Below are positions 1 to 64,000 of a stretch of 64,000 nucleotides of DNA, piece after piece. How positions within the stretch are numbered: position 1 is the stretch's first letter; every line of letters starts with the position of its first letter. A model generated the notes under the pieces. It made no database searches. It was not told the origin of the DNA and worked only from the letters and a program-made list of their open reading frames with translations. This DNA is from Acidobacteriota bacterium (lineage in GTDB: Bacteria > Acidobacteriota > UBA6911 > RPQK01 > JAJDTT01). The stretch spans positions 2,080,001 to 2,144,000 of the forward strand of contig CBDCJH010000002.1 of the NCBI GenBank assembly GCA_965217775.1, in the 5' to 3' direction. The translations under genes and the position numbers were made by a program.

Positions 1-3000
1 GGTCCGGACCCATATGGGGGTGGCGGCCGACACGGGGCAGAAGGTGGACGGCATCAAACCCAAGCTCGCGACCACCGACGGCGCCGTTGCGAACGCAACC
101 GTACTGACGCTTGCCTACAGCGAGCCACTGGATGGGTCTTCGGTGCCCGGCAACGACGCCTTCTCGGTGACGGGAGGCAATGAGACGCGAACGGTCACCG
201 GGGTCCAGGTGAGCGGGAGCGCAGTGGAGCTGACCCTGAGTCCAGCGGTAGAGCACGGGGAGACAGGGATCCGGGTGAGCTACACCATTCCGACGGGGAC
301 GGGCGCGAACCCGATTCAGGACAGGGCAGGCAACGACGTGGATCGCCTGAACAACCGGTCGGTCACCAATCAAACGGGAGACACGACGGGCCCGACGGTC
401 GAGATGGTGAGGATCACCTCCAATGCGGGATCGGATGGGACCTACACGGTGGATGATCTCATCGAGGTGACGGTGACGTTCAACGAGACGGTGGTGGTGA
501 CGCGAACCCCGCGGTTGACGTTGAACGTCGGCGGGCAGAATCGAACGGCGGAGTATCTGAGCCTCACGGGAGCCGCCGTCAAGTTCGAGTACCGGATCGC
601 CCGGGGCGACAACGACCGGGACGGCGTGAGTATCGACGCAGACAGCTTGTCCCGCGGTGGAGGAACGATCCGCGACGGAGCGCGGAATGACGCCACCTTG
701 ACCCACGCGGGGGTGGCGGCCGATTCACGGCACCAGGTGGACGGGGTGGCGCCGGTGCTGGCCACGACCGACGGGGCGGTGGTGAACGGAACGAGGCTGA
801 CGCTGGCCTACAGCGAGCCCCTGAGGTCGTCCTCGCGGCCGGCGGCGAGCGCCTTTACCGTGACGGGAGGGAATGAGGCACGGACGGTCACCCGAGTCCA
901 GGTGAGCGGAAACGCGGTCTTGCTGACGTTGAACCCGGCCGTCACGGACGGGGAGAGCGGCCTCCGGTTGAGCTACCAGCCGGGGGGGAATCCGATCGAG
1001 GACGTGGTGGGGAACGCCGCGGACGGGCTGAACAACCGAACGGTCACCAACCGCACGGGAGACACGACGGGGCCAACAGTGGAGACGGTGAGGATCACCT
1101 CGAACGCAGGGTCGGATCAGACCTATGCGGCCGGCGAGACCATCGAAGTGACGGTGACCTTCAGCGAGACGGTGGTGGTGACGGGGACGCCGCGGCTGAC
1201 GTTGAACGTGGGGGGCCGGAGCCGGAGGGCGAACTATCGGGACGTCACGGGGGCGGCCGTGAGATTCGAATACCAGGTGGTTTCGGGCGACAGCGCCGCC
1301 TACGGGGTGAGCATCGAGGCGAACCGCCTGTCGGGCGGCACGATCCGCGACGGCGCCCGGAACAACGCCGTGCTGAACCACGCGCCGGTGGAGGCCGAGT
1401 CCCGGCACCGGGTGGATGGAATCAAGCCGGTGCTGGCGACGACCGATGGGGCGGTCGTGAACGGGACGACGCTGACGCTGGCCTACGGCGAGCCGTTGGA
1501 TTCCTCTTCGGTGCCGGCGACGGACGACTTCACCATGACAGGCGGGAGTGAAACCCGGACGGTCACCGGCGTCCGGGTCAGCGGAAACGCGGTGTTCCTG
1601 ACCCTGAGCTCGGCCGTCGCGGATGGAGAGAGCCGCCTCCGGGTGAACTACGAGCCCAGGTCGAATCCGATTCAGGACACCGCGGGGAACGACGCGGACC
1701 GGTTGAGCAACAGGAGCGTCACGAACAAGACGGCAGACACGACGGGACCGGCCGTGTCGACGGTTCGGATCACCTCGAGTGCAGGGTCGGACCGGACCTA
1801 CGGCGTGGACGAGACCATCGAGGTGACGGTGACGTTCAACGAGACGGTGGTGATCACCGGAACGCCGGAACTGACCCTGAACGTGGGCGGCGGGAACCGA
1901 ACGGCGGAGTATCGAAGCGTCTCGAACCAGGCGGTGAAGTTCGCCTACCGGGTGGTCACTGGGGACAACGACGAGGACGGGGTGAGCCTCGAGGCGAACC
2001 GGCTGTCGCGAGCCGGAGGGACGATCCGGGACGGCGCCGGCAATAACGCCATTCTGGACCATACGGCCGTGGCAGCCAGTTCGAGCCACAAGGTGGACGC
2101 GGTCGCCCCGGTCCTGGCGCTGACCGATCCGGTGGTGGTCAACAGGGCGACGCTGACGCTGACCTACAACGAACCGCTCAACACCTCTTCGCGGCCGGCG
2201 AACAGCGACTTCACCGTGGCCGGGGGCAACGAGACGCGCACCGTGACTCGGGTTCAGGTGACCGGGAGCACGGTTCGGCTGACTGTGAGTCCAGCGGCGG
2301 AGCACGGAGAGACGGGCATCCGCGTGACCTATGAACCCCGATCGAATCCGATCCAGGACCGGGTGGGCAACGATGCCGAGGGGTTCCGGGACCAGTTCGT
2401 AGACAACCGGACCCCGGACACGACGGCGCCGTCGATCGAAGGGATCGAGATCAGTTCCGATCCGGGAACCGACGAGACGTACGCGATTGGAGACATGATC
2501 TTGGTAACGGTGCGCTACGACGAGACGGTGACGGTGGACACGGTGCGGGGGACACCGACGCTGGATCTTCTTGTGGGAAACCGGAGAAAGCGGGCCAGCG
2601 CCGGCACGGGTCCCGCACGGGCAGTCGTGGTGTTTGTCTACACGGTGGAGGAGGGGGACGAGGACGAGGATGGAGTAAGCGTGCCCCGGGGGAGTATCGC
2701 GCTCAACGGAGGGAAGATCCTGGATCTGTCAAACAATGCGGCGGTGCGTAGCTATGAGGCAGTGGAAGCGCAAGCGGACCACAAGGTGGATGGGGCGGAA
2801 CCGGAGCTGGAAGACGTTACGGTGCATGGCTCGCGGGTGGCGCTGAACTACGACGAACCGTTGGACGAGGGCTCGGTGCCGTCGAGATTCGACTTCGCGG
2901 TGACGGTGGACGGGAACGATCGAACGGTCTCCCAGGTCCAAGTCAGGGGCAACAGCGTCATCTTGACGTTGGCCTCAGCCGTGGCAACGGGTGACACGGT

Positions 3001-5242
3001 GAGGGTGGACTATACGCCGGGATTCAACCCGATCCAGGACGAGGTGGGGAACGGGACCGAGATGTTGACCAATGAAGAAGCCGACCCACCGCTGGTGACC
3101 ATCGAAGCGAGGGAGGGGTCGGAGACGGTGGCGGAAGGCGACACGGTGGAGTTCACGCTGACGCGGGGGCCGCCCACGGAAGCGTCGTTGACCGTGAACG
3201 TGGAGGTCACCGAACGGGGATCGGTGATCGACACGTCGGGCGGCGATCCGCCGGACGAGGTGGTGTTCCCGGCCCGGCTGGAGACGGCGACACTGTCGGT
3301 GCGGACCGACGATGACGATGTGGCCGAGTCCGCCGGAAGGGTCACCGCCCGGCTGCGGCCGAGAGCCGAGTACCGGCTGGGCCCGACTTCGACCCGGAGC
3401 GCCCGGGTGACGGTCCAGGACAACGAAGTCTCGGCCCCGCCCCCACCACCTCCTCCTCCCCCTCCGCCACCACCGCCGCCACCGCCTCCTCCTCCGCCAC
3501 CGCCACCGCCGCCACCGCCTCCGGCTGCGACTGTGCCCACGGCACCGTTGAACCTGCAGGCAGAAGCCGGGGACGGTGAAGTGACGCTGACCTGGAAGGC
3601 CCCCGAGAGCGACGGCCGCTCTGCCCTCACCGGCTACCAGGTCCGAATCGACCGGGCCGGGGACTGGACCTCCATCGGTTCCACGGACCTGACCCATACC
3701 GTCGCCGGACTGACCAACGGCCGGACCTACGTCTTCGAGGTGCGGGCCGTGAACGAAGTCGGCCAGAGTCCCCCGTCCGACGCAGTCGAGTCCACGCCCA
3801 TGGCCGAGGAGGTGATCCTGGAGTTTGCCCATTTCGGCAACGGGGTTTCGGACAACGACGTGCTCATCACCTCCGACCTGGTGCTGGTGAACGTGGCCGA
3901 AGAAGAGATCCGTCCCGTCATCTATTTCTTCGACGGGGAGGGAAATCTGTTTGAGGCCGAGTCCGTGGTGGATGTCGGAGACGATCTGGAGATCCGGGAG
4001 GACGGAGGGCTGTCGCCCCGGACGGAGATCGCGTCGCTGGGCGAGCTGACGATCTCGACCCACGGCCGGGGCGAAGTCGTGACGGGATCGGTCCGGGTGG
4101 TTTCGGACGGACCCATCGGCGGGGTCGTGCGCTTCGACATCCCCGGAATCGGCGTCGCCGGCGTGGGCGCCAGCGAACCCACGGCGGACGCCCTGTTCCC
4201 GGCCCGGCGGCAGGCCGGCGGGATCCGCACCGCGGCGGCCATCCACAACCTGGGGATGGAGGCCGTCGACGTCCAGTGCCGGTTGCTGAAGGACGGCAGT
4301 GTGCTGGAAGAGGGGGAGATCCCGTTGAGCGCCAACGGCCAGGCCTCCAAGTTCATCGAGGAACTGTTCACCGCGACCGACACCACGGACTTCGTGGGGT
4401 CGGTCCGTTGTACGGTCCCGCACGGTGAACTGTTCACGGGAGTGGCGGTGGAACTGGATGCGGGCAACCGGATCTTCACCACCCTGCCAGTGGTGCCGAT
4501 CGGCCCGGAGGCTGCCGAAGATCAGGAAACGACCCTGACCTTCGCGCATTTCGCGAATGGAACTTCCGGCGACGGGACCTTGATCACCTCGGACCTGGTG
4601 CTGGTGAACGTGGCGGCGTCAACGGTTCGTCCCGCCGTCTACTTTTACGATCAGCGTGGGGAACTGCTGGAGCCGGAATCGATGGTGGAGGTCGAAGACC
4701 ATCTTCTCGTCCGAGAGGACGGAGGCTTGACCCTGCAAACGGCCATGGCCCGTCTGGGCGAGTTGACGATCTCGACCCACGGCCGGGGAGAGGTGGTGAC
4801 CGGATCGGTGCGGGTGGTGGCGAACGGACCCGTCGGCGGCGTCCTGCGCTTCGACATCCCGGGCGTCGGCGTGGCCGGCGTGGGCGCGAGTCAACCCACG
4901 TCGGACGCGCTGTTTCCGGCCCGGAGGCAAACGAGCGGGATCCGCACGGCGGCGTCCATCCGGAACCTGGAAGCGGAGCGGGCGACGGTTCGCTGCGGGT
5001 TGATGAGCGGGGGCGAGGAGTTGGAAGAAGTGGACATCCCTCTCAACGGCCATGGACAGTATGCTCGCTTCATCGAAGAGGTGTTCACCAGGACGGATAC
5101 GGCCGGCTTCGTGGGATCGGTACGATGCACGGCTCTTGGGGAAGGGACGTTCACCGGAGTGGCGGTGGAACTGGACACCGGCAACCGGATCTTCACCACC
5201 CTGCCGGTCGTGCCCATCCAAACCACAGTCCCTCAGCAGTAA
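1..5242 (+). CDS. Giant secreted/surface repeat protein, 5'-truncated by the window edge (SwmB-like and Ig-like repeats, poly-Pro linker, FN3, two copies of a C-terminal domain)
   Basis: ORF of at least 1742 aa. Alternating GAVVNGTTLTLAYxEPLD and VRITSxAGSDxTY units, 29 Pro at 3437-3523, FN3-like PTAPLNL..W..Y.FEVRAVN, two FAHFxNG...IFTTLPVVP domains. Collinear with 9546-14777. Confidence 0.85.
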   Translation, partial: VRTHMGVAADTGQKVDGIKPKLATTDGAVANATVLTLAYSEPLDGSSVPGNDAFSVTGGNETRTVTGVQVSGSAVELTLSPAVEHGETGIRVSYTIPTGTGANPIQDRAGNDVDRLNNRSVTNQTGDTTGPTVEMVRITSNAGSDGTYTVDDLIEVTVTFNETVVVTRTPRLTLNVGGQNRTAEYLSLTGAAVKFEYRIARGDNDRDGVSIDADSLSRGGGTIRDGARNDATLTHAGVAADSRHQVDGVAPVLATTDGAVVNGTRLTLAYSEPLRSSSRPAASAFTVTGGNEARTVTRVQVSGNAVLLTLNPAVTDGESGLRLSYQPGGNPIEDVVGNAADGLNNRTVTNRTGDTTGPTVETVRITSNAGSDQTYAAGETIEVTVTFSETVVVTGTPRLTLNVGGRSRRANYRDVTGAAVRFEYQVVSGDSAAYGVSIEANRLSGGTIRDGARNNAVLNHAPVEAESRHRVDGIKPVLATTDGAVVNGTTLTLAYGEPLDSSSVPATDDFTMTGGSETRTVTGVRVSGNAVFLTLSSAVADGESRLRVNYEPRSNPIQDTAGNDADRLSNRSVTNKTADTTGPAVSTVRITSSAGSDRTYGVDETIEVTVTFNETVVITGTPELTLNVGGGNRTAEYRSVSNQAVKFAYRVVTGDNDEDGVSLEANRLSRAGGTIRDGAGNNAILDHTAVAASSSHKVDAVAPVLALTDPVVVNRATLTLTYNEPLNTSSRPANSDFTVAGGNETRTVTRVQVTGSTVRLTVSPAAEHGETGIRVTYEPRSNPIQDRVGNDAEGFRDQFVDNRTPDTTAPSIEGIEISSDPGTDETYAIGDMILVTVRYDETVTVDTVRGTPTLDLLVGNRRKRASAGTGPARAVVVFVYTVEEGDEDEDGVSVPRGSIALNGGKILDLSNNAAVRSYEAVEAQADHKVDGAEPELEDVTVHGSRVALNYDEPLDEGSVPSRFDFAVTVDGNDRTVSQVQVRGNSVILTLASAVATGDTVRVDYTPGFNPIQDEVGNGTEMLTNEEADPPLVTIEAREGSETVAEGDTVEFTLTRGPPTEASLTVNVEVTERGSVIDTSGGDPPDEVVFPARLETATLSVRTDDDDVAESAGRVTARLRPRAEYRLGPTSTRSARVTVQDNEVSAPPPPPPPPPPPPPPPPPPPPPPPPPPPPPAATVPTAPLNLQAEAGDGEVTLTWKAPESDGRSALTGYQVRIDRAGDWTSIGSTDLTHTVAGLTNGRTYVFEVRAVNEVGQSPPSDAVESTPMAEEVILEFAHFGNGVSDNDVLITSDLVLVNVAEEEIRPVIYFFDGEGNLFEAESVVDVGDDLEIREDGGLSPRTEIASLGELTISTHGRGEVVTGSVRVVSDGPIGGVVRFDIPGIGVAGVGASEPTADALFPARRQAGGIRTAAAIHNLGMEAVDVQCRLLKDGSVLEEGEIPLSANGQASKFIEELFTATDTTDFVGSVRCTVPHGELFTGVAVELDAGNRIFTTLPVVPIGPEAAEDQETTLTFAHFANGTSGDGTLITSDLVLVNVAASTVRPAVYFYDQRGELLEPESMVEVEDHLLVREDGGLTLQTAMARLGELTISTHGRGEVVTGSVRVVANGPVGGVLRFDIPGVGVAGVGASQPTSDALFPARRQTSGIRTAASIRNLEAERATVRCGLMSGGEELEEVDIPLNGHGQYARFIEEVFTRTDTAGFVGSVRCTALGEGTFTGVAVELDTGNRIFTTLPVVPIQTTVPQQ

Positions 5243-8200
5243 TTCCAACAGGTCTAGGGGACAGTCTGTTTTTCCGCGTTCGCCTGCAAAGACATTGGCC
5301 GTCGGGCCGGCAGAGAAGGTGGCGCAGTTGCTGGAGACTTATCGGCAACAAGGTCGATATCGACGTCGCCGACACCCCATTCCCCAACTGGGCGGAGTGC
5401 TGTTTTCCCTGCGGGAGCAGCGCTCGAACGCCTTCGTCACGTAGACTCGCCTGATCTCCAACCGTCGATTCTGCCGGTGCGGCCGTCACCACCGCAGCCA
5501 GGACCAGGAATCCGAACGATCTGCTCATGACTGGCCCTCCTGGTTCACCGTGCATGCGGGCCAGTACAGCCCACCGGGGAGCAGCGAGGAAGGGGTCCCG
5601 TTTTCGTGGACGACTCAGATTCGGCGGAAACGCGGGGTGGGCCCCACTCTGCGGCCAACAATCATAGCGGATGGGTGGAATATTCACACAATTGACATCT
5701 GAATGACTCTAACTTTCACTCCATATTCACTCCATAGGACTATACTTATCTCTTGATCGTTCCATAGCTTCTGTTCGCTTCAATACTCACTCATTGGAAG
5801 AAAGAGCTTGACATTGGCTGAACGGTGGCAACGCTTCTGGAGAACCGAGAGCCGGGATCGCGCCTCCTCCCGGCCTGATTCCCACCCTTCTTTCGTCGCG
5901 CCCGCCTGGTCGCGGCAGTCTGAGACTCCCCGCCCGCAAAACCGCTCCTGCAGCTCGGACCCTCGGTCCCGAGGACGCCTCACTCACTCTGCATTGACCT
6001 TCTCCCACCGCCTGGCGGCGGGCCTGCTGGCCGCGTTGGCCCTAACCGCCCCCGCTATTGCCCAGGACGGTGCCGACCCCACGTGTCCAGGCGGGGGTTA
6101 TAACCCGACGCCGACGGAGGTAGCAGTGACGGCGGTGCCCATCGTGGTCGAGTCCACGACGGAGGAGTACTTCGTGCTCTATGTGAAGCACGATGTCGAT
6201 GGCACGGAAGTGGAGATTCCGGTGGCGGTGACGTTGGGTGAAGCGGACACGACCACGCTGGCCGAGAACGTGGAGGCCCTGCCCGCCGAGCGCTACCGGG
6301 TGGAGAAGTACCTTGTGGCCGACCCGGCCGACGTGGACGGCGACTGCATCGACGACCTCACCGAACTGGCAGACCCGGTGGGCCTGAACCCGGTGAACCC
6401 TGCCGCGGCCATCCCACGCACCGACGGGGTCGTCGCCATTCCCGATCTGGCAACATTCGAGGCGATCTCCGTCAGCGGGGACCACCTCAAGTTCGTTCTG
6501 CTCGGCATGAACACCGACAGCCCGCGTCTCTACTTCATGAACACGAGAACCACTATGCTTCATGAAGAGTTCCTGAATGCCGTCGGCATCGAGTCGGGAC
6601 AGGAGGGGATAATCGACGGCAGTCTCACGCATCGCGGGAATCTCGTTGCCCCTGATGGCAGTCCGGGAGTCTACTGCTTTTGGTGGTATCATCGCGAGCA
6701 GCCGTACTCCTTCAGCGTCGTGGCGCGCGCCCATACGCTGCTTGCCGCCAGCATGCCGCTGCTCGAGGACGACTTGGCGTTTTTCATATCGAACGCCGCT
6801 CTTCCGCATTCTCAACCCTTCTTGCCATTGTTCAGGGAGTCCCGAATCCACCTCGTGTTCGACGACGAGTTCTACGGCGAAGCCAGTGTTCTGTTGTTGA
6901 ATCCGGGGGAGGGGTACGGCCGGCTGCGGGTCATGGACCCGGACGAGCGGCCTCACCCGCGCGACATCGTGATCTACGAGGCGCTGCCCAACGAGCTGCC
7001 CCGCGTGGCCGGCATCATCTCCACCGTGCCCCAGACGCCGCTGTCTCATGTCAACCTGCGCGCCGTGCAGAACGGCATCCCCAACGCCTTCATCCGCGAT
7101 GCCCTCGACAGAGACCGTATCGTCGCTCTCCTCGGCAGCTACGTCCGCTACGAGGTGACCGAGAGCCGCTGGTACCTGCGCGCTGCCTCCCCCGAGGAAG
7201 TCGACGCGCACTACGAGTCTTCCCGCCCCGCCCAGGCGCAGACCCCGGAGCGGGACCTCTCGGTCACCGGGATCACGCCCCTCAGCGAGATCGGTTTCGA
7301 GGACTGGAGGGCATTCGGCGTCAAGGCGGCCAACGTGGCGGTGCTGGGGACCCTGGGTTTCCCGGACGGGACCGTGCCCGACGGTTTTGCCGTGCCGTTC
7401 TACTTCTACGACGAGTTCATGAAGGCCAACGGGCTCTATGACGAGATCGAAGAGATGCTGGCCGACCCCGCTTTCCAAACCGACTTCGATGAGCAGGAGG
7501 ACGATCTCAAGGATCTGCGCAAGGATATCAAGGATGCGGAGACGCCGCAGTGGATCACCGACGCGCTGACCGCGATGCATGCGACGTACCCCGAAGGGCA
7601 ATCGCTGCGCTACCGCTCCAGCACCAACAACGAGGACCTGCCCGGGTTCAACGGCGCGGGCCTGTACGACTCCAAGACCCAGAAGCCGGACGAGACCGAG
7701 AAGGACGGCATCGACAAATCGCTCAAGCAGGTGTATGCCAGCCTCTGGAACTTCCGGGCCTTCAGCGAACGGGAGTTCCATCGCATCGACCACCTGACGG
7801 CGGCGATGGGGGTGCTGGTACATCCCAACTACACCGACGAGTTGGCCAACGGCGTGGCTGTCAGCTTCGACCTCCTCTACGGCCGATTGGGGAGCTACTA
7901 CGTCAACACGCAGGTCGGCGAGGACCTGGTCACCAATCCCGAAGCGCACTCGGTACCGGAGGAAATCCTGTTGGACGAGTTCGGTGGTTACTCCGTTCTT
8001 GGCATCTCCAACCAGGTGCCGCCGGGGCAACTGCTGATGAGCGAAGACCAACTGGATCAGTTGCGCCGGCATCTTGAAGTGATCCATGACCACTTCGAGA
8101 CACTGTACAACCCTGCACCCGAGGAACCGTTCGCCATGGAGATCGAGTTCAAGATCACCAGCGCCAACATCCTGGCGATCAAGCAGGCTCGCCCCTGGGT

Positions 8201-11200
8201 CTTCTACACCGATATGGATGAGACCGCGCCGAAGTTCTCTTCCGCGCTGGTGAACGGGGCGACGCTGACGCTGGTCTACAGCGAGCCGCTGGATTCGTCT
8301 TCGGTACCAGGGAACGACGCCTTCACCGTGACCGGAGGCAACCGGACGCGCAGGGTCACCCGAGTCCGGGTGAGCGGGCGCTCGGTGGAGCTGACGCTGG
8401 ATCCGGCGGTGGAGGACGGGGAAACGAACCTCCGAGTAAGCTACGCGGTCCCAACGGGGACGGGAGCGACTCCGATTCAGGACGCGGCGGGCAACGACGC
8501 GGCCGGACTGAGCGCCGAGCCGGTGACGAACGAAACGGCGGACACGACTCCACCGGCCGTGAGCCAGTTGGAGATCACGTCGGACGCGGGATCCGATGCG
8601 ACCTACGCGATCGGGGATGACATCGAGCTGACCGTGACCTTCAGCGAAGACGTCCTGGTGACGGGGAGGCCGCAGTTGACGCTGAGGGTGGGGGACCAGG
8701 ACCGAACGGCGGACTACGAAAGCGTCACCGACGCGGAGGTGCTGTTCCGCTACCGGGTGGTCACCGGTGACATCGACACCAACGGCGTGAGCATTGCGGC
8801 CGACAGCCTGTCGCTGAATGGAGGAACCATCGAGGACGGCTCGAACAACGAGGCCGACCTGGATCATCGCGCGCTGCGAAACCAATCGCGGCACAAGGTG
8901 GAAGGCATCAAACCGGAGTTGGCCGCCACCCGCGGAGCAGTCGTGAACGGAGCGCTGTTGACGCTGACCTATACCGAGACTCTGGACTCGGCGTCAACGC
9001 CGCCGTCCAGCGCCTTCTTCGTGTCGGGGGGCTCTTCGTCGCGAACCGTTTCCGGAGTCGCATTGAGCGGGAGTACGGTGAAACTCACTCTCTCCTCCGC
9101 AGTGGCGCACTGGGAGACGGGGATCCGGGTGAGCTACACGGTCCCGGCCGGGATGGCGGCGGCCCCGATTCAAGACCGGGTCGGCAACAACGCAGACGGA
9201 CTGAGCAGCGAGCCGGTGACGAACGAGACACCGGATCGCATCCCTCCGACGGTCACCTCGGTGGAGATCACTTCGGATCCTCCGGACGGCCGGGACGTCT
9301 ACGGCAGGGGCGAGGAGATCGAGGTCACGGTGACCTTCAGCGAAACCGTCATCGTGTCCGGGACCCCGCGGGTGACGTTGAAGGTGGGGGAGCGGAATCG
9401 ATCGGCGAACTACGAGAGTGTCGCAGGGGCCGTGGTGGCATTTGCCTACACGGTGGCCGTCAATGACAGCGACACCGACGGTGTGAGCATCGAGGCCGGC
9501 AGCCTGTCCGGCGGGACGATCCGGGACACTTCGAGGAACAACGCCGTCCGGACCCACTCTTCGGTGGCGGCCGACACCGGGCAGAAGGTGGACGGAATCA
9601 AACCCGTACTGGCGAGCACCGACGGGGCGGTCGCCAACGGAACGATGTTGACGCTGGCCTACAGTGAGCCTCTGGACTCCTCCTCAGTCCCGGGGAACGA
9701 CGCCTTCTCCGTAACCGGGGGCAGTGAGACGCGGACCGTCACGGGAGTCCGGGTGAGCGGAAGCGCGGTGGAACTGACCCTGACTCCGGCAGTGGAGCAC
9801 GGGGAGACGAGCCTCCGGGTGAGCTACACGATCCCGACCGGAACGGGAGCGACTCCGATCCAGGACACGGCGGGGAACGACGCGGACCGGTTGAGCAACC
9901 GGTCGGTCACCAATCAAACGGGAGACACGACGGGCCCGACGGTCGAGACGGTGAGGATCACCTCCAATGCGGGGTCGGACCGGACCTACGCGGTGGAAGA
10001 TCCCGTCGAGGCGACGGTGACGTTCAACGAGACGGTGGTGGTGACGGGAACCCCGCGGTTGACGTTGAACGTCGGCGGGCAGAATCGAACGGCGGAGTAC
10101 CTGAGCGTCACGGGAGCCGCCGTCAAGTTCGAGTACCGGGTCGCCCGGGGCGACAACGACCGGGACGGCGTGAGTATCGACGCCGACAGCTTGTCCCGCG
10201 GTGGAGGAACGATCCGCGACGGAGCGCGGAATGACGCCACCTTGACCCACGCGGGAGTGGCGGCCGATTCACGGCACCAGGTGGACGGGGTGGCGCCGGT
10301 GCTGGCCACGACGGACGGGGCGGTGGCGAACGGAACGATGCTGACGCTGGCCTACAGTGAGCCCCTGAGGTCGTCCTCGCGGCCGGCGGCGAGCGCCTTC
10401 ACCGTGGGCGGGGGCAGCGAGACTCGGACGGTCACCCGGGTGCAGGTGAGCGGAAGCGCGGTCTTGCTGAGGTTGAACCCGGCCGTGCAGGACACAGAGA
10501 GCGGCCTCCGGTTGAGCTACCAGCCGGGGGGAAACCCCATCGAGGACGTCGTGGGCAACGCCGCGGACGAGCTGAACAACCGACCGGTCACCAACCGCAC
10601 GGGGGACACGACGGGGCCGACAGTGGAGACAGTGCGGATCACCTCGAACGCAGGGTCGGATCAGACCTATGCGGCCGGCGAGACCATCGAAGTGACGGTG
10701 ACCTTCAGCGAGACGGTGGTGGTGACGGGGACGCCGCGGCTGACGTTGAACGTGGGGGGCCGGAGCCGGAGGGCGAACTATCGGGACGTCACGGGGGCCG
10801 CCGTGAGGTTCGAATACCAGGTGGTCTCGGGCGACAGCGCCGCCTACGGGGTAAGCATCGCGGCGAACCGCCTGTCCGGCGGCACGATCCGCGACGGCGC
10901 CCGGAACAACGCCGTGCTGAACCACGCGCCGGTCGCGGCCGAGTCCCGGCACCAGGTGGATGGGATCAAGCCGGTGCTGGCGACGACCGATGGGGCGGTC
11001 GTGAACGGGACGACGCTGACGCTGGCCTACGGCGAGCCTTTGGATACCTCTTCGGTGGCGGCGACGGACGACTTCACCGTGACGGGAGGGAGCGAGACAC
11101 GGACGGTCACGGGAGTTCGGGTGAACGGGAGCGCGGTGTTCCTGACGCTGAGTCCGGCCGTCACGGACGGAGAGAGCCGCCTCCGGGTGAACTACGAGCC

Positions 11201-14200
11201 GGGATCGAATCCGATCCAGGACACCGCAGGCAACGACGCGGACCGGTTGAGCAACAGGAGCGTCACGAACCGGACAGCAGACACGATGGGACCGGCCGTG
11301 TCAACGGTTCGGATCACCTCGAGTGCAGGATCGGACCGGACCTACGGCGTGGACGAGACCATCGAGGTGACGGTGACGTTCGAGGAGACGGTGGTGATCA
11401 CCGGAACGCCGGAACTGACCCTGAACGTGGGCGGCGGGAACCGAACGGCGGAGTATCGAAGCATCTCGAACCGGGCCGTGAAATACGCCTACCGGGTGGT
11501 CACGGGCGACAACGACGAGGACGGGGTGAGCCTCGAGGCGAACAGCCTGTCGCCAGCCGGAGGGACGATCCGGGACGGCGCCGGCAATAACGCCATGCTG
11601 GACCATACGGCCGTGGAAGCCAGTTCGAGCCACAAGGTGGACGCGGTCGCCCCGGTGCTGGCACTGACCGATCCGGTGGTGGTCAACGGGGCGACGCTGA
11701 CGCTGACCTACAACGAACCGCTCAACACCTCTTCGCGGCCGGCGGACAGCGACTTCACCGTGGAGGGAGGCAACGAGACGCGCACCGTGACTCGGGTTCA
11801 GGTGACCGGGAGCACGGTTCGGCTGACGGTGAGTCCAGCGGCGGAGCACGGAGAGACGGGCATCCGCGTGACCTATGAACCCCGATCGAATCCGATCCAG
11901 GACCGGGTGGGCAACGATGCCGAGGGGTTCCGGGACCAGTTCGTAGACAACCGGACCCCGGACACGACGGCGCCGTCGATCGAAGGGATCGAGATCAGTT
12001 CCGATCCGGGAACCGACGAGACGTACGCGATTGGAGACATGATCTTGGTAACGGTGCGCTACGACGAGACGGTGACGGTGGACACGGTGCGGGGGACGCC
12101 GACGCTGGATCTTCTGGTGGGAAACCGGAGAAAGCGGGCCAGCGCCGGCACGGGTCCCGCACGGGCAGTCGTGGTGTTTGTCTACACGGTGGAGGAGGGG
12201 GACGAGGACGAGGATGGAATAAGCGTGCCCCGGGGGAGTATCGCGCTCAACGGAGGGAAGATCCTGGATCTGTCAAACAATGCGGCGGTGCGTAGCTATG
12301 AGGCAGTGGAAGCGCAATCGGACCACAAGGTGGATGGGGCGGAACCGGAGTTGGAGAGCGTGACGGTGCATGACTCGCGAGTGGCGCTGAACTACGACGA
12401 ACCGTTGGATGAGGGTTCGGTGCCGTTGAGTTCCGACTTCGCAGTGACGGTGGCCGGGGATGATCGAACGGTGGTCCAGGTTCGGGTGAGCGGAAACAGC
12501 GTCATCTTGAGGCTGACCTCAGAGGTGACGGCGGGCGAACCCGTGATGGTGAGCTATACGCCAGGGTTCAACCCGATCCAGGACGAGGTGGGCAATGGGG
12601 TCGAGACGTTGACCAATGAACCAGCCGAGCCGCCCCTGGTGACGATCCAGGCCAAGGAGGGATCCGAGACGGTGACGGAAGGGGACACCGTGGTGTTCAC
12701 CCTGACGCGGGGGCCGCCGACGGAGGCCGCGCTGACGGTGAGTCTGGAGGTCACGGAGACGAGATCGATGATCGAAACCTCGGGCGGGTACGAACCGCCG
12801 GAGGAGGTGGAGTTCCGGTCCGGACAGGAGACGGCGACGTTGGAGGTGTTGACCGACGATGACGACGTTGCCGAATCCACCAGCCGGGTCACCGCCCGGC
12901 TGCAGCCGGGAGACGAGTACCGGCTGGGCCCGACTTCGACCCAGAGCGCCCGGGTGACGGTCCAGGACAACGAAGTCTCGGCCCCGCCTCCGCCTCCTCC
13001 TCCACCGCCACCGCCCCCTCCGCCGCCGCCGCCGCCGCCACCACCGCCTCCTCCGCCGGCTGCGACTGTGCCCACGGCACCGTTGAACCTGCAGGCAGAA
13101 GCCGGGGACGGTGAAGTGACGCTCTCCTGGGAGGCCCCCGAGAGCGACGGCCGCTCCTCCCTCACCGGCTACCAGGTCCGGATCGACCGGGCCGGGGACT
13201 GGATCTCCATCGGTTCCACGGACCGGACCCATACGGTCACCGGACTGACCAACGGCCGGACCTACGTCTTCGAGGTGCGGGCCGTGAACTCGGTCGGTCA
13301 GGGTCCTGCCTCCAACGCGGTCGAGGCCACGCCCATGGCGGAGGAGGTGATCCTGGAGTTCGCCCATTTCGGAAACGGCTATTCGGACAACGACGTGCTC
13401 ATCACCTCCGACCTGGTGCTGGTGAACGTGGCCGAGTCAGAGATTCGTCCCGTCATCTATTTCTTCGACGGGGAGGGAGATCTGTTTGAAGCCGAGTCCG
13501 TGGTGGACCTCGGGGACGATCTGGAGATCCGGGAGGACGGAGGGCTGTCGCCCCGGACGGAGATCGCGTCGCTGGGTGAGCTGACGATCTCGACCCACGG
13601 CCGGGGCAAAGTCGTGACGGGATCGGTCCGGGTGATGTCGGACGGACCCATCGGCGGCGTGGTCCGCTTCGACATCCCCGGGATCGGCGTCGCCGGCGTC
13701 GGCGCCAGCGAACCCACGGCGGACGCCCTGTTCCCGGCCCGGCGGCAGGCCGGCGGGATCCGCACTGCGGCGGCCATCCACAACTTGGGGATGGAGGCTG
13801 TCGACGTCCAGTGCCGGTTGATGAAGGATGGCAGAGTGCTGGAAGAGGGGGAGATCGAACTCAGCGCCAACGGCCAGGATGCCCAGTTCCTCGAGGAGCT
13901 GTTCACCGCGACCGACACCACGGACTTCGTGGGGTCGGTGCGCTGTACGGTCCCGGCGGGTGAGTCGTTCACGGGAGTGGCGGTGGAACTGGATGCGGGC
14001 AACCGGATCTTCACCACGCTGCCGGTGGTGCCGATCGGCCCGGAGGCTGCCGAAGACCAGGAAACGACCCTGACCTTCGCGCATTTCGCGAATGGAACTT
14101 CCGGCGACGGGACCTTGATCACCTCGGACCTGGTGCTGGTGAACGTGGCGGCGTCAACGGTTCGTCCCGCCGTCTACTTTTACGATCAGCGTGGGGAACT

Positions 14201-14787
14201 GCTGGAGCCGGAATCGATGGTGGAGGTCGAAGACCATCTTCTCGTCCGAGAGGACGGAGGCTTGACCCTGCGAATGGCCCTGGCCCATCTGGGCGAGTTG
14301 ACGATCTCGACCCACGGCCGCGGAGACGTGGTGACCGGATCGGTGCGGGTGGTGGCGAACGGACCCGTCGGCGGCGTCCTGCGCTTCGACATCCCGGGCG
14401 TCGGCGTGGCCGGCGTGGGCGCGAGTCAACCCACGTCGGACGCGCTGTTTCCGGCCCGGAGGCAAACGAGCGGGATCCGCACGGCGGCGTCCATCCGGAA
14501 CCTGGAAGCGGAGCGGGCGACGGTTCGCTGCGGGTTGATGAGCGGGGGCGAGGAGTTGGAAGAAGTGGACATCCCTCTCAACGGCCATGGACAGTATGCT
14601 CGCTTCATCGAAGAGGTGTTCACCAGGACGGATACGGTCGGCTTCGTGGGATCGGTACGATGCACGGCTCTTGGGGAAGGGACGTTCACCGGAGTGGCGG
14701 TGGAACTGGACACCGGCAACCGGATCTTCACCACCCTACCGGTCGTGCCCATCCAAACCACAGTCTCTCAGCAGTAATTCCAACAGG
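2..14787 (+). repeat. Large tandem paralogous duplication: 2-5252 versus ~9546-14787
   Basis: Collinear, highly similar DNA at an offset of ~9535-9544. Similarity ends after cagcagTAAttccaacagg in both copies. Confidence 0.9.
5808..14777 (+). CDS. Giant secreted protein: PEP-utilising phospho-His domain and PPDK/PEP-synthase-type ATP-grasp domain fused to SwmB-like/Ig-like repeats, poly-Pro, FN3 and a doubled C-terminal domain
   Basis: 2989-aa ORF, start uncertain (TTG at 5808 or 5994). Signal-like LAAGLLAALALTAPAIAQ. Motifs GIISTVPQTPLSHVNLRA, GVKAAN, VPDGF, RSSTNNED..GFNGAGLY, IKQARP. 25 Pro at 12984-13058. Confidence 0.85.
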   Translation: MTLAERWQRFWRTESRDRASSRPDSHPSFVAPAWSRQSETPRPQNRSCSSDPRSRGRLTHSALTFSHRLAAGLLAALALTAPAIAQDGADPTCPGGGYNPTPTEVAVTAVPIVVESTTEEYFVLYVKHDVDGTEVEIPVAVTLGEADTTTLAENVEALPAERYRVEKYLVADPADVDGDCIDDLTELADPVGLNPVNPAAAIPRTDGVVAIPDLATFEAISVSGDHLKFVLLGMNTDSPRLYFMNTRTTMLHEEFLNAVGIESGQEGIIDGSLTHRGNLVAPDGSPGVYCFWWYHREQPYSFSVVARAHTLLAASMPLLEDDLAFFISNAALPHSQPFLPLFRESRIHLVFDDEFYGEASVLLLNPGEGYGRLRVMDPDERPHPRDIVIYEALPNELPRVAGIISTVPQTPLSHVNLRAVQNGIPNAFIRDALDRDRIVALLGSYVRYEVTESRWYLRAASPEEVDAHYESSRPAQAQTPERDLSVTGITPLSEIGFEDWRAFGVKAANVAVLGTLGFPDGTVPDGFAVPFYFYDEFMKANGLYDEIEEMLADPAFQTDFDEQEDDLKDLRKDIKDAETPQWITDALTAMHATYPEGQSLRYRSSTNNEDLPGFNGAGLYDSKTQKPDETEKDGIDKSLKQVYASLWNFRAFSEREFHRIDHLTAAMGVLVHPNYTDELANGVAVSFDLLYGRLGSYYVNTQVGEDLVTNPEAHSVPEEILLDEFGGYSVLGISNQVPPGQLLMSEDQLDQLRRHLEVIHDHFETLYNPAPEEPFAMEIEFKITSANILAIKQARPWVFYTDMDETAPKFSSALVNGATLTLVYSEPLDSSSVPGNDAFTVTGGNRTRRVTRVRVSGRSVELTLDPAVEDGETNLRVSYAVPTGTGATPIQDAAGNDAAGLSAEPVTNETADTTPPAVSQLEITSDAGSDATYAIGDDIELTVTFSEDVLVTGRPQLTLRVGDQDRTADYESVTDAEVLFRYRVVTGDIDTNGVSIAADSLSLNGGTIEDGSNNEADLDHRALRNQSRHKVEGIKPELAATRGAVVNGALLTLTYTETLDSASTPPSSAFFVSGGSSSRTVSGVALSGSTVKLTLSSAVAHWETGIRVSYTVPAGMAAAPIQDRVGNNADGLSSEPVTNETPDRIPPTVTSVEITSDPPDGRDVYGRGEEIEVTVTFSETVIVSGTPRVTLKVGERNRSANYESVAGAVVAFAYTVAVNDSDTDGVSIEAGSLSGGTIRDTSRNNAVRTHSSVAADTGQKVDGIKPVLASTDGAVANGTMLTLAYSEPLDSSSVPGNDAFSVTGGSETRTVTGVRVSGSAVELTLTPAVEHGETSLRVSYTIPTGTGATPIQDTAGNDADRLSNRSVTNQTGDTTGPTVETVRITSNAGSDRTYAVEDPVEATVTFNETVVVTGTPRLTLNVGGQNRTAEYLSVTGAAVKFEYRVARGDNDRDGVSIDADSLSRGGGTIRDGARNDATLTHAGVAADSRHQVDGVAPVLATTDGAVANGTMLTLAYSEPLRSSSRPAASAFTVGGGSETRTVTRVQVSGSAVLLRLNPAVQDTESGLRLSYQPGGNPIEDVVGNAADELNNRPVTNRTGDTTGPTVETVRITSNAGSDQTYAAGETIEVTVTFSETVVVTGTPRLTLNVGGRSRRANYRDVTGAAVRFEYQVVSGDSAAYGVSIAANRLSGGTIRDGARNNAVLNHAPVAAESRHQVDGIKPVLATTDGAVVNGTTLTLAYGEPLDTSSVAATDDFTVTGGSETRTVTGVRVNGSAVFLTLSPAVTDGESRLRVNYEPGSNPIQDTAGNDADRLSNRSVTNRTADTMGPAVSTVRITSSAGSDRTYGVDETIEVTVTFEETVVITGTPELTLNVGGGNRTAEYRSISNRAVKYAYRVVTGDNDEDGVSLEANSLSPAGGTIRDGAGNNAMLDHTAVEASSSHKVDAVAPVLALTDPVVVNGATLTLTYNEPLNTSSRPADSDFTVEGGNETRTVTRVQVTGSTVRLTVSPAAEHGETGIRVTYEPRSNPIQDRVGNDAEGFRDQFVDNRTPDTTAPSIEGIEISSDPGTDETYAIGDMILVTVRYDETVTVDTVRGTPTLDLLVGNRRKRASAGTGPARAVVVFVYTVEEGDEDEDGISVPRGSIALNGGKILDLSNNAAVRSYEAVEAQSDHKVDGAEPELESVTVHDSRVALNYDEPLDEGSVPLSSDFAVTVAGDDRTVVQVRVSGNSVILRLTSEVTAGEPVMVSYTPGFNPIQDEVGNGVETLTNEPAEPPLVTIQAKEGSETVTEGDTVVFTLTRGPPTEAALTVSLEVTETRSMIETSGGYEPPEEVEFRSGQETATLEVLTDDDDVAESTSRVTARLQPGDEYRLGPTSTQSARVTVQDNEVSAPPPPPPPPPPPPPPPPPPPPPPPPPAATVPTAPLNLQAEAGDGEVTLSWEAPESDGRSSLTGYQVRIDRAGDWISIGSTDRTHTVTGLTNGRTYVFEVRAVNSVGQGPASNAVEATPMAEEVILEFAHFGNGYSDNDVLITSDLVLVNVAESEIRPVIYFFDGEGDLFEAESVVDLGDDLEIREDGGLSPRTEIASLGELTISTHGRGKVVTGSVRVMSDGPIGGVVRFDIPGIGVAGVGASEPTADALFPARRQAGGIRTAAAIHNLGMEAVDVQCRLMKDGRVLEEGEIELSANGQDAQFLEELFTATDTTDFVGSVRCTVPAGESFTGVAVELDAGNRIFTTLPVVPIGPEAAEDQETTLTFAHFANGTSGDGTLITSDLVLVNVAASTVRPAVYFYDQRGELLEPESMVEVEDHLLVREDGGLTLRMALAHLGELTISTHGRGDVVTGSVRVVANGPVGGVLRFDIPGVGVAGVGASQPTSDALFPARRQTSGIRTAASIRNLEAERATVRCGLMSGGEELEEVDIPLNGHGQYARFIEEVFTRTDTVGFVGSVRCTALGEGTFTGVAVELDTGNRIFTTLPVVPIQTTVSQQ

Positions 14788-15122
14788 ACCCGCTCCGAGA
14801 TTCCCACGGCCGACTCAGGGTACGATAAGAACATGGTAGAGGTCGGCGCGTACGTCGGCCAGATCGGCTTTGGACCTCCTCGATCCGATCTTCGTCTGAA
14901 CCTGCTTCCCCTGTTCTCCTGACCGTGGCCACGGAGGAATATCAGGAGGCCTTGCACAGGTTCCTGAGTGAGTATGAAGCCGTCGAATCTGAAAAGAAGC
15001 GCTTGACCGATCAGCAGAAAGCGCTCGAAGAGGCAGAAACTGAACTGTCATTCCGTATTTGCGTCATTGGAATCCACGGGAGAAATCGCGGATTCGGGTG
15101 CCGAATGAGGAGGATCTCGCCG

Positions 15123-16316
15123 ATGCCGCGCAAGCTCAACTGGGGACTGGTGGGAGGCGGCGAGGGAAGCCAGATCGGAGGCGCCCACCGCATCGGCGCC
15201 AGGCTGGACGGACACTTCGAGCTGGTCGCCGGCGCCCTCGACATCGACCCGGTCCGGGCCCGCGAGTTCGCGATCCGGATGGGCATCGCCGAGGAACGGG
15301 CCTACGGGGACTGGAGCCGGATGCTTGAGTGCGAAAAGAGCCTGGGGCCAGACTCCCGGCTCGACCTGGTGACGGTCGCCACACCGAACTCCACCCACCA
15401 TGCGATCTCCAAGTCGTTTCTGGAGGCAGGCTTCCACGTGCTCTGCGAGAAGCCGCTGACGACGACTCTGGCGGACGGCGAGGACCTGGTCCGGACCGCC
15501 CGCGAGGCGGACCGGATCCTGGCGGTGAACTACGGTTACAGCGGCTACCCCATGGTGCGCCAGGCGCGGGCCATGGTTCGCGACGGCGAGCTGGGGCGGA
15601 TCCGGGTCGTGGTGGCGGAATTCTCGCACGGTTCGCACGCGGATGCCGCCGACGCGGACAACCCCAGGGTCGGTTGGCGCTACGATCCGGAGCAGACCGG
15701 CGTGAGCTCGGTGCTCGCCGATGCCGGCCTGCACGCGCTCCACCTGGCCTGCTTCGTCATCGGGAGCGACGTGACTCGCGTCTCCGCAGATTTCGTCTCC
15801 ACCATCAAGAGCCGGGAACTCGAGGACGACGCCCTGTTGGCGCTGCGATTCTCTGGCGGCGCGGTGGGCCGGCTCTGGACCAGCGCGGTGGCGGTCGGGC
15901 AGCAGCACGGCTTGACCCTGCGAGTCTTCGGAGAGCGCGGCGGGCTGCGCTGGGCTCAGGAGCATCCAAACCAGCTCTATTGGACCCCTTTGGGGCAACC
16001 GGTCCGGACGCTGGAACGAGGGGATGCCAGCCTCTCCGAAGAAGCAAACCTGGCTTCCCGGGTCACTGTGGGCCACGCCGAGGGACTGCCGAGCGCATTC
16101 GCCAACATCTACTCGAATCTCGCGGAGGCGATCCGCGCCCGGGAGGAAAGACGGGACCCAAATCCGCACGCGACCTGGTATCCGACCGGGGAGGAGGGCG
16201 TCCGGACGCTGGCCGTGGTCCACGCCGCCGCCCGGTCCGCGCGGAACGGAGGGGCTTGGGTCGAGGTCCGAATCCCACGTCAGCTTCTCTCAAAAAAACG
16301 TAGGGACACCCTGTAG
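15123..16316 (+). CDS. Gfo/Idh/MocA family oxidoreductase
   Basis: WGLVGGGEGSQIG, VATPNSTH, HVLCEKP motifs. ATG at 15123 preferred over the upstream GTG. Confidence 0.85.
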   Translation: MPRKLNWGLVGGGEGSQIGGAHRIGARLDGHFELVAGALDIDPVRAREFAIRMGIAEERAYGDWSRMLECEKSLGPDSRLDLVTVATPNSTHHAISKSFLEAGFHVLCEKPLTTTLADGEDLVRTAREADRILAVNYGYSGYPMVRQARAMVRDGELGRIRVVVAEFSHGSHADAADADNPRVGWRYDPEQTGVSSVLADAGLHALHLACFVIGSDVTRVSADFVSTIKSRELEDDALLALRFSGGAVGRLWTSAVAVGQQHGLTLRVFGERGGLRWAQEHPNQLYWTPLGQPVRTLERGDASLSEEANLASRVTVGHAEGLPSAFANIYSNLAEAIRAREERRDPNPHATWYPTGEEGVRTLAVVHAAARSARNGGAWVEVRIPRQLLSKKRRDTL

Positions 16317-16466
16317 GGGTGACTTCCAGTCGCCTATTCCTCCGCTCCCCCGTGTGCTCCTTCCCCATGCTCTCCTGTCCACTTAAGGCCTTGGGAGTTC
16401 GGCGGTTGGAAACCGCCGCTCCAATCTTGTAGAGTGCCCCGCACGCACCCGAACGGAATTCAGCCG

Positions 16467-17483
16467 ATGCTCCACCGGATCCTCCTCGTCATTCTCTGCC
16501 TGCTGCCGATGGCCGCCTGCACCAGGTCCGGGCCCGGCGCTCAGAAGCCCAGGCTCGCGTACGTGACCAACGGGGTCGCCTCCTTCTGGACCATCGCCGA
16601 AGCCGGTGCGCTCAAGGCGGGCCGGGACCTGAACGTGGACGTGGACGTGCGGATGCCGGTGGAAGGCGTGCTGGACCAGAAACGGATCGTGGAAGATCTG
16701 CTGGCCCGGGGTATCGACGGCATGGCCATCAGCCCCATCGACCCGGACAACCAGGAGGACCTGGTCAACGAAGCCTGCGACCGCACCACCGTTATCACCC
16801 ACGACTCGGACGCGCCCCGAACCCGGCGGCTCTGCTATGTGGGGATGGACAACTACAGGGCGGGCCGCCTGGTGGGCAAGCTGGTCAAAGAAGCCATGCC
16901 CGAGGGAGGCTCGGTGATGCTCTTCGTCGGCCGGCTGGAGCAGCTCAACGCCTCCCAGAGAAGGCAGGGGGTGATCGACGAGGTGCTGGACCGTCCGGGA
17001 GAGACCATGGGTGCCGTCGATCCCCCGAATGCGGCTCTGAAGGGTGAGCGCTACACCATTCTGGACACCCGCACCGACCAGTTCGACCAGGCCAAGGCCA
17101 AGGCCAATTGCGAGGACGCCATTGCCCGCTATCCCGATCTGGGCTGCATGGTCGGACTCTTCGCCTACAACCCGCCCGCCTGCCTGGTGGCTCTGGAGCA
17201 GGCCGGGGTGGACGGGATCCACCTGGTGGGGTTCGACGAAGCCGACGCGACCTTGCAGGGCATCCTGGACGGCCGGATCCACGGCACCGTGGTCCAGCAG
17301 CCGTACCAGTACGGCTACGAATCGGTGCGGATCCTGGCGGGCTTGGCCCAAGGAGACCGCAGCGTCCTTCCCGAGAATGGATTCCTGAATATCCCGGCCC
17401 AGACGATCCGTGCGGACAACGTCCGGGAATTCTGGGACGATCTGAACCGCAAGATGGCGGAGGCAAAGGGCGCTACGCCCTGA
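16467..17483 (+). CDS. Sugar ABC transporter substrate-binding lipoprotein (RbsB-like)
   Basis: Lipoprotein-like LLPMAAC; GIDGMAISP, YVGMDNY.AG, VGFDE, QQPY motifs. Confidence 0.85.
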   Translation: MLHRILLVILCLLPMAACTRSGPGAQKPRLAYVTNGVASFWTIAEAGALKAGRDLNVDVDVRMPVEGVLDQKRIVEDLLARGIDGMAISPIDPDNQEDLVNEACDRTTVITHDSDAPRTRRLCYVGMDNYRAGRLVGKLVKEAMPEGGSVMLFVGRLEQLNASQRRQGVIDEVLDRPGETMGAVDPPNAALKGERYTILDTRTDQFDQAKAKANCEDAIARYPDLGCMVGLFAYNPPACLVALEQAGVDGIHLVGFDEADATLQGILDGRIHGTVVQQPYQYGYESVRILAGLAQGDRSVLPENGFLNIPAQTIRADNVREFWDDLNRKMAEAKGATP

Positions 17484-17520
17484 TTCCGGCGCAATTCCCT
17501 GCCCCGTAGCGACACACTCC

Positions 17521-19023
17521 ATGGCGACACCGGTCCTTGAAGCCCGGAAGATCAGCAAACGATTTCCAGGGGCCCTGGCTCTGGACCGGGCGGATCTCCA
17601 GGTCCACGGCGGCGAAGTCCTGGCCCTGGTGGGCGAAAACGGCGCCGGCAAGAGCACCTTGGTCAAGATCCTGGCGGGCGAGGAATTCCCGGACTCGGGA
17701 CAGATCCTCATGGATGGATCTTCCGTCCAAATGGCGTCGGTCCAGACCGCCACCGGGCTGGGTGTGAACCTCATCCACCAGGAACTGAACCTCTCGGACA
17801 ACCTGGACGTAACGGCCAACATTTTCCTGGGACGGGAGCCCCATCGTTTCGGATTCCTCAACCATCGCCGGCTGGAGCAGGCGGCCCAGCCGCTTCTGGA
17901 ACGGATCGGGCTCGACTGCCCTCCCTCCACCAAGGTTGCCCGGCTCTCCATGGGCCAGCGGCAGTTGGTGGAGATCGCCCGGGCGCTGGCGGCCCGGTCC
18001 CGGGTCCTGATCATGGACGAGCCCACGTCGAGCCTCTCCCAGGGCGAGACCCGGAACCTGTTTCGGACCGTTCGGGAACTTCGAGCCGAAGGGGCGGCGG
18101 TGATCTACATCTCTCACCGGCTGGGCGAGGTCAAGGAGTTGGCCGACCGGGTCCTGGTGCTGCGCGACGGCTCCAACGCCGGCGAGTTGGCCCAAGATGA
18201 GATCGATCACGACCGCATGGTGCGGCTCATGGTGGGCCGGGACATCTCCAGCTATTACGGTCAGGTTCCCGACCAGCAGGGCCCGGTCCGCCTGGAGGTC
18301 CGGGACCTGCGGACTCGGGACCATCCGGGGCACCGTCTCGAACTTGAGGTGGGAGCCGGGGAGATCGTCGGCTTGGCCGGGATGCTGGGATCGGGCCGCA
18401 GCGCGCTGCTGGGCGCCCTTTTCGGCACTGACCCGGCCTTGGGCGGCAGCGTTCGGATCGACGGTGCCCCGGCCCGGATTTCCAACCCCATCGAAGGGAT
18501 CCGGAAAGGCATCGCCCTGGTCCCCGAGGATCGGAAACAACAGGGTCTGATCCTCCGAATGGGTGTGGAGGAGAACATCTCGCTGGCCTCCCTGAGACAC
18601 CATCGGCTCCGGGGCGGCTTCATCAACCGCCGTCTTCACCGGCGCCAGACGGCCCATATGATCACCAGACTCGGCATCCGAACGCCCGGCGCCGAAACCA
18701 CCACCGAGCACCTCTCGGGCGGAAACCAGCAGAAGGTGGTTCTGGCCAAGTGGCTTTCCCTGAAACCGAAGGTCCTGCTCCTGGACGAGCCCACACGCGG
18801 CATCGACGTCGGCTCCAAACAGGAGATCTATCACCTGATCGAAGCGCTCTCCGAGGAAGGGACCGCCATCCTCTTCGCCAGCAGCGAGATGGAGGAGATC
18901 CTGAGACTCTCGCGGCGGGTCCTGGTGATGCACGAAGGGCGGATCAGCGGGGAGCTGTCCCAGGCAGACCTCCAGGAAGAAACGGTGGCCCGCCTGGCCA
19001 CCTCCCCGGAGGCAGCCGCATGA
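17521..19023 (+). CDS. Sugar ABC transporter ATP-binding protein (RbsA/MglA-like, tandem NBDs)
   Basis: GENGAGKSTL, LIMDEPT, LSGGNQQKV, LLLDEPTRGIDVG. Confidence 0.92.
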   Translation: MATPVLEARKISKRFPGALALDRADLQVHGGEVLALVGENGAGKSTLVKILAGEEFPDSGQILMDGSSVQMASVQTATGLGVNLIHQELNLSDNLDVTANIFLGREPHRFGFLNHRRLEQAAQPLLERIGLDCPPSTKVARLSMGQRQLVEIARALAARSRVLIMDEPTSSLSQGETRNLFRTVRELRAEGAAVIYISHRLGEVKELADRVLVLRDGSNAGELAQDEIDHDRMVRLMVGRDISSYYGQVPDQQGPVRLEVRDLRTRDHPGHRLELEVGAGEIVGLAGMLGSGRSALLGALFGTDPALGGSVRIDGAPARISNPIEGIRKGIALVPEDRKQQGLILRMGVEENISLASLRHHRLRGGFINRRLHRRQTAHMITRLGIRTPGAETTTEHLSGGNQQKVVLAKWLSLKPKVLLLDEPTRGIDVGSKQEIYHLIEALSEEGTAILFASSEMEEILRLSRRVLVMHEGRISGELSQADLQEETVARLATSPEAAA

Positions 19024-20156
19024 ACAAGTCGCGGGGCATTCTGCTCCTGTTGCTGGCGGTCTCCGCCTTCAGCGCGCTGATGAATCCGGACTTCCTGACG
19101 CCTTACAACCTGCAGAACATCATCCGTTGGACATCGCTGTTCGGGATTCTGAGCATCGGTGTGGCCTTCGTCATCATCACGGGGGGAATCGACCTCTCCA
19201 TCGGCTCCCTGGTGGGCCTGGTGGGGTGTCTGCTTCCATTGCTCCTGATCGACCAGGGCATGGGAGCCGCCGGGGCCCTGGGGACGGTCCTCGCCGTCAG
19301 CGTTTTGGTTGGACTCGCTCACGGACTCCTGGTCACCCGGCTGCGGCTCCAACCCTTCGTGGTCACCCTCTGCGGCCTGCTCCTGTACCGCGGGTACGCG
19401 CGTTATCTGACGGCAGACCAGACTCAGGGTTTCGGGACCGGATTCCAGGAACTCAAGCAGTTGGCCACCGGCAAACCCGTCACGCTGGCGGTTCTGGCCG
19501 CCGTGGCCGGAGCGGCCATTCTGATCTGGACTTTGGTCCGAAGAATCCGGAGACGGACCGACGCGGATCCCCCGGCGGCGAAGACCCGCAGGCTAGGTGC
19601 GGCGGCGGGCGCCCTGCTGGTTCTGGCCAGCGCCGCGGTCCGGTTCGGCGACATCCAACCAATCTCCCGAATCCTGATCCCGGCCCCCTTCCTGATCATG
19701 ATCGTCCTGGCGTTGCTGGCGGGGCTCTTCCTGAACCACACCATCTACGGCCGCTACCTGCTGGCCCTGGGCCGGAACCGGGAGGCCGCCCGCTATAGCG
19801 GGATCGACACCGACCGCATGGTGATCCTGGCCTACGTCATCTGCTCCCTCATGGCCGGCATCGGAGGCATCCTCTTCGCCCTCGACATCAATTCCATACA
19901 ACCGTCGGGACACGGCAACTTCTACGAGCTCTACGCCATCGCGGCGGCGGTGCTGGGGGGATGCAGCCTGCGGGGAGGCGAGGGCTCGATCCTGGGCGTG
20001 GTGCTGGGAGCCGCGGTCATGCGGGTGCTCTACAACGCCATCAATCTCCTGGGGATCCCCACCCAACTGGAGTTCGCCATCATCGGGGGAGTCATCCTGG
20101 CCGGCGTGGCGGGAGACGAGCTGGTCCGCAAGGTCGTGGCGCGGCGCCAGTCGTGA
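19020..20156 (+). CDS. Sugar ABC transporter permease (RbsC-like)
   Basis: IITGGIDLSIGS, G.N.EAARYSGI, YELYAIAAAVLGG.SL.GG.G; ATGA overlap with the ATPase gene. Confidence 0.9.
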   Translation: MNKSRGILLLLLAVSAFSALMNPDFLTPYNLQNIIRWTSLFGILSIGVAFVIITGGIDLSIGSLVGLVGCLLPLLLIDQGMGAAGALGTVLAVSVLVGLAHGLLVTRLRLQPFVVTLCGLLLYRGYARYLTADQTQGFGTGFQELKQLATGKPVTLAVLAAVAGAAILIWTLVRRIRRRTDADPPAAKTRRLGAAAGALLVLASAAVRFGDIQPISRILIPAPFLIMIVLALLAGLFLNHTIYGRYLLALGRNREAARYSGIDTDRMVILAYVICSLMAGIGGILFALDINSIQPSGHGNFYELYAIAAAVLGGCSLRGGEGSILGVVLGAAVMRVLYNAINLLGIPTQLEFAIIGGVILAGVAGDELVRKVVARRQS

Positions 20157-20160
20157 CGGA

Positions 20161-20961
20161 TCAGTCCATCCGGGGCTTGGCGCCGTAGTATTTGAAGGAG
20201 GGGATGAGATGGCCGGCGGTGATGCCGCCATCCACCTGAATCACCTGCCCCGTGATCCAGTCGCTGTCGCTGCAGGCCAGAAAGACCGCCGCGGCCGCAA
20301 CGTCCGCCGGCGTCCCGAAACGGGAGAGGGGCGTGTACTGCATCCAGGCGGCATACAGCGGGCCGTCCTTGTCCGGGGGCGGATCCTTGGGTACGGGCAC
20401 GGCTCCCGGGGCGATGCAGTTGGCCTGGATGTTGTATTCCCCCAGATCGAAGGCGGCGCCGCGGGTGAAGTTGAGGATTCCCGCTTTGGTGGCTTCGTAG
20501 AGGGAGCAGTAGTGGGTTCCGCCCAGTCCATGGACCGACGACATGGTGATGATCTTGCCGCTGCCTTGGGACTTCATGGCCTGGGCGCCGATGCGGACCG
20601 TCAGGTAGGTTCCGATGAGGTTGGTCCGAACCAGCTTCTCGAACTCTTCCACCCGGGTTTCCAGCAGCGGTTTGGCCAGGCCATAGCCGGCATTGGCCAC
20701 GACGATGTCCAGGCGGCCGAAGCGGTCCAAAGCAGCATCCACCATGGCCTGGACCTGGTCCTCCCGGGAGATATCAGCCTGGACCAGGAGGCTCTTCCTG
20801 CCGAGGCTCTCCACCAGGTCGGCCGTCTCCTGTCCCCCCGCCCGGTCGCTGTGGTAGTTGACGACGCAGTCGGCGCCCTCCGCGGCGAACGCCCGGCAGA
20901 TGCCCGTACCCAGTCCCCCGGAAGACCCCGTCACCAGCGCCACCTTGTCCTTGAGTCTCAT
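20161..20961 (-). CDS. SDR family oxidoreductase
   Basis: TGSSGGLG, VANAG, YEATK, ITGQVIQVDGG. Confidence 0.9.
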   Translation of the reverse strand: MRLKDKVALVTGSSGGLGTGICRAFAAEGADCVVNYHSDRAGGQETADLVESLGRKSLLVQADISREDQVQAMVDAALDRFGRLDIVVANAGYGLAKPLLETRVEEFEKLVRTNLIGTYLTVRIGAQAMKSQGSGKIITMSSVHGLGGTHYCSLYEATKAGILNFTRGAAFDLGEYNIQANCIAPGAVPVPKDPPPDKDGPLYAAWMQYTPLSRFGTPADVAAAAVFLACSDSDWITGQVIQVDGGITAGHLIPSFKYYGAKPRMD

Positions 20962-21007
20962 GCGTCCCTCCCCGCCATCCATCTGAAGTGATCTCCGGTT
21001 TCGCTCA

Positions 21008-21040
21008 CCCTGGGAGGGGGGACATTTTGTCCCCCTCTTC
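21008..21040 (-). repeat. REP-like intergenic palindrome, family GAAGAGGGGGACA-n-TGTCCCCCCTCCYA
   Basis: Reverse complement reads GAAGAGGGGGACAAAATGTCCCCCCTCCCAGGG. Confidence 0.75.
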
Positions 21041-21583
21041 GTCTCCTATCCGGAACCGCCGGCTGGAATGTCTCCACTCCCAAATTCCCTTTTTCTGCCG
21101 GGATTGAGCCGGCCCGCGCCCGGTGGGGACCTTCCTAGTCCACAAGGCGATCCTCAATGCTCGACACCCGTCCATCCAGCCTCTCCAGACATTCTTTAAT
21201 CTGGTAAAGAAAGAAACACATCACTGCTATTCCGACAACTGTGAGTACGCTCATACTTCCCCCTCCTGAACCCGTTTAAACAGATAAGCCGATTCAATGG
21301 AGTCAGGACAACCCATCGTGCCTCTCCACTAGCCTTTCATTGTAGACCAGACGTCTTTTGAACAGTGCCTCGTGCAGATCCGGAGCAACATCCCTGTAAT
21401 GCCGTGACGCGCACATGGACGCTGGACAGGATGATTCGCTACTCTCGGAGCCTCTCAATCACGCGCAGAAATGCAGTCCACCAACCCCGACATTTCGAAT
21501 CTCCGGCAACTCATGCGGTTGATGGAACGCGAGGGATGGAGCTGCCGAGCTCTATGAGCAGGGTGTCAGCTGGATCTCGACCC

Positions 21584-22591
21584 ATGCCGGACCGGCCCCT
21601 TCTTGACCGGGTGACCGTCGTCGCCGGCGCGACGCGCGGCGCCGGCCGCGGCATCGCCCGCATGCTCGGGGCGGCGGGAGCCACCGTCTACTGCACCGGT
21701 CGCAGCGTGCCGGGCCGCCCCGCCACGGCCGGGCGACCCGAGACCATCGAGGAGACGGCGGAGATGGTCACCGCGGAGGGTGGCCGGGGCATCGCCGTAC
21801 GCACCGACCACACCATCGAGTCCGAGGTCGAGCAACTCTTCACCCGCGTCCGCGACGAACAGGATCGGCTCGACGTCCTGGTCAACGACATCTGGGGCGG
21901 CGATGCGCTGACGGAGTGGGGATCGCCATTCTGGACGCTTTCCACGGCCCAGGGCATAGAGTTGCTCGAGCGCGCCGTCCACAGTCACATCATCACGAGC
22001 CGGCACGGTGCACCGCTGATGGTCGAGCGCAATGCCGGGCTGATCGTCGAGGTGACCGACGGCGATACGCTTGGGTATCGGGGAAACCTGTTCTATGACC
22101 TGGCCAAGAACGCCGTGATCCGGCTCGCCTACGCGATGGCCGCCGACCTGCACGCCCACCACGTCACCGCTCTGGCGATCACCCCGGGCTTTCTCCGCTC
22201 CGAGGCCGTGCTCGACGCCTTGGGCGTCACCGAGGCGAACTGGCGGGACGCCATCAAGAAAGATCCCTATTTCGCCGAGTCCGAGACGCCCTGCTTCGTC
22301 GGCCGAGCGGTGGCGGCGCTGGCCGCTGATCCCCATGTCGAGCAGAAGAACGGCGGACTGTTCTCAAGCTGGGGACTGGCAAGGGAGTACGGCTTCACCG
22401 ACCTCGACGGGCGGAAACCCGACTGGGGCCACTTCTTCACGCGCAAGGTGCAGGAAGTCATCGAACGGGACACGGCGCCGGACGACATGGACCGTTTCGT
22501 CGTTCGCTCCCGGCTCTACCAAGCCGAACTCGACCCGTCGGCGGTCGAGGAAGCCGCGCGCCTGCGCGCTTGGCTGAACCGACAGAAGTGA
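21584..22591 (+). CDS. SDR family oxidoreductase
   Basis: VAGATRGAGRGIA, LVNDIWGG, YDLAK. Confidence 0.85.
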   Translation: MPDRPLLDRVTVVAGATRGAGRGIARMLGAAGATVYCTGRSVPGRPATAGRPETIEETAEMVTAEGGRGIAVRTDHTIESEVEQLFTRVRDEQDRLDVLVNDIWGGDALTEWGSPFWTLSTAQGIELLERAVHSHIITSRHGAPLMVERNAGLIVEVTDGDTLGYRGNLFYDLAKNAVIRLAYAMAADLHAHHVTALAITPGFLRSEAVLDALGVTEANWRDAIKKDPYFAESETPCFVGRAVAALAADPHVEQKNGGLFSSWGLAREYGFTDLDGRKPDWGHFFTRKVQEVIERDTAPDDMDRFVVRSRLYQAELDPSAVEEAARLRAWLNRQK

Positions 22592-22656
22592 CGCGAATCG
22601 CTCTCCACTTCTTCCATCTCAAATTCACGATTCCTGGATGTTGCTATACTCGCGCG

Positions 22657-25428
22657 ATGAGAACACTCGGACTCCTCCTCTCCCTGATCCTTACCCTTTC
22701 CCCACTGCAGGCAGCCAGAAAGACCGTCTGGGTCGAAGACTCGTTTGAGGACTTCGCCGACGGGCGGCTGGACGCCTCCGGCCAGAACCTGTACGTGAGC
22801 CGGGACGGCTCCATCCGAACCATCCATCGCTTCGACCTGAACCAGGACGGATTCCTGGACCTGGTCTTCAACAGCACCCACGACACCGCCGGATACCTGC
22901 CGGGAACCCTGGTCTCGGTCAATTCGGACGGGAGCTTCCGTGAGTCCCCTCTGGCGGTGGAGGGGAGCAAGGGAATCGCCGCGGCGGATCTGAACCGGGA
23001 CGGCCACCCCGACCTGGTCTTCTGTCCCAACCACGGCGGCATCCAGAATCCGCGCCGGCTGCTGACCATCATCTGGGGAGGTGAAGACGGCTGGCCGGCC
23101 TCCCGGAGCAACGGGGTCCTTCCGGTGTACGGCGCCCAAGCCGTGGCCATCGCCGATCTGAACCGGGACGACTGGCCCGACATCGTGACTCTGAACCGGG
23201 AGGCGTGGCTTCCGGGACAACCCGAGGGCAACATCGTCCGCATCTTCTGGGGCAGCGAACGCGGATACCTTCTGGCGCGACGGTTGGATCTGGGTGTCCC
23301 AGACGGCACCGATCTCGTCGCCAAGGACCTGGACGGGGACGGAGGCCGGGACGTGGCAGTTCTGGCCAAACGCAACGTCCAACTGTTCTGGTCCGCGCCC
23401 GGCGGAAAGACGGAAGCTCCCGAATCGACCCGGATCCCGCTTCCGGGCACCGGAGGGATCTGCCTGGAGGCGGACGACGTGAACGGGGACACGCTCGCCG
23501 ACCTGCTGGTGGGCACGGGGGGAGACGACCTCTACATTGCGGAGGGGAGTCCGGGAAGACAGTTTCAGACGGCGGTCTCGATCCCGGCGTTTCCCGCCAC
23601 GCACCTGGCCGCGGGGCAGTTGGACGGGGACGGCTGGGTGGATCTCATCCTGGTGGATCTGGCCCTCTCCCGAGCTGGAGGAGGAGAAATCGCCGGAGCC
23701 GGCCGCGACTCTGACAAGGTCCGAGTGCTGTGGGGCGGTCCCTCCGGGTTTTCCAGAGAAGACCGTTTGGACCTGTACGCTCCCTTCGCCTCGGCTGCCG
23801 CCATCGGCGACTTGAACGCCGACGGTCACGCCGACGTGGCGCTGGCCCGCTACCAGGGCTCCGAAAGCTTCACCACCGATTCCTGGGTCTACTGGGGCAA
23901 CGGCGCCCGAGCGCTGGTACAACCGTCCCAGGGAGCTCAGACCATGGGCGCGACCGACGTCGTCGTCATCCCCGCCCGCGACTCGGTTCCGGCCCATGCC
24001 GCCTTCTCCAACAGCCGAAAGGGGACCGTGGACGAGAAGGTGCCGCTTCAGGTCTATTGGGGTGGTCCCAAGGGCTTCGACGCCGATTCCGTCTGGGAGA
24101 TCCCGTTTCAGAGCGGATACGAGTCCACCGGCGCCGATCTGAACGCCGACGGTTACGCCGATCTCGTGGTCCTGAACTCGGGCCACGGCGGCGCGGCGAC
24201 CCTGGCCTCACCCATTCTGGGAGCCAACATCCTGTGGGGAGGCGCCGGCGGGTTCGACCTGGAACGCCGGACGACGCTGCGCGAGCTCAATCTCGGGTCC
24301 AGCAACGTGGCCGATCTGGACCGGGACGGATATTTGGACTTGGTCCTAGGAGCCTTCGAGGACAAGGACCCGGAGACCGACGAAGAACTGGTCATCCACT
24401 ATGGGACAGACCAGGGATTTGACGGCAGCCGCAGAGCCGCCGTCCTCTCACCGGGACGGTCCACCGGATGCGCGGTGGCCGACTTCAACCGGGACGGATG
24501 GCTCGACATCGCCGTTAGCTCCAGCATGGCAGACCGGGTCCGAGTCTTCTGGGGCGGTCCCGGAGGGTTCGACGCGAAACGGCAGGGAGGCGTGGATTCC
24601 CCCATGCCCATCAGCCTGGAAACGGCGGACCTGAACCAGGACGGCTTCCTGGACCTGTTGGTGGGAAGCTACTACGACAAGCCGGCCGGGCACCACGACA
24701 CGGGAAGCCTCATCTTTTGGGGTTCGCAAGCGGGGTTCCGGGCATGGAACTCCCAGTGGCTGCCGGGATTCACACCCATCGGCCTGGCCGTAGCCGACTG
24801 GGACGGCGACGGGTACCTGGACGTCTTCTCTCCCCACTACCACGCCGAGCTCACCCGCGAGTCTCTTCCCTGCTACCTCTATTGGGGAGGACCCGATGGT
24901 CTGCAAACCCGGAACCGGACCATCCTAATCTGTGATTCGGCCCACGACGCCCAGGCGGGCGATTTCGACCGGGACGGACGCCTGGACGTGGCCGTGTCGT
25001 GCCATACCAAGGACGGCGACCACCACACCCATTCCCGAGTCTATTTCAACGACGGCAACCGCTTCGCCGATCCCCGGGTCCAGTTCCTGCCCACCATCGG
25101 GCCCCACTGGATGGGCGACCAGGACATGGGCCACATCGTCCATCGACGCTGGGAGCAGACGTACGAGTCGTCTGTGTTCCAGTGGGAGGAAACCGCCGGT
25201 GGCGCCACTCTCGAGTATCAGGCCGACGCCCCGGAAGGAACCAGCCTGGGCTTCGAGCTACGGACCGCGGACACGCCGGAGGCGCTGCAGGGAATCGACT
25301 GGAGACCCTTCGAGGCGAACACCACGGTGGAGGAGACCGACCGCTGCCTCCAGTATCGGGTGACCCTTAGGTCCGATAACGGAGACCGTTTCGCGGTTCT
25401 CAAGCGGGTCGCAATCTCGCTGGAATAA
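22657..25428 (+). CDS. Secreted FG-GAP/VCBS-repeat beta-propeller protein
   Basis: Signal peptide and many ADLNxDGxxDLV repeats. Confidence 0.85.
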   Translation: MRTLGLLLSLILTLSPLQAARKTVWVEDSFEDFADGRLDASGQNLYVSRDGSIRTIHRFDLNQDGFLDLVFNSTHDTAGYLPGTLVSVNSDGSFRESPLAVEGSKGIAAADLNRDGHPDLVFCPNHGGIQNPRRLLTIIWGGEDGWPASRSNGVLPVYGAQAVAIADLNRDDWPDIVTLNREAWLPGQPEGNIVRIFWGSERGYLLARRLDLGVPDGTDLVAKDLDGDGGRDVAVLAKRNVQLFWSAPGGKTEAPESTRIPLPGTGGICLEADDVNGDTLADLLVGTGGDDLYIAEGSPGRQFQTAVSIPAFPATHLAAGQLDGDGWVDLILVDLALSRAGGGEIAGAGRDSDKVRVLWGGPSGFSREDRLDLYAPFASAAAIGDLNADGHADVALARYQGSESFTTDSWVYWGNGARALVQPSQGAQTMGATDVVVIPARDSVPAHAAFSNSRKGTVDEKVPLQVYWGGPKGFDADSVWEIPFQSGYESTGADLNADGYADLVVLNSGHGGAATLASPILGANILWGGAGGFDLERRTTLRELNLGSSNVADLDRDGYLDLVLGAFEDKDPETDEELVIHYGTDQGFDGSRRAAVLSPGRSTGCAVADFNRDGWLDIAVSSSMADRVRVFWGGPGGFDAKRQGGVDSPMPISLETADLNQDGFLDLLVGSYYDKPAGHHDTGSLIFWGSQAGFRAWNSQWLPGFTPIGLAVADWDGDGYLDVFSPHYHAELTRESLPCYLYWGGPDGLQTRNRTILICDSAHDAQAGDFDRDGRLDVAVSCHTKDGDHHTHSRVYFNDGNRFADPRVQFLPTIGPHWMGDQDMGHIVHRRWEQTYESSVFQWEETAGGATLEYQADAPEGTSLGFELRTADTPEALQGIDWRPFEANTTVEETDRCLQYRVTLRSDNGDRFAVLKRVAISLE

Positions 25429-25507
25429 GCGGGCCCAGTCCCGACTCCCAGTCCCCTGGACACCGGAGGGTTCGGGGAACGCGTTCCAGCGGTGGCGACG
25501 ACCGGCC

Positions 25508-26611
25508 CTATTCTCCCTTCAACACCGAATCGATGAACCGGAAGGCTTCGTGCCGGACTTCGTCCGGGAACTCGTGGCCGCAGTCGGGATGCCGGACGAT
25601 GAGGTTCTTCTCATCGCCCAGGAGGCGGTAGACGGGCCTCGCCGCGGCGACGCAACGGTCGACGCTCCGCCATTGGAAGTTGCCGTCTCTCCGCGGGGCA
25701 TTTACGAAGATGGGACGCGGGGCCAGAGCACCCAGCAACTCGTGGAAGTCGAAGGGGATCTCCTCCAGCCGAAGCCGGTAGTTGGACAGCCGGGGCATGT
25801 AGCGGATTTGGCACCAGCCCTTCCCAAAGTACCACCGGGCCAAGTCCCCGCCGTAATAGTCCAGATAGGAATCGAATCCGCAACTGCTGACCACGGCCTG
25901 GATGCGCCGGTCCAGCACCGCCGTATAGATAGCGTTGTGCCCGCCCAACGATTGGCCGATGGCGGCGAATCCCTTGGTGGGGTCCACGTAGGGCAAGGAG
26001 GCCAGCAGGTCCAGGCCGCGGGAATTGTCCCAGATCGCCTTCATGGTGCCGCTCGCATAGCCGAGGGCTCCCAGATTCGGCCAGTAATTGGCCATGTGAG
26101 GATAGGCGGGCGAAAGGGTGACGTAGCCCCGCTCGGCCAGCTCCTTGGCGTAGGCGCGTCCACGCCGGGATCCCGATTCGACGACGACCTTGTGTCCCAC
26201 TTCCATGTTGGTCCCGTGCAGGCAGAGCACCGCCGGGGCCCGCCGCTTTCCCACCAGCACCTCCTTGGGAATGCAGAGGTACGCCGGAGTGCGCGACCCC
26301 GGTTCGGACTGGTAGGTGATGAGGCGCCGGACGTGGGTCCCGCGATCAACCTCCTCCACGACCCGAGGTTCCAGGGGGACCCGCCGATCCTCGCCGGGCA
26401 TCTTGCCCATCACCTCCTGCATCCCCCGGATGATCTCGGCTCGCCGAAGTTCCCAATCCGCCGGCATCTCGACCGGACGGATTTTTCCCTGGGAATCCCG
26501 ATATTGGAGTAGTTCGTTGCGGTCCAGGCGGACGTGCTCGCCACTGCCTGCGGCGACGGGTTCGATCACGACCAGGAAGAGTCCCCAGAAGAGGAGCAGG
26601 AATGAGCTCAT
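25508..26611 (-). CDS. Secreted alpha/beta hydrolase (esterase/dienelactone hydrolase-like)
   Basis: VLCLHG, GQSLGG nucleophile elbow, ALAPRP, C-terminal GHEF. Confidence 0.8.
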   Translation of the reverse strand: MSSFLLLFWGLFLVVIEPVAAGSGEHVRLDRNELLQYRDSQGKIRPVEMPADWELRRAEIIRGMQEVMGKMPGEDRRVPLEPRVVEEVDRGTHVRRLITYQSEPGSRTPAYLCIPKEVLVGKRRAPAVLCLHGTNMEVGHKVVVESGSRRGRAYAKELAERGYVTLSPAYPHMANYWPNLGALGYASGTMKAIWDNSRGLDLLASLPYVDPTKGFAAIGQSLGGHNAIYTAVLDRRIQAVVSSCGFDSYLDYYGGDLARWYFGKGWCQIRYMPRLSNYRLRLEEIPFDFHELLGALAPRPIFVNAPRRDGNFQWRSVDRCVAAARPVYRLLGDEKNLIVRHPDCGHEFPDEVRHEAFRFIDSVLKGE

Positions 26612-26648
26612 GGCATCGTCTCGGCGGTGCGGAAGGGCAGGTCCGGCA

Positions 26649-27602
26649 TCAGGGCGTGTCGAGGGATTCTCCCGGAGATACAGCTCCCGCTCTCTCGGTG
26701 ATGGGGAGATAGTCCCGGATGCTCCGGTTCTCGTCGAAGTTGAGGGCGTGTTTTCTGTACCTCGCGGTCTGGTCCAGGTCGCATTGGGCCACCACCAGTT
26801 CGTCCTTCAGCGTGGTTGCCATGGCTACGATCTCTCCCTCCGGCGAGATGATGCAGCTCTGGCCGATCTGACTCACCCCCGCTTCGACCCCGGCCTTGGC
26901 GACGCCCACCACCCAGACGCCGTTCTGGTAGGCGCCCGCCTGCATGCAGAGCAGGTTGTGAAACCGGGCCAACGGCGCCTTCCCGGGACGGTCCGGCCAC
27001 GAGTCGGGGGTGTTGTATCCCAGCAGAATCAACTCGGCGCCTCGCAGCGCCAGCACCCGGTAGGTCTCGGGCCAGCGGCGATCGTAGCAGGTGCACAGAC
27101 CCACGACTCCGCCGAAGGCACGCCAGGTTCGAAACCCAAGGTTCCCCCGATCGAAATAGTACTTCTCCAGGTTCTGGTACCGGTCCCCGGGTTGGAACTC
27201 GGCGTTTCCTGGCAGGTGGATCTTCCGGTACTTGCCGATGATCCGGCCGTCCTTGTCCACCAGGATCGAGGTGTTGTAGCGGCGCGCCTGACCGTCCTCC
27301 CGGGTCAACTCGGCGTAACCCAGGTGGAACCCGATGCCCAGCTCCTTGGCCTCGTCGAACAGTCTCTGCGTCTCCGGTCCCGGCATCTCCCGCTCGAACC
27401 AGGCGTCGATTTCGTCCTGGTCTTCCATGTGCCAGTGGGCGAAGAAAGCCGTCAGGGCCACTTCCGTGAAGACCACCAGGTCGCAATCGAGGCGGCTCGC
27501 CTCCCGCATCTGGGACAGCAACCGTTCCACGACGTCCGCGCGGGTTTCGGAGCGGGAGACGGGTCCGGACTGGGCTGCGGCAACGGTCAGGATTCGTGGC
27601 AT
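26649..27602 (-). CDS. N-carbamoyl-D-amino-acid amidohydrolase (nitrilase superfamily)
   Basis: VFTEVAL, KYRKIHLPG, CYDRRWPE (E-K-C triad), LGYNTP. Confidence 0.85.
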   Translation of the reverse strand: MPRILTVAAAQSGPVSRSETRADVVERLLSQMREASRLDCDLVVFTEVALTAFFAHWHMEDQDEIDAWFEREMPGPETQRLFDEAKELGIGFHLGYAELTREDGQARRYNTSILVDKDGRIIGKYRKIHLPGNAEFQPGDRYQNLEKYYFDRGNLGFRTWRAFGGVVGLCTCYDRRWPETYRVLALRGAELILLGYNTPDSWPDRPGKAPLARFHNLLCMQAGAYQNGVWVVGVAKAGVEAGVSQIGQSCIISPEGEIVAMATTLKDELVVAQCDLDQTARYRKHALNFDENRSIRDYLPITERAGAVSPGESLDTP

Positions 27603-27710
27603 GGTCTTCAGCCGTCAAGATGGCGCAAGTCAGCGCTTGGCGCAAGTATGACCTGCCACAGACAATGCGTTCGAGAGCAGTCACTGAACCCTTCGTATAC
27701 AATGGCTCGG

Positions 27711-28163
27711 ATGCTCGCCAAGCTTTTCCTCATTCCGGTATTCGTCTTCCTTTCGTTCTCCAGTATGGCGGGTGCCGACAAGGCGACTTTAAAGCGGATC
27801 GTAAGAAACATGATCTGCGTTTGCGGGTCGTGCTCCCACCTCGTAGACGACTGCGGAGACGAGTGCGGCATGGCTCCCCAAATGAGTGCCAATATCCAGA
27901 AGAGACTCGACAGCGGAATGACGGAGCAGGAAATCTTCGCGGTGTACGAGAGCGAGTTAGGACTCAAGATCCATGCTGCCCCCAAAACCGAGGGCTTTTT
28001 TCTTCTTGCGTGGGTCCTCCCCTTCGTCGCCCTGACCTGCGGGGGCGTTCTGGTCGTCATCTTCCTCAAGAACCGGAAAGAGCCCGAGCCGCAGTCGAAG
28101 ACCCGCCGCCGGCGCCTATCTGCCAAGCACCGCAAGATGCTGAACCGGGAACTGGCGGAGTAA
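27711..28163 (+). CDS. Cytochrome c biogenesis CcmH/NrfF-like protein
   Basis: Signal peptide, ICVCGSC..C...C, AAP..GFFLLAWVLP transmembrane segment. Confidence 0.7.
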   Translation: MLAKLFLIPVFVFLSFSSMAGADKATLKRIVRNMICVCGSCSHLVDDCGDECGMAPQMSANIQKRLDSGMTEQEIFAVYESELGLKIHAAPKTEGFFLLAWVLPFVALTCGGVLVVIFLKNRKEPEPQSKTRRRRLSAKHRKMLNRELAE

Positions 28164-28216
28164 GGCCCGGTGACGCGGGACGCCTATTCCGGCGCCCTTC
28201 CGACCCATCGAAACCG

Positions 28217-29374
28217 ATGGAGACCCCGCTGATCTTCCCGGCTTGGCTAGCCCTCTCGGGAGCTATCTTGGCTGCCATCTGGCTGGCGGGGGCATGGCAC
28301 CTCTCCAGTCGGATCCGCCGCCGGGTGCTGGAGCCCAGTACCCGAAGAGGCGCGCGGCCACTTGAGGTTCTCAAGGTCGAGCCGGACCGTGTGACCTTGG
28401 GAGTCCTTCCGGAGACCGGCTCCAGCCGCCGCTGGCGCCAGGAGGGTCTCTGGGGTCTGCGCTGGCCGGACGGCTACGCCCAGGCCGGCGAGATTTTGCA
28501 TCTCGGGAAGAGGAAGGTGACTCGAAGCCTTCGTCTTCTGAACGGAGATCCGGCGCCCGGGACCCGGGTGACACTCACCAGCTTCGCCTTTCCCGACAAC
28601 CCGCGAGACGCCTTTGGTTTGCCGGTCCAACCGCTACGGTACCGCTCACCACTGGGCCGATTCCCTGCCTGGTCGACCGCCGGTTCCCGCTCCACCTGGG
28701 TCATCTTCGTCCACGGAAAGCGAGCCGCACCGCCAAGCCGCGCCCTCCGTTCCTATCCACTGCTGAAGGTGGCGTCGGATCTGGGATTTCCGGGCTTGGT
28801 CATCTCCTATCGAAACGATCTGGAGGCCGCGCCCGCCCCGGACGGACGCCACTGGTACGGACTCACCGAGTGGGAGGATCTGGAAGGAGCCGCCCGCCAC
28901 GCGCGGGAGTCCGGGGCCCAAGACCTGGTCCTGGTCGGCTACAGCATGGGCGGGGCCTTGGTCATGAGCTTCCTGCGGCAATCGGACCTCGCTCGATCCG
29001 TCAATGGAATCATTCTGGACTCGCCGGTCCTGGATCTTGAGGCGACGTTGGACTTCGCCGCCCAACACAGGGGGTATCCCAGGATCTTTCGCCACGCGGC
29101 GAAAACCCTGGCTCGAGTTCGTTTCGGGGTCCCATGGAAGGAGTTGAATTACGTCAGGAACACGGGACACCTACAGGCGCCTACGCTGGTTTTCCATGGG
29201 GGCGTGGACACCCTGGTTCCGCTCCGAACCAGTCAGCTGCTGGCCCGCTCTCGCCCCGATCTGGTCCGGTGCGAGACGTTTCCCGGCGCCTCCCACGGTC
29301 GGGCCTGGAACCTGGATCCGGACCGGTACGAACGGGTCGCCCGGGAGTTCCTGAAGACCGTATCGAGCGCTTAA
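28217..29374 (+). CDS. Membrane-anchored alpha/beta hydrolase
   Basis: N-terminal TM segment, WVIFVHG, GYSMGG, FHGGVDTLVP, ASH. Confidence 0.8.
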   Translation: METPLIFPAWLALSGAILAAIWLAGAWHLSSRIRRRVLEPSTRRGARPLEVLKVEPDRVTLGVLPETGSSRRWRQEGLWGLRWPDGYAQAGEILHLGKRKVTRSLRLLNGDPAPGTRVTLTSFAFPDNPRDAFGLPVQPLRYRSPLGRFPAWSTAGSRSTWVIFVHGKRAAPPSRALRSYPLLKVASDLGFPGLVISYRNDLEAAPAPDGRHWYGLTEWEDLEGAARHARESGAQDLVLVGYSMGGALVMSFLRQSDLARSVNGIILDSPVLDLEATLDFAAQHRGYPRIFRHAAKTLARVRFGVPWKELNYVRNTGHLQAPTLVFHGGVDTLVPLRTSQLLARSRPDLVRCETFPGASHGRAWNLDPDRYERVAREFLKTVSSA

Positions 29375-29628
29375 CCCGAATATATCACCAGATAGATAGA
29401 CAGAGGCCGAGATCGCGGGCCGGTGTTGCGTCGCCGAGGGCCGGAGTCGCGATGAACAGGCCGCCGTAGAACAGCAGTTGCGGCCAATACTCGCGGAGGA
29501 TGAACGGCCAGAGCCAAGCCTTCGACGTGTACCGGGAAGCGGACGGAGGTAGCCGAGCACGATGACATTCCGGGCACGGCAAGGCAGTGATGTATAGAAA
29601 CAGTATATTTTCTATACTATAATTACTC

Positions 29629-29892
29629 ATGCCATTTGAGTATGATCCCGCTAAAAGCGCCACAAACAAGGCCAAGCATGGCATCGACTTCGACGAAGCC
29701 CAGGTGCTTTGGAAAGATGCTCAGATGCTGGAAGCACCGGCAAAAACCGATGACGAACCGCGCTTTCTGGTGATCGGAAGGATTGGCGAAAACCACTGGA
29801 CCGCCGTCTGCGCTCATCGTGGGGACAAGGTGCGGATCATCTCGGTGCGGCGCGCCCGGAAACAGGAGATCGATCACTATGAAAGCACGTGA
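29629..29892 (+). CDS. brnT: BrnT family toxin
   Basis: FEYDPAKSATNKAKHGIDF...RIISVRRA. Confidence 0.85.
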   Translation: MPFEYDPAKSATNKAKHGIDFDEAQVLWKDAQMLEAPAKTDDEPRFLVIGRIGENHWTAVCAHRGDKVRIISVRRARKQEIDHYEST

Positions 29893-30112
29893 GTTCGACA
29901 GGAAATTTGATGCGGGAGAGGATGTTGGCGGCCATGTCGACTGGTCGAAAGCGAAACGCCCGAACGAGCGGATAAAGCGGGTGAATGTGGACTTCCCGAC
30001 CTGGGTTGTGGCCGGGCTGGACCGTCAGGCCCGGCACTTTGGCGTGACCCGCCAGGCGCTCATCAAGTTGTGGATCGCGGAACGGTTAAAGCGACGCGGC
30101 AACCGGACCTGA
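29879..30112 (+). CDS. BrnA/CopG-like antitoxin
   Basis: MKAREFDRKFDAGED...RVNVDFP.W...LD..A...GVTRQALIK; overlaps the toxin gene. Confidence 0.8.
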   Translation: MKAREFDRKFDAGEDVGGHVDWSKAKRPNERIKRVNVDFPTWVVAGLDRQARHFGVTRQALIKLWIAERLKRRGNRT

Positions 30113-30172
30113 AGGCGAACTCGGGCCCGGCGTCCTGATGCCGTTGACGTGGACGTGGAGCAGGAGCAGAGC

Positions 30173-30241
30173 ATGAAGCTGGAAGATCTGCAGACCAACG
30201 CCACGGTGCGGGGCATCCTGTCCGACGGCCTTGCGTCGTAG
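30173..30241 (+). pseudogene. N-terminal stub resembling SNF2-family helicases of defence/RM loci
   Basis: GGAG RBS followed by MKLEDLQTNATVRGILSDGL and then a stop. Family recognised from memory, not searched. Confidence 0.45.
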
Positions 30242-30337
30242 GCGGGAGCGGCTGGAGAGTCGACTGCGCGAGTTGGAAGTCCTGCAACGTGGGGGTCAGG
30301 TTGCGAGCGCATTCGTCACTGCCGCGAGAGGAGGTGC

Positions 30338-30367
30338 CGAGAGGAGGTGACTGTCCCCCTTCTCTCG
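30338..30367 (+). repeat. Cassette-delimiting palindromic repeat R1
   Basis: CGAGAGGAGGTGACTGTCCCCCTTCTCTCG (one extra C), preceded by an extra left half-site CGAGAGGAGGTG at 30325-30336. Confidence 0.95.
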
Positions 30368-30384
30368 CCCGACGTTACTCTACC

Positions 30385-30414
30385 TTGACCACCCGATTCG
30401 GTGTCCTCTACGAT
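30385..30414 (+). promoter_or_regulatory. Putative sigma70 promoter inside the oxidoreductase cassette
   Basis: TTGACC-N18-TACGAT, conserved upstream of the second copy (~36627-36656). Confidence 0.5.
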
Positions 30415-30450
30415 TCACCCAAATTCCAGCCCCCAGAAAGGACGGCCATC

Positions 30451-31680
30451 ATGGTGAGATCGGAGAGGCGCTCCCAATTCATCAGCCGCCGGATGTTTTT
30501 CCAAAGTGCGAAGGCAGCCGGTACGACCGCATTGACGGCTTCGCTATTCGGAAAATCGTATCGCCCGCTCGAGGCTGGCAAGCAGTTGCGGATCGGTGTG
30601 GTGGGCGGCGGATTCGGCGCCGCGTTTCCCTGGCAGCGGCATCCCAACTGCAAGGTGACCGCGGTCGCTGATCTCAGGGCGGACCGGCGGAAAAGGCTGG
30701 AAGAGAGTTTCGAATGCTCTAACACCTATGCCGATTTCCGTGCCATGCTCAAGGACCCTTCAGTGGATGCAGTCGCCATCTTCACCGGGGCACCCCATCA
30801 CGTTCCGCACTGCGTGGAGGTCATGGAATCCGGTCGGCACGTCATCAGTGCGGTTCCAGCCGCCATAACCTTGGAACAGTGCCAGCAGCTTCTGGAGGCC
30901 GTGAAGCAGACCGGCCAGATCTACATGATGGCCGAAACCAGTTGCTTTCACCCAGCCACCATGACTGCCCGTAGACTGAGACAAGAAGGCAAGTTCGGGA
31001 GAATCTACTACACCCAGGGGGATTACATCCATGACCACGGCACCTACCTGGCGAAGGGGGAGATGCCGGAGTATCTGGAGCGGATGTTCTTTCACGAGGG
31101 TAAGCCGACATGGCGGTATGGCAACGCTCAAGGCCTCTATATCACCCATGCCAGCGGTCCGATCATTCATGTGACCGGCGAGAGCCTGGTTGAGGTCGCG
31201 GCGGTCGGAACACCGATGGACTACCCGTTCTTCAAGGAGAACCGGTACGGTAACCCGTTTGTGAACACCACCTTCTTCTTCAAGACGTCGGGTGGAAACT
31301 CCTCCCGAATCAACATCCACTGGTGGACCTCAGCTCCCGGCCGTGAAGGAGCGGATTATTTTGGGACCGAAATGTCGTTGTTCGAGAGGTGGAAGGGTCT
31401 GCGCCCTTCCGCTTACGTGACCCGTCCTCATTCAGAACCCGAACTTTTGCAGGCAGACCACTCGGCAGAACTGCCGCCGTCGCTGCGGAACGTTGGGGGA
31501 CACGGGGGTTCCCATCCCTTCATCATTCATGAGTTCGTTTCGGCATGTCTGGAGCAACGGCCCCCGTCGGTCGATGTCCATCAGGCCCTGTCCTATACTG
31601 CGCCCGGAATCGTAGGATTCCACTCGGCCCTAAAGGGTGGAGACTGGCTGAAGATTCCCGATTTTGGACCCGTCAGCTAG
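30451..31680 (+). CDS. Tat-exported Gfo/Idh/MocA oxidoreductase, copy 1
   Basis: SRRMFF twin-arginine signal, RIGVVGGGFG, YMMAET, GGHGGSH; 409 aa. Confidence 0.88.
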   Translation: MVRSERRSQFISRRMFFQSAKAAGTTALTASLFGKSYRPLEAGKQLRIGVVGGGFGAAFPWQRHPNCKVTAVADLRADRRKRLEESFECSNTYADFRAMLKDPSVDAVAIFTGAPHHVPHCVEVMESGRHVISAVPAAITLEQCQQLLEAVKQTGQIYMMAETSCFHPATMTARRLRQEGKFGRIYYTQGDYIHDHGTYLAKGEMPEYLERMFFHEGKPTWRYGNAQGLYITHASGPIIHVTGESLVEVAAVGTPMDYPFFKENRYGNPFVNTTFFFKTSGGNSSRINIHWWTSAPGREGADYFGTEMSLFERWKGLRPSAYVTRPHSEPELLQADHSAELPPSLRNVGGHGGSHPFIIHEFVSACLEQRPPSVDVHQALSYTAPGIVGFHSALKGGDWLKIPDFGPVS

Positions 31681-31720
31681 CCGATCCCGGAGAGTCCGGC
31701 GGCTTGGGGAACTCGCGCGG

Positions 31721-31749
31721 CGAGACGAGGTGACCGTCCCCTTCTTCCG
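31721..31749 (+). repeat. Repeat R2
   Basis: CGAGACGAGGTGACCGTCCCCTTCTTCCG. Confidence 0.9.
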
Positions 31750-31961
31750 CGCCGACGGGCCTGGAATCCTGCGCCGCGAAAGGTTGTGGAATAGTAGTTG
31801 ACCAAGCGATTGGGAACTTGCTAGGTTGACCGACCGAATGGGGAAGCCACACTTACCTGAGCCCTTCGATGGGGCCTGCTGGTTTTAAATGGAGGGATGA
31901 GTTCCGCATCTGAAACTAACCGATGAGGATTGGCGGGACTGGTTGACTCGGGAGATTTGAG

Positions 31962-32465
31962 ATGACTCGATACCCGATTGTTTACACCTACAGAGAAGTC
32001 ATTGTGGGCAATGGATACGTGGCGGCCGTGGAAACCACTGGCAGGTGCCTGATGGAGGACTTTGGTAATGAGGATGTCTGGGTCACCGGAGTCGATCCTT
32101 CTGGATTTTCCGCCGGGGCCGACGACCAACAAGCCGCTGCGGAAGCCTTCCAGCGAGAGCACCGTGTCGCTCTCCTTGACATGATTCATGAGGCACCTGA
32201 TTTCGAGAGCTTTAGCACCATGGTCCATGAGTTCCATGCTCAGAAGAGTGTGATCGGCCAGAAGGAATGGTGGGAAGCCGTTGCTCAAGTAAGGGCTGGG
32301 GTAATCACATCTGAGTGGCTGGAGAAAGTGTCGGCCGACACTGAACCCAAGCTCAAGGTTCAGTGTATTTCTTTGGGCAATTCCGAGGAGCCCGTGGAAC
32401 ATCGGGCTGTACCGAGCCCGTCACTCAATCCTGACGAGTATCAGATTAGAAAACTCGCTGCGTGA
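31962..32465 (+). CDS. Hypothetical protein (possibly HicB-like fold)
   Basis: 167-aa ORF with GGGAG RBS; TGATG overlap with a following 26-codon stub. Confidence 0.6.
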   Translation: MTRYPIVYTYREVIVGNGYVAAVETTGRCLMEDFGNEDVWVTGVDPSGFSAGADDQQAAAEAFQREHRVALLDMIHEAPDFESFSTMVHEFHAQKSVIGQKEWWEAVAQVRAGVITSEWLEKVSADTEPKLKVQCISLGNSEEPVEHRAVPSPSLNPDEYQIRKLAA

Positions 32466-32545
32466 TGCCGGCGAAAGGGCAGATTCCCATCAGGCAAGTG
32501 AAGAAAATGCTTGATGAATGTGCCCCCGGATCCGAACTGCCTTGA
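32465..32545 (+). pseudogene. Truncated partner gene ending at repeat R3
   Basis: MPAKGQIPIRQVKKMLDECAPGSELP*, translationally coupled; the stop abuts R3. Confidence 0.45.
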
Positions 32546-32574
32546 GGAGAGGAGGTGACTGTCCCCTTCTCCCG
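32546..32574 (+). repeat. Repeat R3
   Basis: GGAGAGGAGGTGACTGTCCCCTTCTCCCG. Confidence 0.95.
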
Positions 32575-33090
32575 AAGTGGCCCACATGCACGCGCGATGG
32601 CGCTGTCCGCGACCTCGCGCCGGACACTGCCGAGGTCGAGGCTCCCACTGATCCGCAGGCTGGCCGTGCCCGGCCTGAAGATGCGGTCCCGCAAGACCCG
32701 CTTCTCTCATCTCAGTTCGTCGGCAGTCTTCAATTGTCCTTCCTCGACGGAATCCGGAGCGAGACTTGGTTCAGCGTCCCTAACCGTCGGTTCGCCGAAG
32801 GATCGGGGTGCGCCACGTTCTCCAGCCCATGGCAATTGCTGATTGATCGATTACTTCACGTACTTTACACTATATAAGCTCATAATATCACTATAATTTC
32901 ACTCTATTCTGCTATCGTTGATTCAAGTATGTTGCTCGACGCGTTAGAGGCCATTTGTTGGCCTTCGAACGTTTCACAGAGAACTCAGCATGGGAAGCGC
33001 AGGTCACCGCGGGGTACCCGATCCAGTTGAGATCCTAGAGACGATTGACGTGATTACCCGTTCGGCACCCATGTAGTTGAAAAGAATCCA

Positions 33091-34716
33091 ATGAGAAAGC
33101 AGATGAGACCGATTGTCTTGGTTTTCGTGACGGCGTTGTTCGGCTGGGTGACCGGTGCCTCCGGGCTTGCCCAGACCATCTACGAGGTCACCATCTATAA
33201 CCTCACTCGGGGTCAGTTGATCACCCCTCCATTGCTGGCCACGCTCGGCCGAGAGGTTCAGAGCACGGATCAGACCGATCCACCGTATGCGGGCACTGTC
33301 TGGATCGACCCGGACATCATCACGCCATCAGATCCGACTGCGCTCGTGAGCGTGACGGATGCCGGAAGGGGGCAACGGACGATGTTCGACCAGCGGATCA
33401 AGGACTGGATCATGGTCAACGCCTATTTGTTCATGGCCCGATTTGATGATGGGCTGACTGCGGAGATTCAGGTCAATCCAGAGTTCGGCAGTGCGTCCTC
33501 CGCGATGGCAAAGGCAAGCAAATATGGGAGATCCATTGGCCAATTGCCGACCGTTCTTCGAACCAATGTCGAGACGGTCTGGATCCATAAAGGGAATGCA
33601 CCTCTCGGGGGTGGGAACAACAATATTCTCATTCATGTCGATTTTCCGGAAGATTATCTGGAGGAGGGATTGGTCCACGAGGGGGCGCACACTTCCCTGG
33701 ACCCACCTTGGATGGGGATTGTCAATGCCGCCGATTGGCGCGCTGCCCAGACGGCCGATGGCAACTTCATTTCCAACTACGCACGAGACCATCCGGAGCG
33801 AGAAGACATCGCCGAATCGTTCCTGCCGTACTTGGCCGTCCGAAATCGTTCGGCTCGAATCTCCCGATCTTACGAGCGGACAATCTTGGAGACGATGCCG
33901 AACCGGATCGCATACTTCGACCGACTTCTCCAGGCTCAATCGGACAACGCATTGCATCCAATCACGTTGGACCTTCGAAAGTCTCTGGACTTCGCGCATT
34001 TCGGGAATGGCGGGTCCATCACCTCGGACTTGGTGTTGATGAACGTGGAGCCGTCGGCGACTTACCCGGCCGTCTACTTCTACGACGAAATGGGTGAACT
34101 GATCGACCCCGAATCGGTGGTGGAGGTGACGGAAAATCTGGAAGTCCGGGAGGACGGAGCGTTGACCACCCGGACGGGGATTGAGCCTCTGGGTGAACTG
34201 GTGATTTCGACCCATGGGCGAGGGAAGTTGGTGACCGGATCGGTTACGGTCTTCTCCGACATCGTGCGCTCCAATCTCCAGGGCGGCAAGAACCGAGCGG
34301 ATGCGGGTGGCGCGGCCCGCATCGGCGGGGTCCTGCGGTTCGACTCCCCGTCCCTGGGCGTGGCCGGCGTGGGGGCCAGTGCGCCCGTAAACGACGTCAT
34401 TTTCCCGGCGCGTCGCCAAGAGGGCGGAATCAACACCGGAGCCGCGATCCGGAACCTGGGAGAGAATCGGATCGATGTGAGTTGCCAATTGATGAAAGCA
34501 GGCGCCGTATTGGAGACGAAGGACATTTCACTGGCCGGTAACGGACAGACGGCCAAGTTCATCCACGAGTTGTTCACCCAGACCGATACGTCCGATTTTG
34601 TCGGGTCGGTTCGTTGCACCGCTCCTGAAGGGGAACGGTTCACCGGTGTCGCCCTGGAGATGGATGCCGATAGCCGAATCTTTACGACTTTGCCGGTGGT
34701 TCCCGTCCCGCAGTGA
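33091..34716 (+). CDS. Secreted HExxH zincin-like protein with one copy of the shared C-terminal domain
   Basis: Signal peptide; LVHEGAH and NYA...EDIAESF; C-terminal DFAHFGNG...IFTTLPVVP homologous to the giant proteins. Confidence 0.8.
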   Translation: MRKQMRPIVLVFVTALFGWVTGASGLAQTIYEVTIYNLTRGQLITPPLLATLGREVQSTDQTDPPYAGTVWIDPDIITPSDPTALVSVTDAGRGQRTMFDQRIKDWIMVNAYLFMARFDDGLTAEIQVNPEFGSASSAMAKASKYGRSIGQLPTVLRTNVETVWIHKGNAPLGGGNNNILIHVDFPEDYLEEGLVHEGAHTSLDPPWMGIVNAADWRAAQTADGNFISNYARDHPEREDIAESFLPYLAVRNRSARISRSYERTILETMPNRIAYFDRLLQAQSDNALHPITLDLRKSLDFAHFGNGGSITSDLVLMNVEPSATYPAVYFYDEMGELIDPESVVEVTENLEVREDGALTTRTGIEPLGELVISTHGRGKLVTGSVTVFSDIVRSNLQGGKNRADAGGAARIGGVLRFDSPSLGVAGVGASAPVNDVIFPARRQEGGINTGAAIRNLGENRIDVSCQLMKAGAVLETKDISLAGNGQTAKFIHELFTQTDTSDFVGSVRCTAPEGERFTGVALEMDADSRIFTTLPVVPVPQ

Positions 34717-34739
34717 CGAGAATCAATTGAAAAGACGTC

Positions 34740-34850
34740 CTTCCGATAGCCGATGCCGCCGCTCTCCGTGCCGACCTCGGTCTGATACTTGAGGATAAAG
34801 GTGATCAGGTCGGCCATCTCCTGGTGGTCGATGTTCTCTTCCAGACTCTT
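34740..34850 (-). pseudogene. 3' fragment of a paralogue of the PVC-type heme protein at 46733-49900
   Basis: LEENIDHQEMADLITFILKYQTEVGTESGGIGY versus LEETINHQEMADLISFILKYQYEVGTESAGIGY. Confidence 0.8.
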
Positions 34851-34862
34851 GTAACGGGCCCG

Positions 34863-34891
34863 CGAGAGGAGGTGACTGTCCCTTTCTCCGT
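34863..34891 (+). repeat. Repeat R4
   Basis: CGAGAGGAGGTGACTGTCCCTTTCTCCGT. Confidence 0.95.
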
Positions 34892-34907
34892 TTCACTTGA
34901 CTTACAG

Positions 34908-35189
34908 TCAGCAAAACGACCCCATTACGTAGATACCACCGAGAAGCGCCCCAGTGAGAACAATTGCCGGAATGTATCCTCCCGATGGTGCCGCCGGTGG
35001 TGGTGCCGATGGTGCCGCCGGTGGTGGTGCCGACCTGGAGTTTAGCCATCGGATCGACGCCCAAATCAGCAGAATCACGAAGACCGGAAGTAGAGCCAGT
35101 GCAGCAAGATACAAAAATGCAAGAATCCCCAGGCCACCGACCCCCAAGATTACCGCTATCGCTGCCAGTAACTCTGCTATCTCTGCCAT
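34908..35189 (-). CDS. Small hypothetical membrane protein
   Basis: GAGGGGGG RBS, hydrophobic segments, internal 24-bp tandem duplication at 34982-35029. Confidence 0.5.
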   Translation of the reverse strand: MAEIAELLAAIAVILGVGGLGILAFLYLAALALLPVFVILLIWASIRWLNSRSAPPPAAPSAPPPAAPSGGYIPAIVLTGALLGGIYVMGSFC

Positions 35190-35521
35190 GGCGAAGCCCC
35201 CCTCAGTATTTGCCCCTCTTCTCGCCGGTCGCCTTCCACCATCCGAACGCCAGAGCTGCCCGTTGCTCCCGGTCGGGATGCTCGAAGTCATGCGCGAATA
35301 GTCGATCAGGTCTGGAAGCCGGACCCTTGTAGCGTAGATCGAACGCAGCCGCGACGAGCCGAACGAGGAAGCTTCTCACTTGCCATTGATCCGCCTTGAG
35401 ACCCGGGGTCCGCTGCCGAGACATGCTACCCAGGATTGCAGACAGTTGGAACCGGGGGACCTCCAGTAAATCCAGGCTGGAGTTGATTGCCGATCAAATT
35501 CGACCTGGAGCATCCGTTTCC

Positions 35522-35778
35522 TCATTCTGCCGCCTCGTAGAGCGATGAAATCCCGAACCCCTGGACCTCGACGCCCTCAGAGTAGGCAGTCGACATAGCG
35601 GGAGATTTCCAACGCAGGATGACCGCGACCGCATGCGCCGGTATACCGTTCAATGTGAGCTGCTGAGCCAGACCCCCTCTCAGGGAATGACCGGAGACCC
35701 TGCCCCGGATGCCCGATTGACGTGCCCTTTTCTTGATCACGTCTCGAACTGCCCGAGCTACGAGCTTCACGTGGAGAG
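35522..35778 (-). pseudogene. C-terminal fragment of a tyrosine recombinase, cut at R5
   Basis: VIKKRARQSGI..RVSGHSLRGG.AQQL...RWKSPAMSTAY (HxLR box and catalytic Tyr region); no N-terminus. Confidence 0.75.
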
Positions 35779-36174
35779 TGAAGAGAGGTGACTGTCCCCT
35801 TCTCTCGTCCCCGTTGAAGTCAACGAGACATCGAGCCTCACTTGGTCGTAAGGCACCCGCGGGACCAGCCTCCCACGCGCTCCCCGTTGCAATTCCACGA
35901 TCCCGTATTGAGACATCGTCTTCAGAGTTCGCGAAAGGTTCGACTTGCTTCGTCCGGCCATCTCCGCGAGCTCCGTGAGCGAACCCGGTTGCTCTCGGGC
36001 AATCAGCTCCAGGAGATGCCTGTTGTGCTCGGACAGCAACTTCGCAATGCTCTCGATCGAGGTGAACCACACCTTCGGCTCACCCTTCGCGGGCGTGTGC
36101 TCGCCGCGGGCAATCGCCAGGGTGCGCGCCTTCATCTGATCATAACCGGCAATCCCGATCTCTAACGTCTTCAT
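35767..36174 (-). CDS. HTH transcriptional regulator/antitoxin (HVO_A0114-like)
   Basis: WFTSIESIAKLLS...PGSLTELAEMAGRSKSNLSRTLK; the C-terminus reads through R5. Confidence 0.75.
   Translation of the reverse strand: MKTLEIGIAGYDQMKARTLAIARGEHTPAKGEPKVWFTSIESIAKLLSEHNRHLLELIAREQPGSLTELAEMAGRSKSNLSRTLKTMSQYGIVELQRGARGRLVPRVPYDQVRLDVSLTSTGTREGDSHLSSLST
35779..35807 (+). repeat. Repeat R5
   Basis: TGAAGAGAGGTGACTGTCCCCTTCTCTCG. Confidence 0.9.
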
Positions 36175-36246
36175 GGAATCGAGCCTCCTTTCTCCAAGAA
36201 CTTGGTCCACTTCTTTCCAGAAATCCTCGAGGAGCGTCGCTGCGTC

Positions 36247-36543
36247 TTAGTATTCATAGGGCCGGATCGTCCGCAGCCGATGCCGATGGTCGCCCTCTGC
36301 CCGTCGTCGCCTGCCCGGGCCCGACCGCTCCCTAACCGGGTGCGCATTATCGATTCCAACCAATCTGGCGCCATCCGGCGCGTGCAGCGTCAACGAGTAC
36401 CGGAGGCCGTGCGGTCGTTCGGGAGTCACCTCGGTCCGCACTACGATGAACTTCACCCAATACCCCGTGTCGTCCACAAACAGCGTCTCGCCGTGAAGGT
36501 CGAGCAGGGTGTCCAGTCCGGGATCTCGGCCCGGAATCGTCAT
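36247..36543 (-). pseudogene. DUF6516/TumE-like putative toxin, probably with a premature stop
   Basis: RPHGLRYSLTLHAPDGARLVGIDNAH..DHRH; after the TAA the frame continues DAATLLEDFWKEVD. Confidence 0.65.
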
Positions 36544-36580
36544 CGATTGATGTTATCAGATAATGATAACCGAGGACGGG

Positions 36581-36609
36581 CGAGAGGAGATGACTGTCCC
36601 CTTCTCTCG
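36581..36609 (+). repeat. Repeat R6
   Basis: CGAGAGGAGATGACTGTCCCCTTCTCTCG. Confidence 0.95.
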
Positions 36610-36693
36610 CCTTGCGTTACCCTGCCTTGACCGCCTGATTCGGTGCCCTCTACGATTCACCCCAGATTCCAGCCCACAGAAAGGACAGCCATC

Positions 36694-37923
36694 ATGGTGA
36701 GATCGAAAGCACGATCCCAATCCATCAGTCGCCGAATGTTTTTCCAAGGTGCAAAGGCAGCTGGTACGACAGCATTGACGGCTTCACTATTCGGAAGACG
36801 GTACCGCCCGCTTGAGGCTGGCAAGCAGTTGCGCATCGGCGTGGTGGGCGGTGGATTCGGCGCAGCGTTTCCCTGGCATCGGCATCCCAACTGCAAGGTG
36901 ACCGCAGTCGCTGATCTCAGGGAGGACCGCCGGAAAAAGATGGAAGAGCGGTTCGAGTGCTCTAACGCCTATGCGGATTTCCGCGCCATGCTCAAGGACC
37001 CCTCAGTGGATGCAGTCTCCATCTTCACCGGGGCGCCCCGTCACGTTCCCCATTGCGTGGAGGTCATGGAATCCGGTCGACACGTTATCAGCGCCGTTCC
37101 GGCCGCCATAACCCTGGAACAGTGCCAGCAGCTTCTCGTGGCCGTCAAAAAAACCGGCCAGATCTACATGATGGCCGAAACCAGCTGCTTTCACCCATCC
37201 ACCATGACTGCCCGCAGACTAAGGCAAGACGGCAAGTTCGGGAGAATCTATTACACGCAGGGGGACTACCTCCATGACCACGGCACCTACTTGGCGAAGG
37301 GGGAGATGCCGGAGTATCTGGATCGGATGTTCTTTCACGAGGGCAAGCGAACATGGCGGTACGGCAACGCGCAAGGCCTCTATATCACCCATGCCAGCGG
37401 TCCGATCATTTATGTGACCGGCGAGAGCTTGGTTGAGGTCGCGGCGGTCGGAACGCCGTTGGATCACCCGTTCTACAAGGAGAACCGGTACGGCAACCCC
37501 TTCATGAACACCACCTTCTTCTTCAAAACGTCGGGTGGAAACTCCTCCCGAGTCAACATCCACTGGTGGACCGCAGCTCCCGGCCGTGAAGGTGCGGACT
37601 ATTTTGGGACCGAAATGTCGTTATTCGAGAGGTGGAAGGGTCTGCGCCCTTCCGCTTACGTGACTCGTCCTCATTCAGAACCCGAACTTCTGCAGGCAGA
37701 CCACTCCGGGGAACTGCCGCCGTCACTGCGGACCGTTGGGGGACACGGGGGTTCCCATCCCTTCATCATTCATGAGTTCGTTTCGGCATGTCTGGAGCAG
37801 CGCCCCCCGTCAGTCGATGTCCATCAGGCCCTGTCCTATACTGCGCCCGGAATCGTAGGATTCCACTCGGCTCTGAAGGGTGGAGACTGGCTGAAGATTC
37901 CCGATTTTGGACCCGTCAGTTAG
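36694..37923 (+). CDS. Tat-exported Gfo/Idh/MocA oxidoreductase, copy 2
   Basis: 409 aa, collinear and highly similar to 30451-31680. Confidence 0.88.
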   Translation: MVRSKARSQSISRRMFFQGAKAAGTTALTASLFGRRYRPLEAGKQLRIGVVGGGFGAAFPWHRHPNCKVTAVADLREDRRKKMEERFECSNAYADFRAMLKDPSVDAVSIFTGAPRHVPHCVEVMESGRHVISAVPAAITLEQCQQLLVAVKKTGQIYMMAETSCFHPSTMTARRLRQDGKFGRIYYTQGDYLHDHGTYLAKGEMPEYLDRMFFHEGKRTWRYGNAQGLYITHASGPIIYVTGESLVEVAAVGTPLDHPFYKENRYGNPFMNTTFFFKTSGGNSSRVNIHWWTAAPGREGADYFGTEMSLFERWKGLRPSAYVTRPHSEPELLQADHSGELPPSLRTVGGHGGSHPFIIHEFVSACLEQRPPSVDVHQALSYTAPGIVGFHSALKGGDWLKIPDFGPVS

Positions 37924-37963
37924 CCATAACCGGTGAGCCCGGTTGTTTTGGAAACTCGCGCGG

Positions 37964-37992
37964 CGAGAGGAGGTGACTGTCCCCTTCTCCCG
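37964..37992 (+). repeat. Repeat R7
   Basis: CGAGAGGAGGTGACTGTCCCCTTCTCCCG. Confidence 0.95.
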
Positions 37993-38099
37993 GTTATGGC
38001 CGCCAATTTCCTCCGGGCTATGGCAGGAAGAATAGAGTCGTTTAAACTGCACTCATAGGCTGAAAATGTAGCACCATCCCATCGGCGAGGAGAGAGTCA

Positions 38100-38780
38100 A
38101 TGGCATCGGCACTCAAGAACTTGTCGCCAATTCGTGCTTGCGGCGAAGTCTTGCCGCCACCGCAGCTATTCGAGAATATCCCGATGCTGCACTGGTTTTT
38201 GACAGAGGTGCTTGAGGATTGGCTGCGTGCAGTCGGTCCTTATCAAGAGCAAGTTGATAACGCGGAGGACGAAGCAGCGATGATATATGCGTTCGTGGAT
38301 CTCCAATCCATGTTCTTGAAGTGCCTATTCTCCTATGCCTTCTTCTTCGTTTCAGCTGATAACGCTTATGCGTTTTTTTACAAGAAGTTGAACCGCGCAA
38401 ACTTTCTTTCAGGTCTGAGATTAAAGCATGGAAAACCACCGAAAAAGACGTCATTGGTTTGCAAACTCCGTCGGATCAGAAACATTTCCATCGCGCATTT
38501 TCCGTCTGACGATGCCAATCCCATTGATGCTTTCGCTGGTATGTCCTGGACACCGATGAGTCTGTCGTCATCCAGTGGTGGTCGCGTGGATCTTGAGAAA
38601 CTTACCTTCGTACCAGGTCGATTTCGCGGGATAGATGCATCAGGCCAAAGTATCGAATCTGAAGACTTTGAAATTTCTGGAATTAGGACCCTGCACCAGC
38701 ATTGTATGTCGTACTTGGAGCAATACGATCAGATTTGCTGCGACTATTTGGGTGGACTAAAAATCGCAATTGGAACTTGA
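38100..38780 (+). CDS. Hypothetical protein with a HEPN-like R-x5-H motif
   Basis: GAGGAG RBS, lower GC, helical-looking sequence, LRRIRNISIAH. Confidence 0.6.
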   Translation: MASALKNLSPIRACGEVLPPPQLFENIPMLHWFLTEVLEDWLRAVGPYQEQVDNAEDEAAMIYAFVDLQSMFLKCLFSYAFFFVSADNAYAFFYKKLNRANFLSGLRLKHGKPPKKTSLVCKLRRIRNISIAHFPSDDANPIDAFAGMSWTPMSLSSSSGGRVDLEKLTFVPGRFRGIDASGQSIESEDFEISGIRTLHQHCMSYLEQYDQICCDYLGGLKIAIGT

Positions 38781-38804
38781 AACGCGTCGGCAACAAAATA
38801 CGGA

Positions 38805-38833
38805 CAAGAGGAGGTGACTGTCTCCTTCTCCCG
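38805..38833 (+). repeat. Repeat R8
   Basis: CAAGAGGAGGTGACTGTCTCCTTCTCCCG. Confidence 0.9.
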
Positions 38834-38914
38834 CCCGTCAAAGCTGGAGACGAAATTGTTGGGTGGAGTTCCGGAAACCCCGGTGTTCCACTTTGACCGA
38901 CAAGAACTCCCATC

Positions 38915-39568
38915 ATGCTTGACATCGCGAGAGTTATGAGCGAACTGGCTAGCGATAGGCCGGTGTTTCATTCCGAGGCCGACTTCCAGCACGCGTTTGC
39001 GTGGCACATTCACTCCTTAATGCCGAACGGCAAGGTTCGTCTGGAATACCGACCCTTACCGGACGAAGCGGTGTACCTGGACCTCTGGTTTCCTGCTATC
39101 GGAGTTGTCGTGGAACTGAAGTACTACACCCGAGAGCTTAAGCTTGAACACGACAGTGAATTGTTCTCGCTACGCAATCAGGCAGCGATGCCACCCCGCC
39201 GATATGACTTTCTAAAAGACATTCAACGGCTTGAGCGAGTGTGCAGAAAGCGGAGGGACATTCGAACCGGTTTCGCGGTCCTGCTGACCAACGATTACCT
39301 CTATTGGACACAATCGGCACGGGACAATGTTGTGGATGCCGATTTCTGCCTCTACGCCGGACGGCTAGTTGCGGGAGAAATGGATTGGTCGATGGGCGCT
39401 GCCGACGGAACGAAGAGAGGCCGGGAAAAACCCATCTGTCTTGCTGGTTCCTACGAACTGCAATGGCGTGATTATCCGGCGGAGATTGGCGACGCACGCC
39501 ATGGACAGTTTCGTTACCTAGCGGTCCAGGTGTCCCCGCTGGGCTGTGGTGGCCTCGCTCCCGAATAG
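38915..39568 (+). CDS. Putative PD-(D/E)XK nuclease-fold protein
   Basis: FHSEADFQ...YLDLW...VVELKY...DFLKDIQRLE. Confidence 0.6.
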   Translation: MLDIARVMSELASDRPVFHSEADFQHAFAWHIHSLMPNGKVRLEYRPLPDEAVYLDLWFPAIGVVVELKYYTRELKLEHDSELFSLRNQAAMPPRRYDFLKDIQRLERVCRKRRDIRTGFAVLLTNDYLYWTQSARDNVVDADFCLYAGRLVAGEMDWSMGAADGTKRGREKPICLAGSYELQWRDYPAEIGDARHGQFRYLAVQVSPLGCGGLAPE

Positions 39569-39772
39569 GGTATGGCAAGGTATTTTTTGGGACTACAACC
39601 CACAACCCTAACTGGCTGATTTTCTGCGCCGGACGTGGTCCTGTGCCCCACTCTTTCCGGCCTTGGTGAGTTCACTCCGACGAAATAATCGCATTTGCCC
39701 CTTCTGGGATCATTCCAACCAGGAGGTCGATGCCTGAGGCGCCGGACCCACAAATGCGGAGGAAGGGCCAAA

Positions 39773-39801
39773 CGAGAGGAGGTGACTGTCCCCTTCTCGT
39801 C
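39773..39801 (+). repeat. Repeat R9
   Basis: CGAGAGGAGGTGACTGTCCCCTTCTCGTC. Confidence 0.95.
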
Positions 39802-39863
39802 CGATTTTGGACCCGTCGGTTAGCCGATCCCGGAGAGGCCGGCGGCTTTGGGAACTCGCGGGA
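39801..39863 (+). pseudogene. 63-bp 3' tail of the oxidoreductase cassette (third, vestigial copy)
   Basis: Aligns without gaps to 31658-31720 (PDFGPV.* plus trailer). Confidence 0.9.
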
Positions 39864-39892
39864 CGAGACGAGGTGACTGTCCCCTTCTCCCG
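39864..39892 (+). repeat. Repeat R10
   Basis: CGAGACGAGGTGACTGTCCCCTTCTCCCG. Confidence 0.95.
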
Positions 39893-40116
39893 CGCCCGGT
39901 TGCGGCGGGGGAGCGGAGCTGGCCCACGCGCTACAGTGCGAGACCGAGGGCCGATTTCGATGATCTGGAAGCTACCACTATTCAACTCGGGCTCCCGCAC
40001 CCGAGCTACTGGCCCGAGACTCGGGCAAGGGATAGACTGGGGGACAGGAGGGTAGTTCTCTGTGGGCTCGTCAGGCCGAGTGGGAACGTGTCGAAACAGC
40101 GGGTTGAGTAAAGACT

Positions 40117-41136
40117 ATGGACGTGAGTTTACGGGTTCCTGCGATAGAAAAACTCTTAGATTATGCCGCTAGTGGAATCGGGGCGATCGCCGGACCGATG
40201 TTAGCCAATTGGAGAGCATCCAGAGAAGGAAAGGCTCGACTCACTTCCGCCCATGTTGATGCGGAAGTGCGCCACATTGAAACGAAATCAAACACCCGAT
40301 CCTTGCAGATCATCGCCAAAGCTCAGGCCACGGCTCGGCAATCTATTGACACAACGATTGAGTCAGGGCACGGCATGGTGAAAATCACCCGTGACGACAT
40401 TACCCAGTCAATTGAGTTTCAGGGGCGAAAACGCCTAGCAAATGCCGGATCCGTCGTAGAGAGTGCTGCCGATGAGCTTGGCGGCAAGGAAGTTTCAGGT
40501 CACGAGCCTAACCATGACTGGACGGCGCGAGTCTTTAACTACATACAGGACGTATCTTCAGAAGAGATGCAGTTGCTTTGGGCGAAAGTGCTCGCTGGCG
40601 AGATTCAACGACCCGGGAGTACGTCCATTCAGGCTCTAAGTATTCTGAGAAATCTTGACCAGACCACGGCTAGACTTTTTGAAAAGCTCTGCTCCGCCTG
40701 TGTCTCGATTAGGGTGTCTGGAGATCATTTCATGGATGCTAGAGTTCCTTCATTGGGTGGTCATGCAGGACACAACGTCCTGCGAGATTACGGACTCAGT
40801 TTTGATAACCTCAATGTACTCAACGAGCATGGGCTCGTAATCTCCGACTACAACTCTTGGTACGACTACAGGCTGTGCATAGGGATTCGTATAGGCGAAC
40901 CTGTGCAGCACACCGTCCGAATTCCCTTCCGTTTTCAGGGGCGAAATTGGACTTTGAAGCCGACAACCGAACAGGCTGTAGACCAAGAATTCAAGTTATC
41001 GGGTGTAGCTTTGACCGGATCAGGACGGGAGCTGTCAAGGATTGTCGATTTGGTGCCCGTGAACAAGTACGCTCAAGCCCTAATGAATTTCTTTCAAAAG
41101 AATAATTTGAAAATGATTGAGGTTGATAGAGCCTGA
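40117..41136 (+). CDS. DUF2806-like protein
   Basis: DWTARVFNYIQDVSSEEMQLLWAKVLAGEIQRPGS...LTGSGREL. Confidence 0.75.
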   Translation: MDVSLRVPAIEKLLDYAASGIGAIAGPMLANWRASREGKARLTSAHVDAEVRHIETKSNTRSLQIIAKAQATARQSIDTTIESGHGMVKITRDDITQSIEFQGRKRLANAGSVVESAADELGGKEVSGHEPNHDWTARVFNYIQDVSSEEMQLLWAKVLAGEIQRPGSTSIQALSILRNLDQTTARLFEKLCSACVSIRVSGDHFMDARVPSLGGHAGHNVLRDYGLSFDNLNVLNEHGLVISDYNSWYDYRLCIGIRIGEPVQHTVRIPFRFQGRNWTLKPTTEQAVDQEFKLSGVALTGSGRELSRIVDLVPVNKYAQALMNFFQKNNLKMIEVDRA

Positions 41137-41531
41137 TAGATACGCTTGTCATTGAAGTCGGCACGGACGTTACCGGTCTTTGGGAAGGCTCCAATAAACC
41201 CCTTTTGTGCCCTGAGGGCTTCCCTGGAAGCACCCAGTTTGTTCAATGGGTCATTGCCTCGAACCATGAAGGGTCGGTTGGTTCGCAAGCGAATACTGTG
41301 AGCCGCGCCACCGTTTCTATTCAGCCAAGTCATCGTCTCTTTCAGCAATTCCACCATTCCCACTCATGTGTGTGTCTGCTGCGCCTTCGAAGAAGTGGTC
41401 ACCAAGGAGAAGCCGACCCCAAACTCAGCCATGACGAATGTTCTCTAGCATAACGGTCCGTGCTGAACAGGACAGATCATGTGCCAACGACAGTGCAGCG
41501 CACTAGGATTGCACGGTGGGATGGTTCCTCA

Positions 41532-42550
41532 ATGAGTATCGAGCAGCGCTTCGATGTTCCCGTCATCGCCGCAATGGCGCTCCGGGAGAAGCAGATCCAG
41601 CAGAACTACCGCCCGATCATCAGTGTCCATAAATGGTTCGCCCGCCGGCCGGGAACCTTGTTTCGCGGCCTCGTACTTGCAGAATTCGGCAAAGACCCAC
41701 TGAAAAATGCTTTCTTTCGAGCAAACAACTTTTACGGACTCCGGATCGCCGACTCGTTCATGGGCGGCGGCACGCCGCTGATCGAGGCGAATCGCGTTGG
41801 CTGTGACGTGGATGGTTGTGACGTCAACCCGATGGCGGCCTGGATCGTCCGTGAGGAGGTCGAACACATTGACATGCCGGCCTATGAACGGGCGGCTGAT
41901 GCGCTCACCGCTGCCCTCCGCTCGGAGATCGGCCGATACTATCGGACTTCCTGCCCCCACTACGGAGATGAGGACGTCCCGGTGGAATCCTTTCTGTGGC
42001 TCAAGCAACTCGATTGCGAAGCCTGCAGAATGCCCTTCGATCTATTCCCTGGCTACCTTCTCGCCAAGAATAGGCGGCACCCCAAAAATGTCCTGGTCTG
42101 TCCAACGTGCGGCGATCTCAACGAAGTCCGGTCGGATCTTGACACTTATGTCGATGCCGTGTTCGGGTGTCTCACGTTCGAGTTTCTCGTCATGCCCAAG
42201 GGCGACGGGTTTGTCGAGTTTCCCGTGTTCGAGAACGGGTACGAAGCCCTGAAGCGCGCCACCGCCAGCTTCCGCGAAGTCACCCCTGGTACAGTCGCAG
42301 CGGTTGTATTCGAGACGCCAATTTTACTGATCGTCCTTCGGTGCATGCTGGGGTTCACACCGCCGGAGTGGACTTAATACGCAAACAGGCACACCGGCGT
42401 CAACGTGACGCAGGGCGCGGCCCGTGCGATCGACCGGAAAATCCGCATGAAACCCGAGACGGCCTTGCCTACGAAGGGAAGTGTGACCGAACGGCGCATT
42501 CGCGCGCTGATCGCTGCCGCCTGTCATGCCCTGGAGTCCGGGGTTCGTGA
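41532..42550 (+). pseudogene. DUF1156-type adenine DNA methylase N-terminus fused to a fragment of another gene; internal stop, cut at R11
   Basis: VHKWFARRP, DSFMGGGT SAM motif, CxxC Zn ribbon, no catalytic DPPY. Sequence character changes at ~42130. TAA at 42375, then the frame stays open into R11. Confidence 0.7.
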
Positions 42551-42579
42551 GGAGAGGAGGTGACTGTCCCCTTCTCCCG
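42551..42579 (+). repeat. Repeat R11
   Basis: GGAGAGGAGGTGACTGTCCCCTTCTCCCG. Confidence 0.95.
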
Positions 42580-43023
42580 GGTGGGTCTGGCGGGGACGAA
42601 GTGGGCGCGGCACAGAGCTGGACGATGCGCCTGAAACTGCTGAAGATCGGGGCCCAGGTCCGGGTCACGACGCGCAAGGTCTGGTTGTCGTTTTCCGAGA
42701 GCTACCCCTATGCGGCGTTGTTGAGAACGGCTCTGGCGCAAGTGCAAGCCCTCCCGCTTCGCTGTTAGCGAGAACTCGCCCGATGCAAGACGTCCGGTTG
42801 GGAATCCGCGGGATGGACTTTGCCCTGGAGTCGGTTCATTGGGGGTGAAACGTCGCTCATGAGTGCCGGCGGGAGGCCAAATGCTTCTGGACTTTGCCGG
42901 ATTCCGGCATTCGTCAACGCATTCGAGCCGACGGCATGGTTCTCGATTTCATGTGGACAAGAAACCACTGAAATGCTGTTAATAAAACCGATTGTCGCGT
43001 CCGTGTTGAGAAATTGCGGCTAG
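42580..43023 (+). mobile_element. 3' remnant of an IS1380-like element
   Basis: TMRLKLLKIGAQVRVTTRKVWLSFSESYPY transposase C-terminus (stop at 42768); probable element end TGAGAAATTGCGGCTAG at ~43007-43023. Confidence 0.7.
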
Positions 43024-43073
43024 CAGTTGAAGGACGAATTGCTCTTGGGGTGTTGTCAGTTCTTCGGGTTCGG

Positions 43074-43550
43074 TCATGCTGTCCATTTGCAAAAGATGAG
43101 GCAAAGATTGACGATCATGGTAACGAAGAATAGTAATAGGAATGAAGTTGGCAGGATTGTCTCGACAACTGTTAGCTTTGCGTAGCTTCGATATTCCTTC
43201 CCTTCTTTCAGCAGTTCCCATTCTCGTTTGAAGAACGGATAAGGCAACTCCTTCTCCATTTCTTGCAAGGCTTTGAACTTTCCGGAGTTGAGTTGTCTGT
43301 AGGATCGAATAACAATGTACCACGAGAGTGAAAGGAAAATCCCCACGACTGAAGCGACGGCCAGGACGGTTGGCACGGGTCCGTCACCAAATCTGACTAA
43401 GGCTCCGGTAAATGCTACGAATGTTGTAAGCATCCCGGCATAAAGCCGATTGGCTCCCTCCCGACGTTGACTTACTCTGTCAGCAAGTCGAGCGTGAAGC
43501 TTGTAGATTTCCAATAGCGTACTGGATTGCGAATCGGGAGGATCGGTCAT
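43074..43550 (-). CDS. Small multi-TM putative defence effector (RipA/SLATT-like)
   Basis: LLEIYKL..ADRVSQRRE.ANRLY, two TM segments, SYRQLNSGKF..L.EME..LP, a further TM segment; 3 bp downstream of the TIR gene. Confidence 0.65.
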   Translation of the reverse strand: MTDPPDSQSSTLLEIYKLHARLADRVSQRREGANRLYAGMLTTFVAFTGALVRFGDGPVPTVLAVASVVGIFLSLSWYIVIRSYRQLNSGKFKALQEMEKELPYPFFKREWELLKEGKEYRSYAKLTVVETILPTSFLLLFFVTMIVNLCLIFCKWTA

Positions 43551-43553
43551 TGT

Positions 43554-43964
43554 CTAACCCTGCCTTCTAATCGCAGCGACGATACTCTCGGTATTCCAGT
43601 TAACAATCTCGTCGGCGGCCACCGTAACCACCGTTGACATATTCGTATTTCCCCACGGTTTAATTGCGATTATAGGTTTGGGGGACGAGAAACCGTTTTT
43701 TGCTATACCAATCTCTTCTTTTATCCACTTGCTATAAGTGGAGTACACTCCGGCCATGATAAGTATGACGTGACATGGTCTCATATGGTTTGTGATTGCT
43801 TCTCGAAGCTCGTCCTCATTGTCCGCGTCGTGGACTGGATCATCTTTGGGAACCGAATAGTCCCTGAACGAGAAGTAGGCTCTAGAATTCAAAAGATTTA
43901 TAAGTCTATCGTAATTCTCTGAGTAGGACCATGAATGGCTAATAAACAAATTGTAAGTTTTCAT
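43554..43964 (-). CDS. TIR domain protein (MTH538/DUF1863, ThsB-like)
   Basis: YNLFISHSW...DYSVP...SKWIKEEI...KPIIAI. Confidence 0.85.
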   Translation of the reverse strand: MKTYNLFISHSWSYSENYDRLINLLNSRAYFSFRDYSVPKDDPVHDADNEDELREAITNHMRPCHVILIMAGVYSTYSKWIKEEIGIAKNGFSSPKPIIAIKPWGNTNMSTVVTVAADEIVNWNTESIVAAIRRQG

Positions 43965-44209
43965 TCCTGTCTCCTTGAACGGTAGTCTCACCGTCGATTA
44001 CTGGGCAATCTGCTCACTTTACTACAATGGACTGACGAATACCTCAGTGACTTTCCTGAGTCGAAGGGAGTATCATGAACTGAGGACGGGCAATGACTGT
44101 CTGACTCCTGTAGCTCAGTCAAAGGTTCAGCAGGAGTCGCATTCTGGTTCTACCTGTCATCCTTCCCTTACCACAGGTTGGAGTCTGGCTTGAGTTTGTC
44201 AACTAGGAT

Positions 44210-44639
44210 TTATAATTCCCAATTCAAAACATTCTCGCCGAAATCTCCAAGAGAAGAGATCCGGTTCCTCAAGGCGGCAAGAGGGATGGAGTCAAAGTAG
44301 TTAGCAAGATCAGTGATGACGACGTAGTTGTAGGATCGCGCGAACTTCCAGATCCGTTCCTGGAATCGCGGCCACAGAATCCACCAAGGATACGCGAATG
44401 TGCCGTCAACCTCCTCGGGAGTCGGGAGAGCATGATTCTGGGAGTAGTAGGCGTTCGGATGGGGCTGATCAGCCCTGATCTCCCTCTCTAGAACATTGAC
44501 CAGAGTCTGGAGAAGAATAGCGTCTGCCGCCGACGGCAGAACCAATCGCCGAGGGATTCCTCCCCGTTTCTCTAGCAGTATGATCTCGGGTGGGGACGGG
44601 CGATACTGACCTGAAAGGACTTCACTTCTTAGCAAGGAC
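44210..44639 (-). pseudogene. Reverse transcriptase fragment (N-terminal motifs only), cut at R12
   Basis: SGQYRPSPP...EKRGGIPRRL..P...D...VVITDLANYFDSI; no PQG or YxDD motif. Confidence 0.75.
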
Positions 44640-44668
44640 CGAGAGGAGGTGGCTGTCCCCTTCTCACG
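44640..44668 (+). repeat. Repeat R12
   Basis: CGAGAGGAGGTGGCTGTCCCCTTCTCACG. Confidence 0.92.
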
Positions 44669-44758
44669 CGCACGCACGAGTGTTGGAACCTCTCCGCTGT
44701 GTCCAATGGAATCCAGGAGACGACCCAAGGGTGGCGAGAGTGTACGTGAGAACGATGG

Positions 44759-45031
44759 TCATTCGAGCGCTACGAGGCCCAGGATGACACTCATGACGAT
44801 GGCTGTGATGAGAGGGATAACGAGGTAGTAGAGGGTGAGGATGGCCAGGAAAACGTAGAGTATCCACTTGACAGCCCAGACCATGCCGCCGAGATGGCGA
44901 GCTAAGCCAGCCGGGGGAGCTTGTCGGCGCGGCGGCTGGCGCTGTTGGAGGGCCTTCCGCAGATTCTCCGCCTCGCGGCGCATCCTTTCCGCCCGCGAAG
45001 GGCCGGGCGCTGGCGGACATCCTCGAACCAC
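44759..45031 (-). CDS. Small hypothetical membrane protein or fragment
   Basis: Two hydrophobic C-terminal segments; start uncertain. Confidence 0.35.
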   Translation of the reverse strand: MVRGCPPAPGPSRAERMRREAENLRKALQQRQPPRRQAPPAGLARHLGGMVWAVKWILYVFLAILTLYYLVIPLITAIVMSVILGLVALE

Positions 45032-45259
45032 TGGCCTACATCTGGCGGGTCTTCCCCGTCAGCCTCCCTGAAAAGGCCCGAGAAGTAGTGGTCACGGACC
45101 TGCTCAACCAGAACAACCACCAGCCGTCCATTAGGTCGTCTGGTTGGCAAGTTCCATGGGTCATAAACTAAGTATAGCCCGCCTCAGAACGGACAATCCA
45201 CTTCCCCCACTGTGGACTGTCTCCTCTGGGGCCACAAAAAACGTGACCGATCTCCGTGG

Positions 45260-45287
45260 CGAGAGGAAATGACTTTCCCCTCTCTAA
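45260..45287 (+). repeat. Repeat R13 (degenerate, array-terminal)
   Basis: CGAGAGGAAATGACTTTCCCCTCTCTAA. Confidence 0.75.
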
Positions 45288-45377
45288 AGGGCAACAGACA
45301 TGGCTTTCAAAAACTCTTTTTTGCGCCTTTCGATTTCCTTCCCGTTGATCAGGATTTTCATAGATAAACTCCAATTT

Positions 45378-46019
45378 TCACTGTCGTCGGTCGGCGCCAC
45401 GCAGAGAGGTGGAAAGCTCCGGTGAGGGCGTTTGCAAACTCCATTCGGTCTTGTCGTGCAGACGATCTGGCGGTTCGGAAAGCAGCTCCCAGTGGTTCTC
45501 AAAGGCCAATAGATGGCGCTCGATCATCCTCAAATGGGCCAAGTGTGGGTGACCCGGTGCAATCGGAAAGCGCAAATGAAAGGGAAATGAGGGACTGCGT
45601 TGTGAGCCGTCCTTCTTCGGCACGGGGTACCAATAGTCGAAGTGCTTCTGAGTGAGCTTTTCTGCAAGGGCCACGGGCAGGACGACGAACCTGGGCGAAG
45701 CGCCATAGCTCACTCCGACAACGATGTCGGCCACGAGTGGACTGGGTTTAGAGTTGAACATCGGCTTGGAGCCATGAAGGTAACCGGTCCCGTAATAACC
45801 GAAGGCCAGTGACAGAGAGCGGGGATTCTCCGAGGTCGCATTGTTCGCTGTCTTCACTTGTACGGAGACTCGATGCAACCCCCTGATGGCCACCAAATCA
45901 GCATTGGATGCCATTTGCGCGGCATCAAGACGTACAGGGTGCCAACCATGTTCGATCAACTGCTTCTCGACTAGCAACTCGCCCAGTCGGCCAATTAGCT
46001 TAGTGTCCATGGTGGCCAT
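45378..46019 (-). CDS. Putative PD-(D/E)XK nuclease-fold protein
   Basis: IGRLGELLV...NADLVA...SVQVKT. Confidence 0.6.
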   Translation of the reverse strand: MATMDTKLIGRLGELLVEKQLIEHGWHPVRLDAAQMASNADLVAIRGLHRVSVQVKTANNATSENPRSLSLAFGYYGTGYLHGSKPMFNSKPSPLVADIVVGVSYGASPRFVVLPVALAEKLTQKHFDYWYPVPKKDGSQRSPSFPFHLRFPIAPGHPHLAHLRMIERHLLAFENHWELLSEPPDRLHDKTEWSLQTPSPELSTSLRGADRRQ

Positions 46020-46062
46020 GACTTTTCTCTTTGGGTCTGCTCTCCATGCCGGAGAGGAGTGC

Positions 46063-46662
46063 CTACTCAGAAGGTGTCCAGTTGAGACGATGTTCGATGC
46101 GGCTACGGTAGGGTGTCTTGATTCGCCGGGGGGCGTAGCGCACGTATTGCTTGGCATGGGCTCGGGCGCAGCCGGAGAGGCCGTCGAGATGTGCGACAGC
46201 CTCATCCTCTGTCGGACAGACACCCTCTTGGTCGAAGAATCTCGGTCCTAGTGCTGTCCAGATCACATGGTCAATACTACGGCTTGAAGCCCAGGCTCCT
46301 AGGTTTTCGATATTCGGCTCCCCGTTTTCTTTGGGCCAATGCCCGATCTTGCAGATGCTTGTTCCCTCTCGCCTTGCCAAGTCTCTCAGCGCTTCGTCTG
46401 GAGTCGTCACGGTCATACGAGCCCAGAAACTGCATACGGATTTCGGGGTGTCGTGTAGCACCAGAGTGAGACGGTCCCCCTTAGACTGACGCACGAATTC
46501 CACCTTAACCTTCGGGCCATCTGGCTGCCAGTCGCCAACCTCTTTCCCCAGCGTCTCGGCGCAACGCGCCCAGTACGGAAGATTCCTACGTGTCTTCAGC
46601 TTCTCTATGGGCAGCCCACCAAGATTCCAAATGAGCGATCCCCAGCCCAGACACACAATCAT
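46063..46662 (-). CDS. Hypothetical protein (GGCT/ChaC-like N-terminal motif)
   Basis: MIVCLGWGSLIW...VEFVRQS..RLTLV...LARREG. Confidence 0.6.
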   Translation of the reverse strand: MIVCLGWGSLIWNLGGLPIEKLKTRRNLPYWARCAETLGKEVGDWQPDGPKVKVEFVRQSKGDRLTLVLHDTPKSVCSFWARMTVTTPDEALRDLARREGTSICKIGHWPKENGEPNIENLGAWASSRSIDHVIWTALGPRFFDQEGVCPTEDEAVAHLDGLSGCARAHAKQYVRYAPRRIKTPYRSRIEHRLNWTPSE

Positions 46663-46732
46663 GTCGTAATTTTACAATCGTTAACTGAAATTATCGGCAG
46701 CAATCCCCGTCGCGCTCCCCACCTGAAATCAA

Positions 46733-49700
46733 CTAATTTCCCTTCTGTGGATCCTGATTCTCCGGCCTCAGCGACGGGTGAAGCATCATCTCTTCGTAGA
46801 CTTCCTCCCCGTAGCCGATCCCGGCGCTCTCGGTGCCGACCTCGTACTGATACTTGAGGATGAAAGAGATCAGATCGGCCATTTCCTGATGGTTGATGGT
46901 CTCTTCCAGACCCTCGGGCATGAGGGAGTTGGTCGTCGCCCGGATCTCACGGATGTTCTCCCGCAACAGGGTGTTCCGCAGGTCGTCGCCCTCCACCAGG
47001 GTCACGCTGGTGGCCGTCTCATCCGTTAGCAGACCGGTGTAGAGCCCCCCTTTGAGGTCCGTCGCAACGTACTGCAAATACTGGGGTTCGACGAAACGGT
47101 TGGGATCCAGGATGTTCACCAGGAGGGACTCGGGATCCTTCTCCGAGCCGCGGATCAGGTTCGGTCCGATGGGGTGCTCCCGGGAAGAGAGCCGGTGGCA
47201 CTTGAGGCATTCCCGACGGTAGACGGCCTCGCCGCGTTTGTGGTCGCCGGTCAGAGACAAGCTGGCCTGAAATTCGACCAGCACGTCCTTGCGAGACCCC
47301 AGTTCCTCGGACCCCAGTAGCCGGGCCGCCCGCTCGCGGATAGTCTCGTCGTCGTGGTTCACGAGGAGATCCCGACGCTTGGCGTCGATCTGGTTGGCTG
47401 CGACCGACTCCTCCGAGACGGCCTCAAGCAAGGCCGAGGTCCATTCCTGTCGCGCGAAGAGAGTCTCCAGGATCTTGCTTCGGGTTCGGGGAGAATGCGC
47501 CATCCAGTCCTCCAGCAGGAGACCCGGTATCTCCGGGCTCTGGAAGCCCGCCAAGGCATCGATTGCCGCGATTTGGAGGTCCTGAGGCTGTTGGGGATCC
47601 ACCAGCGAGGCCAGTACGGGCTTCACTCGAGCCAGCCGGTCATGGTGAAGCAGCCGGATGGATTCGAGCCGGTCCCCCAGGGAAGCGGACTCGTCGGCGA
47701 CGATCTTGCCCGCACGCTCCATGTGAGCCTTGATCATGGAGGCTGCGGAGGCCGGGAGCCTTCGCAGCCCCAAGAGCGACCCGCCGGAATAGGCCAGGCC
47801 TTCGGCCATTCCGAGGATGATCTCCTGCCTTGCGGACGGTCTTGCGGCCAACACCGGATTGGCGGCCATGACGCCGAGAACCCGCCTCAACTCCCGTGCG
47901 CGTTCCCGGGCCCCCACGGCCCGGGCTAGCCGGGACAACCACTGGACCGATTTGGGTTGCGCCAGAAACGTCTCCTCGTTGGCCAACCGGGCAAACAGTT
48001 GGTGGCCGAATTCGGCACAGGAACTCAGGACGGCGTTCCGGACCCAGAAGTCGCCCGTATCTTCCCGGGCGATCCGGACCAGTGCGGGAAGAGCCCTCTG
48101 CCCTCGCACCTCGCCCAGACTCAGGGCCACCTGGAACCGGACCCGGATTTCCGGGTCCTGGGCCAGGTCCGACACCTTCCGGAACAGGGCGCGGGACCGA
48201 TTCAAGCGGGATTCGGCCAGCCGGACGGCGTGGACCCGGACACCGGCTTCAGGATCCCCCAGACCCCGCAGCAGGTCCCGGTCCCGGAGCGAACCAAGAC
48301 CCTCCAGGGACCAGAGTGCATGCATCCGGGCCAGGGGACGGGAACTCTCCCTCAAGAGCCGGCGCAGGAGGGGCGCCGCCGACCGGTCTTCCCGTTCACG
48401 GATCAGACGGTGGGCCGTCGCCCGCCACCAGCCCCCATCGTGTTCCAGATGGGCGACCAGTTCCTCGATCGTCGCCTCGCCCAACCGGGGCGGAGGCGGC
48501 GACACGAATCCCGGGGGCGCCAGGCGATAGATGCGTCCCCGATCTCGTCCGCTGGTGAAATCCAGGTGCTTCATCACCCGTCCGGGGACGTGGGTCGCCT
48601 CGATCAGCTCCCGGGACATGTCCAGGAAGTACACGGTTCCATCAGGCGCATTGACCGCATTCACGGGCCGAAACCAGTTGTCGGCGGTGCGGACGAACTC
48701 CGAGCCCTCCGCCTCCCCCCGCTCTGAGCGGAAAGTGACTCCGTCGTCGATGAGAACCCGGCGGTGGATCAGGTTGCCCGTATTGGCGCCCATGAAGTAG
48801 CTGCCCCGGTACTTCTCCGGGTAGGCGTGGCCCGTATACATGGTCACCCCCGAACCGGCCGTCAGGTAGTCGTGACCGACGCCCGCGCTCCGGGAAGAGG
48901 ACCCGGCGAAGATTCGCCGCGCCTGACGAATGGTGCGCCAGCCCTCCACCGGACTGATCTTGTAGAGGCGGGTCTGGCCCTGGACCAAGGGCTTCACCTG
49001 GTTGGCGCCCGGTCCCAGCCACCGGTGCAGATTGACGAAAAGGTAGGGGTTCCGTTCCAGGTAGCGGGCCGGCAACACCACGTGGCACCCCGGCATCCCC
49101 TGGTTGCAGACGAAGCGGTTGAACCATTGGTCGAAGGCGTGCCCGAACTGGAAGGTCTGGGTGGTGGTCTCGAACCGTCCGCTCACGGGATCGAAGCGGA
49201 AATCCCGGGCGCCCAATGAGACTGGACGCGAATCCGGATTCTCCAAGGATCGGATCTCGCCGGCGTTTCCGGAAGCGATCCCATAGATCCAATGGTCCAC
49301 CCCCATGATGATGCTGTTCATCATCTGCTGCTCGTTCTGGTGTCCGAAGCCCGAATAGACCTTCTTCCGGATGTCGGCCTTGGCGTCACCGTCGGTGTCC
49401 TTGAGGTACCAGATGTCGGGGGGAGCGGTAACGTAGACCCCTCCGTTCCAGACCGTCACTCCGGTGGGCCACAGCAACTCGTCGGCAAAGACGTGGCTCT
49501 GGTCCAGGGTGCCGTCGCCGTCGGTGTCCTCCAGCAAGCGGACCACGCCGATGGGCTTCTCGCCCGGACCCGGCTGGTAGGGATAGTCCCGCATCTCGGC
49601 CACGTAGAGGCGGCCGTTCTCGTCGAACGCGGCCGCCACCGGGTCGTTCACCAGGGGCTCATGGGCCACCATCTCCATACGGAATCCGTCGACCGCCTCG

Positions 49701-49900
49701 AACGATGCCAGGGCCTCCTGCGGCTCCTTGGGCGGAACCGGCTGGAGATACTCGGCCAAGGCCGCCTCGTCCCGGGAAATGTCCACGATCTCGCGGAACG
49801 GATCCCGCGTGTCTTCGTCAACCCCGCAAGCCAGGAACGGGATCAGAAACGCTCCGGCGACGAAACGTCCAGCCGTTCGCAGACACAGATTGGACTCCAT
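46733..49900 (-). CDS. PVC-type membrane-bound dehydrogenase-like / heme-binding CxxCH protein
   Basis: Lipobox FLAC, LEDTDGDG propeller, FRPVN, HEAT repeats, CLKCH, SLMPEGL. Confidence 0.9.
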   Translation of the reverse strand: MESNLCLRTAGRFVAGAFLIPFLACGVDEDTRDPFREIVDISRDEAALAEYLQPVPPKEPQEALASFEAVDGFRMEMVAHEPLVNDPVAAAFDENGRLYVAEMRDYPYQPGPGEKPIGVVRLLEDTDGDGTLDQSHVFADELLWPTGVTVWNGGVYVTAPPDIWYLKDTDGDAKADIRKKVYSGFGHQNEQQMMNSIIMGVDHWIYGIASGNAGEIRSLENPDSRPVSLGARDFRFDPVSGRFETTTQTFQFGHAFDQWFNRFVCNQGMPGCHVVLPARYLERNPYLFVNLHRWLGPGANQVKPLVQGQTRLYKISPVEGWRTIRQARRIFAGSSSRSAGVGHDYLTAGSGVTMYTGHAYPEKYRGSYFMGANTGNLIHRRVLIDDGVTFRSERGEAEGSEFVRTADNWFRPVNAVNAPDGTVYFLDMSRELIEATHVPGRVMKHLDFTSGRDRGRIYRLAPPGFVSPPPPRLGEATIEELVAHLEHDGGWWRATAHRLIREREDRSAAPLLRRLLRESSRPLARMHALWSLEGLGSLRDRDLLRGLGDPEAGVRVHAVRLAESRLNRSRALFRKVSDLAQDPEIRVRFQVALSLGEVRGQRALPALVRIAREDTGDFWVRNAVLSSCAEFGHQLFARLANEETFLAQPKSVQWLSRLARAVGARERARELRRVLGVMAANPVLAARPSARQEIILGMAEGLAYSGGSLLGLRRLPASAASMIKAHMERAGKIVADESASLGDRLESIRLLHHDRLARVKPVLASLVDPQQPQDLQIAAIDALAGFQSPEIPGLLLEDWMAHSPRTRSKILETLFARQEWTSALLEAVSEESVAANQIDAKRRDLLVNHDDETIRERAARLLGSEELGSRKDVLVEFQASLSLTGDHKRGEAVYRRECLKCHRLSSREHPIGPNLIRGSEKDPESLLVNILDPNRFVEPQYLQYVATDLKGGLYTGLLTDETATSVTLVEGDDLRNTLLRENIREIRATTNSLMPEGLEETINHQEMADLISFILKYQYEVGTESAGIGYGEEVYEEMMLHPSLRPENQDPQKGN

Positions 49901-49956
49901 ACTTCACGCCTCCCGATGTCACCGGGCCCTTCAGAGGGCGGCGACTCAATTTCGAA

Positions 49957-51375
49957 TCAGGTCAATCGTCCCCGGGGTCGCTTGTCCATGATCTTGCCGG
50001 CCACCCTGAGGAAATTGCCGCCGATGATCTTGCGAATGTCGTCGTCCGAGTAGCCTCTCACCACCAACCCCACCGTCAGATAGGGAGCGTTGACCCAGGA
50101 CAGGGGACGGGGCCCGGTCTCCCATTCCCAGTAGGTCCGCGTGCCCTTGAAGCCGGTGGCCAGAAACTTCCGGGGTTTCAGGATCTTAACGATTTCCGGA
50201 GCCTGCACGGCCCGGCCCATGGGACCCTGGTCCGAGGCCAGGCCCACATGGTCCACACCCACCAGCTTGACCGCATGGTCCAGGTGCCGGTAGACGGCCT
50301 CCGCACCGAATCCACCCAACAGGTTGGGCACGGTGATGATTCCGATCATTCCCCCTCTGTCGGCCGTACTTCGAATCGCCTCGTCGGTGGCGTTTCGATT
50401 TGGGCTCTTGCCTCCGCGGGACAGCGCCCGGCAAGCCGTGTGGCTGATGAGTACCGGTTCCTGCGAGGCCTGGATGGCGTCCAACGTCGTCTGGGTTCCG
50501 CAGTGGGAAAGATCCACCATCATCCCCAGTTGGTTCATGCGCCGGATGACGGACTCCCCCATCTCCGTGAGGCCCGCGTCCGTCTCCTGATAGTGGGAAG
50601 TTCCCAACTGGTTCCGGGTGCTGTTGGTCAACTGGCAGTGGCGGACGCCGAACCCATAGAAAAAGTCGAGACTCTTGATGGGATCCTTGATGTGTGGGCC
50701 GGCGAAACAGGCGTCGGGGCGGCCTACGTGCCAGATGACGGCATGCTTCCCGGCTCGCTTGAACTCGGGAAGATCCTCGATTCGCAGAAACTTTTCCATG
50801 TAGGACAAGTGGTCGAAGGCGTAGGTGGCGCTGGCCAGGTACTCGAGGGAACCCCGGTCCCCTTCCCCTTCCGGAGCCCAGGCCACGTCGGCGAGGCCCA
50901 GGTCGATCTGGGCCGATTCCCACGCCAGCCGGTGGTTGGCCCGAAAACCGGGATCGTGGACCACCTCCAGCGCGCGCCATTTCTGAATCTGCGGCCGGAC
51001 GGTGGACCTGAACAGCTCTAGTTTCCGTTCCGGGTCCGGCTCCCGGTCCAGAACCTCAAGCGCCCAAGCCTTCATGGATTCGGAGTAGAACCCGGTCACG
51101 TGAACTGGATTGGACCCTCCGTAGAGATCGCAGACCATGGATTCCCGATGGAGCTCGAGTCCATGCTCCAACTGGGCCGGTGTCGGCTTGATTTCGTCCA
51201 GAATGGCTTTTCTGGCCCCGTCGATATGTCCTCTGAACCTACGGGTGGCCAGACCAGCGTATTCCTTTGCCGCCGCCTTCGCCTGCGGGCTCCCGACGGG
51301 GCCCTGGGCGAGCAACGACACGGCGCCCACCTGGACCAGGAACCGCCGACGATCGGTCGCAGACTGTAGAGTCAT
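49957..51375 (-). CDS. Tat-exported membrane dipeptidase (M19 family)
   Basis: DRRRFL; MMVDLSH, ISHT, RNATDE, HVGLASD, IIGGNFLRV. Confidence 0.85.
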   Translation of the reverse strand: MTLQSATDRRRFLVQVGAVSLLAQGPVGSPQAKAAAKEYAGLATRRFRGHIDGARKAILDEIKPTPAQLEHGLELHRESMVCDLYGGSNPVHVTGFYSESMKAWALEVLDREPDPERKLELFRSTVRPQIQKWRALEVVHDPGFRANHRLAWESAQIDLGLADVAWAPEGEGDRGSLEYLASATYAFDHLSYMEKFLRIEDLPEFKRAGKHAVIWHVGRPDACFAGPHIKDPIKSLDFFYGFGVRHCQLTNSTRNQLGTSHYQETDAGLTEMGESVIRRMNQLGMMVDLSHCGTQTTLDAIQASQEPVLISHTACRALSRGGKSPNRNATDEAIRSTADRGGMIGIITVPNLLGGFGAEAVYRHLDHAVKLVGVDHVGLASDQGPMGRAVQAPEIVKILKPRKFLATGFKGTRTYWEWETGPRPLSWVNAPYLTVGLVVRGYSDDDIRKIIGGNFLRVAGKIMDKRPRGRLT

Positions 51376-51558
51376 CTCGATTCCCTCCGATAATTCCCGG
51401 TCAGTCTACTACGACACCCGGAGGTTCGCGCGTCCCGCCCCGGTCCCTGCCGCCCGGGAACCGGGCCGATCTGGGCGGTCATGGTATCCTGCGTCTTGCC
51501 GGTGCTCCATGGACCGGAGACGGAAAACGTGAGCGCATCTCCTCGTTTTGCTTCCTCC

Positions 51559-52794
51559 ATGATCCTCCCCTATATCGCTGTTGTGCTCTGTCTGGCGGGA
51601 GGAATCCGGAGCCAGTCCGTCCCGTCGCCTGACAGCGCCATGGAGAAGATGAAGCTGCACCAGGACTACCTGGGAGCGCTGGCCGATCTCGAACAACTGC
51701 TGAAGGCTCCCAACCCTTCGCCGGTCATCTACTATCTGGCCGGTATCTGTCAGACCTCCCTTCGCAACTACCCGGAAGCCATAGAGAACTTCCGACAAGC
51801 CATGGACAAGGGTCTGGACAGTTGGGAGCTGAGGCTGAGCCTGGGAGTCGCGTTCGCCCGCATGGGCCGGGATGCGGACGCCCGCCGGGAGTTGGAGCTG
51901 GTGCTTCAGCTCCGGCCCGACGAGCCGACCACTCTCTTCCACCTGGGAGAGCTGGATCTGAAGGAAGGCCTTTACCCCGCGGCGGAAAGGAATTTCCGCC
52001 AGGTCCTGCGCCTTAATCCGGGCCACGAGAACATCCTCTTCAATCTGGGGACCAGCCTTCTGCGCCAGGGAAAAGAGGCGGAAGGCCGGGCGGTCCTGAA
52101 GAACCACCGGCAGAGAGCGCACTTGCGGGGACGGCTCAAGACACTTCGATGGATGTCCGCCTCGCCCCGGGCCAGCGCGGAAGTGTTCGCCGACCTGGGA
52201 GACGCGAACCTGGAGATCGGCGATCAGCGGGCCGCTCTGGATGCCTACGCCCGCGCGGAGAGACTGGAGCCGAACACCCATCTGACCGGTTTCGGGCGGG
52301 GCAAGCTCAGTTTCGGACGAGGAGATCTCCATGCCGCCGGCACGCACCTTCGCCGTTATCTTGACCAAGGCGGCCAGAGCTGCGAGGCGTATCTCCTACT
52401 GGCACTGGTGGAACGACGGACCCAGCGCCACCAGGAGGCCCGGGACTCCGCGGCGAAGGGCCTGGACGCCTGTCCCCAAGACGTGGGCCTGCTCTCCACC
52501 GCGGCCCGGCTGGAGATGGAACGGGGCAACCTGGAACAGACCGGCGCCCTGGCCGAGCGGATCATGCGAGTCGATCCCACAGATCCTACGGGCCCCTTCA
52601 TCAGGGCGCTCTCATTCCTCTATCGAAAACGGCTGGACGAGGCCGAACCAATGGCCCGCAAGGCGCTGGAACTGAACGATAAGGATCCCAAGCACCATCA
52701 ACTGCTGGAACGAATCTACCAGTCCATGGGAGCCTTCGAGAAAGCTCGTTTCCACGGCGCCAAGGCGCGGGAGTTGGCGGGGAAGGCGCGATGA
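51559..52794 (+). CDS. TPR repeat protein
   Basis: Multiple TPR-like helical repeats and a signal-like N-terminus; start uncertain. Confidence 0.75.
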   Translation: MILPYIAVVLCLAGGIRSQSVPSPDSAMEKMKLHQDYLGALADLEQLLKAPNPSPVIYYLAGICQTSLRNYPEAIENFRQAMDKGLDSWELRLSLGVAFARMGRDADARRELELVLQLRPDEPTTLFHLGELDLKEGLYPAAERNFRQVLRLNPGHENILFNLGTSLLRQGKEAEGRAVLKNHRQRAHLRGRLKTLRWMSASPRASAEVFADLGDANLEIGDQRAALDAYARAERLEPNTHLTGFGRGKLSFGRGDLHAAGTHLRRYLDQGGQSCEAYLLLALVERRTQRHQEARDSAAKGLDACPQDVGLLSTAARLEMERGNLEQTGALAERIMRVDPTDPTGPFIRALSFLYRKRLDEAEPMARKALELNDKDPKHHQLLERIYQSMGAFEKARFHGAKARELAGKAR

Positions 52795-52826
52795 AGAGGG
52801 GGACAAGACTGTCCCCCCTCCCAGGG
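52793..52826 (+). repeat. REP-like palindrome
   Basis: GAAGAGGGGGACAAGACTGTCCCCCCTCCCAGGG, at the end of a gene. Confidence 0.75.
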
Positions 52827-52903
52827 GCGGCGTGGCGGGTTGCGGGAGGCACTGCTAACATGAGGTTGAACCCACCGAAATCCGGAATGGACGGAGACAT
52901 GCA

Positions 52904-54064
52904 ATGAGAGATGAACGATCCCTTTCACGACGCGAGTGGCTGCGCGGAGGTTTGGCGGCGACCGGCGCTTCGCTCCTTCACTCTTCAGTATTCGGTTTCG
53001 TGCTGCCTCCCGTGGAGACCGGAGAGACGGTGGTGCCCTTCCTGGATCCACAGCCGGTGAATCCGGATCGGTCCATGGTCCAGTGGGACCAGCTCGAATC
53101 CTGGATCACCCCCGAATCGGACTTCTTCAGCGTCAAACACTACGGGGTCCCGGAAGTGGACATGGGGAAGTGGAGGCTGTCCATCGGAGGATTCGTGAAC
53201 CAGCCCCTTTCTTTGACTCTGGAAGACTTGAAGGCCCGTCCCAAGAGTCATTACACCGCCACGCTCGAGTGCTCCGGAAACGGTGCCTCGGAGCGATTCA
53301 TGGGAGCCATCGGCAACGCTCGCTGGAGCGGGACGCGGCTGGGTCCGGTCCTGGAGGAATGCGGTCTGAGCCCGGAGGCCACCGAGGTGGTCTTCTTCGG
53401 AGTGGACCGCGGCAAGGAGGAGATCCGCGGCAACGAGTACGAGCAGAATTTCGGGCGCAGTCTTTCGGTCAAAGAAGCGTTTCGGGATCGGGTCCTGCTG
53501 GCCTACGAGATGAATGGGAAGCCGTTGAGCCAGACCCATGGCGCTCCGCTACGCCTGGTGGTTCCCGGTTGGTACGGAGTGGCCTGGGTCAAGTGGCTCT
53601 GGCGCATCGAGGTCCATGACCGGCGTTTCCTGAGCCGCTTCATGGGACGCGACTACGTTACGATCCGCGGTGAGGAGCGGGACGGCGAAACCATCTGGCG
53701 CGAGACCTCGGTCGGCCGCATGAATCTCAAGTCCATCGTGGCCCGAGTGACCCGTCTGGATGGCGGTGCCGTCCGGGTCATGGGCGCGGTCTGGAACGAC
53801 GGGACTCCGTTGAAGGGGGTCGAGCTGAAGCTGGACGACGGCCCCTGGAGGAAGACCGAGTTGGGCGAGGGGAAGGATTATCCCCACTGCTGGACCTTCT
53901 GGTCCTACGTCTGGAATGATCCCTCTCCGGGCGAGCACACCCTGGTCTCCAGAGCCGTCGACGCTCGGGGCCAGGTCCAGCCGGCGCCGGAAGACGAGAT
54001 GATCCGGCTGAAGAAGACCTACTGGGAAGCCAACCAACAGATCCAGCGGCGGATCCGGCTCTGA
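52904..54064 (+). CDS. Tat-exported sulfite oxidase family molybdoenzyme
   Basis: SRREWL; LECSGN, LAYEMNG.PL...HGAPLRLVVPGWYG..WVKWL. Confidence 0.9.
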   Translation: MRDERSLSRREWLRGGLAATGASLLHSSVFGFVLPPVETGETVVPFLDPQPVNPDRSMVQWDQLESWITPESDFFSVKHYGVPEVDMGKWRLSIGGFVNQPLSLTLEDLKARPKSHYTATLECSGNGASERFMGAIGNARWSGTRLGPVLEECGLSPEATEVVFFGVDRGKEEIRGNEYEQNFGRSLSVKEAFRDRVLLAYEMNGKPLSQTHGAPLRLVVPGWYGVAWVKWLWRIEVHDRRFLSRFMGRDYVTIRGEERDGETIWRETSVGRMNLKSIVARVTRLDGGAVRVMGAVWNDGTPLKGVELKLDDGPWRKTELGEGKDYPHCWTFWSYVWNDPSPGEHTLVSRAVDARGQVQPAPEDEMIRLKKTYWEANQQIQRRIRL

Positions 54065-54068
54065 CCGA

Positions 54069-55127
54069 ATGGGAAAACGTCTGGCTGTCTTTGGCGCCGG
54101 CGCCATCGGGGGCCAGGTCGGCGCCCGGATGTTCGGCGCGGGACATGACGTCACGCTGATCGAGCCGTGGCCGGAGCAATTCCGGGCCATTCGGGACTCG
54201 GGCCTTCGGATCGAAGACGAAGAAGGACCGGTTCTCTTCCGCCCGCCGGTCGTCCATCCGGACCAACTCCACCTTCCGGACCCGGTGGACATCCTCTTTC
54301 TGGCGGTGAAATCGTACGACTCAGACACCGCCGTGGAGAGGATTCTTCCCCACCTGTCGCCGCAGGCCTGGGTGGTGAGCACCCAGAACGGCATCAACGA
54401 AGAGATCATTGCCCAACGAGTCGAAAGCGGACGGATCCTGGGCGTCGTCATCCTGATCAACGCCGTGTTGGAGGCACCCGGCCGGATCCAAGTCTCCACC
54501 CAGTCCGTCTCCCGGTCCTCCAACCTCAACGCTCCCGGCGCCTACGTGGGTGAGTACGTCGGGTCCTCGGTCAACAAAGCTGAAGAAGTGGCCCATTATC
54601 TGAACGCCGTGTGGCCGACGAAGACCACGGGCGATCTGATGGCCATGCGCTGGACCAAGCTGGCCACCAGCGCCATGGTCAATGCGCTTTCGGGAATCAC
54701 CGGGTTGCGGTCAGCCCCACTCCTGGGTGAGCCGGATGTGCGTAAGATCATGATCCAGTTGGCAGCGGAGGTGGTCCATGTGGCCCGGGCCCATGGACAC
54801 GCCATCCACCGCGTCCTGGGCCACTGCACGCCGGATCAGGTGCTGGCGGCCGCCCGCGGACGGGATGGGACCATGGACCGGCGACTGGCCCGGATGTCGG
54901 AACGGATCAGTCCGGCTGCCGCCACTTCCCTGCTCCAGGACCACTGGAAGGGACGGATCACCGAGGTGGATCACTTCAACGGATTCGTGGTCCGCAAAGG
55001 AAGGGAGAAAGGAGTGCCGACACCGGTCAACGAGGCGGTCCGACAACTCATGAAGCGGATCGAGCGAAAAGAGATCTCCTCCAGACTGCACGCCCTGGAG
55101 CCGCTACTGAGCTTGGTGAACGGGTAG
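54069..55127 (+). CDS. Ketopantoate reductase family protein
   Basis: GAGAIGG, LAVKSYD, QNGI, W.KL, SLLQD...TEVD.FNG. Confidence 0.85.
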   Translation: MGKRLAVFGAGAIGGQVGARMFGAGHDVTLIEPWPEQFRAIRDSGLRIEDEEGPVLFRPPVVHPDQLHLPDPVDILFLAVKSYDSDTAVERILPHLSPQAWVVSTQNGINEEIIAQRVESGRILGVVILINAVLEAPGRIQVSTQSVSRSSNLNAPGAYVGEYVGSSVNKAEEVAHYLNAVWPTKTTGDLMAMRWTKLATSAMVNALSGITGLRSAPLLGEPDVRKIMIQLAAEVVHVARAHGHAIHRVLGHCTPDQVLAAARGRDGTMDRRLARMSERISPAAATSLLQDHWKGRITEVDHFNGFVVRKGREKGVPTPVNEAVRQLMKRIERKEISSRLHALEPLLSLVNG

Positions 55128-55131
55128 GGGC

Positions 55132-55235
55132 AGGAGGGGGGACATTCCTGTCCCCCATAGGAGGGGGGACATTTTGTCCCCTATTCTTGATTTGGGGGCG
55201 ACGACGAAGAGGGGGACAAAATGTCCCCCCTCCTA
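55132..55235. repeat. Cluster of three REP-like palindromes (two direct, one inverted) between convergent genes
   Basis: AGGAGGGGGGACATTCCTGTCCCCC, AGGAGGGGGACATTTTGTCCCC, GAAGAGGGGGACAAAATGTCCCCCCTCCTA. Confidence 0.8.
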
Positions 55236-56192
55236 TAAGACCTCCGGATTGACGCAGTGCCGGGGCCGTCTTCCCTCCAGCACGGCCAACATGTCGTTGG
55301 CCATGGAACGCCCGACCCGGTCCATGGCCAGGTAGCTCATCCCCAGGGAGTGGGGCGCGAAAAGGCACCTGGGGTTTTTGAAGATCCGGTGGGAGACGTC
55401 GGGCGGTTCGGTGGGAAACACGTCCAGTCCCACGTAGCTGAGTTGTCCGTCTTCAAGCGCGTCGGCGAGGGTGTCGAGACCATCGGTGATGCCGCCGCGG
55501 GCCAGGTTCAGCAGCACCGCTCCCCGTTTCATGCCGGCGACGGCCTCCCGGTCGATCATGCCGCGGGTCTCGTCATTCAGGAGCATGTGCAAGGAGACAT
55601 AGTCGGACTGGGCCAGCAATTGCTTCAATGCAACCTTTCGGACTCCGAACTCGGCCATTCGATCGGCGTCAACGTATGGGTCGTAGCCCAGGACCGTCAC
55701 TTCGAAGGGTTGCAGCAGCCTGGCCAGATACGACCCGATCCGGCCCAATCCCACGATGCCGAACGTGTGGCCGGCCACGTCCCCGACCAGTTCGTCGTAA
55801 CGGCGCTCCCAGTTGCCGCTTCGGACCGCGGCGTCCATGATGCGCATGTTCTTGACCAGGCAGAGCAGCATCCCCAGGGCCCCTTCGGCAACGGAGAATC
55901 CGCCCACCGGGGCGATGATGAGGGGAATCGACCGGCGGGTCAGGGCCGGAACGTCCACGTTGTCGTACCCGACGCCGGTCCTGCCCACGACCTTGAGATC
56001 GGGGGCGGCCTCCACCAATTCGCGGGTGATCCGGGCCTCCCCCCGGGCGACGATCCCGATCATTCCCGAGAGCAGACCCATCAGGGTCGTCTGGTCGGTG
56101 CTGGGCGAGGTCACCGTGGGAGCATGGGCCTCCAGCAACTCGATCACGATCTCTTCCACCGGGGCCGTCACCAGGATTCTCTTCTGAGTCAT
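55233..56192 (-). CDS. D-isomer-specific 2-hydroxyacid dehydrogenase (SerA-like)
   Basis: GVGYDNVD, GLGRIG, NLARGG, LDVFPTEP, PH. Confidence 0.88.
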   Translation of the reverse strand: MTQKRILVTAPVEEIVIELLEAHAPTVTSPSTDQTTLMGLLSGMIGIVARGEARITRELVEAAPDLKVVGRTGVGYDNVDVPALTRRSIPLIIAPVGGFSVAEGALGMLLCLVKNMRIMDAAVRSGNWERRYDELVGDVAGHTFGIVGLGRIGSYLARLLQPFEVTVLGYDPYVDADRMAEFGVRKVALKQLLAQSDYVSLHMLLNDETRGMIDREAVAGMKRGAVLLNLARGGITDGLDTLADALEDGQLSYVGLDVFPTEPPDVSHRIFKNPRCLFAPHSLGMSYLAMDRVGRSMANDMLAVLEGRRPRHCVNPEVL

Positions 56193-56328
56193 GGAGGTTT
56201 CCTATCCTTAGTCAGTGTCTACGTTTAGGGATCGTACGGACCTTGTCGGGTTGCACCCACTTCGCTACCATTGTCCAATCGGTTCCGACAACCGGAACCC
56301 GTCGATCAAACCTGACGGAGTATGAGCC

Positions 56329-57657
56329 ATGAGTCAATCTTCCATCAACAGGCGATCCTTCCTGTCCCATTCGGCCGGCGCCGGAGCCGGACTCGCACTG
56401 GCCGGATTTCCCGCCATAGCCAAATCCCGGGACGTAAACGGTCAGATCCGGGTCGGCATCGCCGGTCCCGGCGGCCGCGGCAGGGGCATCATGAGGGAGT
56501 TCTTCGAGCATAATCAGCGTTTCAACGCCCGCCTCACGGCGGTTTGCGACGTCTGGAACGACGCTCGGGAGCAAGCGAAGGCACTGACCGAGGAACGGCA
56601 GGGAACGACCCCGAAGGTCTACAGCCACCACGAGCAGATCGTGAACGACCCGGATATCGACGCTCTCATCATCGCCACTCCGGATCACGCCCACGCCCAG
56701 ATCCTCGAAATGGCCGCCCAAGCGGGCAAGGACGCCTACTGCGAGAAGCCCATGGGCAACGTCCTGTCGGAGACCAACGCGGCGCTGGACGCGGTGAAGA
56801 AAGCGGGCAGCGTCGTCCAGATCGGCACCCAGCGGCGAAGTTCCCCCAAGTACCGGCAGGCGGCCAAGATGATCGAGGACGGGATCATCGGAGACGTGGT
56901 CAAGGTCGACCTCCACTGGAGCTGGTACAGCCCCTACCGCTGGGCCAAGAAGGACCAGGACCTGGCGAAGATCAAGGAAAGCGACGTGGATTGGAACACC
57001 TGGCTCATGGGGAAACCGCACCGCCCCTTCGACCCCAGGGTGTTCCGCTGCTTCCGCCTCTGGAAGGACTTCTCCAGCGGCATCATCGACCAGTGGATGA
57101 CCCACGGCATCGACTTGGCCCACATGCTCACCGGCACCTCCTATCCCCTGAGCGCCGTGGCCCACGGCGGCATCTACGCCTGGAAGGACTGGAGGGAGAA
57201 CGCCGACACCATCGAGGTCTCTCTGGAGTACGAGAAGAACGGCCGAAAGTTCTTGACCGTCTATTCCACCAACCTGATCAACGGATACGGGAAAGCCACC
57301 CAGTTGCACGGCACCCTGGGCAGCTTCGAGGCCGGAGGCTCCAACAATCGTGAGGACTGGAGCAAGGGCCGGGCCGAGTCCAGCGCCAACCCCAACGTCC
57401 CCTGGCACTTCTCGGGCCGGGGAGTGAAGGCCGAGGGCAAGATCGAGGATCAGGTCCCCATTCCTGACGCTCCGGGCGAAAGGAGCCACGTGGCCAACTG
57501 GCTTGACGCCGTTCGCACCCGGGACAGCAAGAGGCTGTACTGCCCCGTAGAGGCCGGATACGGTCATTCCATCGCCTGCATCATGTCCACCGATTCCTAT
57601 TGGAGCGGCCGGCGCTTGACCTTCGATCCCGTCAAGCGGACGATTCAGGCTGGCTGA
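56329..57657 (+). CDS. Tat-exported Gfo/Idh/MocA oxidoreductase
   Basis: NRRSFL, IATPDHAH, YCEKP, QIGTQRRS. Confidence 0.9.
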   Translation: MSQSSINRRSFLSHSAGAGAGLALAGFPAIAKSRDVNGQIRVGIAGPGGRGRGIMREFFEHNQRFNARLTAVCDVWNDAREQAKALTEERQGTTPKVYSHHEQIVNDPDIDALIIATPDHAHAQILEMAAQAGKDAYCEKPMGNVLSETNAALDAVKKAGSVVQIGTQRRSSPKYRQAAKMIEDGIIGDVVKVDLHWSWYSPYRWAKKDQDLAKIKESDVDWNTWLMGKPHRPFDPRVFRCFRLWKDFSSGIIDQWMTHGIDLAHMLTGTSYPLSAVAHGGIYAWKDWRENADTIEVSLEYEKNGRKFLTVYSTNLINGYGKATQLHGTLGSFEAGGSNNREDWSKGRAESSANPNVPWHFSGRGVKAEGKIEDQVPIPDAPGERSHVANWLDAVRTRDSKRLYCPVEAGYGHSIACIMSTDSYWSGRRLTFDPVKRTIQAG

Positions 57658-57670
57658 GCTCGATTTTCCC

Positions 57671-57712
57671 GAAAGGGCCTGCATCCACCGGGGTGCAAGC
57701 CTTTTCTTTTTT
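57671..57712 (+). terminator. Probable intrinsic terminator
   Basis: AAGGGCcTGCATCC-accg-GGGTGCAaGCCTTT hairpin followed by a T-rich tract. Confidence 0.6.
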
Positions 57713-57805
57713 GCGGCCGCCGTGGAAATCCCGGGCGCCGATTGCGAGCGATCGAGCGTCCCGCCGTGTGAGGCTCCGTCATCATTCTGTTTCAAGGAGG
57801 GTTCC

Positions 57806-58864
57806 ATGGCGTCCATCGAGATCCTGGGCACGGGCCGAATCGACGAGCGTGAGTCGGCATTTCCCCAGGCGGTCCAACTCCCCGACGGAGACATCCTCTG
57901 CTCCTTTAATGTCGGTGGCGGCGCTCACGCCACCGGCGGCTCGGACTGGGCCCGCTCCACTGACGGAGGCGAAACCTGGGAGGTGGAAGGCACGCTTCTG
58001 CCTCGCAAGGAAGACTCCACCAACGCGTTGAAGCTGAGCCTTTCGGCCGACGGCCGGACCGTCTATGCCTACGGCTCCCGTCACTTCACGCGAGCTACGA
58101 AGGTGTTCGGTGACTCCGAGAATGAGCCCGTCTTCCTCCGCTCCTTGGACGGAGGACGGAACTGGTCCCCTCCCCGCTCCGTCCCCATGCAGGGGCACAG
58201 GAAGCTGGAGATCTCGCACGGAATCCTCCCCCTGCGGTCCGGCCGCCTGCTGGCGCCGGCCGCCACCCTCGATTCCAAGGACACGTTGGGCAAGCAGGTC
58301 CTGGCCGCCGTGTCCGACAACGGCGGGGAGACGTGGCCGCGCCATGCAATCGTGTTCGAAGACCCGGAGGCGAAGCTGGGGTACCTGGAGCAGAAGCTGG
58401 CCCAGACCGATGAGGGCCTGCTCATCGCCACCTGCTGGACCGTGACCCTGGGGGAGGTGGTCGACGAGGAAGACTCGTTCGTGATCTCCCGGGACGACGG
58501 CCTCACCTGGAGCGTTCCCCGCAGTACCGGTATTCGGGGCCAGACCATGACTCCCATCCCTCTGGGCGGCGACCGGCTCCTGGTCCTCTACAACCGGCGG
58601 TACGGGGATCAGGGAATTGTGATGAACCTGGTCACCTTCACTCCCGAAGGATGGGAGATCCACTACGAGGGACTGATGTACGATCCCGGAACCCGCCGGG
58701 ATCGGCCGGCTGGTCTGGCCACGGGGGTGGAGGAGTTCGGAGGCTTCCAGTTCGGGTTCCCCACCGCCATCCGCCTCCAGGACGGCGACTTCCTGGCCAC
58801 GCACTGGTCCCGGGAAGGGGGCCGGTTCGGCGTGCGCTGGACCCGCCTGAGGATCGACTGGTAG
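57806..58864 (+). CDS. Sialidase-like BNR/Asp-box protein
   Basis: AAGGAGG RBS; STDGGETW, SLDGGRNW, SDNGGETW, SRDDGLTW. Confidence 0.85.
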   Translation: MASIEILGTGRIDERESAFPQAVQLPDGDILCSFNVGGGAHATGGSDWARSTDGGETWEVEGTLLPRKEDSTNALKLSLSADGRTVYAYGSRHFTRATKVFGDSENEPVFLRSLDGGRNWSPPRSVPMQGHRKLEISHGILPLRSGRLLAPAATLDSKDTLGKQVLAAVSDNGGETWPRHAIVFEDPEAKLGYLEQKLAQTDEGLLIATCWTVTLGEVVDEEDSFVISRDDGLTWSVPRSTGIRGQTMTPIPLGGDRLLVLYNRRYGDQGIVMNLVTFTPEGWEIHYEGLMYDPGTRRDRPAGLATGVEEFGGFQFGFPTAIRLQDGDFLATHWSREGGRFGVRWTRLRIDW

Positions 58865-58885
58865 GACGTCCCCGAAACGGCACGC

Positions 58886-59700
58886 TCAGCGGCCGGCGGA
58901 CTTGGTGAAACGGACGGCGTGGACCAGATAACGTCGGATCGCATCCAATTGCCAGGTCCACGGCTCAACTTGTTTCACACCCCGAAACGACTCCGCCACA
59001 TGCGGAACCGCCCGGAGAGCATCCTCCAGCCCCTGCGGACCCAGACCGAGAAAGTACCGTCCCATCTGCTCCGACTCCCGGGATGAGGCCGGCTCACGTG
59101 GTTCGGCAGCGCCGGGTTCCGCGACGGCCTCGGCCATGTCGGTCACCACGACCCCCGTCCCGCCTGGGGCGATCAGATCGGTCAAGAGACGAACGTGTGC
59201 GTCTCGGACCCGCAGCATGGTCCGGTCGCGGCGGGATCCGGGTGGATGGAGGCGGCTCACCGTCTCCAGGAGTTGGCTTACCACACAGGTGGAGACCACG
59301 AGTTCGAAGTCTTTGGCCGGGACCTTCGCCGTGTCGGCATCCGGACCGCCGAGGCCCGAAAGGTCCAGATCGTCCCGCAAGTGAATGTTGGAACCCTCCG
59401 GAATCCCTTGTCTCAGAAGCGCCTGCTCCATGGCCTCCCGGTCCAGGTCGAAGAGATGGATCTCACCGCACTCGGCGGCCAACTGGCGCAGATCCAGGTC
59501 GTTGCAGTTCCCCGCCCCCAGGATCGCCACCCTGCCCTGCAGCCGGCTCTCGGCGCCCAGCAGGTCCATGACCCGGTTTCGATGCCTGCTGAAGAAGTCC
59601 CAGTTTTTCCGCGTGCTTCGGTTGACGATCCGATGCGCCTGGCTTCTCTGCCGGAGTTCATCTCCGAGTCGACTCACGGCCCTCTCCTCGAATACGTCAT
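58886..59700 (-). CDS. Hypothetical protein with a SAM-binding-like motif (start uncertain)
   Basis: VAILGAGNCNDLDL...HLFDLD...LVVSTCVVSQL. Confidence 0.6.
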
Positions 59701-59759
59701 TTCCACGCTTGCCGTTGGAGTCTGGAATTCTACGCTGTAGCCACCCAGGAGAAAAAGCC

Positions 59760-59867
59760 GTTATAGAATACGCCCGTCGTTTCACCTCGGTGAAGCGGGG
59801 TGAGTTGCGGCGGGGGACCTTTGTTGGCATGTTGAAACAGTTGAACATCAGCAGGGAGGACTTCTGA
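59760..59867 (+). pseudogene. HicA-like toxin C-terminal remnant
   Basis: ELRRGTFVGMLKQLNISREDF directly upstream of a hicB-like gene; no clear start. Confidence 0.45.
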
Positions 59868-59868
59868 G

Positions 59869-60117
59869 GTGCGATACGCTTACCCCTGTGGCCTGACTCC
59901 CGAACAAGAGGGCGGATTCTCTGTCACGTTTCCAGACGTTCCCGAGGCGCTGACTTGCGGAAACGACAAGGCTGAAGCCTTGGCGATGGCCGAGGACGCA
60001 CTCGCGACAGCTTTGGCCGGTTACGTTCAGGAAGGCTGGGACATTCCAATTCCGAGCAGGACCACCAGTGGTCAAGAAATGATCGCCGTAGCGAGGCCGC
60101 TGTCCGAAGACTTCTGA
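59869..60117 (+). CDS. hicB: HicB family antitoxin (short, no C-terminal DNA-binding domain)
   Basis: GGFSVTFPDVPEALTCG....EALAMAEDAL...IPIPS. Confidence 0.8.
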   Translation: MRYAYPCGLTPEQEGGFSVTFPDVPEALTCGNDKAEALAMAEDALATALAGYVQEGWDIPIPSRTTSGQEMIAVARPLSEDF

Positions 60118-60373
60118 ACCTGGACCATCGGTCCCATATCAACCAGGTCGAGAGAGCGCTTCGGGTTGTAGGGCGCGGACTGGTCGTCGAAGATAGAGTC
60201 GTCCGAAGGCGAGTTGGATTCTTCCTGCGGTCTTCGACAACCCTCCACAGGTTCAGAGAAGAACCCGCAAACCGTTTTAAGTATCGGAGGTGAACAGCCA
60301 ACACCTGTGTGGTAGTTTTCGGTGTTCCCGGACAAAAATGTTAACCCGTTGATCCGCACCCGGAGAGGAGCCC

Positions 60374-61942
60374 ATGAAAACCGACTTCTGGACGCGAATG
60401 CTCTGTCTTCTCTTGCTGTCCACTTTCACCGCCCACGCCGCTTCCGACGTGGCGAGCCTGGTTGAGATCGGCAATCGCAAGCAGTTGTTCATCGACGACT
60501 ACATGATCCAGAGCCTGACCGACGCCAAACAGGTGCTCAACACCGCGGTCAAGGAGCCCAGCAACCCGGTCATCCGCCCGGACCGGCCCTGGGAGGGACA
60601 TTTCTCTCCTGTGGCCAAGGTCCTCTACGACCCGGGGGAGAAGCTCTTCAGGATGTGGTACTCCACCAGCGGCGACTGGCGCGCGGAACCGGGAGGGCAG
60701 CTCGTGGAATTCCACTGGACCGACACCGGCGCCACTCGGGAAATAGTCGATGCTCCCTACCGATACGTGGGGATCTACGGCAACTACAACTACCGGCTCT
60801 GCTACGCCACCTCCAAGGACGGAGTCCATTGGGAAAAACCGAATCTGGGCAAGGTGGAGTTCAACGGCAGCCGCAACAACAACTTGCTGCCGGCCGGCGG
60901 CCGGGCGCCGACCTTCGAGGACCCCAACGAGACCGATCCCGCCAAGCGGTACAAGTCGATTGCCATGACGCGGACCAAGAATCCGCCCGGCATGCAGTTG
61001 CACGTCTACTATTCCCCGGACGGATTCAATTGGACTCCCGAGCCGACCAACCCGGTGATGGACACGACCCCGGAGCCCGGTCGCTGGGGCCCCACCCACT
61101 ACATGGGATGGGACCCGATCCGGAAGGTCTACGCCGCCCACATCGAGAACTGCCTGCACCGCGCATGCCCCACCGGCAAGAGGATCGTGGGGCGGGCGGA
61201 GAGCCCCGACTTCAGGAATTGGAGTCTCCCCCAGAACATCCTCCTTCCGGACGCCGAGGACTACCCGGACACCGAGTTCTACCTCTTTCCGGTGGTGGCG
61301 TACGAGGGCACCTACATTGCCGTGCCCTGGATCTATCGGACCACACGGACCCTCCATTATCCGACGCTGGCCTTCAGCCGCGACGGCGTGAACTACGAAC
61401 GGAAATTCCGCGAGCCCCTGGTTCGGCCCGGCGCCGAGGGGAGCTTCGATTCGGTCAGTGTCTACTCCCAGGCGCCGATCATGCAGGGCGGGAAGATCCG
61501 GATCTACTACACGGGCGCCAACTGGCGGGGGCCCGAACAGCTTTATCTCAGGCAGGAGGCCGAGGGAGAATCGCCGCTGCGGGCGCCCGGTCTGGCGACC
61601 CTGCCGGAGGACGGGTTCGTCTCCATCGACGCGGGCAAGCTCAAGCCCGGGATCCTGCTCACCCAGACCTTCAGCTTCGATGGCTCAGGCCTTTACGTCA
61701 ACATGGAGGCCGCCCGGAACAACGACGGCTCCGGGATTCCCCAGATCAAGGTGGAAATCCTGGATCACCAGACTAAGCCGCTTCCCGGCTTCTCGTTGAA
61801 GGAGTCGGACCCCATGGCCGTCCGGGGAGCCGCCCAGGCCAGTTGGCAGGGCAAGAGCGACGTGAGTTCATTGGAGGGCCGCCCCGTCCAGCTCCGCTTC
61901 TGGATCCGGAACGCGAGCCTTTTTTCGTTTCAGTTCAAGTAG
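60374..61942 (+). CDS. Secreted five-bladed beta-propeller glycoside hydrolase-like protein
   Basis: Signal peptide; QLFIDD, NPVI.PD.PWE, YATSKDG.HWEKP, SPDGFNW, DGFVS. Confidence 0.75.
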   Translation: MKTDFWTRMLCLLLLSTFTAHAASDVASLVEIGNRKQLFIDDYMIQSLTDAKQVLNTAVKEPSNPVIRPDRPWEGHFSPVAKVLYDPGEKLFRMWYSTSGDWRAEPGGQLVEFHWTDTGATREIVDAPYRYVGIYGNYNYRLCYATSKDGVHWEKPNLGKVEFNGSRNNNLLPAGGRAPTFEDPNETDPAKRYKSIAMTRTKNPPGMQLHVYYSPDGFNWTPEPTNPVMDTTPEPGRWGPTHYMGWDPIRKVYAAHIENCLHRACPTGKRIVGRAESPDFRNWSLPQNILLPDAEDYPDTEFYLFPVVAYEGTYIAVPWIYRTTRTLHYPTLAFSRDGVNYERKFREPLVRPGAEGSFDSVSVYSQAPIMQGGKIRIYYTGANWRGPEQLYLRQEAEGESPLRAPGLATLPEDGFVSIDAGKLKPGILLTQTFSFDGSGLYVNMEAARNNDGSGIPQIKVEILDHQTKPLPGFSLKESDPMAVRGAAQASWQGKSDVSSLEGRPVQLRFWIRNASLFSFQFK

Positions 61943-61950
61943 ATCGCGAT

Positions 61951-61985
61951 GAAGAGGGGAACTGCAAGTCCCCCCTCCCAGGGTG
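61951..61985 (+). repeat. REP-like palindrome variant between convergent genes
   Basis: GAAGAGGGGAACTGCAAGTCCCCCCTCCCAGGGTG. Confidence 0.7.
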
Positions 61986-61986
61986 C

Positions 61987-62874
61987 TCAGGCTTCGGGCA
62001 TCAGTTCGCGGAAGCGGTTCCAGACGCGGTCTGCCTGCTCCCGGGTCAACGGAATGCCCGGAGGCCGGGGGACACCGCAGTCGATTCCGAGTCGCCTCCC
62101 CATGAGCTCCTTGAGGACGGCGACGTAGGGCCCGTACTCTCCGTCGAAGAGGCCGAAGATCTCCGTCGCCTTGTCCTGAGCCTTCCGGGCCCGCGCCCAA
62201 TCCCCGTCCTGATAAGCGCCCCAGACCTGGAGGAAGGGTTCGGGAGCCACCCCGGGCGGGCCGTCGACACACCCCACGGCGCCCTCGACCAGGGCCGGCA
62301 GCATCAGGCAGCTGAAACCCTTCAAACAGGCCAGACCCATGCGGGAGAAGATCCAGACGTTCCTGAAGTTGACCGCCGAATGCTTGAGACCGGTCAGTTC
62401 AGGCACCTCATCCTGGAGCTTCTTCATCAGCCCGGGGGTGAACTCCAGACCCGTGGCGTCGGGCAGGTTGTAGACGAAGAGGGGGAGGCCGGCGGCCTTG
62501 CCGATGGCCTGGTAGTAGCCGATCGCTTCGTCCTCGCCCGCACCGTAGAATGAGCCGGGCAAGGCGCAGACGGCGTCAACGCCGGCCCGGGCGGCCTGCT
62601 CCGCCATCCCGGCGGCAGCCGACGTGGTCGCCGCGCCTACGTGCATGATGATCCGCACGCGGCCCCGGCACTGATCCGCGGCGATCTCGGCGATTCGCCG
62701 GTTCTCGTCCGGCTGGAGCAACACGCTCTCGCCGCTCCCGCCGGCCACCCAGAACCCATGGACCCCGGCCTGGACATTGAATTCCAGGACCTGCCGAAAG
62801 GCCTCCTCGTTGAGCCGGTCCTCTCGGTCCATGGGAGTGATGACGGCCGGATAGAGCCCTCGGAAACTGGTCAT
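61987..62874 (-). CDS. Dihydrodipicolinate synthase / N-acetylneuraminate lyase family aldolase
   Basis: GLYPAVITP, GGSGE, VYNLP, GLKHS. Confidence 0.88.
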   Translation of the reverse strand: MTSFRGLYPAVITPMDREDRLNEEAFRQVLEFNVQAGVHGFWVAGGSGESVLLQPDENRRIAEIAADQCRGRVRIIMHVGAATTSAAAGMAEQAARAGVDAVCALPGSFYGAGEDEAIGYYQAIGKAAGLPLFVYNLPDATGLEFTPGLMKKLQDEVPELTGLKHSAVNFRNVWIFSRMGLACLKGFSCLMLPALVEGAVGCVDGPPGVAPEPFLQVWGAYQDGDWARARKAQDKATEIFGLFDGEYGPYVAVLKELMGRRLGIDCGVPRPPGIPLTREQADRVWNRFRELMPEA

Positions 62875-62941
62875 GTGGGTCCTTTCGTTGCCGGATGAAG
62901 GTTCGGTGGCGATCGGCGCGGCGGTCTGCACCGCTGGAGAT

Positions 62942-64000
62942 TCAGGCCATGATATCGGTGATCACGTTGCCGTGGATGTCGGTGAGGCGAAAATCCCGTC
63001 CCGCGTAGCGGTAGGTCAGCCGCGTATGGTCGAGTCCCATGAGGTGCAGGATCGTGGCGTGCAGATCGTGGATGTGCACCTTGTTCTCCACCGAGTAGTA
63101 GCCGTAGTCGTCGGTGGCTCCGTAGGAGAAGCCGGGTTTCACTCCGCCGCCGGCCATCCACATGGTGAATCCCTGGGGATTGTGGTCCCGGCCGTCGGAT
63201 CCCTGGGCCACCGGTGTGCGTCCGAACTCGCCCCCCCAGAGGACCAGCGTGTCCTGCAACAGGCCTCTCCCCTTGAGGTCGCGGAGCAGGCCGGCGATGG
63301 GCTTGTCCACTTCCCGGGCATTCTGGGTGTGGTCGCGGCGCAGCCGCCGGTGCTGGTCCCACTTGTAGCTGTGGCTCACCTGCACGAAACGGACGCCGGC
63401 CTCGGCCAGACGCCGGGCCATCAGGCACTGGCGGCCGAAGTCCTCGGTCATCCGGTCGTCCAAGCCGTAGAGCTTCCGGGTGGTCTCGGACTCCAGGGAG
63501 AGGTCCTGCAAACCGGGAGCCTGAGCCTGCATCCGGAAGGCCAGCTCGAAGGCCTGGATCCGGCCTTCCAGATTCCGGTCGGGACCGGTCCGGGCCAGTT
63601 GCTGCTGGTTCATCTCCCGAATGAAGTCCAAGTGCTTGCGCTGGATGTCTCGCGGGACCTGGTCGTTGGTGATGAACGGGATCTTCGCGTCCTTGGCCTC
63701 GATTCGGCTGGTGCCCATGGCGGTGCCGGAGTAGGGAGCGGGGAGGAACGCCGAACTGTAGTTGTTGGCTCCACCGTGACCCTGAGTGGGACAGATGGTG
63801 ATGAACCCCGGCATGTCCTGGTTTTCGCTTCCCAGACCGTAGGTGAGCCAGGAGCCGATGCTGGGGCGGACGAAGGTGTCGCTGCCGGTGTGCAACTCCA
63901 GCAGGGCCGCTCCGTGACGGGAGTTGGAGGCGTGCATGGACTTGATGAAGCAGAGGTCATCCACGAATTCGGCCACGTGGGGAAAGAGCTCACTGACCCA
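62942..64000 (-). CDS. DUF1501 domain protein (5' end outside the window)
   Basis: [49 protein letters not shown]. Confidence 0.9.

What the first reader, a model, noticed from the sequence alone, without database searches (positions are those of the whole stretch)
30325..45287. Gene-cassette array punctuated by 13 same-orientation 29-bp palindromic sites: candidate capture/shuffling system that is neither an integron nor CRISPR
Seen: copies of CGAGAGGAGGTGAC-T-GTCCCCTTCTCNCG start at 30338, 31721, 32546, 34863, 35779, 36581, 37964, 38805, 39773, 39864, 42551, 44640 and 45260 (degenerate). All point the same way, and I found no full copy outside the island. The site is a 14-1-14 inverted repeat with two fixed mismatches that give it polarity. 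The 12 intervals run from 62 bp to ~2.7 kb, often hold one gene or module, contain genes on either strand, and are enriched in TA, nuclease-like, TIR, RT and methylase sequences. Established: integron attC sites have RYYYAAC/GTTRRRY ends and vary in sequence, CRISPR spacers are short and uniform, and pdif modules use 28-bp Xer sites; none of these matches. Inference: these are recombination or cleavage sites for a trans-acting enzyme (a tyrosine recombinase, or an HUH/RAYT-type Y1 transposase acting on hairpins) that accumulates and reorders accessory and defence DNA.
Basis: partly seen in the sequence, partly recalled or inferred. Interest (0 to 1): 0.92.

Follow-up and report, generated by a model that had tools for sequence, protein, structure and literature searches.

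The report
Transposase-end repeats partition a variable gene island
The 29-base sites are real, but they belong to a genome-wide repeat family tied to a multi-copy single-strand (Y1/HUH) transposase, and in this bacterial genus they mark the seams of gene islands that differ between species.

Summary
There are 12 clear co-oriented copies and one relic at the stated places, with none expected by chance. The claim of uniqueness fails: the core GACTGTCCCCTTCTC occurs about 150 times in this 6.4-Mb Acidobacteriota genome, in co-oriented clusters. The same core forms the inverted terminal repeats of 11 copies of a 311-aa RAYT-like Y1/HUH transposase gene. This is the TIRYT/"TIRtron" arrangement of Di Nocera 2013, and its GGGGWSAS motif fits. 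Motif and close transposase homologues co-occur in the same 9 of 30 relatives.

The window's island lies between two conserved genes in all located congeners, measures 3 to 60 kb, and always carries sites in the same orientation. Module order differs between species. Modules recur in other arrays. Truncated genes abut site edges.

It is not an integron (no IntI, no attC), not CRISPR and not pdif-like. A hairpin is not supported: there is no covariation, the predicted fold is weak, and the G023 version is non-palindromic. A third array is largely collinear between species, so turnover is slow.

Best reading (about 0.5): solo transposon-end sites used in trans by the Y1 transposase, which make module-wise rearrangement possible. 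Passive repeat-mediated recombination is the main rival. This is a new variant of a known kind.

The parts
30338..30367 (+). Site 1. It has one extra C in the right arm and is preceded by a partial duplicate of the left arm at 30326-30337.
   Evidence: Homology to G007 stops exactly at the left edge, where G007 reads on into other sequence.
31721..31749 (+). Site 2, at the 3' end of oxidoreductase module A1.
32546..32574 (+). Site 3.
34863..34891 (+). Site 4. A 117-bp copy of the 3' end of the flanking DUF7133 gene (34733-34849) lies 13 bp to its left.
   Evidence: (family D4).
35779..35807 (+). Site 5, with a diverged left arm. A tyrosine recombinase C-terminal fragment (35578-35773, - strand) abuts its left edge. 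The toxin-antitoxin module starts 1 nt after its right edge.
36581..36609 (+). Site 6, at the 3' end of the toxin-antitoxin module C.
   Evidence: A site is present after module C in 6 of 6 genomes.
37964..37992 (+). Site 7, an exact match to the consensus, at the 3' end of oxidoreductase module A2.
   Evidence: Short-read contigs from four samples bridge it with 0 differences (table 8).
38805..38833 (+). Site 8.
39773..39801 (+). Site 9.
39802..39863 (+). A 62-bp interval that is a relic of the last 62 bp of module A.
   Evidence: (family D3: 92% to 31658-31753).
39864..39892 (+). Site 10.
42551..42579 (+). Site 11.
44640..44668 (+). Site 12. A reverse transcriptase fragment (UG13a type, about 44221-44632, - strand) abuts its left edge.
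45260..45288 (+). Degenerate relic of a site.
   Evidence: Seen only. Below the nhmmer listing.
30368..31720 (+). Module A1: Gfo/Idh/MocA oxidoreductase. Its upstream region contains TTGACC and TACGAT, which look like promoter hexamers (read from the sequence, not tested).
   Evidence: Module A is found at this locus in all 8 genomes compared.
36610..37963 (+). Module A2: a paralogous Gfo/Idh/MocA oxidoreductase, 91% identical to A1 in DNA.
35808..36580 (-). Module C: TumE-like toxin (36247-36543) with an HTH protein (ORF 35767-36210, whose last codons run into site 5).
32575..34862 (+). Module with a 541-aa protein of unknown function (33091-34716) and the DUF7133 3' fragment.
   Evidence: 91% to G006.
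39893..42550 (+). Module with DUF2806 (40117-41136) and a methylase N-terminal fragment (41460-42377).
42580..44639 (-). Module with an 8xMP membrane protein (43074-43550), a ThsB-like TIR protein (43554-43991) and the reverse transcriptase fragment.
27596..29374 (+). Conserved left flank: alpha/beta hydrolase gene. Synteny with congeners ends at its stop codon.
46733..49900 (-). Conserved right flank: DUF7133/HEAT/cytochrome c gene.
5256..5441 (+). Remnant of the transposase unit: the last 49 codons of the Y1 transposase gene (5295-5441) next to a partial site on the - strand (5256-5277).

Best explanation
Identity (high confidence, about 0.85). The 29-bp sites are solo members of a lineage-specific repeat family with the core GACTGTCCCCTTCTC. 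The same core forms the terminal inverted repeats of a multi-copy, mobile, RAYT-like Y1/HUH transposase gene. In the terms of Di Nocera et al. 2013 this is a TIRYT gene in a 'TIRtron'.

In this genus the solo sites are near-palindromic. One site therefore reads like a left end from one side and like a right end from the other.

Function (inferred, about 0.5). The Y1 transposases act on these sites in trans. Any segment bracketed by two co-oriented sites has the same termini as the transposase's own unit. It can therefore be cut out, lost, duplicated or re-inserted next to another site.

Over evolutionary time this would build co-oriented arrays at a few chromosomal hot spots. There, self-contained modules accumulate, decay into fragments and change order. 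The modules here include toxin-antitoxin pairs, defence genes and an oxidoreductase that appears to carry its own promoter.

Shown: the repeat family, its link to the transposase gene, co-orientation within clusters, seams at sites, and module differences between species.

Inferred: the enzyme, the chemistry (single-strand nick and rejoin) and any circular intermediate.
For: Link to the transposase.
1. There are 11 full-length copies (83-100% aa identity) of a 311-aa gene. Each is flanked by inverted sites with the same core.
2. The protein matches Pfam Y1_Tnp at 3.4e-9.
3. It matches the NCBIfam REP-associated tyrosine transposase model at 1.7e-13, although 50.7 bits is below the cut-off of 80.
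4. Its model (pLDDT 84.5) is closest to the E. coli RAYT bound to a REP hairpin (4er8, E 1.9e-6), followed by the IS200, IS608 and ISDra2 transposases.
5. The core read on the other strand, GGGGACAG, fits the published TIR motif GGGGWSAS.
6. The 17-mer motif is abundant (16-57 copies) in 8 of 8 congeners and in one genome of another family (G023). It occurs 0-2 times in the other 21 relatives.
7. Homologues with >=73% identity occur in exactly those 9 genomes.
8. The transposase unit at C2:2626206 is found at that place in 0 of the 7 congeners whose flanks I located. In three of them the flanks lie only 45-106 bp apart. The unit is therefore mobile.

The window's locus.
9. The variable stretch lies between the same two genes in the 7 congeners where both flanks sit on one contig. 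It measures 3.0 to 59.8 kb.
10. All 56 sites found there in 8 genomes point the same way relative to the flanks.
11. Modules A and C are adjacent as C-A in four genomes, as A-C in one, and are separated in one.
12. A site follows module C in 6 of 6 copies. A site follows module A directly in 7 of 9 copies and within 60 nt in the other 2.
13. Of 37 distinct homology-block ends, 16 lie within 20 bp of a site, against 4.9% expected.
14. Truncated genes abut site edges in at least five places.

Other arrays and orientation.
15. A methyltransferase module occurs in two G000 arrays and at three places in G007.
16. A second array is also variable, and its flank homology starts right after its last site.
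17. Orientation follows neither the replichore nor the strand of neighbouring genes. Co-orientation is therefore a local property, as expected if new units enter beside existing sites.
Against: - No activity has been observed.
- The 11 transposase copies are only 83-90% identical to each other, so there has been no recent burst.
- The transposase's own repeats belong to other sub-variants (ACAGAC, ATAGAC, TCGAGAC before the core) than most array sites (GGTGAC, CGTGAC).
- A third array is largely collinear in G000, G002, G003 and G007, with orthologous sites kept in place. Turnover is therefore slow. Some homology-block ends at sites may simply be alignment breaks.
- In G023 the co-oriented clusters have 23-220 bp spacers with no room for genes. 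Clustering therefore does not need cargo.
- Some module boundaries have no site at all: the left end of C in G002, G007 and G006.
- The empty place of the transposase unit holds no solo site.
- The alternative joints seen in metagenome contigs have short sides (20-38 nt) inside a repeat and prove nothing.
Confidence: 0.5

Rival explanations
1. Passive repeats. The sites are relics or offshoots of the transposase's ends that spread like REP or MITE elements. They matter only as short homologies at which the host's own recombination and replication slippage make deletions, duplications and exchanges. No enzyme moves modules as units.
For: - The third array is collinear across four species, with sites kept at orthologous places.
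- G023 clusters have no cargo and are partly tandem duplications, for example a 193-bp period.
- Half-site duplications at several sites look like slippage scars.
- A change from C-A to A-C can arise by duplication followed by deletion between direct repeats (inference).
- The shared plasmid-chromosome stretch is a multi-site block, not a single module.
Against: - 25-30 bp is short for RecA-dependent exchange (established knowledge).
- Junctions of unrelated sequence fall exactly at the outer edges of sites, which is what transposon ends give and what homology-driven exchange does not.
- Single modules recur in different arrays.
- Strict local co-orientation without any replichore or gene-strand bias needs a separate explanation.
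Confidence: 0.3
2. Sites for a trans-acting tyrosine recombinase (Xer-like or other). This would be a dif/pdif-like or integron-like double-strand site-specific system.
For: - A 29-bp near-palindrome is the right size for two recombinase arms.
- The genome has about 20 tyrosine recombinase genes.
- A recombinase fragment lies inside the array.
Against: - No recombinase gene is consistently next to arrays (positions against clusters).
- There is no integron integrase.
- The palindrome runs through the centre and leaves no asymmetric spacer (read from the sequence).
- The G023 version keeps only one arm.
- The fragment in the array is a truncated passenger.
- The motif tracks the Y1 transposase across genomes.
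Confidence: 0.06
3. A host regulatory or structural element, such as a terminator, an mRNA-stabilising stem or a protein-binding site. It would sit between transcription units and be kept by selection.
For: - 131 of 154 sites are intergenic by a home-made gene call.
- Orthologous sites persist across species.
- REP elements in enterobacteria have such side roles (abstracts listed).
Against: - Site orientation is unrelated to the strand of neighbouring genes: 44/35/29/23 over the four configurations.
- The fold is no better than shuffles and there is no covariation.
- There is no Rfam match.
- This reading does not explain truncated genes at site edges or the identity with transposon ends.
Confidence: 0.06
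4. An assembly artefact: the array is a chimera joined at repeats.
For: Short-read contigs tend to break at the sites (table 8).
Against: - Eight separately assembled genomes carry an array at the same place and in the same orientation.
- Contigs from four samples bridge sites 4, 7, 8, 9, 12 and the relic with 0 differences (table 8). One of these samples may, however, be the source of the window.
Confidence: 0.01

Closest known systems
TIRtrons: TIRYT genes with their TIR repeat families (Di Nocera et al. 2013, PMC3733652; roughly subclass 2.1 of Quentin et al. 2018, PMC6006769)
   Same: - A RAYT-like Y1/HUH gene longer than canonical RAYTs, flanked by inverted repeats rather than REP hairpins.
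- The repeat carries the GGGGWSAS motif.
- The repeat is also dispersed in the genome singly, in pairs and in groups.
- A distinct Acidobacteria group is described.
- The HuH and Y motifs (NHFH, YVELNA) are close to the printed NH[YF]H and YIELNP.
   Different: - In the passages I read, the papers do not describe co-oriented arrays that partition gene modules at conserved, species-variable loci.
- There are 11 copies per genome, against a mean of 1.9 for subclass 2.1.
- The solo sites in this genus are near-palindromic.
- Subclass assignment was not tested against the authors' profiles, because the supplements are closed.
REP/RAYT systems (REPtrons, REPINs, BIMEs)
   Same: - Extragenic short repeats in about 100 or more copies.
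- A Y1 transposase gene flanked by its own repeats in inverted orientation.
- The best structural match is the E. coli RAYT.
- Long persistence in a lineage.
   Different: - No GT[AG]G foot.
- No supported hairpin.
- The transposase is multi-copy and shows presence/absence at a locus.
- The repeats are single and co-oriented over kilobases, not inverted pairs or alternating BIMEs.
Integrons and CALINs
   Same: Co-oriented sites punctuate an array of mostly one-gene modules at a fixed chromosomal place. A site travels with the 3' side of a module. The content is accessory and rich in toxin-antitoxin genes.
   Different: - No IntI.
- Genes lie on either strand and at least one module has its own promoter-like hexamers.
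- There are dozens of arrays per genome.
- The linked enzyme is a Y1/HUH protein, not a tyrosine recombinase.
IS200/IS605 elements and their palindrome-associated derivatives
   Same: The same enzyme superfamily. In that family the two ends lie on one strand in the same orientation and any cargo between them moves as a single-strand circle. This is established knowledge and is the model for the proposed mechanism.
   Different: - The transposase here is RAYT-like: 311 aa, with a Y...N-type motif rather than Y...Q as in Table 1 of PMC6006769.
- Its own ends are inverted.
- No subterminal hairpins and no tnpB.
- No orientation bias with replication direction.
pdif modules of Acinetobacter plasmids and ISCR/IS91 one-ended capture (both recalled, not tested here)
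   Same: Accessory modules are bounded by short recombination sites (pdif). Alternatively, one transposon end mobilises neighbouring DNA and leaves truncated genes at its edge (ISCR).
   Different: As recalled, pdif sites are 28-bp Xer sites that alternate in orientation. ISCR uses a Y2 rolling-circle enzyme encoded beside its end. Neither feature is seen here.

Membership tests
TIRtron / TIRYT repeat family | A RAYT-like Y1/HUH transposase gene. | tested here: met
   Pfam Y1_Tnp 3.4e-9. Fold closest to 4er8 RAYT, E 1.9e-6. The HuH (NHFH) and Tyr (YVELNA) motifs are conserved in 17 homologues.
TIRtron / TIRYT repeat family | The gene is flanked by terminal inverted repeats that are not REP hairpins. 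| tested here: met
   the left repeats lie on the - strand and the right repeats on the + strand in the copies aligned. Their ssDNA folds are no better than shuffles, z +0.05 and +0.31.
TIRtron / TIRYT repeat family | The TIR carries the motif GGGGWSAS. | tested here: met
   The core read on the other strand is GGGGACAG. The motif is as printed in PMC3733652.
TIRtron / TIRYT repeat family | The TIR is a member of a dispersed repeat family in the same genome. | tested here: met
   154 sites at E<=0.01. 140 core matches against 1-5 for scrambled controls.
Canonical REP/RAYT | The repeat is a stable imperfect hairpin with a conserved GT[AG]G foot. | tested here: not met
   No such tetranucleotide in the logo. 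Paired fraction equals expectation and mutual information is <=0.06 bit. Fold z -0.2 to -1.4.
Canonical REP/RAYT | The RAYT is single-copy and vertically kept. | tested here: not met
   11 copies. The copy at C2:2626206 is found at that place in 0 of 7 congeners with located flanks.
Canonical REP/RAYT | The protein passes the NCBIfam equivalog model for REP-associated tyrosine transposase. | tested here: not met
   50.7 bits against a cut-off of 80.
Integron / CALIN | An integron integrase is present. | tested here: not met
   TIGR02249 best match 80.6 bits against a cut-off of 265, and none is next to an array.
Integron / CALIN | attC sites with R''/L''/L'/R' boxes. | tested here: not met
   The 29-bp site has no GTT or AAC ends (read). 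IntegronFinder itself could not be run. There were no Rfam hits in the window.
Integron / CALIN | Co-oriented sites separate modules. | tested here: met
CRISPR | Regular short spacers between identical repeats. | tested here: not met
   Intervals of 62 bp to 2.7 kb that hold genes.
pdif / Xer modules | Xer-type sites, 11-6-11, in alternating orientation. | tested here: not met
   All 12 sites are co-oriented and the palindrome is continuous through the centre. Xer binding is not testable here.
IS200/IS605 | A short TnpA with a Y...Q motif, subterminal hairpins, and orientation tied to replication. | tested here: not met
   311 aa with YVELNA. No hairpins. No replichore bias.

The most novel reading that the evidence does not exclude
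A cassette platform run by a Y1/HUH transposase instead of an integrase. Near-palindromic solo transposon ends act as both left and right ends. Any module lying between two of them is then a mobilisable unit that the multi-copy TIRYT enzymes cut out and paste beside other sites. This would build defence and toxin-antitoxin arrays at fixed hot spots: an integron analogue with a different chemistry, and the first assigned role for TIRYT proteins.
Probability: 0.3. Interest if true: 0.85.

Novelty: new variant of a known kind. Interest (0 to 1): 0.62.

Why it matters
In what I read, RAYT-like transposases outside the canonical REP systems (TIRYTs, subclass 2.1) are described without a known function. 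Here their end sequences mark the seams of species-variable islands that hold defence and toxin-antitoxin genes. The pattern repeats across eight genomes and many loci.

If the enzyme really moves site-bracketed modules, this would be a second, mechanistically independent way for bacteria to organise accessory genes as cassettes. It would also give a concrete and easily assayed substrate for an uncharacterised enzyme family.

If the repeats are passive, the case still shows that transposon-end relics can structure genome plasticity for long periods.

Tried and rejected
- IS605/TnpB idea. My first guess was that the duplicated 1.4-kb unit was an IS605-type element. I rejected it because the ORF is a Gfo/Idh/MocA oxidoreductase.
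- Haloarchaeal origin. This was suggested by HVO_* Pfam names. I rejected it because of the genome size and because the relatives' record titles read Acidobacteriota.
- Hairpin recognition. I tested it by arm covariation and by ssDNA folding. Neither supports it.
- Replication-strand bias, as for IS608. Not seen. Sites are 19+/28- on one replichore and 55+/36- on the other, the GC skew is weak, and clusters are not independent.
- Link to gene strand. None. The gene calls there are a rough home-made caller that misses several low-GC island genes.
- Other Y1 genes. The two at C2:5635223 and C2:4665591 belong to another type and have no sites of this family nearby.
- Sequence search of the transposase against solved structures. 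Nothing was found, either with the single sequence or with a profile. Only the fold search found the RAYT.
- RNA evidence. No RNA holder was listed.
- Metagenome contigs. Joints between sites were seen in up to 4 runs of one study, for example 29357>35812, 31745>39865, 34889>37963, and one that goes back, 37994>34861. The shorter sides are only 20-38 nt and lie in or next to the repeat. They may come from related species, from other loci or from contig ends, so I draw nothing from them on circles or excision.
- Literature. Three searches found no description of co-oriented TIRYT or REP-type arrays that bound gene modules. This is not proof that none exists.
- What I saw of papers. For PMC6006769 I read the abstract, the outline, section 12 and part 1 of section 15. 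For PMC3733652 I read six passages by term search. All other papers I saw only as search listings. Supplements are closed. Additional file 5 of PMC3733652 and Table S1 of PMC6006769 could bear on the subclass assignment.
I did not use the look-up of encoding contigs, which was stated to be closed.

Full report

Yes. Reading the 13 listed places, a repeat search and a profile search give 12 clear copies and one relic at 45260. Start-to-start spacings are 91-2687 bp. The site is a 14-1-14 near-palindrome with one G.T and one T.C position.

The island has 0.53-0.60 GC against 0.63-0.68 around it.
- a BrnT toxin gene just upstream of the first site;
- a TumE-like toxin with an HTH protein;
- a ThsB-like TIR protein next to an 8xMP protein;
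- a UG13a-type reverse transcriptase fragment;
- a DUF1156-type methylase fragment and DUF2806;
- a tyrosine recombinase fragment;
- two paralogous Gfo/Idh/MocA oxidoreductase genes.

Four of eleven recognisable genes lie on the - strand.

**2. The site is not unique to the island.**

The window lies in a 6.29-Mb contig of a 6.43-Mb genome with 62% GC. Record titles of the closest relatives read Acidobacteriota. The 14-base core at <=1 mismatch occurs 140 times, against 1-5 for five scrambled controls. A profile gives 243 hits at E<=10, of which 154 have E<=0.01. These fall into 47 clusters when sites <=8 kb apart are linked, on the chromosome and on the 144-kb replicon. Adjacent sites share orientation in 96 of 107 pairs.

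The right half (TGTCCCCTTCTC) is nearly invariant. The left half is a purine-rich run that differs between clusters.

**3. What the site belongs to.**

A Pfam Y1_Tnp scan of the genome led to a gene at C2:2626206-2627141. It has two sites on the - strand to its left and two on the + strand to its right. There are 11 full-length copies with 83-100% aa identity, and a 49-codon remnant in the window at 5295-5441. Alignment of all copies shows that homology begins and ends at these inverted repeats.

Evidence on the protein:
- Pfam Y1_Tnp at 3.4e-9.
- NCBIfam REP-associated tyrosine transposase at 1.7e-13, but below that model's cut-off.
- Conserved HuH (NHFH) and tyrosine (YVELNA) motifs.
- Public sources name relatives 'REP element-mobilizing transposase RayT' or 'transposase'.
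- Sequence searches of solved structures found nothing.
- An AlphaFold model (pLDDT 84.5) matches the E. coli RAYT bound to a REP hairpin best (4er8, E 1.9e-6), then the IS200, IS608 and ISDra2 transposases.

Di Nocera et al. 2013 (PMC3733652, passages read) describe RAYT-like genes flanked by terminal inverted repeats. They call the genes TIRYTs and the units TIRtrons. The repeats share the motif GGGGWSAS, a distinct Acidobacteria group exists, and the TIRs are sometimes members of dispersed repeat families found singly, in pairs or in groups. Our core read on the other strand is GGGGACAG, which fits.

Quentin et al. 2018 (PMC6006769, sections 12 and 15 read) equate most TIRYTs with their subclass 2.1 (NH[YF]H, YIELNP, C-terminal extension, no REP). 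The array sites are therefore solo members of a TIRtron repeat family.

**4. Link across genomes.**

The 17-mer at <=1 mismatch is abundant in G000 (84 copies), in 8 of 8 congeners (16-55) and in one 3.4-Mb genome of another family, G023 (57). It occurs 0-2 times in the other 21 relatives, and the reversed control pattern gives at most 1 in any genome. Homologues of the transposase with >=73% identity occur in exactly those genomes, at 2-12 matches each. All other relatives have <=58% identity or no match. Because of kinship this amounts to two independent lineages, not nine.

The unit at C2:2626206 is mobile. Its flanks lie 45-106 bp apart in three congeners and hold other DNA in four more. 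None of the seven has the gene there. The empty place contains no solo site.

**5. The locus compared between species.**

The hydrolase gene (27596-29374) and the DUF7133 gene (46733-49900) flank a variable stretch of the following lengths:

| Genome | Length of the variable stretch |
|---|---|
| G000 | 17.4 kb |
| G007 | 12.6 kb |
| G003 | 13.7 kb |
| G002 | 15.3 kb |
| G005 | 12.0 kb |
| G001 | 5.9 kb |
| G004 | 3.0 kb |
| G006 | 59.8 kb |
| G008 | flanks on two contigs |

All 56 sites found there (3-13 per genome, eight genomes) have the same orientation relative to the flanks.

- The oxidoreductase module A is present in all eight genomes.
- The toxin-antitoxin module C precedes A in G000, G003, G002 and G007. 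It follows A in G004. It is separated from A by other modules in G006.
- A site follows C in 6 of 6 copies at a fixed distance. A site follows A directly in 7 of 9 copies and within 60 nt in the other 2. The site therefore travels with the module on its left.
- The left boundary of C is the same nucleotide (within 10 nt) in six genomes, although what lies to its left differs. A site abuts it only in G000.
- Of 37 distinct homology-block ends inside the variable stretch, 16 lie within 20 bp of a site, against 4.9% expected. These ends are not independent. One search shows that alignments can break at sites without any rearrangement.

**6. Truncated genes at site edges.**

The following abut a site edge:
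- the recombinase fragment (35578-35773);
- a copy of the DUF7133 3' end (34733-34849);
- the reverse transcriptase fragment (about 44221-44632);
- the gene that reads on in G007 but stops at 30325 in G000;
- the transposase remnant at 5295-5441.

Other copies of the flanking genes' ends sit beside sites in G005 and G006. Half-site duplications occur at several sites. Junctions of unrelated DNA exactly at the outer edge of a conserved terminal sequence are what transposon ends produce.

In this genus the left arm resembles the reverse complement of the right arm. A solo site therefore looks like a left end from its left and a right end from its right. Two co-oriented sites with what lies between them have the same termini as the transposase's own unit. 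This point is inference.

**7. Other arrays.**

A second array (C2:1523850-1531181) is also variable. Two congeners hold a single module there, bounded by sites, and the right-flank homology starts just after the last site.

A third array (C2:4417704-4432443) is largely collinear in G000, G002, G003 and G007, with recognisably orthologous sites. Arrays can therefore be old and stable.

One of the third array's modules, a 235-aa class I methyltransferase gene, recurs beside a transposase copy at C2:411342-412218 with 90.7% identity. Its homology ends at a left half-site. The same module occurs at three places in G007.

The stretch shared between the small replicon and the chromosome is a multi-site block rather than one module.

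In G023 the clusters are equally co-oriented (12 of 12 and 18 of 18 in two runs). Their spacers are 23-220 bp, they are partly tandem, and the left arm is not complementary to the right. Only the core is conserved between lineages.

**8. Tests of alternatives.**

| Alternative | Result |
|---|---|
| Hairpin | Paired fraction equals expectation at every position, mutual information <=0.06 bit. ssDNA folds -4.1 to -6.6 kcal/mol, z -0.2 to -1.4. The transposase's own repeats and the G023 site do not fold. |
| Replication strand | No consistent bias. |
| Gene strand | None. 131 of 154 sites are intergenic by a rough home-made gene call. |
| Integron | No IntI. |
| Known RNA family | None in the window. 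|
| Tyrosine recombinase | None consistently near arrays. |
| Assembly chimera | Eight assemblies agree. Short-read contigs from four samples of one study bridge several sites without a difference. |

The joints in those contigs are too short-sided to use.

**9. Reading.**

Identity is well supported: these are solo transposon-end repeats of a TIRYT/TIRtron family. The mechanism is inferred. The Y1 transposases act in trans on the sites, so that site-bracketed modules can be excised, lost, duplicated and re-inserted beside other sites. This would explain local co-orientation, seams at sites, fragments at site edges and modules shared between arrays. I give this about 0.5.

The main rival, at about 0.3, is that the repeats are passive and only seed host recombination and slippage. 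The stable third array, the cargo-free clusters in G023 and the sub-variant mismatch between the transposase's own repeats and most array sites all weigh towards slowness or passivity.

**10. Novelty.**

The repeat-plus-transposase kind is known. Three full-text searches and the parts of the two papers that I read show no description of its organisation as co-oriented arrays that partition species-variable gene islands at conserved loci. I file it as a new variant of a known kind.

'Unique to the island', 'hairpin' and 'capture system' do not stand, or not yet.

Noticed in passing
L069 (G003:C1:4468101-4468800). Single copies also in L001 about 2475-2500 and in L066 and L067.: A second, unrelated repeat family made of true short hairpins (GGGCG..AAGAAA..CGCCC type). 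It forms a tandem run of about 44-bp units in G003, at the very place where G000 carries a transposase unit.
   Followed up: no
window 5256-5441: The last 49 codons of the Y1 transposase gene (98% identical to P0001), directly beside a partial site on the - strand. This is another truncated gene at a site edge, 25 kb from the array.
   Followed up: partly
window 3865-5214 and 13400-14749 (- strand): Two members of a roughly 1.35-kb gene family with many copies in this genome and its congeners (65-69% DNA identity to L002:7836-9203). Function not looked up.
   Followed up: no
G000 C2: within 1183201-1186436, 4081140-4083211 and 4520536-4521604: A stretch of about 160-170 bp that is 98.8-99.4% identical in three different arrays, in either orientation. 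It may be a small mobile element of another kind.
   Followed up: no
window 29629-30337: A BrnT toxin gene and a downstream gene lie between the conserved hydrolase gene and the first site. The downstream gene reads on in G007 but is cut off at the first site in G000.
   Followed up: partly
L064 and L065 (G023:C1:1457001-1475000 and 1486001-1491000): In a 3.4-Mb genome of another family the same core forms dense co-oriented runs with 23-220 bp spacers and a non-complementary left side. Its two transposase copies are 79% identical to P0001, which suggests transfer between lineages.
   Followed up: partly
window 42578-43006: The stretch just after site 11 has several-fold higher summed contig depth in four metagenome runs and is also found in G006 outside the site-bearing part of its island. 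It is probably multi-copy or shared with other organisms.
   Followed up: no

Follow-up and report, generated by a model that had tools for sequence, protein, structure and literature searches.

An oxidoreductase gene module, duplicated within a hypervariable acidobacterial array, ends at repeats of a probable TIRtron family

TIRtrons consist of genes for TIR-associated tyrosine transposases (TIRYT) together with dispersed TIR families (Di Nocera et al. 2013, PMC3733652), and TIRYT correspond to subclass 2.1 of Quentin et al. 2018 (PMC6006769). In the relevant sections of these papers, the TIRs are given the motif GGGGWSAS (PMC3733652), an Acidobacteria-specific TIRYT group is on record, and TIR families are said to occur 'in dimers or clusters' (PMC3733652, PMC6006769). 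Our comparisons place a repeat and its linked transposase from an Acidobacteriota bacterium in the TIRYT/TIRtron type, an assignment supported by the Y1 protein, the inverted TIRs, GGGGWSAS and a common 15-nt core.

The repeat delimits modules in a 64,000-nt stretch of DNA, here called the window. In our best reading, the 1.41-kb unit that is duplicated there forms one module of a hypervariable array lying between two conserved chromosomal genes. The module comprises its own sigma-70-like promoter, a gene for a putatively Tat-exported Gfo/Idh/MocA oxidoreductase, a spacer and a repeat of ~30 nt. The features of the window are as follows.

5289..5438, + strand: piece of the repeat-linked Y1 transposase (aa 261-310, 96% identity), lying 25 kb outside the array
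27596..29374, + strand: upstream conserved flank, alpha/beta-hydrolase ORF; congener homology stops at ~29360-29375
30338..31749, + strand: unit A, with R1, promoter-like site 30385-30414, Gfo/Idh/MocA gene 30451-31680, spacer and R2
30338..30367, + strand: R1 (CGAGAGGAGGTGACTGTCCCCCTTCTCTCG), with a 12-nt duplicate of its own 5' arm just before it (30325-30336)
31721..31749, + strand: repeat R2
32546..32574, + strand: repeat R3
33091..34716, + strand: 541-aa ORF, captured copy with a different 5' end
34733..34849, + strand: 117-nt segment duplicated from the downstream flank gene (46798-46914, 85%), adjoining R4
34863..34891, + strand: repeat R4
35579..35773, - strand: tyrosine recombinase C-terminal fragment (Pfam profile 102-166 of 172) that stops at the 5' boundary of R5
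35779..35807, + strand: repeat R5
35809..36608, - strand: TumE-toxin/wHTH module, genes 36247-36543 and 35767-36210
36581..37992, + strand: unit B, with R6, promoter-like site 36627-36656, Gfo/Idh/MocA gene 36694-37923, spacer and R7
36581..36609, + strand: repeat R6
37964..37992, + strand: repeat R7
38805..38833, + strand: repeat R8
39773..39801, + strand: repeat R9
39801..39896, + strand: 5'-truncated third Gfo copy (tail, spacer, R10), joined directly to R9
39864..39892, + strand: repeat R10, in the third, truncated Gfo copy
41460..42377, + strand: DUF1156-type DNA methyltransferase N-terminal fragment (profile positions ~19-200 of ~950)
42551..42579, + strand: repeat R11
42578..43027, + strand: remnant of a multi-copy element whose right end is fixed; other copies are cut at varied left positions beside a repeat
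44221..44635, - strand: defence-type reverse transcriptase fragment (PADLOC RT_UG13a, profile 58-194 of 589); homology begins at the edge of R12
44640..44668, + strand: repeat R12
46733..49900, - strand: downstream conserved flank, DUF7133/HEAT/cytochrome c gene; congener homology begins at ~46682-46763

The 541-aa ORF is regarded as a captured copy because nt 33233-34717 match genes at four other, repeat-free loci of relatives with 84-92% identity.

A search of the window with a 23-mer consensus, allowing at most three mismatches, returned 11 matches, all on the + strand, where 100 shuffles gave an expectation of 0. R1, which has one additional C, is the twelfth copy and also lies on the + strand (12/12). 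Aligned copies of the repeat have the invariant columns G/A..TG.C.GTC.C..T. Genome-wide, the family numbers at least 116 copies, spread over 34 loci; of the 23 multi-copy clusters, 20 have all their repeats in the same orientation. Cluster orientation is independent of replichore, with both orientations found on both arms (origin ~4.95 Mb, terminus ~1.65 Mb). Eight 81-nt single-strand folds were no better than shuffles (z -0.47 to +1.54), and over 115 copies the seven inner pairs and seven outer positions paired no more often than shuffled partners. None of the recombinase families is found repeatedly next to the 23 clusters.

The preliminary description had proposed that one cassette occurs twice, between R1 and R2 and between R6 and R7, with boundaries at the repeats. 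This was confirmed: both units are 1412 bp long and they are 91% identical. Pairwise alignment with 300-bp flanks, read as identity per 100 columns, gave 84-97% from ~30328/36572 to 31749/37992 and 35-43% outside, and homology does not extend beyond the repeats. The flanking modules differ, as had been claimed, A and B each being set within different unique modules. In both copies the ATG (30451 in A, 36694 in B) lies 113 bp from the start of the repeat, and both genes encode 409-aa proteins matching Pfam GFO_IDH_MocA (E 7e-19), again as described. The genes are identical at 1130/1230 nt and 380/409 aa, and their differences fall 21/12/67 at codon positions 1/2/3. The resulting dN of 0.035, dS of 0.28 and dN/dS of 0.125 point to purifying selection on both genes. 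TTGACC-N18-TACGAT is present in both copies and matches 9 of 12 consensus positions, a quality expected by chance 0.4-0.6 times per 1.7 kb. The element is kept in 9/9 Gfo units, which upholds the earlier suggestion that the unit carries its own promoter. The proposed Tat signal stands as far as a twin-arginine motif, SRRMFF, spotted by eye; the Pfam and NCBIfam match lists for the Gfo proteins contain no Tat-signal model. A third, partial Gfo copy is found at 39801-39896, where the last 22 nt of the gene are followed by spacer and repeat, 92% identical to 31658-31753.

Unit B is the copy orthologous to the gene of the congener G007, the nearest relative. In the tree, these two form a clade (100/100) and A falls outside the pair; A is a divergent allele and not a recent duplicate. 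In alignment columns 690-920, A shares 96.5% identity with G007 and B only 90.4%. The Gfo alleles are thus mosaic between lineages, which shows ordinary allelic recombination at the locus.

The linked transposase is a RAYT-like HUH protein of 311 aa with a visible HUH motif (HFH). It scores 37.3 bits with Pfam Y1_Tnp (cut-off 23) and matches NCBIfam REP_Tyr_transpos at E 1.7e-13 over profile positions 3-144 of 146. The genome analysed here (G000) holds 11 full-length copies (83-100% identity, one with a stop) plus one fragment, and congeners have 2-11 matches. All 11 full-length copies are preceded by inverted GGGGACAGTC (-133 to -304) and followed by direct GACTGTCCC (+162 to +302). Flanking inverted repeats were also found at 9/9 best transposase copies in G000-G007 and G023, and at 0/2 copies of 56-58% identity. 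The array repeats and the upstream TIRs have the 15-nt core GACTGTCCCCTTCTC in common, and the complement of every repeat core reads GGGGACAG, which fits GGGGWSAS. The downstream TIR of G023 is identical to the array variant GGTGACTGTCCCCTTCTC. A 17-mer of the repeat occurs in 16-84 copies in 9/9 genus genomes and in 0-2 copies in 51 other genomes of the order; G023, with 57 copies, is exceptional outside the genus, and it alone there has a 79%-identical transposase, the remaining genomes having at most 58%. Among relatives, the repeat is abundant only where close transposase homologues occur. Taken together, these sequence comparisons indicate that the repeat is a genome-wide family sharing its core with the terminal inverted repeats of a multi-copy Y1 transposase gene, that is, a TIRtron.

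The same site in seven congeners holds 3-17 kb of differing content, with modules permuted, duplicated or truncated beside repeats. For instance, the Gfo unit has the TumE/wHTH module on its upstream side in G000, G007, G002 and G003, but on its downstream side in G004. The Gfo unit occupies the same chromosomal site in 8/8 congeners and is therefore resident in this hypervariable locus; it was seen at no other locus among the congeners examined. The claim that the repeat-to-repeat unit is the mobile unit was therefore borne out in part: the duplicated unit is repeat-bounded, but movement between loci was not seen. For most pairs of orthologous units, homology is confined to the stretch from about the promoter through the downstream repeat (8/8 congeners). 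Of the two repeats, only the downstream one is part of the conserved unit (9/10); the upstream repeat abuts it in 5/9. Homology between G000 and G007 breaks at 30324/30325, exactly at R1. Of the 135 homology-block ends among eight arrays, 55 fall no more than 45 nt from a repeat (random 7.5 ± 2.5), an enrichment that is inflated because repeats are intergenic, where homology blocks tend to end anyway; the other 80/135 lie away from any repeat.

Many repeat junctions carry gene fragments and not whole cassettes. Pieces of the Gfo gene adjoin repeats in G000, G005, G007 and G008. Fragments of reverse transcriptase, integrase and multi-copy elements adjoin repeats as well. Breakage and joining at repeats would account for such junctions better than a clean exchange of cassettes. 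At C2:4310916, a repeat and 343 nt stand in place of 2.6-3.0 kb found in G006 and G007, which are repeat-free there; this comparison indicates that a repeat can arise de novo at a replacement junction. The distance between junction and repeat core is variable (2 nt at R9, ~9 nt in G007), and no fixed cleavage position relative to the core emerged.

Based on these observations, we suggest, with about equal weight for and against, that the repeats are transposase-linked break-and-join sites in a fast-changing locus. The Y1 transposase would nick and rejoin DNA at or beside repeats. A segment ending in its own downstream repeat would be released or copied and then joined just 3' of another repeat. 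An upstream cut at the preceding repeat would yield a clean repeat-to-repeat unit such as A, and a cut elsewhere would yield a 5'-truncated piece such as 39801-39896. Such joining would also hold the repeats of an array in one orientation. In its operation, the system would thus resemble an integron without belonging to the integron family. HUH Y1 enzymes usually require a hairpin, and this reading is weakened because hairpin support is weak, folds and covariation being no better than shuffles. It is weakened further because no transposase gene adjoins the array (the nearest trace is the 150-nt fragment 25 kb off), no cut position is fixed, the Gfo unit is known from one locus only, and most block ends are not near a repeat.

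It is possible, with a lower probability, that the repeats are passive, in that the transposase spread the family once and has no current role. Host processes would now shuffle the modules: unequal homologous recombination between the co-oriented repeats of ~30 nt, template switching or replication slippage, and recombination of imported DNA at the repeats or flanks. The similarity of A and B takes in both bordering repeats, so crossing-over inside repeats could have occurred, and duplication followed by deletions would account for the TumE-Gfo and Gfo-TumE orders. The mosaic Gfo alleles, the distance of the array from any transposase gene and the variable cut offset also agree with passive repeats. 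However, junctions of a repeat edge with a gene-internal point lack homology, a repeat has appeared de novo where relatives are repeat-free, and the strict co-orientation of clusters does not track the replichore. An assembly chimera, in which A and B are one gene's alleles, merged into a single array from two strains that co-occur, is improbable. Short-read contigs break at the repeats, so they do not link A and B on one molecule. The runs holding the stretch are mixed populations, in which 30324 has a G007-like continuation and several letters vary, and summed contig depth is 70-86 in the A region (X4) and 27-35 in the B region. A and B come from different allele lineages, and CheckM-type contamination is 7.47%; however, it is likewise 6-8% in G004, G007 and G008, so the value looks like a genus trait. 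Also against a chimera, the genome is in two contigs, A and B have different surroundings, the same array holds a third, partial copy, and contigs of three runs span 37896-39857 (B tail, R7, R8, R9) with 0 differences.

The preliminary description had compared the unit with typical integron cassettes. An integron/CALIN, or another tyrosine-recombinase cassette system (Xer-dif-like) with an unusual short site, is very improbable. The co-oriented sites just 3' of genes, the low GC of the array region (0.53-0.60 vs 0.62-0.68 elsewhere), the toxin-antitoxin and defence-type cargo and the tyrosine-recombinase fragment would suit it, yet the idea failed on the enzyme and the site alike. No IntI was found (TIGR02249 best 80.6 bits vs a cut-off of 265, profile positions 187-240 skipped), and 0/26 Phage_integrase matches are intact beside the array. 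The repeat has no attC R''/R' boxes (AAC...GTT) and no favoured single-strand fold, and no Rfam family matched in 29000-46000 at E <= 1. We consider it least probable of all that the repeat is a mere regulatory or terminator element shared by unrelated genes and unrelated to rearrangement. Array repeats do sit 25-205 nt after the stop codons of co-oriented genes and ~110 nt before the next start codon. Against this, transposase genes are flanked by the repeat as an inverted pair, truncated gene fragments adjoin repeats, and orientation tracks the upstream gene weakly (53 co-oriented and 39 anti-oriented of 92, from a crude gene caller). The repeat is not followed by a T-run, and unit A yielded no terminator-like call.

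Among known systems, Xer-dif (pdif) modules have 28-bp XerC/XerD sites in alternating orientation, and they were rejected on orientation, the 12 sites here being co-oriented. Neisseria dRS3/NIME mosaic arrays have variable segments separated by short repeats, and Helitron/ISCR rolling-circle HUH elements capture host gene fragments; these resemblances are a lead only, since enzymes and repeat sequences differ from the array here. IS200/IS605 elements are defined insertion sequences in which directly oriented end hairpins lie on either side of the transposase gene. The transposase here belongs to the same enzyme superfamily, and the proposed excision between same-strand end sites is modelled on their 'peel and paste' single-strand transposition. 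However, the gene here lies between inverted repeats and the cargo modules between direct ones, and an IS200/IS605 insertion sequence was rejected because the transposase-flanking repeats are inverted. Co-oriented sites 3' of each module, low GC and cargo recall integron arrays, and a fixed chromosomal site whose content varies among close relatives recalls sedentary chromosomal integrons. In contrast to integrons, at least the Gfo module brings a promoter-like site of its own, many of the 'cassettes' are fragments of genes, and repeat loci number ~34 per genome.

Similar to REP/BIME and REPIN-RAYT systems, the repeat is a short imperfect palindrome scattered between genes, and the Y1 transposase gene is flanked by it in inverted orientation; JGI labels the transposase homologues 'REP element-mobilizing transposase RayT'. 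REP/RAYT in the strict sense (REPtron, REPIN) was nevertheless rejected. The transposase scores 50.7 bits with NCBIfam NF047646, below the RAYT cut-off of 80, and is multi-copy, in contrast to the single-copy domesticated transposase of REP/RAYT. The repeat has no GTAG or CGTC head and no stable hairpin, its clusters are co-oriented where REPINs are inverted doublets, and it lacks hairpin covariation. The likeness to TIRtrons is closer, with a RAYT-like Y1 HUH protein of ~310 aa between inverted repeats that bear GGGGWSAS. In contrast to TIRtrons as presented in the sections cited, there are 11 full-length transposase copies per genome, co-oriented arrays mark off gene modules, the loci are hypervariable, and gene fragments form junctions.

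Our analysis has shown that the repeats of this array are co-oriented within loci and mark the junctions of duplicated, permuted, truncated and replaced DNA. As the preliminary description had stated, one unit occurs twice, repeat to repeat, over 1412 bp each time (unit A, R1-R2, 30338-31749; unit B, R6-R7, 36581-37992; R1 to R12 denote the 12 repeat copies in order). Both units carry a 409-aa Gfo/Idh/MocA ORF (Pfam E 7e-19) that starts 113 bp from the repeat start, and both have the promoter-like TTGACC-N18-TACGAT element described earlier. Alignment with 300-bp flanks bore out the claim that similarity stops at the repeats and that the flanks are unlike: A and B are 84-97% identical per 100 columns inside the unit vs 35-43% outside it, with similarity beginning at about 30328/36572 and stopping at 31749/37992. 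Between the two genes there are 100 differences over 1230 nt (21/12/67 by codon position) and 29 over 409 amino acids. These substitutions are scattered, as had been reported, and correspond to a dN of 0.035, a dS of 0.28 and a dN/dS of 0.125; therefore both copies are maintained genes that have long been separated. Along the gene, dS declines from 0.38 to 0.15. A third, partial Gfo copy (39801-39896) consists of gene tail, spacer and repeat and is joined directly to R9. Between the stop codon and the repeat (31681-31720 vs 37924-37963), a small stem shows apparent paired changes (CCGGA-GAG-TCCGG vs AACCGG-TGAGC-CCGGTT, then a T-rich run), and it may serve as a terminator.

The 12 window copies of the repeat are about 30 nt long, lie on the same strand between 30338 and 44668, and have the consensus cGAGAGGAGG-TGACTGT-CCCCTTCTCcCG. 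When they are aligned, conservation is confined to these ~30 nt. A 23-mer searched at ≤3 mismatches found 11 matches in the window vs none in 100 shuffles, and R1, which carries one additional C, is the twelfth copy. The array region has a GC content of 0.53-0.60 vs 0.62-0.68 in the remainder of the window. Genome-wide, the 23-mer occurs 63 times and a reversed control pattern 0 times; shorter cores gave 116 matches (17-mer at ≤2 mismatches) and 225 matches (15-mer). The 17-mer copies are spread over 34 loci, 23 of which have at least two copies, and in 20 of these 23 all copies point the same way. A replication-strand rule for orientation was rejected, as both orientations occur on both arms (origin ~4.95 Mb, terminus ~1.65 Mb). 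Orientation follows the neighbouring gene only weakly (53 vs 39), as judged with a crude gene caller that missed low-GC genes and placed 24 of 116 copies 'inside' called ORFs. Folded as single-stranded DNA, the repeat region did no better than shuffled sequence, and a covarying outer stem, an impression gained by eye, disappeared once pairs were counted, leaving the hairpin without statistical support.

The earlier view of the duplicated DNA as a cassette-like mobile unit holds for its boundaries and its self-contained module, but it went too far on the mobility of the Gfo gene and was wrong about the family. The integron reading was rejected, as there is no IntI, no attC feature and no Rfam match. 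In the genome studied, the best match to the integron integrase model TIGR02249 scored 80.6 bits vs a cut-off of 265, with the IntI-specific part missing, and a search of Rfam over 29000-46000 returned no family at E ≤ 1. No intact tyrosine recombinase lies beside the array; there is just a C-terminal fragment inside it.

We have instead shown that the window repeats are the terminal inverted repeat (TIR) family of a Y1 transposase. A search of the genome for Y1 (HUH) transposases gave three weak matches ≤300 bp from repeat copies, and the repeat-adjacent proteins are 311-313 aa long with an HFH motif. The transposase matches the NCBIfam 'REP-associated tyrosine transposase' family at E 1.7e-13 (50.7 bits, below the 80-bit cut-off) and Pfam Y1_Tnp at 37 bits. 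It is present in 11 full-length copies of 83-100% identity, and one 150-nt fragment lies in the window. All 11 full-length copies have a repeat core upstream that points away from the gene and a variant downstream that points with it, and the segment common to the copies ends close to these flanking repeats. The same arrangement was seen in 9 of 9 best transposase copies of the genome studied (G000), its congeners G001 to G007 and G023, a genome of another family, and in 0 of 2 homologues at 56-58% identity. The window fragment (5289-5438, +) covers aa 261-310, is 96% identical and sits just 3′ of a giant ORF (2-5242).

This arrangement is that of the TIRtrons described in PMC3733652 and PMC6006769, in which genes for TIR-associated tyrosine transposases (TIRYTs) are flanked by TIRs sharing GGGGWSAS. 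The same literature reports a TIRYT group specific to Acidobacteria, as well as TIR families 'in dimers or clusters'. The shared motif corresponds to GGGGACAG on the complement of the window repeat core. Within the literature searched, the terms 'TIRYT' and 'TIRtron' were found solely in these two papers.

Among 60 relatives, the 17-mer count is 16-55 in each of the 8 other members of the genus and 0-2 elsewhere except in G023, which has 57. Outside the genus, a 79%-identical transposase was found solely in G023, the other genomes reaching ≤58%. This suggests that the repeat-transposase pair spread horizontally to G023. Dense one-direction repeat arrays lie near that transposase (G023:C1:1459207-1460750 and 1487644-1489816), with up to 16 copies in 2.2 kb at a spacing of 34-400 nt. 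The genome studied also encodes two more Y1 proteins of the classical RAYT type (223-233 aa; G000:C2:5635244-5635945 and 4665597-4666268), near which no copy of the window-type repeat was found. Two or more distinct pairs of repeat and transposase seem to coexist in it.

The locus was compared across congeners using 20 kb around the Gfo orthologue, which is single in each of 8 congeners at 89-95% amino acid identity, from seven of them. The array occupies the same chromosomal site: both conserved flanks (in the window, up to ~29375 and beyond ~46700) were present in 5 of the 7 genomes, and the other 2 showed the downstream flank alone within the fetched stretch (partial in G006). The DNA enclosed by the flanks varies in length from 3.0 kb (G004) to 17.35 kb (the genome studied) and is largely different even from that of the nearest relative, G007, whose flank is 96.5% identical; no two of the examined congeners are alike at this locus. 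Between genomes, the Gfo unit is homologous from approximately the promoter to the downstream repeat, and the promoter-like site is conserved in 9 of 9 units. As to whether orthologous units are also repeat-flanked, 9 of 10 units have a downstream repeat after a conserved linker, but just 5 of 9 adjoin an upstream repeat. A 790-bp TumE/wHTH module lies upstream of Gfo in the genome studied, G007, G002 and G003 and downstream of it in G004. The eight arrays have 135 distinct ends of homology blocks, of which 55 fall ≤45 nt from a repeat vs 7.5 ± 2.5 (maximum 16) for random positions; the intergenic position of the repeats would by itself be expected to give part of this enrichment. Elsewhere in the genome, at C2:4310916, a repeat and 343 nt stand in place of 2.6-3.0 kb still present in G006 and G007; the break falls exactly at the repeat's 5′ edge, and the counterpart in these two relatives has no repeat. 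The 343 nt (G000:C2:4310907-4311250; 708-1050 of locus L041) contain a repeat, a half-repeat and a degenerate inverted copy, and the stretch replaced starts with a signal-peptide ORF in G006 and G007.

In a maximum-likelihood tree of ten Gfo genes, B pairs with the G007 gene (100/100) and A falls outside the pair, nearest to G006 without support. The genome studied and G007 are collinear to 30324 and diverge exactly at the start of R1. This pairing and this break mean that A did not arise recently by duplication of B in place; A is either an ancient duplicate that has been lost elsewhere or an imported allele of another lineage that was joined at a repeat. Gfo alleles are mosaics between lineages. 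In alignment columns 690-920, and in that stretch only, G007 is 96.5% identical to A vs 90.4% to its orthologue B, which points to recombination of alleles between lineages. In no alignment window is A-B identity clearly the highest, and gene conversion between the two copies therefore does not serve as proof of a shared genome. A merging of A and B by chimeric assembly is highly improbable, and it keeps a small chance because no contig in the public runs links A to B. These runs are mixed populations with short contigs that end at repeats, and they include a G007-like continuation at 30324; a contig bridging 37896-39857 has 0 differences in three runs. Metagenome 'joints' were left uncounted, as most had sides <30 nt and several loose ends matched other repeat copies of the same genome.

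Gene pieces also adjoin repeats. In G007, two repeats enclose Gfo nt 92-298; in the genome studied, G005 and G008, there are Gfo tails with a repeat behind them; and end pieces of both flank genes are copied inside arrays. The window array holds the following pieces.

Gene pieces in the window array
Begins at R12: reverse-transcriptase fragment
Stops at R5: integrase fragment
40117-42377 interval (+): N-terminal fragment of a methyltransferase (DUF1156-type)
42578-43027: remnant of a multi-copy element, apparently the C-terminal end of a transposase

In G006, the multi-copy element is present as 15 or more near-identical copies of 320 nt, and its three other copies in the genome studied have different left cut positions, each right beside an inverted repeat copy. 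Module R3-R4 contains a 541-aa ORF for which relatives have matching genes at four other loci; the ORF was captured as a copy, because those loci have no repeats (0 of 4 within ~2 kb) and its 5′ end differs. Its C-terminal ~240 aa (33969-34719) form a domain without a Pfam match that is repeated in dozens of genes of the genome at 63-75% nucleotide identity, among them two giant ORFs at the window start (3865-5219 and 13400-14754) and large secreted proteins beside 8 of 23 repeat clusters. In the 40117-42377 interval, a single repeat-to-repeat one, a DUF2806 gene (E 6e-30) precedes the methyltransferase fragment. Inside the array, a ThsB-like TIR gene (43074-43991, −; Pfam ThsB_TIR E 9e-17, PADLOC ThsB) and, directly downstream of it, an 8xMP octameric-membrane-protein gene (E 1.6e-32) may form a two-gene defence module. 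Elsewhere in the genome, besides the Gfo copies, the array modules are matched just by the element remnant, the common C-terminal domain and a few 70-80% matches. Families that recur beside repeat clusters are large secreted proteins, glycan-degradation-type proteins, toxin-antitoxin genes, an aminotransferase, ankyrin proteins, a sulfatase and a further Tat-type Gfo/Idh/MocA gene.

Based upon these sequence comparisons, we infer, at about even odds, that the Y1 transposase nicks and joins DNA at the repeats. A segment ending in its own repeat would be re-joined immediately behind another repeat, and such re-joining would produce clean repeat-to-repeat units, 5′-truncated pieces and co-orientation. 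The main rival to this model is that host recombination and replication errors acted on passive repeats, which we consider rather unlikely yet worth serious attention. Several results stand against the transposase model: no transposase gene adjoins the window array, no recombinase family recurs beside the 23 repeat clusters, no fixed offset of junctions from the repeat was found among those sampled, and hairpin statistics give no support.

RAYT/TIRYT transposases and their repeats are widespread, and to our knowledge their genomic effects are still unclear. The pair described here is of this known kind; in the literature searched, we found no description of hypervariable loci where oriented arrays of such repeats accompany the shuffling of modules and the capture of fragments. 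Here, whole genes with their own predicted promoter stand beside truncated pieces of defence, recombinase and insertion-sequence genes at one locus. Should the transposase make the joints, cassette-like gene turnover and the capture of gene fragments in bacteria would have a new driver in HUH enzymes; otherwise, the repeats could still be used as a marker of hypervariable islands in this group. Our broader proposal, that a second, integron-like way of array building is run by an HUH (Y1) transposase with co-oriented TIR-type repeats as exchange sites, is speculative and on balance doubtful. If true, predicted self-expressed modules and chromosomal gene pieces would be cut or copied out with their own repeat and pasted behind another, each genome of an Acidobacteriota genus would hold accessory and defence genes in dozens of reservoirs that evolve fast, and the system would apparently have passed to at least one other family (that of G023). 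In integrons, a tyrosine recombinase drives the arrays, whereas in the system proposed here an HUH (Y1) transposase would do so instead.

Follow-up and report, generated by a model that had tools for sequence, protein, structure and literature searches.

We observed that gene fragments in a repeat array begin or stop at the edges of the repeats, which points to rearrangement anchored at a single repeat edge and away from an integron. The array occupies 30326-45281 of the window (the whole 64-kb stretch of DNA analysed, from a metagenome-assembled genome with a contamination estimate of 7.5%) and comprises 13 same-strand copies with the core GTGACTGTCCCCTTCTC and a unit of ~30-45 nt (Table 1).

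Gene fragments end at the edges of direct repeats

A repeat search of the window returned a 41-nt family of 12 copies and a 27-nt family of 13, all direct and on the plus strand. A 15-mer from the repeat, allowing up to 3 mismatches, gave 15 matches in the window; 100 shuffles averaged 4.03 and reached at most 11. An earlier note, made from the sequence of this DNA, had claimed that the repeats cut genes mid-frame and had listed seven such gene ends. Six of these are real truncations, 0-26 nt from a repeat core. The antitoxin is cut near its stop rather than in mid-gene, and the methylase-linked ORF terminates on a TGA within R11, with no homologue found that would show truncation.

The individual junctions lie close to the repeats. 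The 26-codon stub corresponds to the 5′ end of an 82-aa gene, of which a paralogous locus (L152 685-933) has an intact copy; homology of the stub stops at 32529, 5 nt short of the R3 unit. The heme-protein 3′ fragment is 85% identical to 46798-46914 and ends at most 13 nt before the R4 left arm, while the integrase fragment covers only Pfam positions 102-166 of 172, its homology beginning 0-3 nt from the R5 unit. Three relatives encode an antitoxin C-terminus of ...LTSTR*; in the window, the junction at 35812/35813 replaced the stop and the codon before it with 14 repeat-encoded residues. The IS1380-like tail (Pfam positions 383-434 of 435) begins 0-1 nt after R11. Compared with a 612-aa homologue in G024, the reverse transcriptase lacks ~61 N-terminal residues; this junction falls 16 nt to the left of the R12 core. 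A second cut, at ~44210 and not at a repeat, took away the C-terminal ~400 aa. Since this 3′ cut and the DUF1156 deletion, which is ~400 nt from any repeat, both lie away from repeats, ordinary decay also operates.

Between 30000 and 46000, 18 of 62 distinct BLAST homology ends lie no more than 30 nt from a core, compared with an expectation of 6.3% (binomial P ~3e-8, calculated on end points that are not independent). Mapping against homologues placed junctions near the repeats, in line with the earlier note; at the ~12 junctions with known parent sequence, neither a shared target of the NCG type that it had envisaged nor any other common dinucleotide or short motif was found.

Other genes of the array are complete: the two oxidoreductase copies and three ORFs (38100-38780, 38915-39568 and 40117-41136). 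Three fragments that the earlier list lacks are the sensor-kinase N-terminal piece right of R3, an oxidoreductase tail flanked by R9 and R10 and, at 5258-5438, a piece of a transposase.

Table 1. Repeat units, gene fragments and associated features, in window coordinates.
Feature	Position	Strand	Remarks
Motif, left-end type, outside the finding	5258-5266	-	Followed by HUH transposase C-terminal fragment (aa 261-310) at 5289-5438; feature as a whole 5258-5438, plus strand
R1 repeat unit	30326-30366	+	Left arm tandemly duplicated; left-flank homology to G007 stops at 30324/30325
Oxidoreductase (GFO_IDH_MocA) cassette A, both flanking repeats included	30328-31749	+	91% identical to 36572-37992
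R2 repeat unit	31709-31749	+	Repeat search
26-codon stub of 82-aa gene	32465-32545	+	Stop codon within R3 left arm
R3 repeat unit	32534-32574	+	32543-32574 100% identical to 42548-42579 in R11
GAF/HisKA/receiver hybrid kinase paralogue, N-terminal fragment	32590-32939	-	Cut at R3 right side
3′ fragment of flanking heme-binding protein gene	34733-34850	-	Cut at R4 left side
R4 repeat unit	34851-34891	+	Repeat search; orthologous junction present in G006
Tyrosine recombinase C-terminal fragment	35522-35769	-	Cut at R5 left side
R5 repeat unit	35767-35812	+	43-nt unit common to G007, both flanks different there
TumA-like HTH antitoxin	35767-36210	-	Last codon and stop missing; reads 14 codons into R5
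TumE-like toxin gene	36247-36543	-	–
R6 repeat unit	36569-36609	+	Repeat search
Oxidoreductase cassette B, with R6 and R7	36572-37992	+	Block conserved in G007, G003 and G002
R7 repeat unit	37952-37992	+	Repeat search
R8 repeat unit	38793-38833	+	Repeat search
R9 repeat unit	39761-39801	+	Repeat search
Oxidoreductase cassette remnant, final ~50 nt, between R9 and R10	39801-39851	+	Repeat search
R10 repeat unit	39852-39892	+	Repeat search
DUF1156 anti-phage-associated gene remnant	41460-42377	+	Internal deletion of ~1.8 kb at ~42146
Methylase-linked ORF	42192-42563	+	One in-frame stop at 42375-42377; reads into R11
R11 repeat unit	42539-42579	+	Repeat search
IS1380-like element 3′ end	42580-43027	+	Transposase tail 42601-42768; cut at R11 right edge
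Reverse transcriptase fragment	44213-44632	-	N-terminal ~61 aa lost at R12 left side
R12 repeat unit	44628-44668	+	Core variant GTGGCTG
R13 degenerate repeat copy, ATGACTTTCCCC	45255-45281	+	3 mismatches

The repeat family is associated with a HUH/Y1 transposase

The repeat is an imperfect palindrome of ~30-45 nt around the core GAC-T-GTCCCCTTCTC. Depending on the query, 116-236 copies were counted in the genome, most of them in clusters that share one orientation. A 17-mer with up to 2 mismatches gave 116 matches in 34 clusters, 23 of which have at least two copies and 20 of those a uniform orientation; GACTGTCCCCTT with up to 1 mismatch gave 236 copies, and a 20-mer gave 91 matches versus 1 for a backwards-read control. 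The right half is partially duplicated after 14 of 116 copies and before only 3 of 116, and R5 terminates in a partial second GTCCCC. The palindrome is weak: predicted folds of six repeat windows were not more stable than shuffles, and mirror-pair covariation exceeded all shuffles at one position only. Repeat orientation showed no correspondence with replichores; lagging-strand-guided insertion, as in IS608, would predict one.

The same motif lies inverted around the gene for a 311-aa HUH/Y1 transposase, present in 11 genomic copies that are 85-96% identical. On the opposite strand it occurs 129-300 nt upstream of the ATG in all 11 copies, and on the same strand ~160-320 nt past the stop in 10 of them. 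Transposase loci in other genomes carry it upstream in 11/11 and downstream in 10/10 assessable cases, including homologues at 54-58% identity. Motif and transposase also vary together between clades. The GTGACTG-type motif is found in all eight same-genus genomes and in the distant G023, whose transposase is 79% identical and whose repeats differ in the left arm and form dense non-coding arrays at a spacing of 30-200 nt. The sister genus, with transposase homologues of ~53% identity, has 0-1 matches to this type and carries a GTCTG variant instead (6/6 of its genomes, with 3-18 matches each); that variant gives single matches in 2/8 genomes of the window's genus and none in the window's genome.

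The protein matches Pfam Y1_Tnp at 37.3 bits (cut-off 23) and NCBIfam REP_Tyr_transpos at E=1.7e-13, though its 50.7 bits are below the 80-bit cut-off of the latter. Of 49 aligned homologues, 44 and 43 retain the two HUH histidines and 46 the catalytic tyrosine, and there is a conserved C-terminal extension of ~130 aa. The best PDB match of its AlphaFold model (pLDDT 92) is 4er8, a REP-associated tyrosine transposase bound to a REP hairpin (E=1.1e-6, TM 0.75 on target), followed by IS608, ISDra2 and IS200 TnpA. A Y2_Tnp profile search of the genome found nothing, and control genomes were also silent. The earlier suggestion of a HUH or rolling-circle transposase fits as to the HUH enzyme; the associated protein is of the Y1 REP type and not a rolling-circle Y2.

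By association, the inverted motifs at every transposase copy and the co-variation of motif and clade, together with the predicted fold, indicate that repeats and transposase form a REP/RAYT-like system and not an integron. An array of integron-like or other tyrosine-recombinase sites, in which attC-like or core sites recombine with secondary sites and so cut genes, would account for direct repeats between gene-sized, mostly co-oriented modules, many of them toxin-antitoxin or defence genes; the inverted arms with a central spacer resemble a recombinase core site, and an integrase fragment lies within the array. We nevertheless regard this as very improbable. That fragment is the only Phage_integrase match in the window, which has no intact integrase, and the nearest match beyond it is ~76 kb away. 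The aligned copies lack a conserved GTTRRRY-type core and the 57-141 nt attC architecture, the motif recurs in more than 30 places and, in G023, in non-coding arrays, and it flanks the HUH gene rather than an integrase. This supports the earlier note, which judged integron cassette biogenesis the poorer fit.

Breakpoints in related islands coincide with repeat edges

Orthologous islands vary between species with breakpoints at repeat edges, the differences being unpolarised as to deletion or insertion. They contain eroded copies of the resident cassette; in G007, for example, two repeats enclose 216 nt from the interior of the oxidoreductase gene. Several 3′ pieces of the flanking gene are duplicated as well. 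In G006, three heme-gene 3′ fragments have different internal breakpoints, and each is followed 11-26 nt to the right by a repeat core. For solitary repeat copies, homology to relatives breaks within 25 nt of the core in 4 of 5. Left-hand junctions lie ~9-26 nt from the repeat and right-hand ones 2-12 nt. At these junctions a repeat edge is joined to arbitrary non-repeat DNA, as expected from the one-ended, low-specificity target use proposed earlier. The accompanying idea that the array captures DNA fragments fared less well: where events are best resolved, it is resident DNA that was eroded or duplicated, namely the oxidoreductase cassette, the flanking heme gene, the IS of the genome itself and a paralogue of a host kinase.

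Alternatively, repeat units could insert at many sites, including island genes, after which homologous or transposase-mediated recombination between direct copies would remove the DNA in between and leave one repeat between parts of two genes. The unit is indeed discrete with both flanks exchanged, as in the identical 32-nt units of R3 and R11 and the 43-nt R5 unit that recurs in G007 with other flanks, and direct-repeat arrays have the geometry that yields deletions. A ~200-nt repeat-bearing segment is also polymorphic at one intergenic site, present in G000 and G005 and absent from the same site in G006, G002, G003 and G007. However, the segment at this sole empty site is no single unit but a composite of ~200-490 nt that carries two inverted motifs, and a repeat between two contiguous halves of one gene was never seen. 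Moreover, the heme-gene fragments require a breakpoint inside a gene that is repeat-free in all 9 genomes searched. We consider this sequence of events unlikely.

Hairpin fragility, in which stalled replication or host nucleases act without a transposase and end-joining or slippage creates deletions and duplications starting at repeats, seems less likely still. The palindromic sequence, the right-half stutter duplications and one deletion between two inverted copies with a 7-nt end microhomology (CTGAGAA) would fit such a process. Yet the predicted hairpins do not exceed shuffled sequence in stability, and the repeat is mostly intact at the junction with characteristic offsets that random resection would not yield. 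The tight phyletic and positional link to a HUH nuclease would also be left without explanation.

Proposed mechanism

On balance, we lean modestly towards REP-like repeats of a RAYT-type transposase system, in which a repeat edge joined to a partner site of low specificity would give rise to adjacent deletions and duplications. PMC3333891 describes E. coli TnpA-REP as requiring REP for binding, cleaving single-stranded DNA 5′ or 3′ of REP at low sequence specificity, with a CT dinucleotide as the sole requirement, and performing strand transfer. Here, the transposase would act on the repeat hairpin in single-stranded DNA and cleave beside the repeat, and the cleaved end might then join a poorly specified site on the same or a sister molecule. 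A nearby partner site on the same molecule would lead to loss of repeat-adjacent DNA with the repeat itself retained; we propose this origin for the erosion of the oxidoreductase cassettes and for the truncation of the integrase, reverse transcriptase, IS, kinase and stub genes. A partner site on the sister copy would duplicate a segment, which may explain the several flanking heme-gene 3′ pieces ending at repeat left edges. Repeat-bounded modules may also be copied between arrays. Several observations count against this mechanism: the weak palindrome with its different left arm in G023, the lack of a common motif at the junctions, a repeat orientation independent of replichores, the divergence of the transposase copies (85-96% identity) and the two truncations away from repeats. 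The island is dispensable, low in GC and rich in defence and toxin-antitoxin genes; it would tolerate such events, and their accumulation could give it the look of a ragged cassette array.

Comparison with known systems

Integron arrays and CALINs likewise have direct repeats between promoterless-looking gene modules, toxin-antitoxin cassettes included, and contents that vary among related species between conserved flanks. They differ in having IntI and attC architecture; the repeats here are genome-wide and tied to a HUH gene, and the cassette boundaries cut genes.

In one-ended transposition of IS91/ISCR elements (Y2 HUH), and in the adjacent deletions that replicative IS elements cause, a fixed end is joined to arbitrary neighbouring DNA, which yields adjacent deletions and co-mobilised flanking sequence. 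The pairing of one fixed end with arbitrary DNA is shared, as at the repeat-IS tail junction present in two arrays. Unlike in those systems, the fixed end here is a ~30-45 nt repeat without its own gene, and the Y2 search of this genome, silent in controls too, gave no candidate.

The IS200/IS605 family (IS608, ISDra2) has the same Y1 HUH transposase fold and one-strand recognition of subterminal hairpins. Cleavage by IS608 takes place at a distance from the hairpin, and this distance is larger 5′ of it than 3′; the left (~9-26 nt) and right (2-12 nt) offsets here have a similar asymmetry. In contrast to IS200/IS605, inverted instead of direct ends surround the gene, the 1.3-1.4 kb unit has no TnpB partner, orientation has no replichore-linked bias, and a defined target of four or five nucleotides did not emerge.

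The closest counterparts are REP/BIME sequences with their RAYTs (E. coli TnpA-REP, PDB 4er8; Pseudomonas REPINs). The protein here is distinct in its 311 aa, its C-terminal extension of ~130 aa and a score below the NCBIfam RAYT cut-off. It has 11 copies per genome, whereas PMC5581495 reports RAYTs to be typically single-copy, and the GTAG or CGTC tag described in PMC3733652 is not evident in the repeats. Same-orientation arrays bound kilobase-sized gene modules, where RAYT systems have tight inverted doublets. Shared with REP/RAYT are short imperfect palindromes in more than 100 mostly extragenic copies, a HUH/Y1 gene between inverted repeat copies and a predicted fold nearest to 4er8, and the enzyme described in PMC3333891 is REP-anchored, with low-specificity cleavage on either side.

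Repeat edges coincide with gene ends in a variable island

We observed a family of short repeats that is linked to an HUH transposase gene and at whose edges the homology breakpoints of neighbouring genes are anchored. A repeat search of the window returned 13 direct, same-strand copies (R1 to R13) at 30326-45281, grouped as family D1 (12 copies of 41 nt) and family D3 (13 copies of 27 nt). At up to three mismatches, the 15-mer GAGGTGACTGTCCCC matches the window 15 times, compared with a mean of 4.03 and a maximum of 11 in shuffled sequences (n = 100). The GC content of the island (29-47 kb) is 0.46-0.62 and that of its flanks ~0.65, and a search of 29000-47000 against Rfam at E ≤ 1 came back empty. 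Several cassettes in the array are whole genes. The flanks of the island are conserved within the genus, and its content is unlike in every species compared.

The earlier note had claimed that genes end abruptly at the repeats, and we located every junction it lists by comparison with an intact paralogue or homologue (see the table). The claim was borne out: of 62 distinct end points of homology, 18 are no more than 30 nt from a repeat core, where 6.3% would be expected (binomial P ~3e-8, the end points not being independent of each other). On the left, junctions fall ~9-26 nt from GTGAC, and on the right 2-12 nt from CTTCTC. Among the genes named as cut, all were confirmed except the methylase-linked ORF on the left of R11, for which a search of the genome and of Pfam found no homologue that would prove truncation.

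Genes and gene fragments that end at repeat copies in the island
Repeat and side	Repeat position	Feature	Feature coordinates	Strand	Junction
R3 left	32534-32574	26-codon ORF, start of an 82-aa gene	32465-32545		homology to 32529
R3 right	32534-32574	GAF/HisKA/receiver hybrid kinase paralogue, N-terminal part	32590-32939	-	starts ~15 nt past repeat
R4 left	34851-34891	3' piece (118 nt) of heme-binding protein gene			ends ≤13 nt before repeat arm
R5 left	35767-35812	Phage_integrase domain remnant, positions 102-166 of 172			homology starts 0-3 nt off repeat unit
R5 right	35767-35812	TumA-like antitoxin			35812/35813; last codon and stop gone, 14 repeat-encoded residues gained
R9-R10	39761-39801, 39852-39892	oxidoreductase cassette, last ~50 nt only			starts 2-3 nt past core
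R11 left	42539-42579	ORF that runs into repeat			truncation unproven
R11 right	42539-42579	IS1380-like transposase, last 52 residues (Pfam 383-434 of 435), and IS end			0-1 nt past repeat
R12 left	44628-44668	reverse transcriptase without ~61 N-terminal residues			16 nt left of core

The stop codon of the 26-codon stub falls within the left arm of R3, and the 82-aa gene from which the stub derives is intact in a paralogous two-gene locus (L152, ORFs 182-685 and 685-933). The parent of the piece left of R4 is the heme-binding protein gene that borders the island (46733-49900). In the compared genomes G007, G002 and G003, the TumA-like antitoxin ends in ...LTSTR*. The reference for the reverse transcriptase (RT) at R12 was a 612-aa homologue, 77% identical, that is intact in G024, a genome from another family (locus L155, G024:C1:1549285-1552698). 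A search with this query found no match in the 8 genus relatives, and together with the intact copy in another family this suggests a horizontal origin for the RT fragment of the window.

Some losses lie away from the repeats. The DUF1156 gene (41460-42377), which is anti-phage-associated, carries an internal deletion of ~1.8 kb at ~42146, away from any repeat, measured against a 71% identical paralogue (G000:C2:1056322-1058767); it joins residues ~1-229 in frame to the last ~14 residues. The RT fragment is cut a second time at ~44210, with no repeat there.

The source genome is a metagenome-assembled genome (MAG; completeness 97.9%, contamination 7.5%), and in public reads the stretch is present in Logan contigs of one study alone (runs X2-X5). 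These contigs are broken at the repeats, and where one repeat position is joined to another the sides measure ≤31 nt; we read such joints as graph ambiguities and rejected them as evidence of excision. Because short-read contigs with zero differences, possibly from the source sample, cross R4 and R5 (34799-35850), R7 to R9 (37896-39860) and R12 and R13 (44088-45601), and because several repeat junctions were found again in independent genomes, assembly artefacts are an unlikely origin of the junctions. At window position 30324, metagenome contigs of run X4 continue from the left flank into G007-like sequence and not into R1; both arrangements co-occur in the X4 data set, possibly from two species.

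Further features of the island were recorded alongside the array. A BrnA-family antitoxin gene (29783-30112, NCBIfam E = 3.4e-35) lies at its left border, where ~318 nt (29538-29856) are present in the window and absent in G007. A ThsB-type TIR-like gene (145 aa) with an 8xMP octameric-membrane-protein family gene (158 aa) immediately downstream occupies 43074-43991 (-), after the IS tail and before the RT fragment; together the two may form a defence module. The 127-aa (-) ORF that separates R4 from the integrase fragment contains a 12-nt tandem repeat (CCGATGGTGCCG/CCGGTGGTGGTG) at 34982-35029. An isolated palindrome-like site at 52802-52825, GGGGGACAAGACTGTCCCCC, has GACTGTCCCC in common with the repeat and may be a chance match or a further repeat variant.

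The repeat is a genome-wide family linked to an HUH/Y1 transposase

Across the 6.43-Mb genome, the 17-mer GTGACTGTCCCCTTCTC has 116 copies at up to two mismatches, and a looser 12-mer has 236 at up to one. The 116 copies form 34 clusters, 23 of them with at least two copies, and orientation is uniform in 20 of these 23. The consensus, GAGAAGGTGAC-T-GTCCCCTTCTC, is nearly palindromic in an 11-1-11 mirror layout, one mismatch being conserved. As in a stutter, 14 of the 116 copies are followed by a partly duplicated right half; only 3 are preceded by one. Evidence that the repeat forms a hairpin is modest: single-stranded folds of six repeat windows were no better than shuffles (z -0.8 to +1.9) and covariation exceeded all shuffles at one mirror position only, while outer-arm variants able to pair do exist (GGAAAAA/TTTTTCC, GGCAAG/CTTGCC, CGGAA/TTCCG). 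Fragility of such hairpins followed by host repair would be another route to broken genes, and we place it second of three rival explanations. No GTAG or CGTC tag is conserved beside the stem in the aligned copies.

The core flanks a gene for a 311-aa HUH/Y1 transposase, which has 11 near-full-length genomic copies, 85-96% identical in DNA, in units of 1.3-1.4 kb. An opposite-strand core copy lies 129-300 nt upstream in 11/11 of these genes, and a same-strand copy follows ~160-320 nt past the stop in 10/11. The protein matches Pfam Y1_Tnp at 37.3 bits (cut-off 23) and the NCBIfam model of REP-associated tyrosine transposases, NF047646, at 50.7 bits, below its cut-off of 80. The HUH histidines are kept in 44/49 (H63) and 43/49 (H65) homologues, and the catalytic tyrosine, Y162, in 46/49. 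A phmmer search against PDB sequences gave no match, but a search with the predicted fold (pLDDT 92) did: the best PDB match was 4er8, the E. coli REP-associated transposase on a REP hairpin (E = 1.1e-6), followed by the TnpA proteins of IS608, ISDra2 and IS200. The full-length architecture is a sizeable family (87 matching clusters at 50% identity for E ≤ 1e-30, 737 for E ≤ 1e-10). Two other Y1_Tnp matches in the genome (C2:5635604, C2:4665981) lack a motif inside a 3-kb range, and a scan for PF04986, the Y2 HUH transposase family expected of IS91/ISCR elements, found no match in the genome, the control genomes being equally silent.

Three of the transposase copies lie within 10 kb at G000:C2:1201935-1211083, one with an in-frame TAG; two of them are in a 4.6-kb segment that was seen twice in overlapping extracts. 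In the window, a left-end-type motif at 5258-5266 (-) is followed 20-odd nt on by transposase residues 261-310, 96% identical (5258-5438). This site is a transposase element truncated beside its own repeat, the same kind of cut.

We also compared loci from 11 other genomes. The upstream motif is present in 11/11 and the downstream motif in all 10 that could be assessed, and the inverted-flank layout holds even for transposase homologues 54-58% identical. GTGACTG-type motifs occur in 8/8 same-genus genomes (16-55 matches each), with 2-11 transposase copies in each genus relative. The sister genus has ~53% identical homologues and almost no GTGACTG-type motif; a one-base variant, GTCTGTCCCCTTCT, is found in 6/6 of its genomes (3-18 matches each) and as single matches in 2/8 genomes of the window's genus. 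Since the distributions of motif variant and transposase agree across genera, they support a functional pairing of motif and enzyme. In a genome from another family, G023, there are 57 GTGACTG-type matches and two transposase copies, 79% identical to the query, that adjoin motif arrays. Four G023 loci (L002-L005, C1:1418000-1493000) hold the core in dense non-coding arrays with 30-200 nt spacing, a different left context (CTAAATGA/AAATGG) and a 193-nt higher-order tandem unit; they look more like BIME-/NIME-type mosaics than cassettes. By their titles, the records rich in matches in a contig scan are Acidobacteriota MAGs, plus a few Planctomycetota MAGs, and single matches elsewhere are near the chance level (estimated at ~69).

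These data bear on an integron-like system, the third rival, in which the repeats would serve as attC-like recombination sites. Integron attC sites are marked by R''/L''/L'/R' boxes and a GTTRRRY core, and none of these is conserved in the alignment of the 13 copies. The only Phage_integrase match in the window is a 65-residue fragment, with the nearest other match ~76 kb off. Since an integrase and attC features are absent and the motif is genome-wide and linked to an HUH gene, this explanation is effectively excluded. The earlier note had judged one-ended target use, as with HUH/rolling-circle transposases or secondary-site recombination, a better fit than integron cassette biogenesis, and its points on the integron and on an HUH enzyme hold.

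Rearrangements recur between loci and species

The repeat-oxidoreductase-repeat module is intact twice in the window (30328-31749 and 36572-37992, 91% identical) and also in G007, G003 and G002. Elsewhere it is reduced, to the 50-nt tail between R9 and R10 and, in G007, to a 216-nt internal piece between two repeats. On comparison, these reduced modules appear to be a resident cassette that has eroded. The 3' part of the heme gene occurs as three fragments in G006 and one in the window. Their internal breakpoints differ, each lying 11-26 nt left of a repeat core, and none of the 9 genomes searched has a repeat in the functional heme gene. Deletion cannot make such copies, whereas joining the left edge of a repeat to a random point in a sister copy can.

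The junction between repeat and IS tail was found again at C2:5169741 (80% identity), and two further sites, C1:25703 and C2:1813635, have in common a different point of IS truncation, directly left of a repeat. Junctions therefore seem to be copied between arrays. When solitary repeats were compared with relatives, homology broke within 25 nt of the core in 4/5. One locus is an empty/filled site for a 200-490 nt composite with two inverted motifs. The first-ranked of the three rivals is that units insert and that the repeats then recombine with one another.

Nothing consistent in the way of a shared target motif or dinucleotide, NCG-like or other, emerged at ~12 junctions with known parent sequence. 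Nor did the junctions demonstrate the capture of foreign fragments; the best-resolved cases include an eroded resident cassette and a duplicated flanking heme gene. The idea of one-ended, low-specificity events fared better, repeat edges being fused to arbitrary DNA.

A possible mechanism and its implications

We infer that the enzyme would bind to the repeat when it is folded into a hairpin in single-stranded DNA and would cut beside it, and that the cut strand would pass to a weakly specified site; adjacent deletions, duplications and module movement would be the outcome. This proposal agrees with the biochemistry of E. coli TnpA-REP in the available part of PMC3333891: REP is required for binding, single-stranded DNA is cut 5' or 3' of REP with a CT dinucleotide alone required and many cut sites on a 4.1-kb circle, and the enzyme carries out strand transfer. 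For the 311-aa protein, the lack of a shared dinucleotide at the ~12 junctions counts against such a mechanism. Repeat orientation is also unbiased with respect to replichore as judged by GC skew (an approximate tally of ~18+/14- on one arm and ~44+/27- on the other), and this absence of a replichore link weighs against the mechanism, as does the ordinary decay that is present in the island too.

A more far-reaching reading, which we consider rather unlikely, is that the REP-type hairpin and the multicopy HUH transposase form an integrase-free cassette system. Same-strand repeat pairs would delimit modules that can be excised, copied between arrays or joined at one end to arbitrary DNA, and defence and toxin-antitoxin islands would be built, shuffled and eroded by single-stranded DNA cleavage and strand transfer. 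If true, the integron would have a natural counterpart based on an HUH enzyme, and the ragged gene ends would be explained as well.

REP/RAYT systems are widespread, and their in vivo effects on genomes are largely inferred. The island provides natural junctions at base level between a repeat edge and arbitrary DNA; they turn up in several species, and some duplicate a flanking gene. Such junctions are the footprint expected of the REP-anchored, low-specificity cleavage known in vitro for E. coli TnpA-REP. If confirmed, REP/RAYT-type systems would remodel variable, defence-rich islands, their biology would reach a phylum for which we found no earlier description, and a compact pair of enzyme and hairpin would be at hand for testing. 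For annotation, short ORFs beside these repeats are often gene stumps.

Comparison with known systems

A limited literature search found neither this motif described nor RAYTs reported from Acidobacteria, and in the available part of PMC5581495 the word 'Acidobacteria' occurs 0 times. Unlike an integron, the array has no IntI beside it. It departs from IS200/IS605 elements in that the ends around the gene are inverted rather than direct hairpins on one strand, and in that a defined 4-5 nt target or cleavage site is missing, the junctions having no common short motif.

Several features also set it apart from described REP/RAYT systems. The tag of a REP, GTAG or CGTC according to the available part of PMC3733652, is absent here. 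RAYTs are typically single-copy (PMC5581495, available part), whereas this genome has 11 copies; single-copy vertical inheritance likewise does not apply, with 2-11 copies in relatives and a 79% identical copy in another family. The 311-aa protein falls below the NCBIfam RAYT cut-off and has a C-terminal extension of ~130 aa, and the repeats form same-orientation arrays around kilobase-sized gene modules instead of tight inverted doublets. What is shared is a Y1 HUH enzyme with HUH motif and catalytic tyrosine, inverted repeats that flank its gene, and a short imperfect palindrome in high copy number, for which thermodynamic and covariation support is weak. In its layout and its probable working, the system is of the REP/RAYT type.
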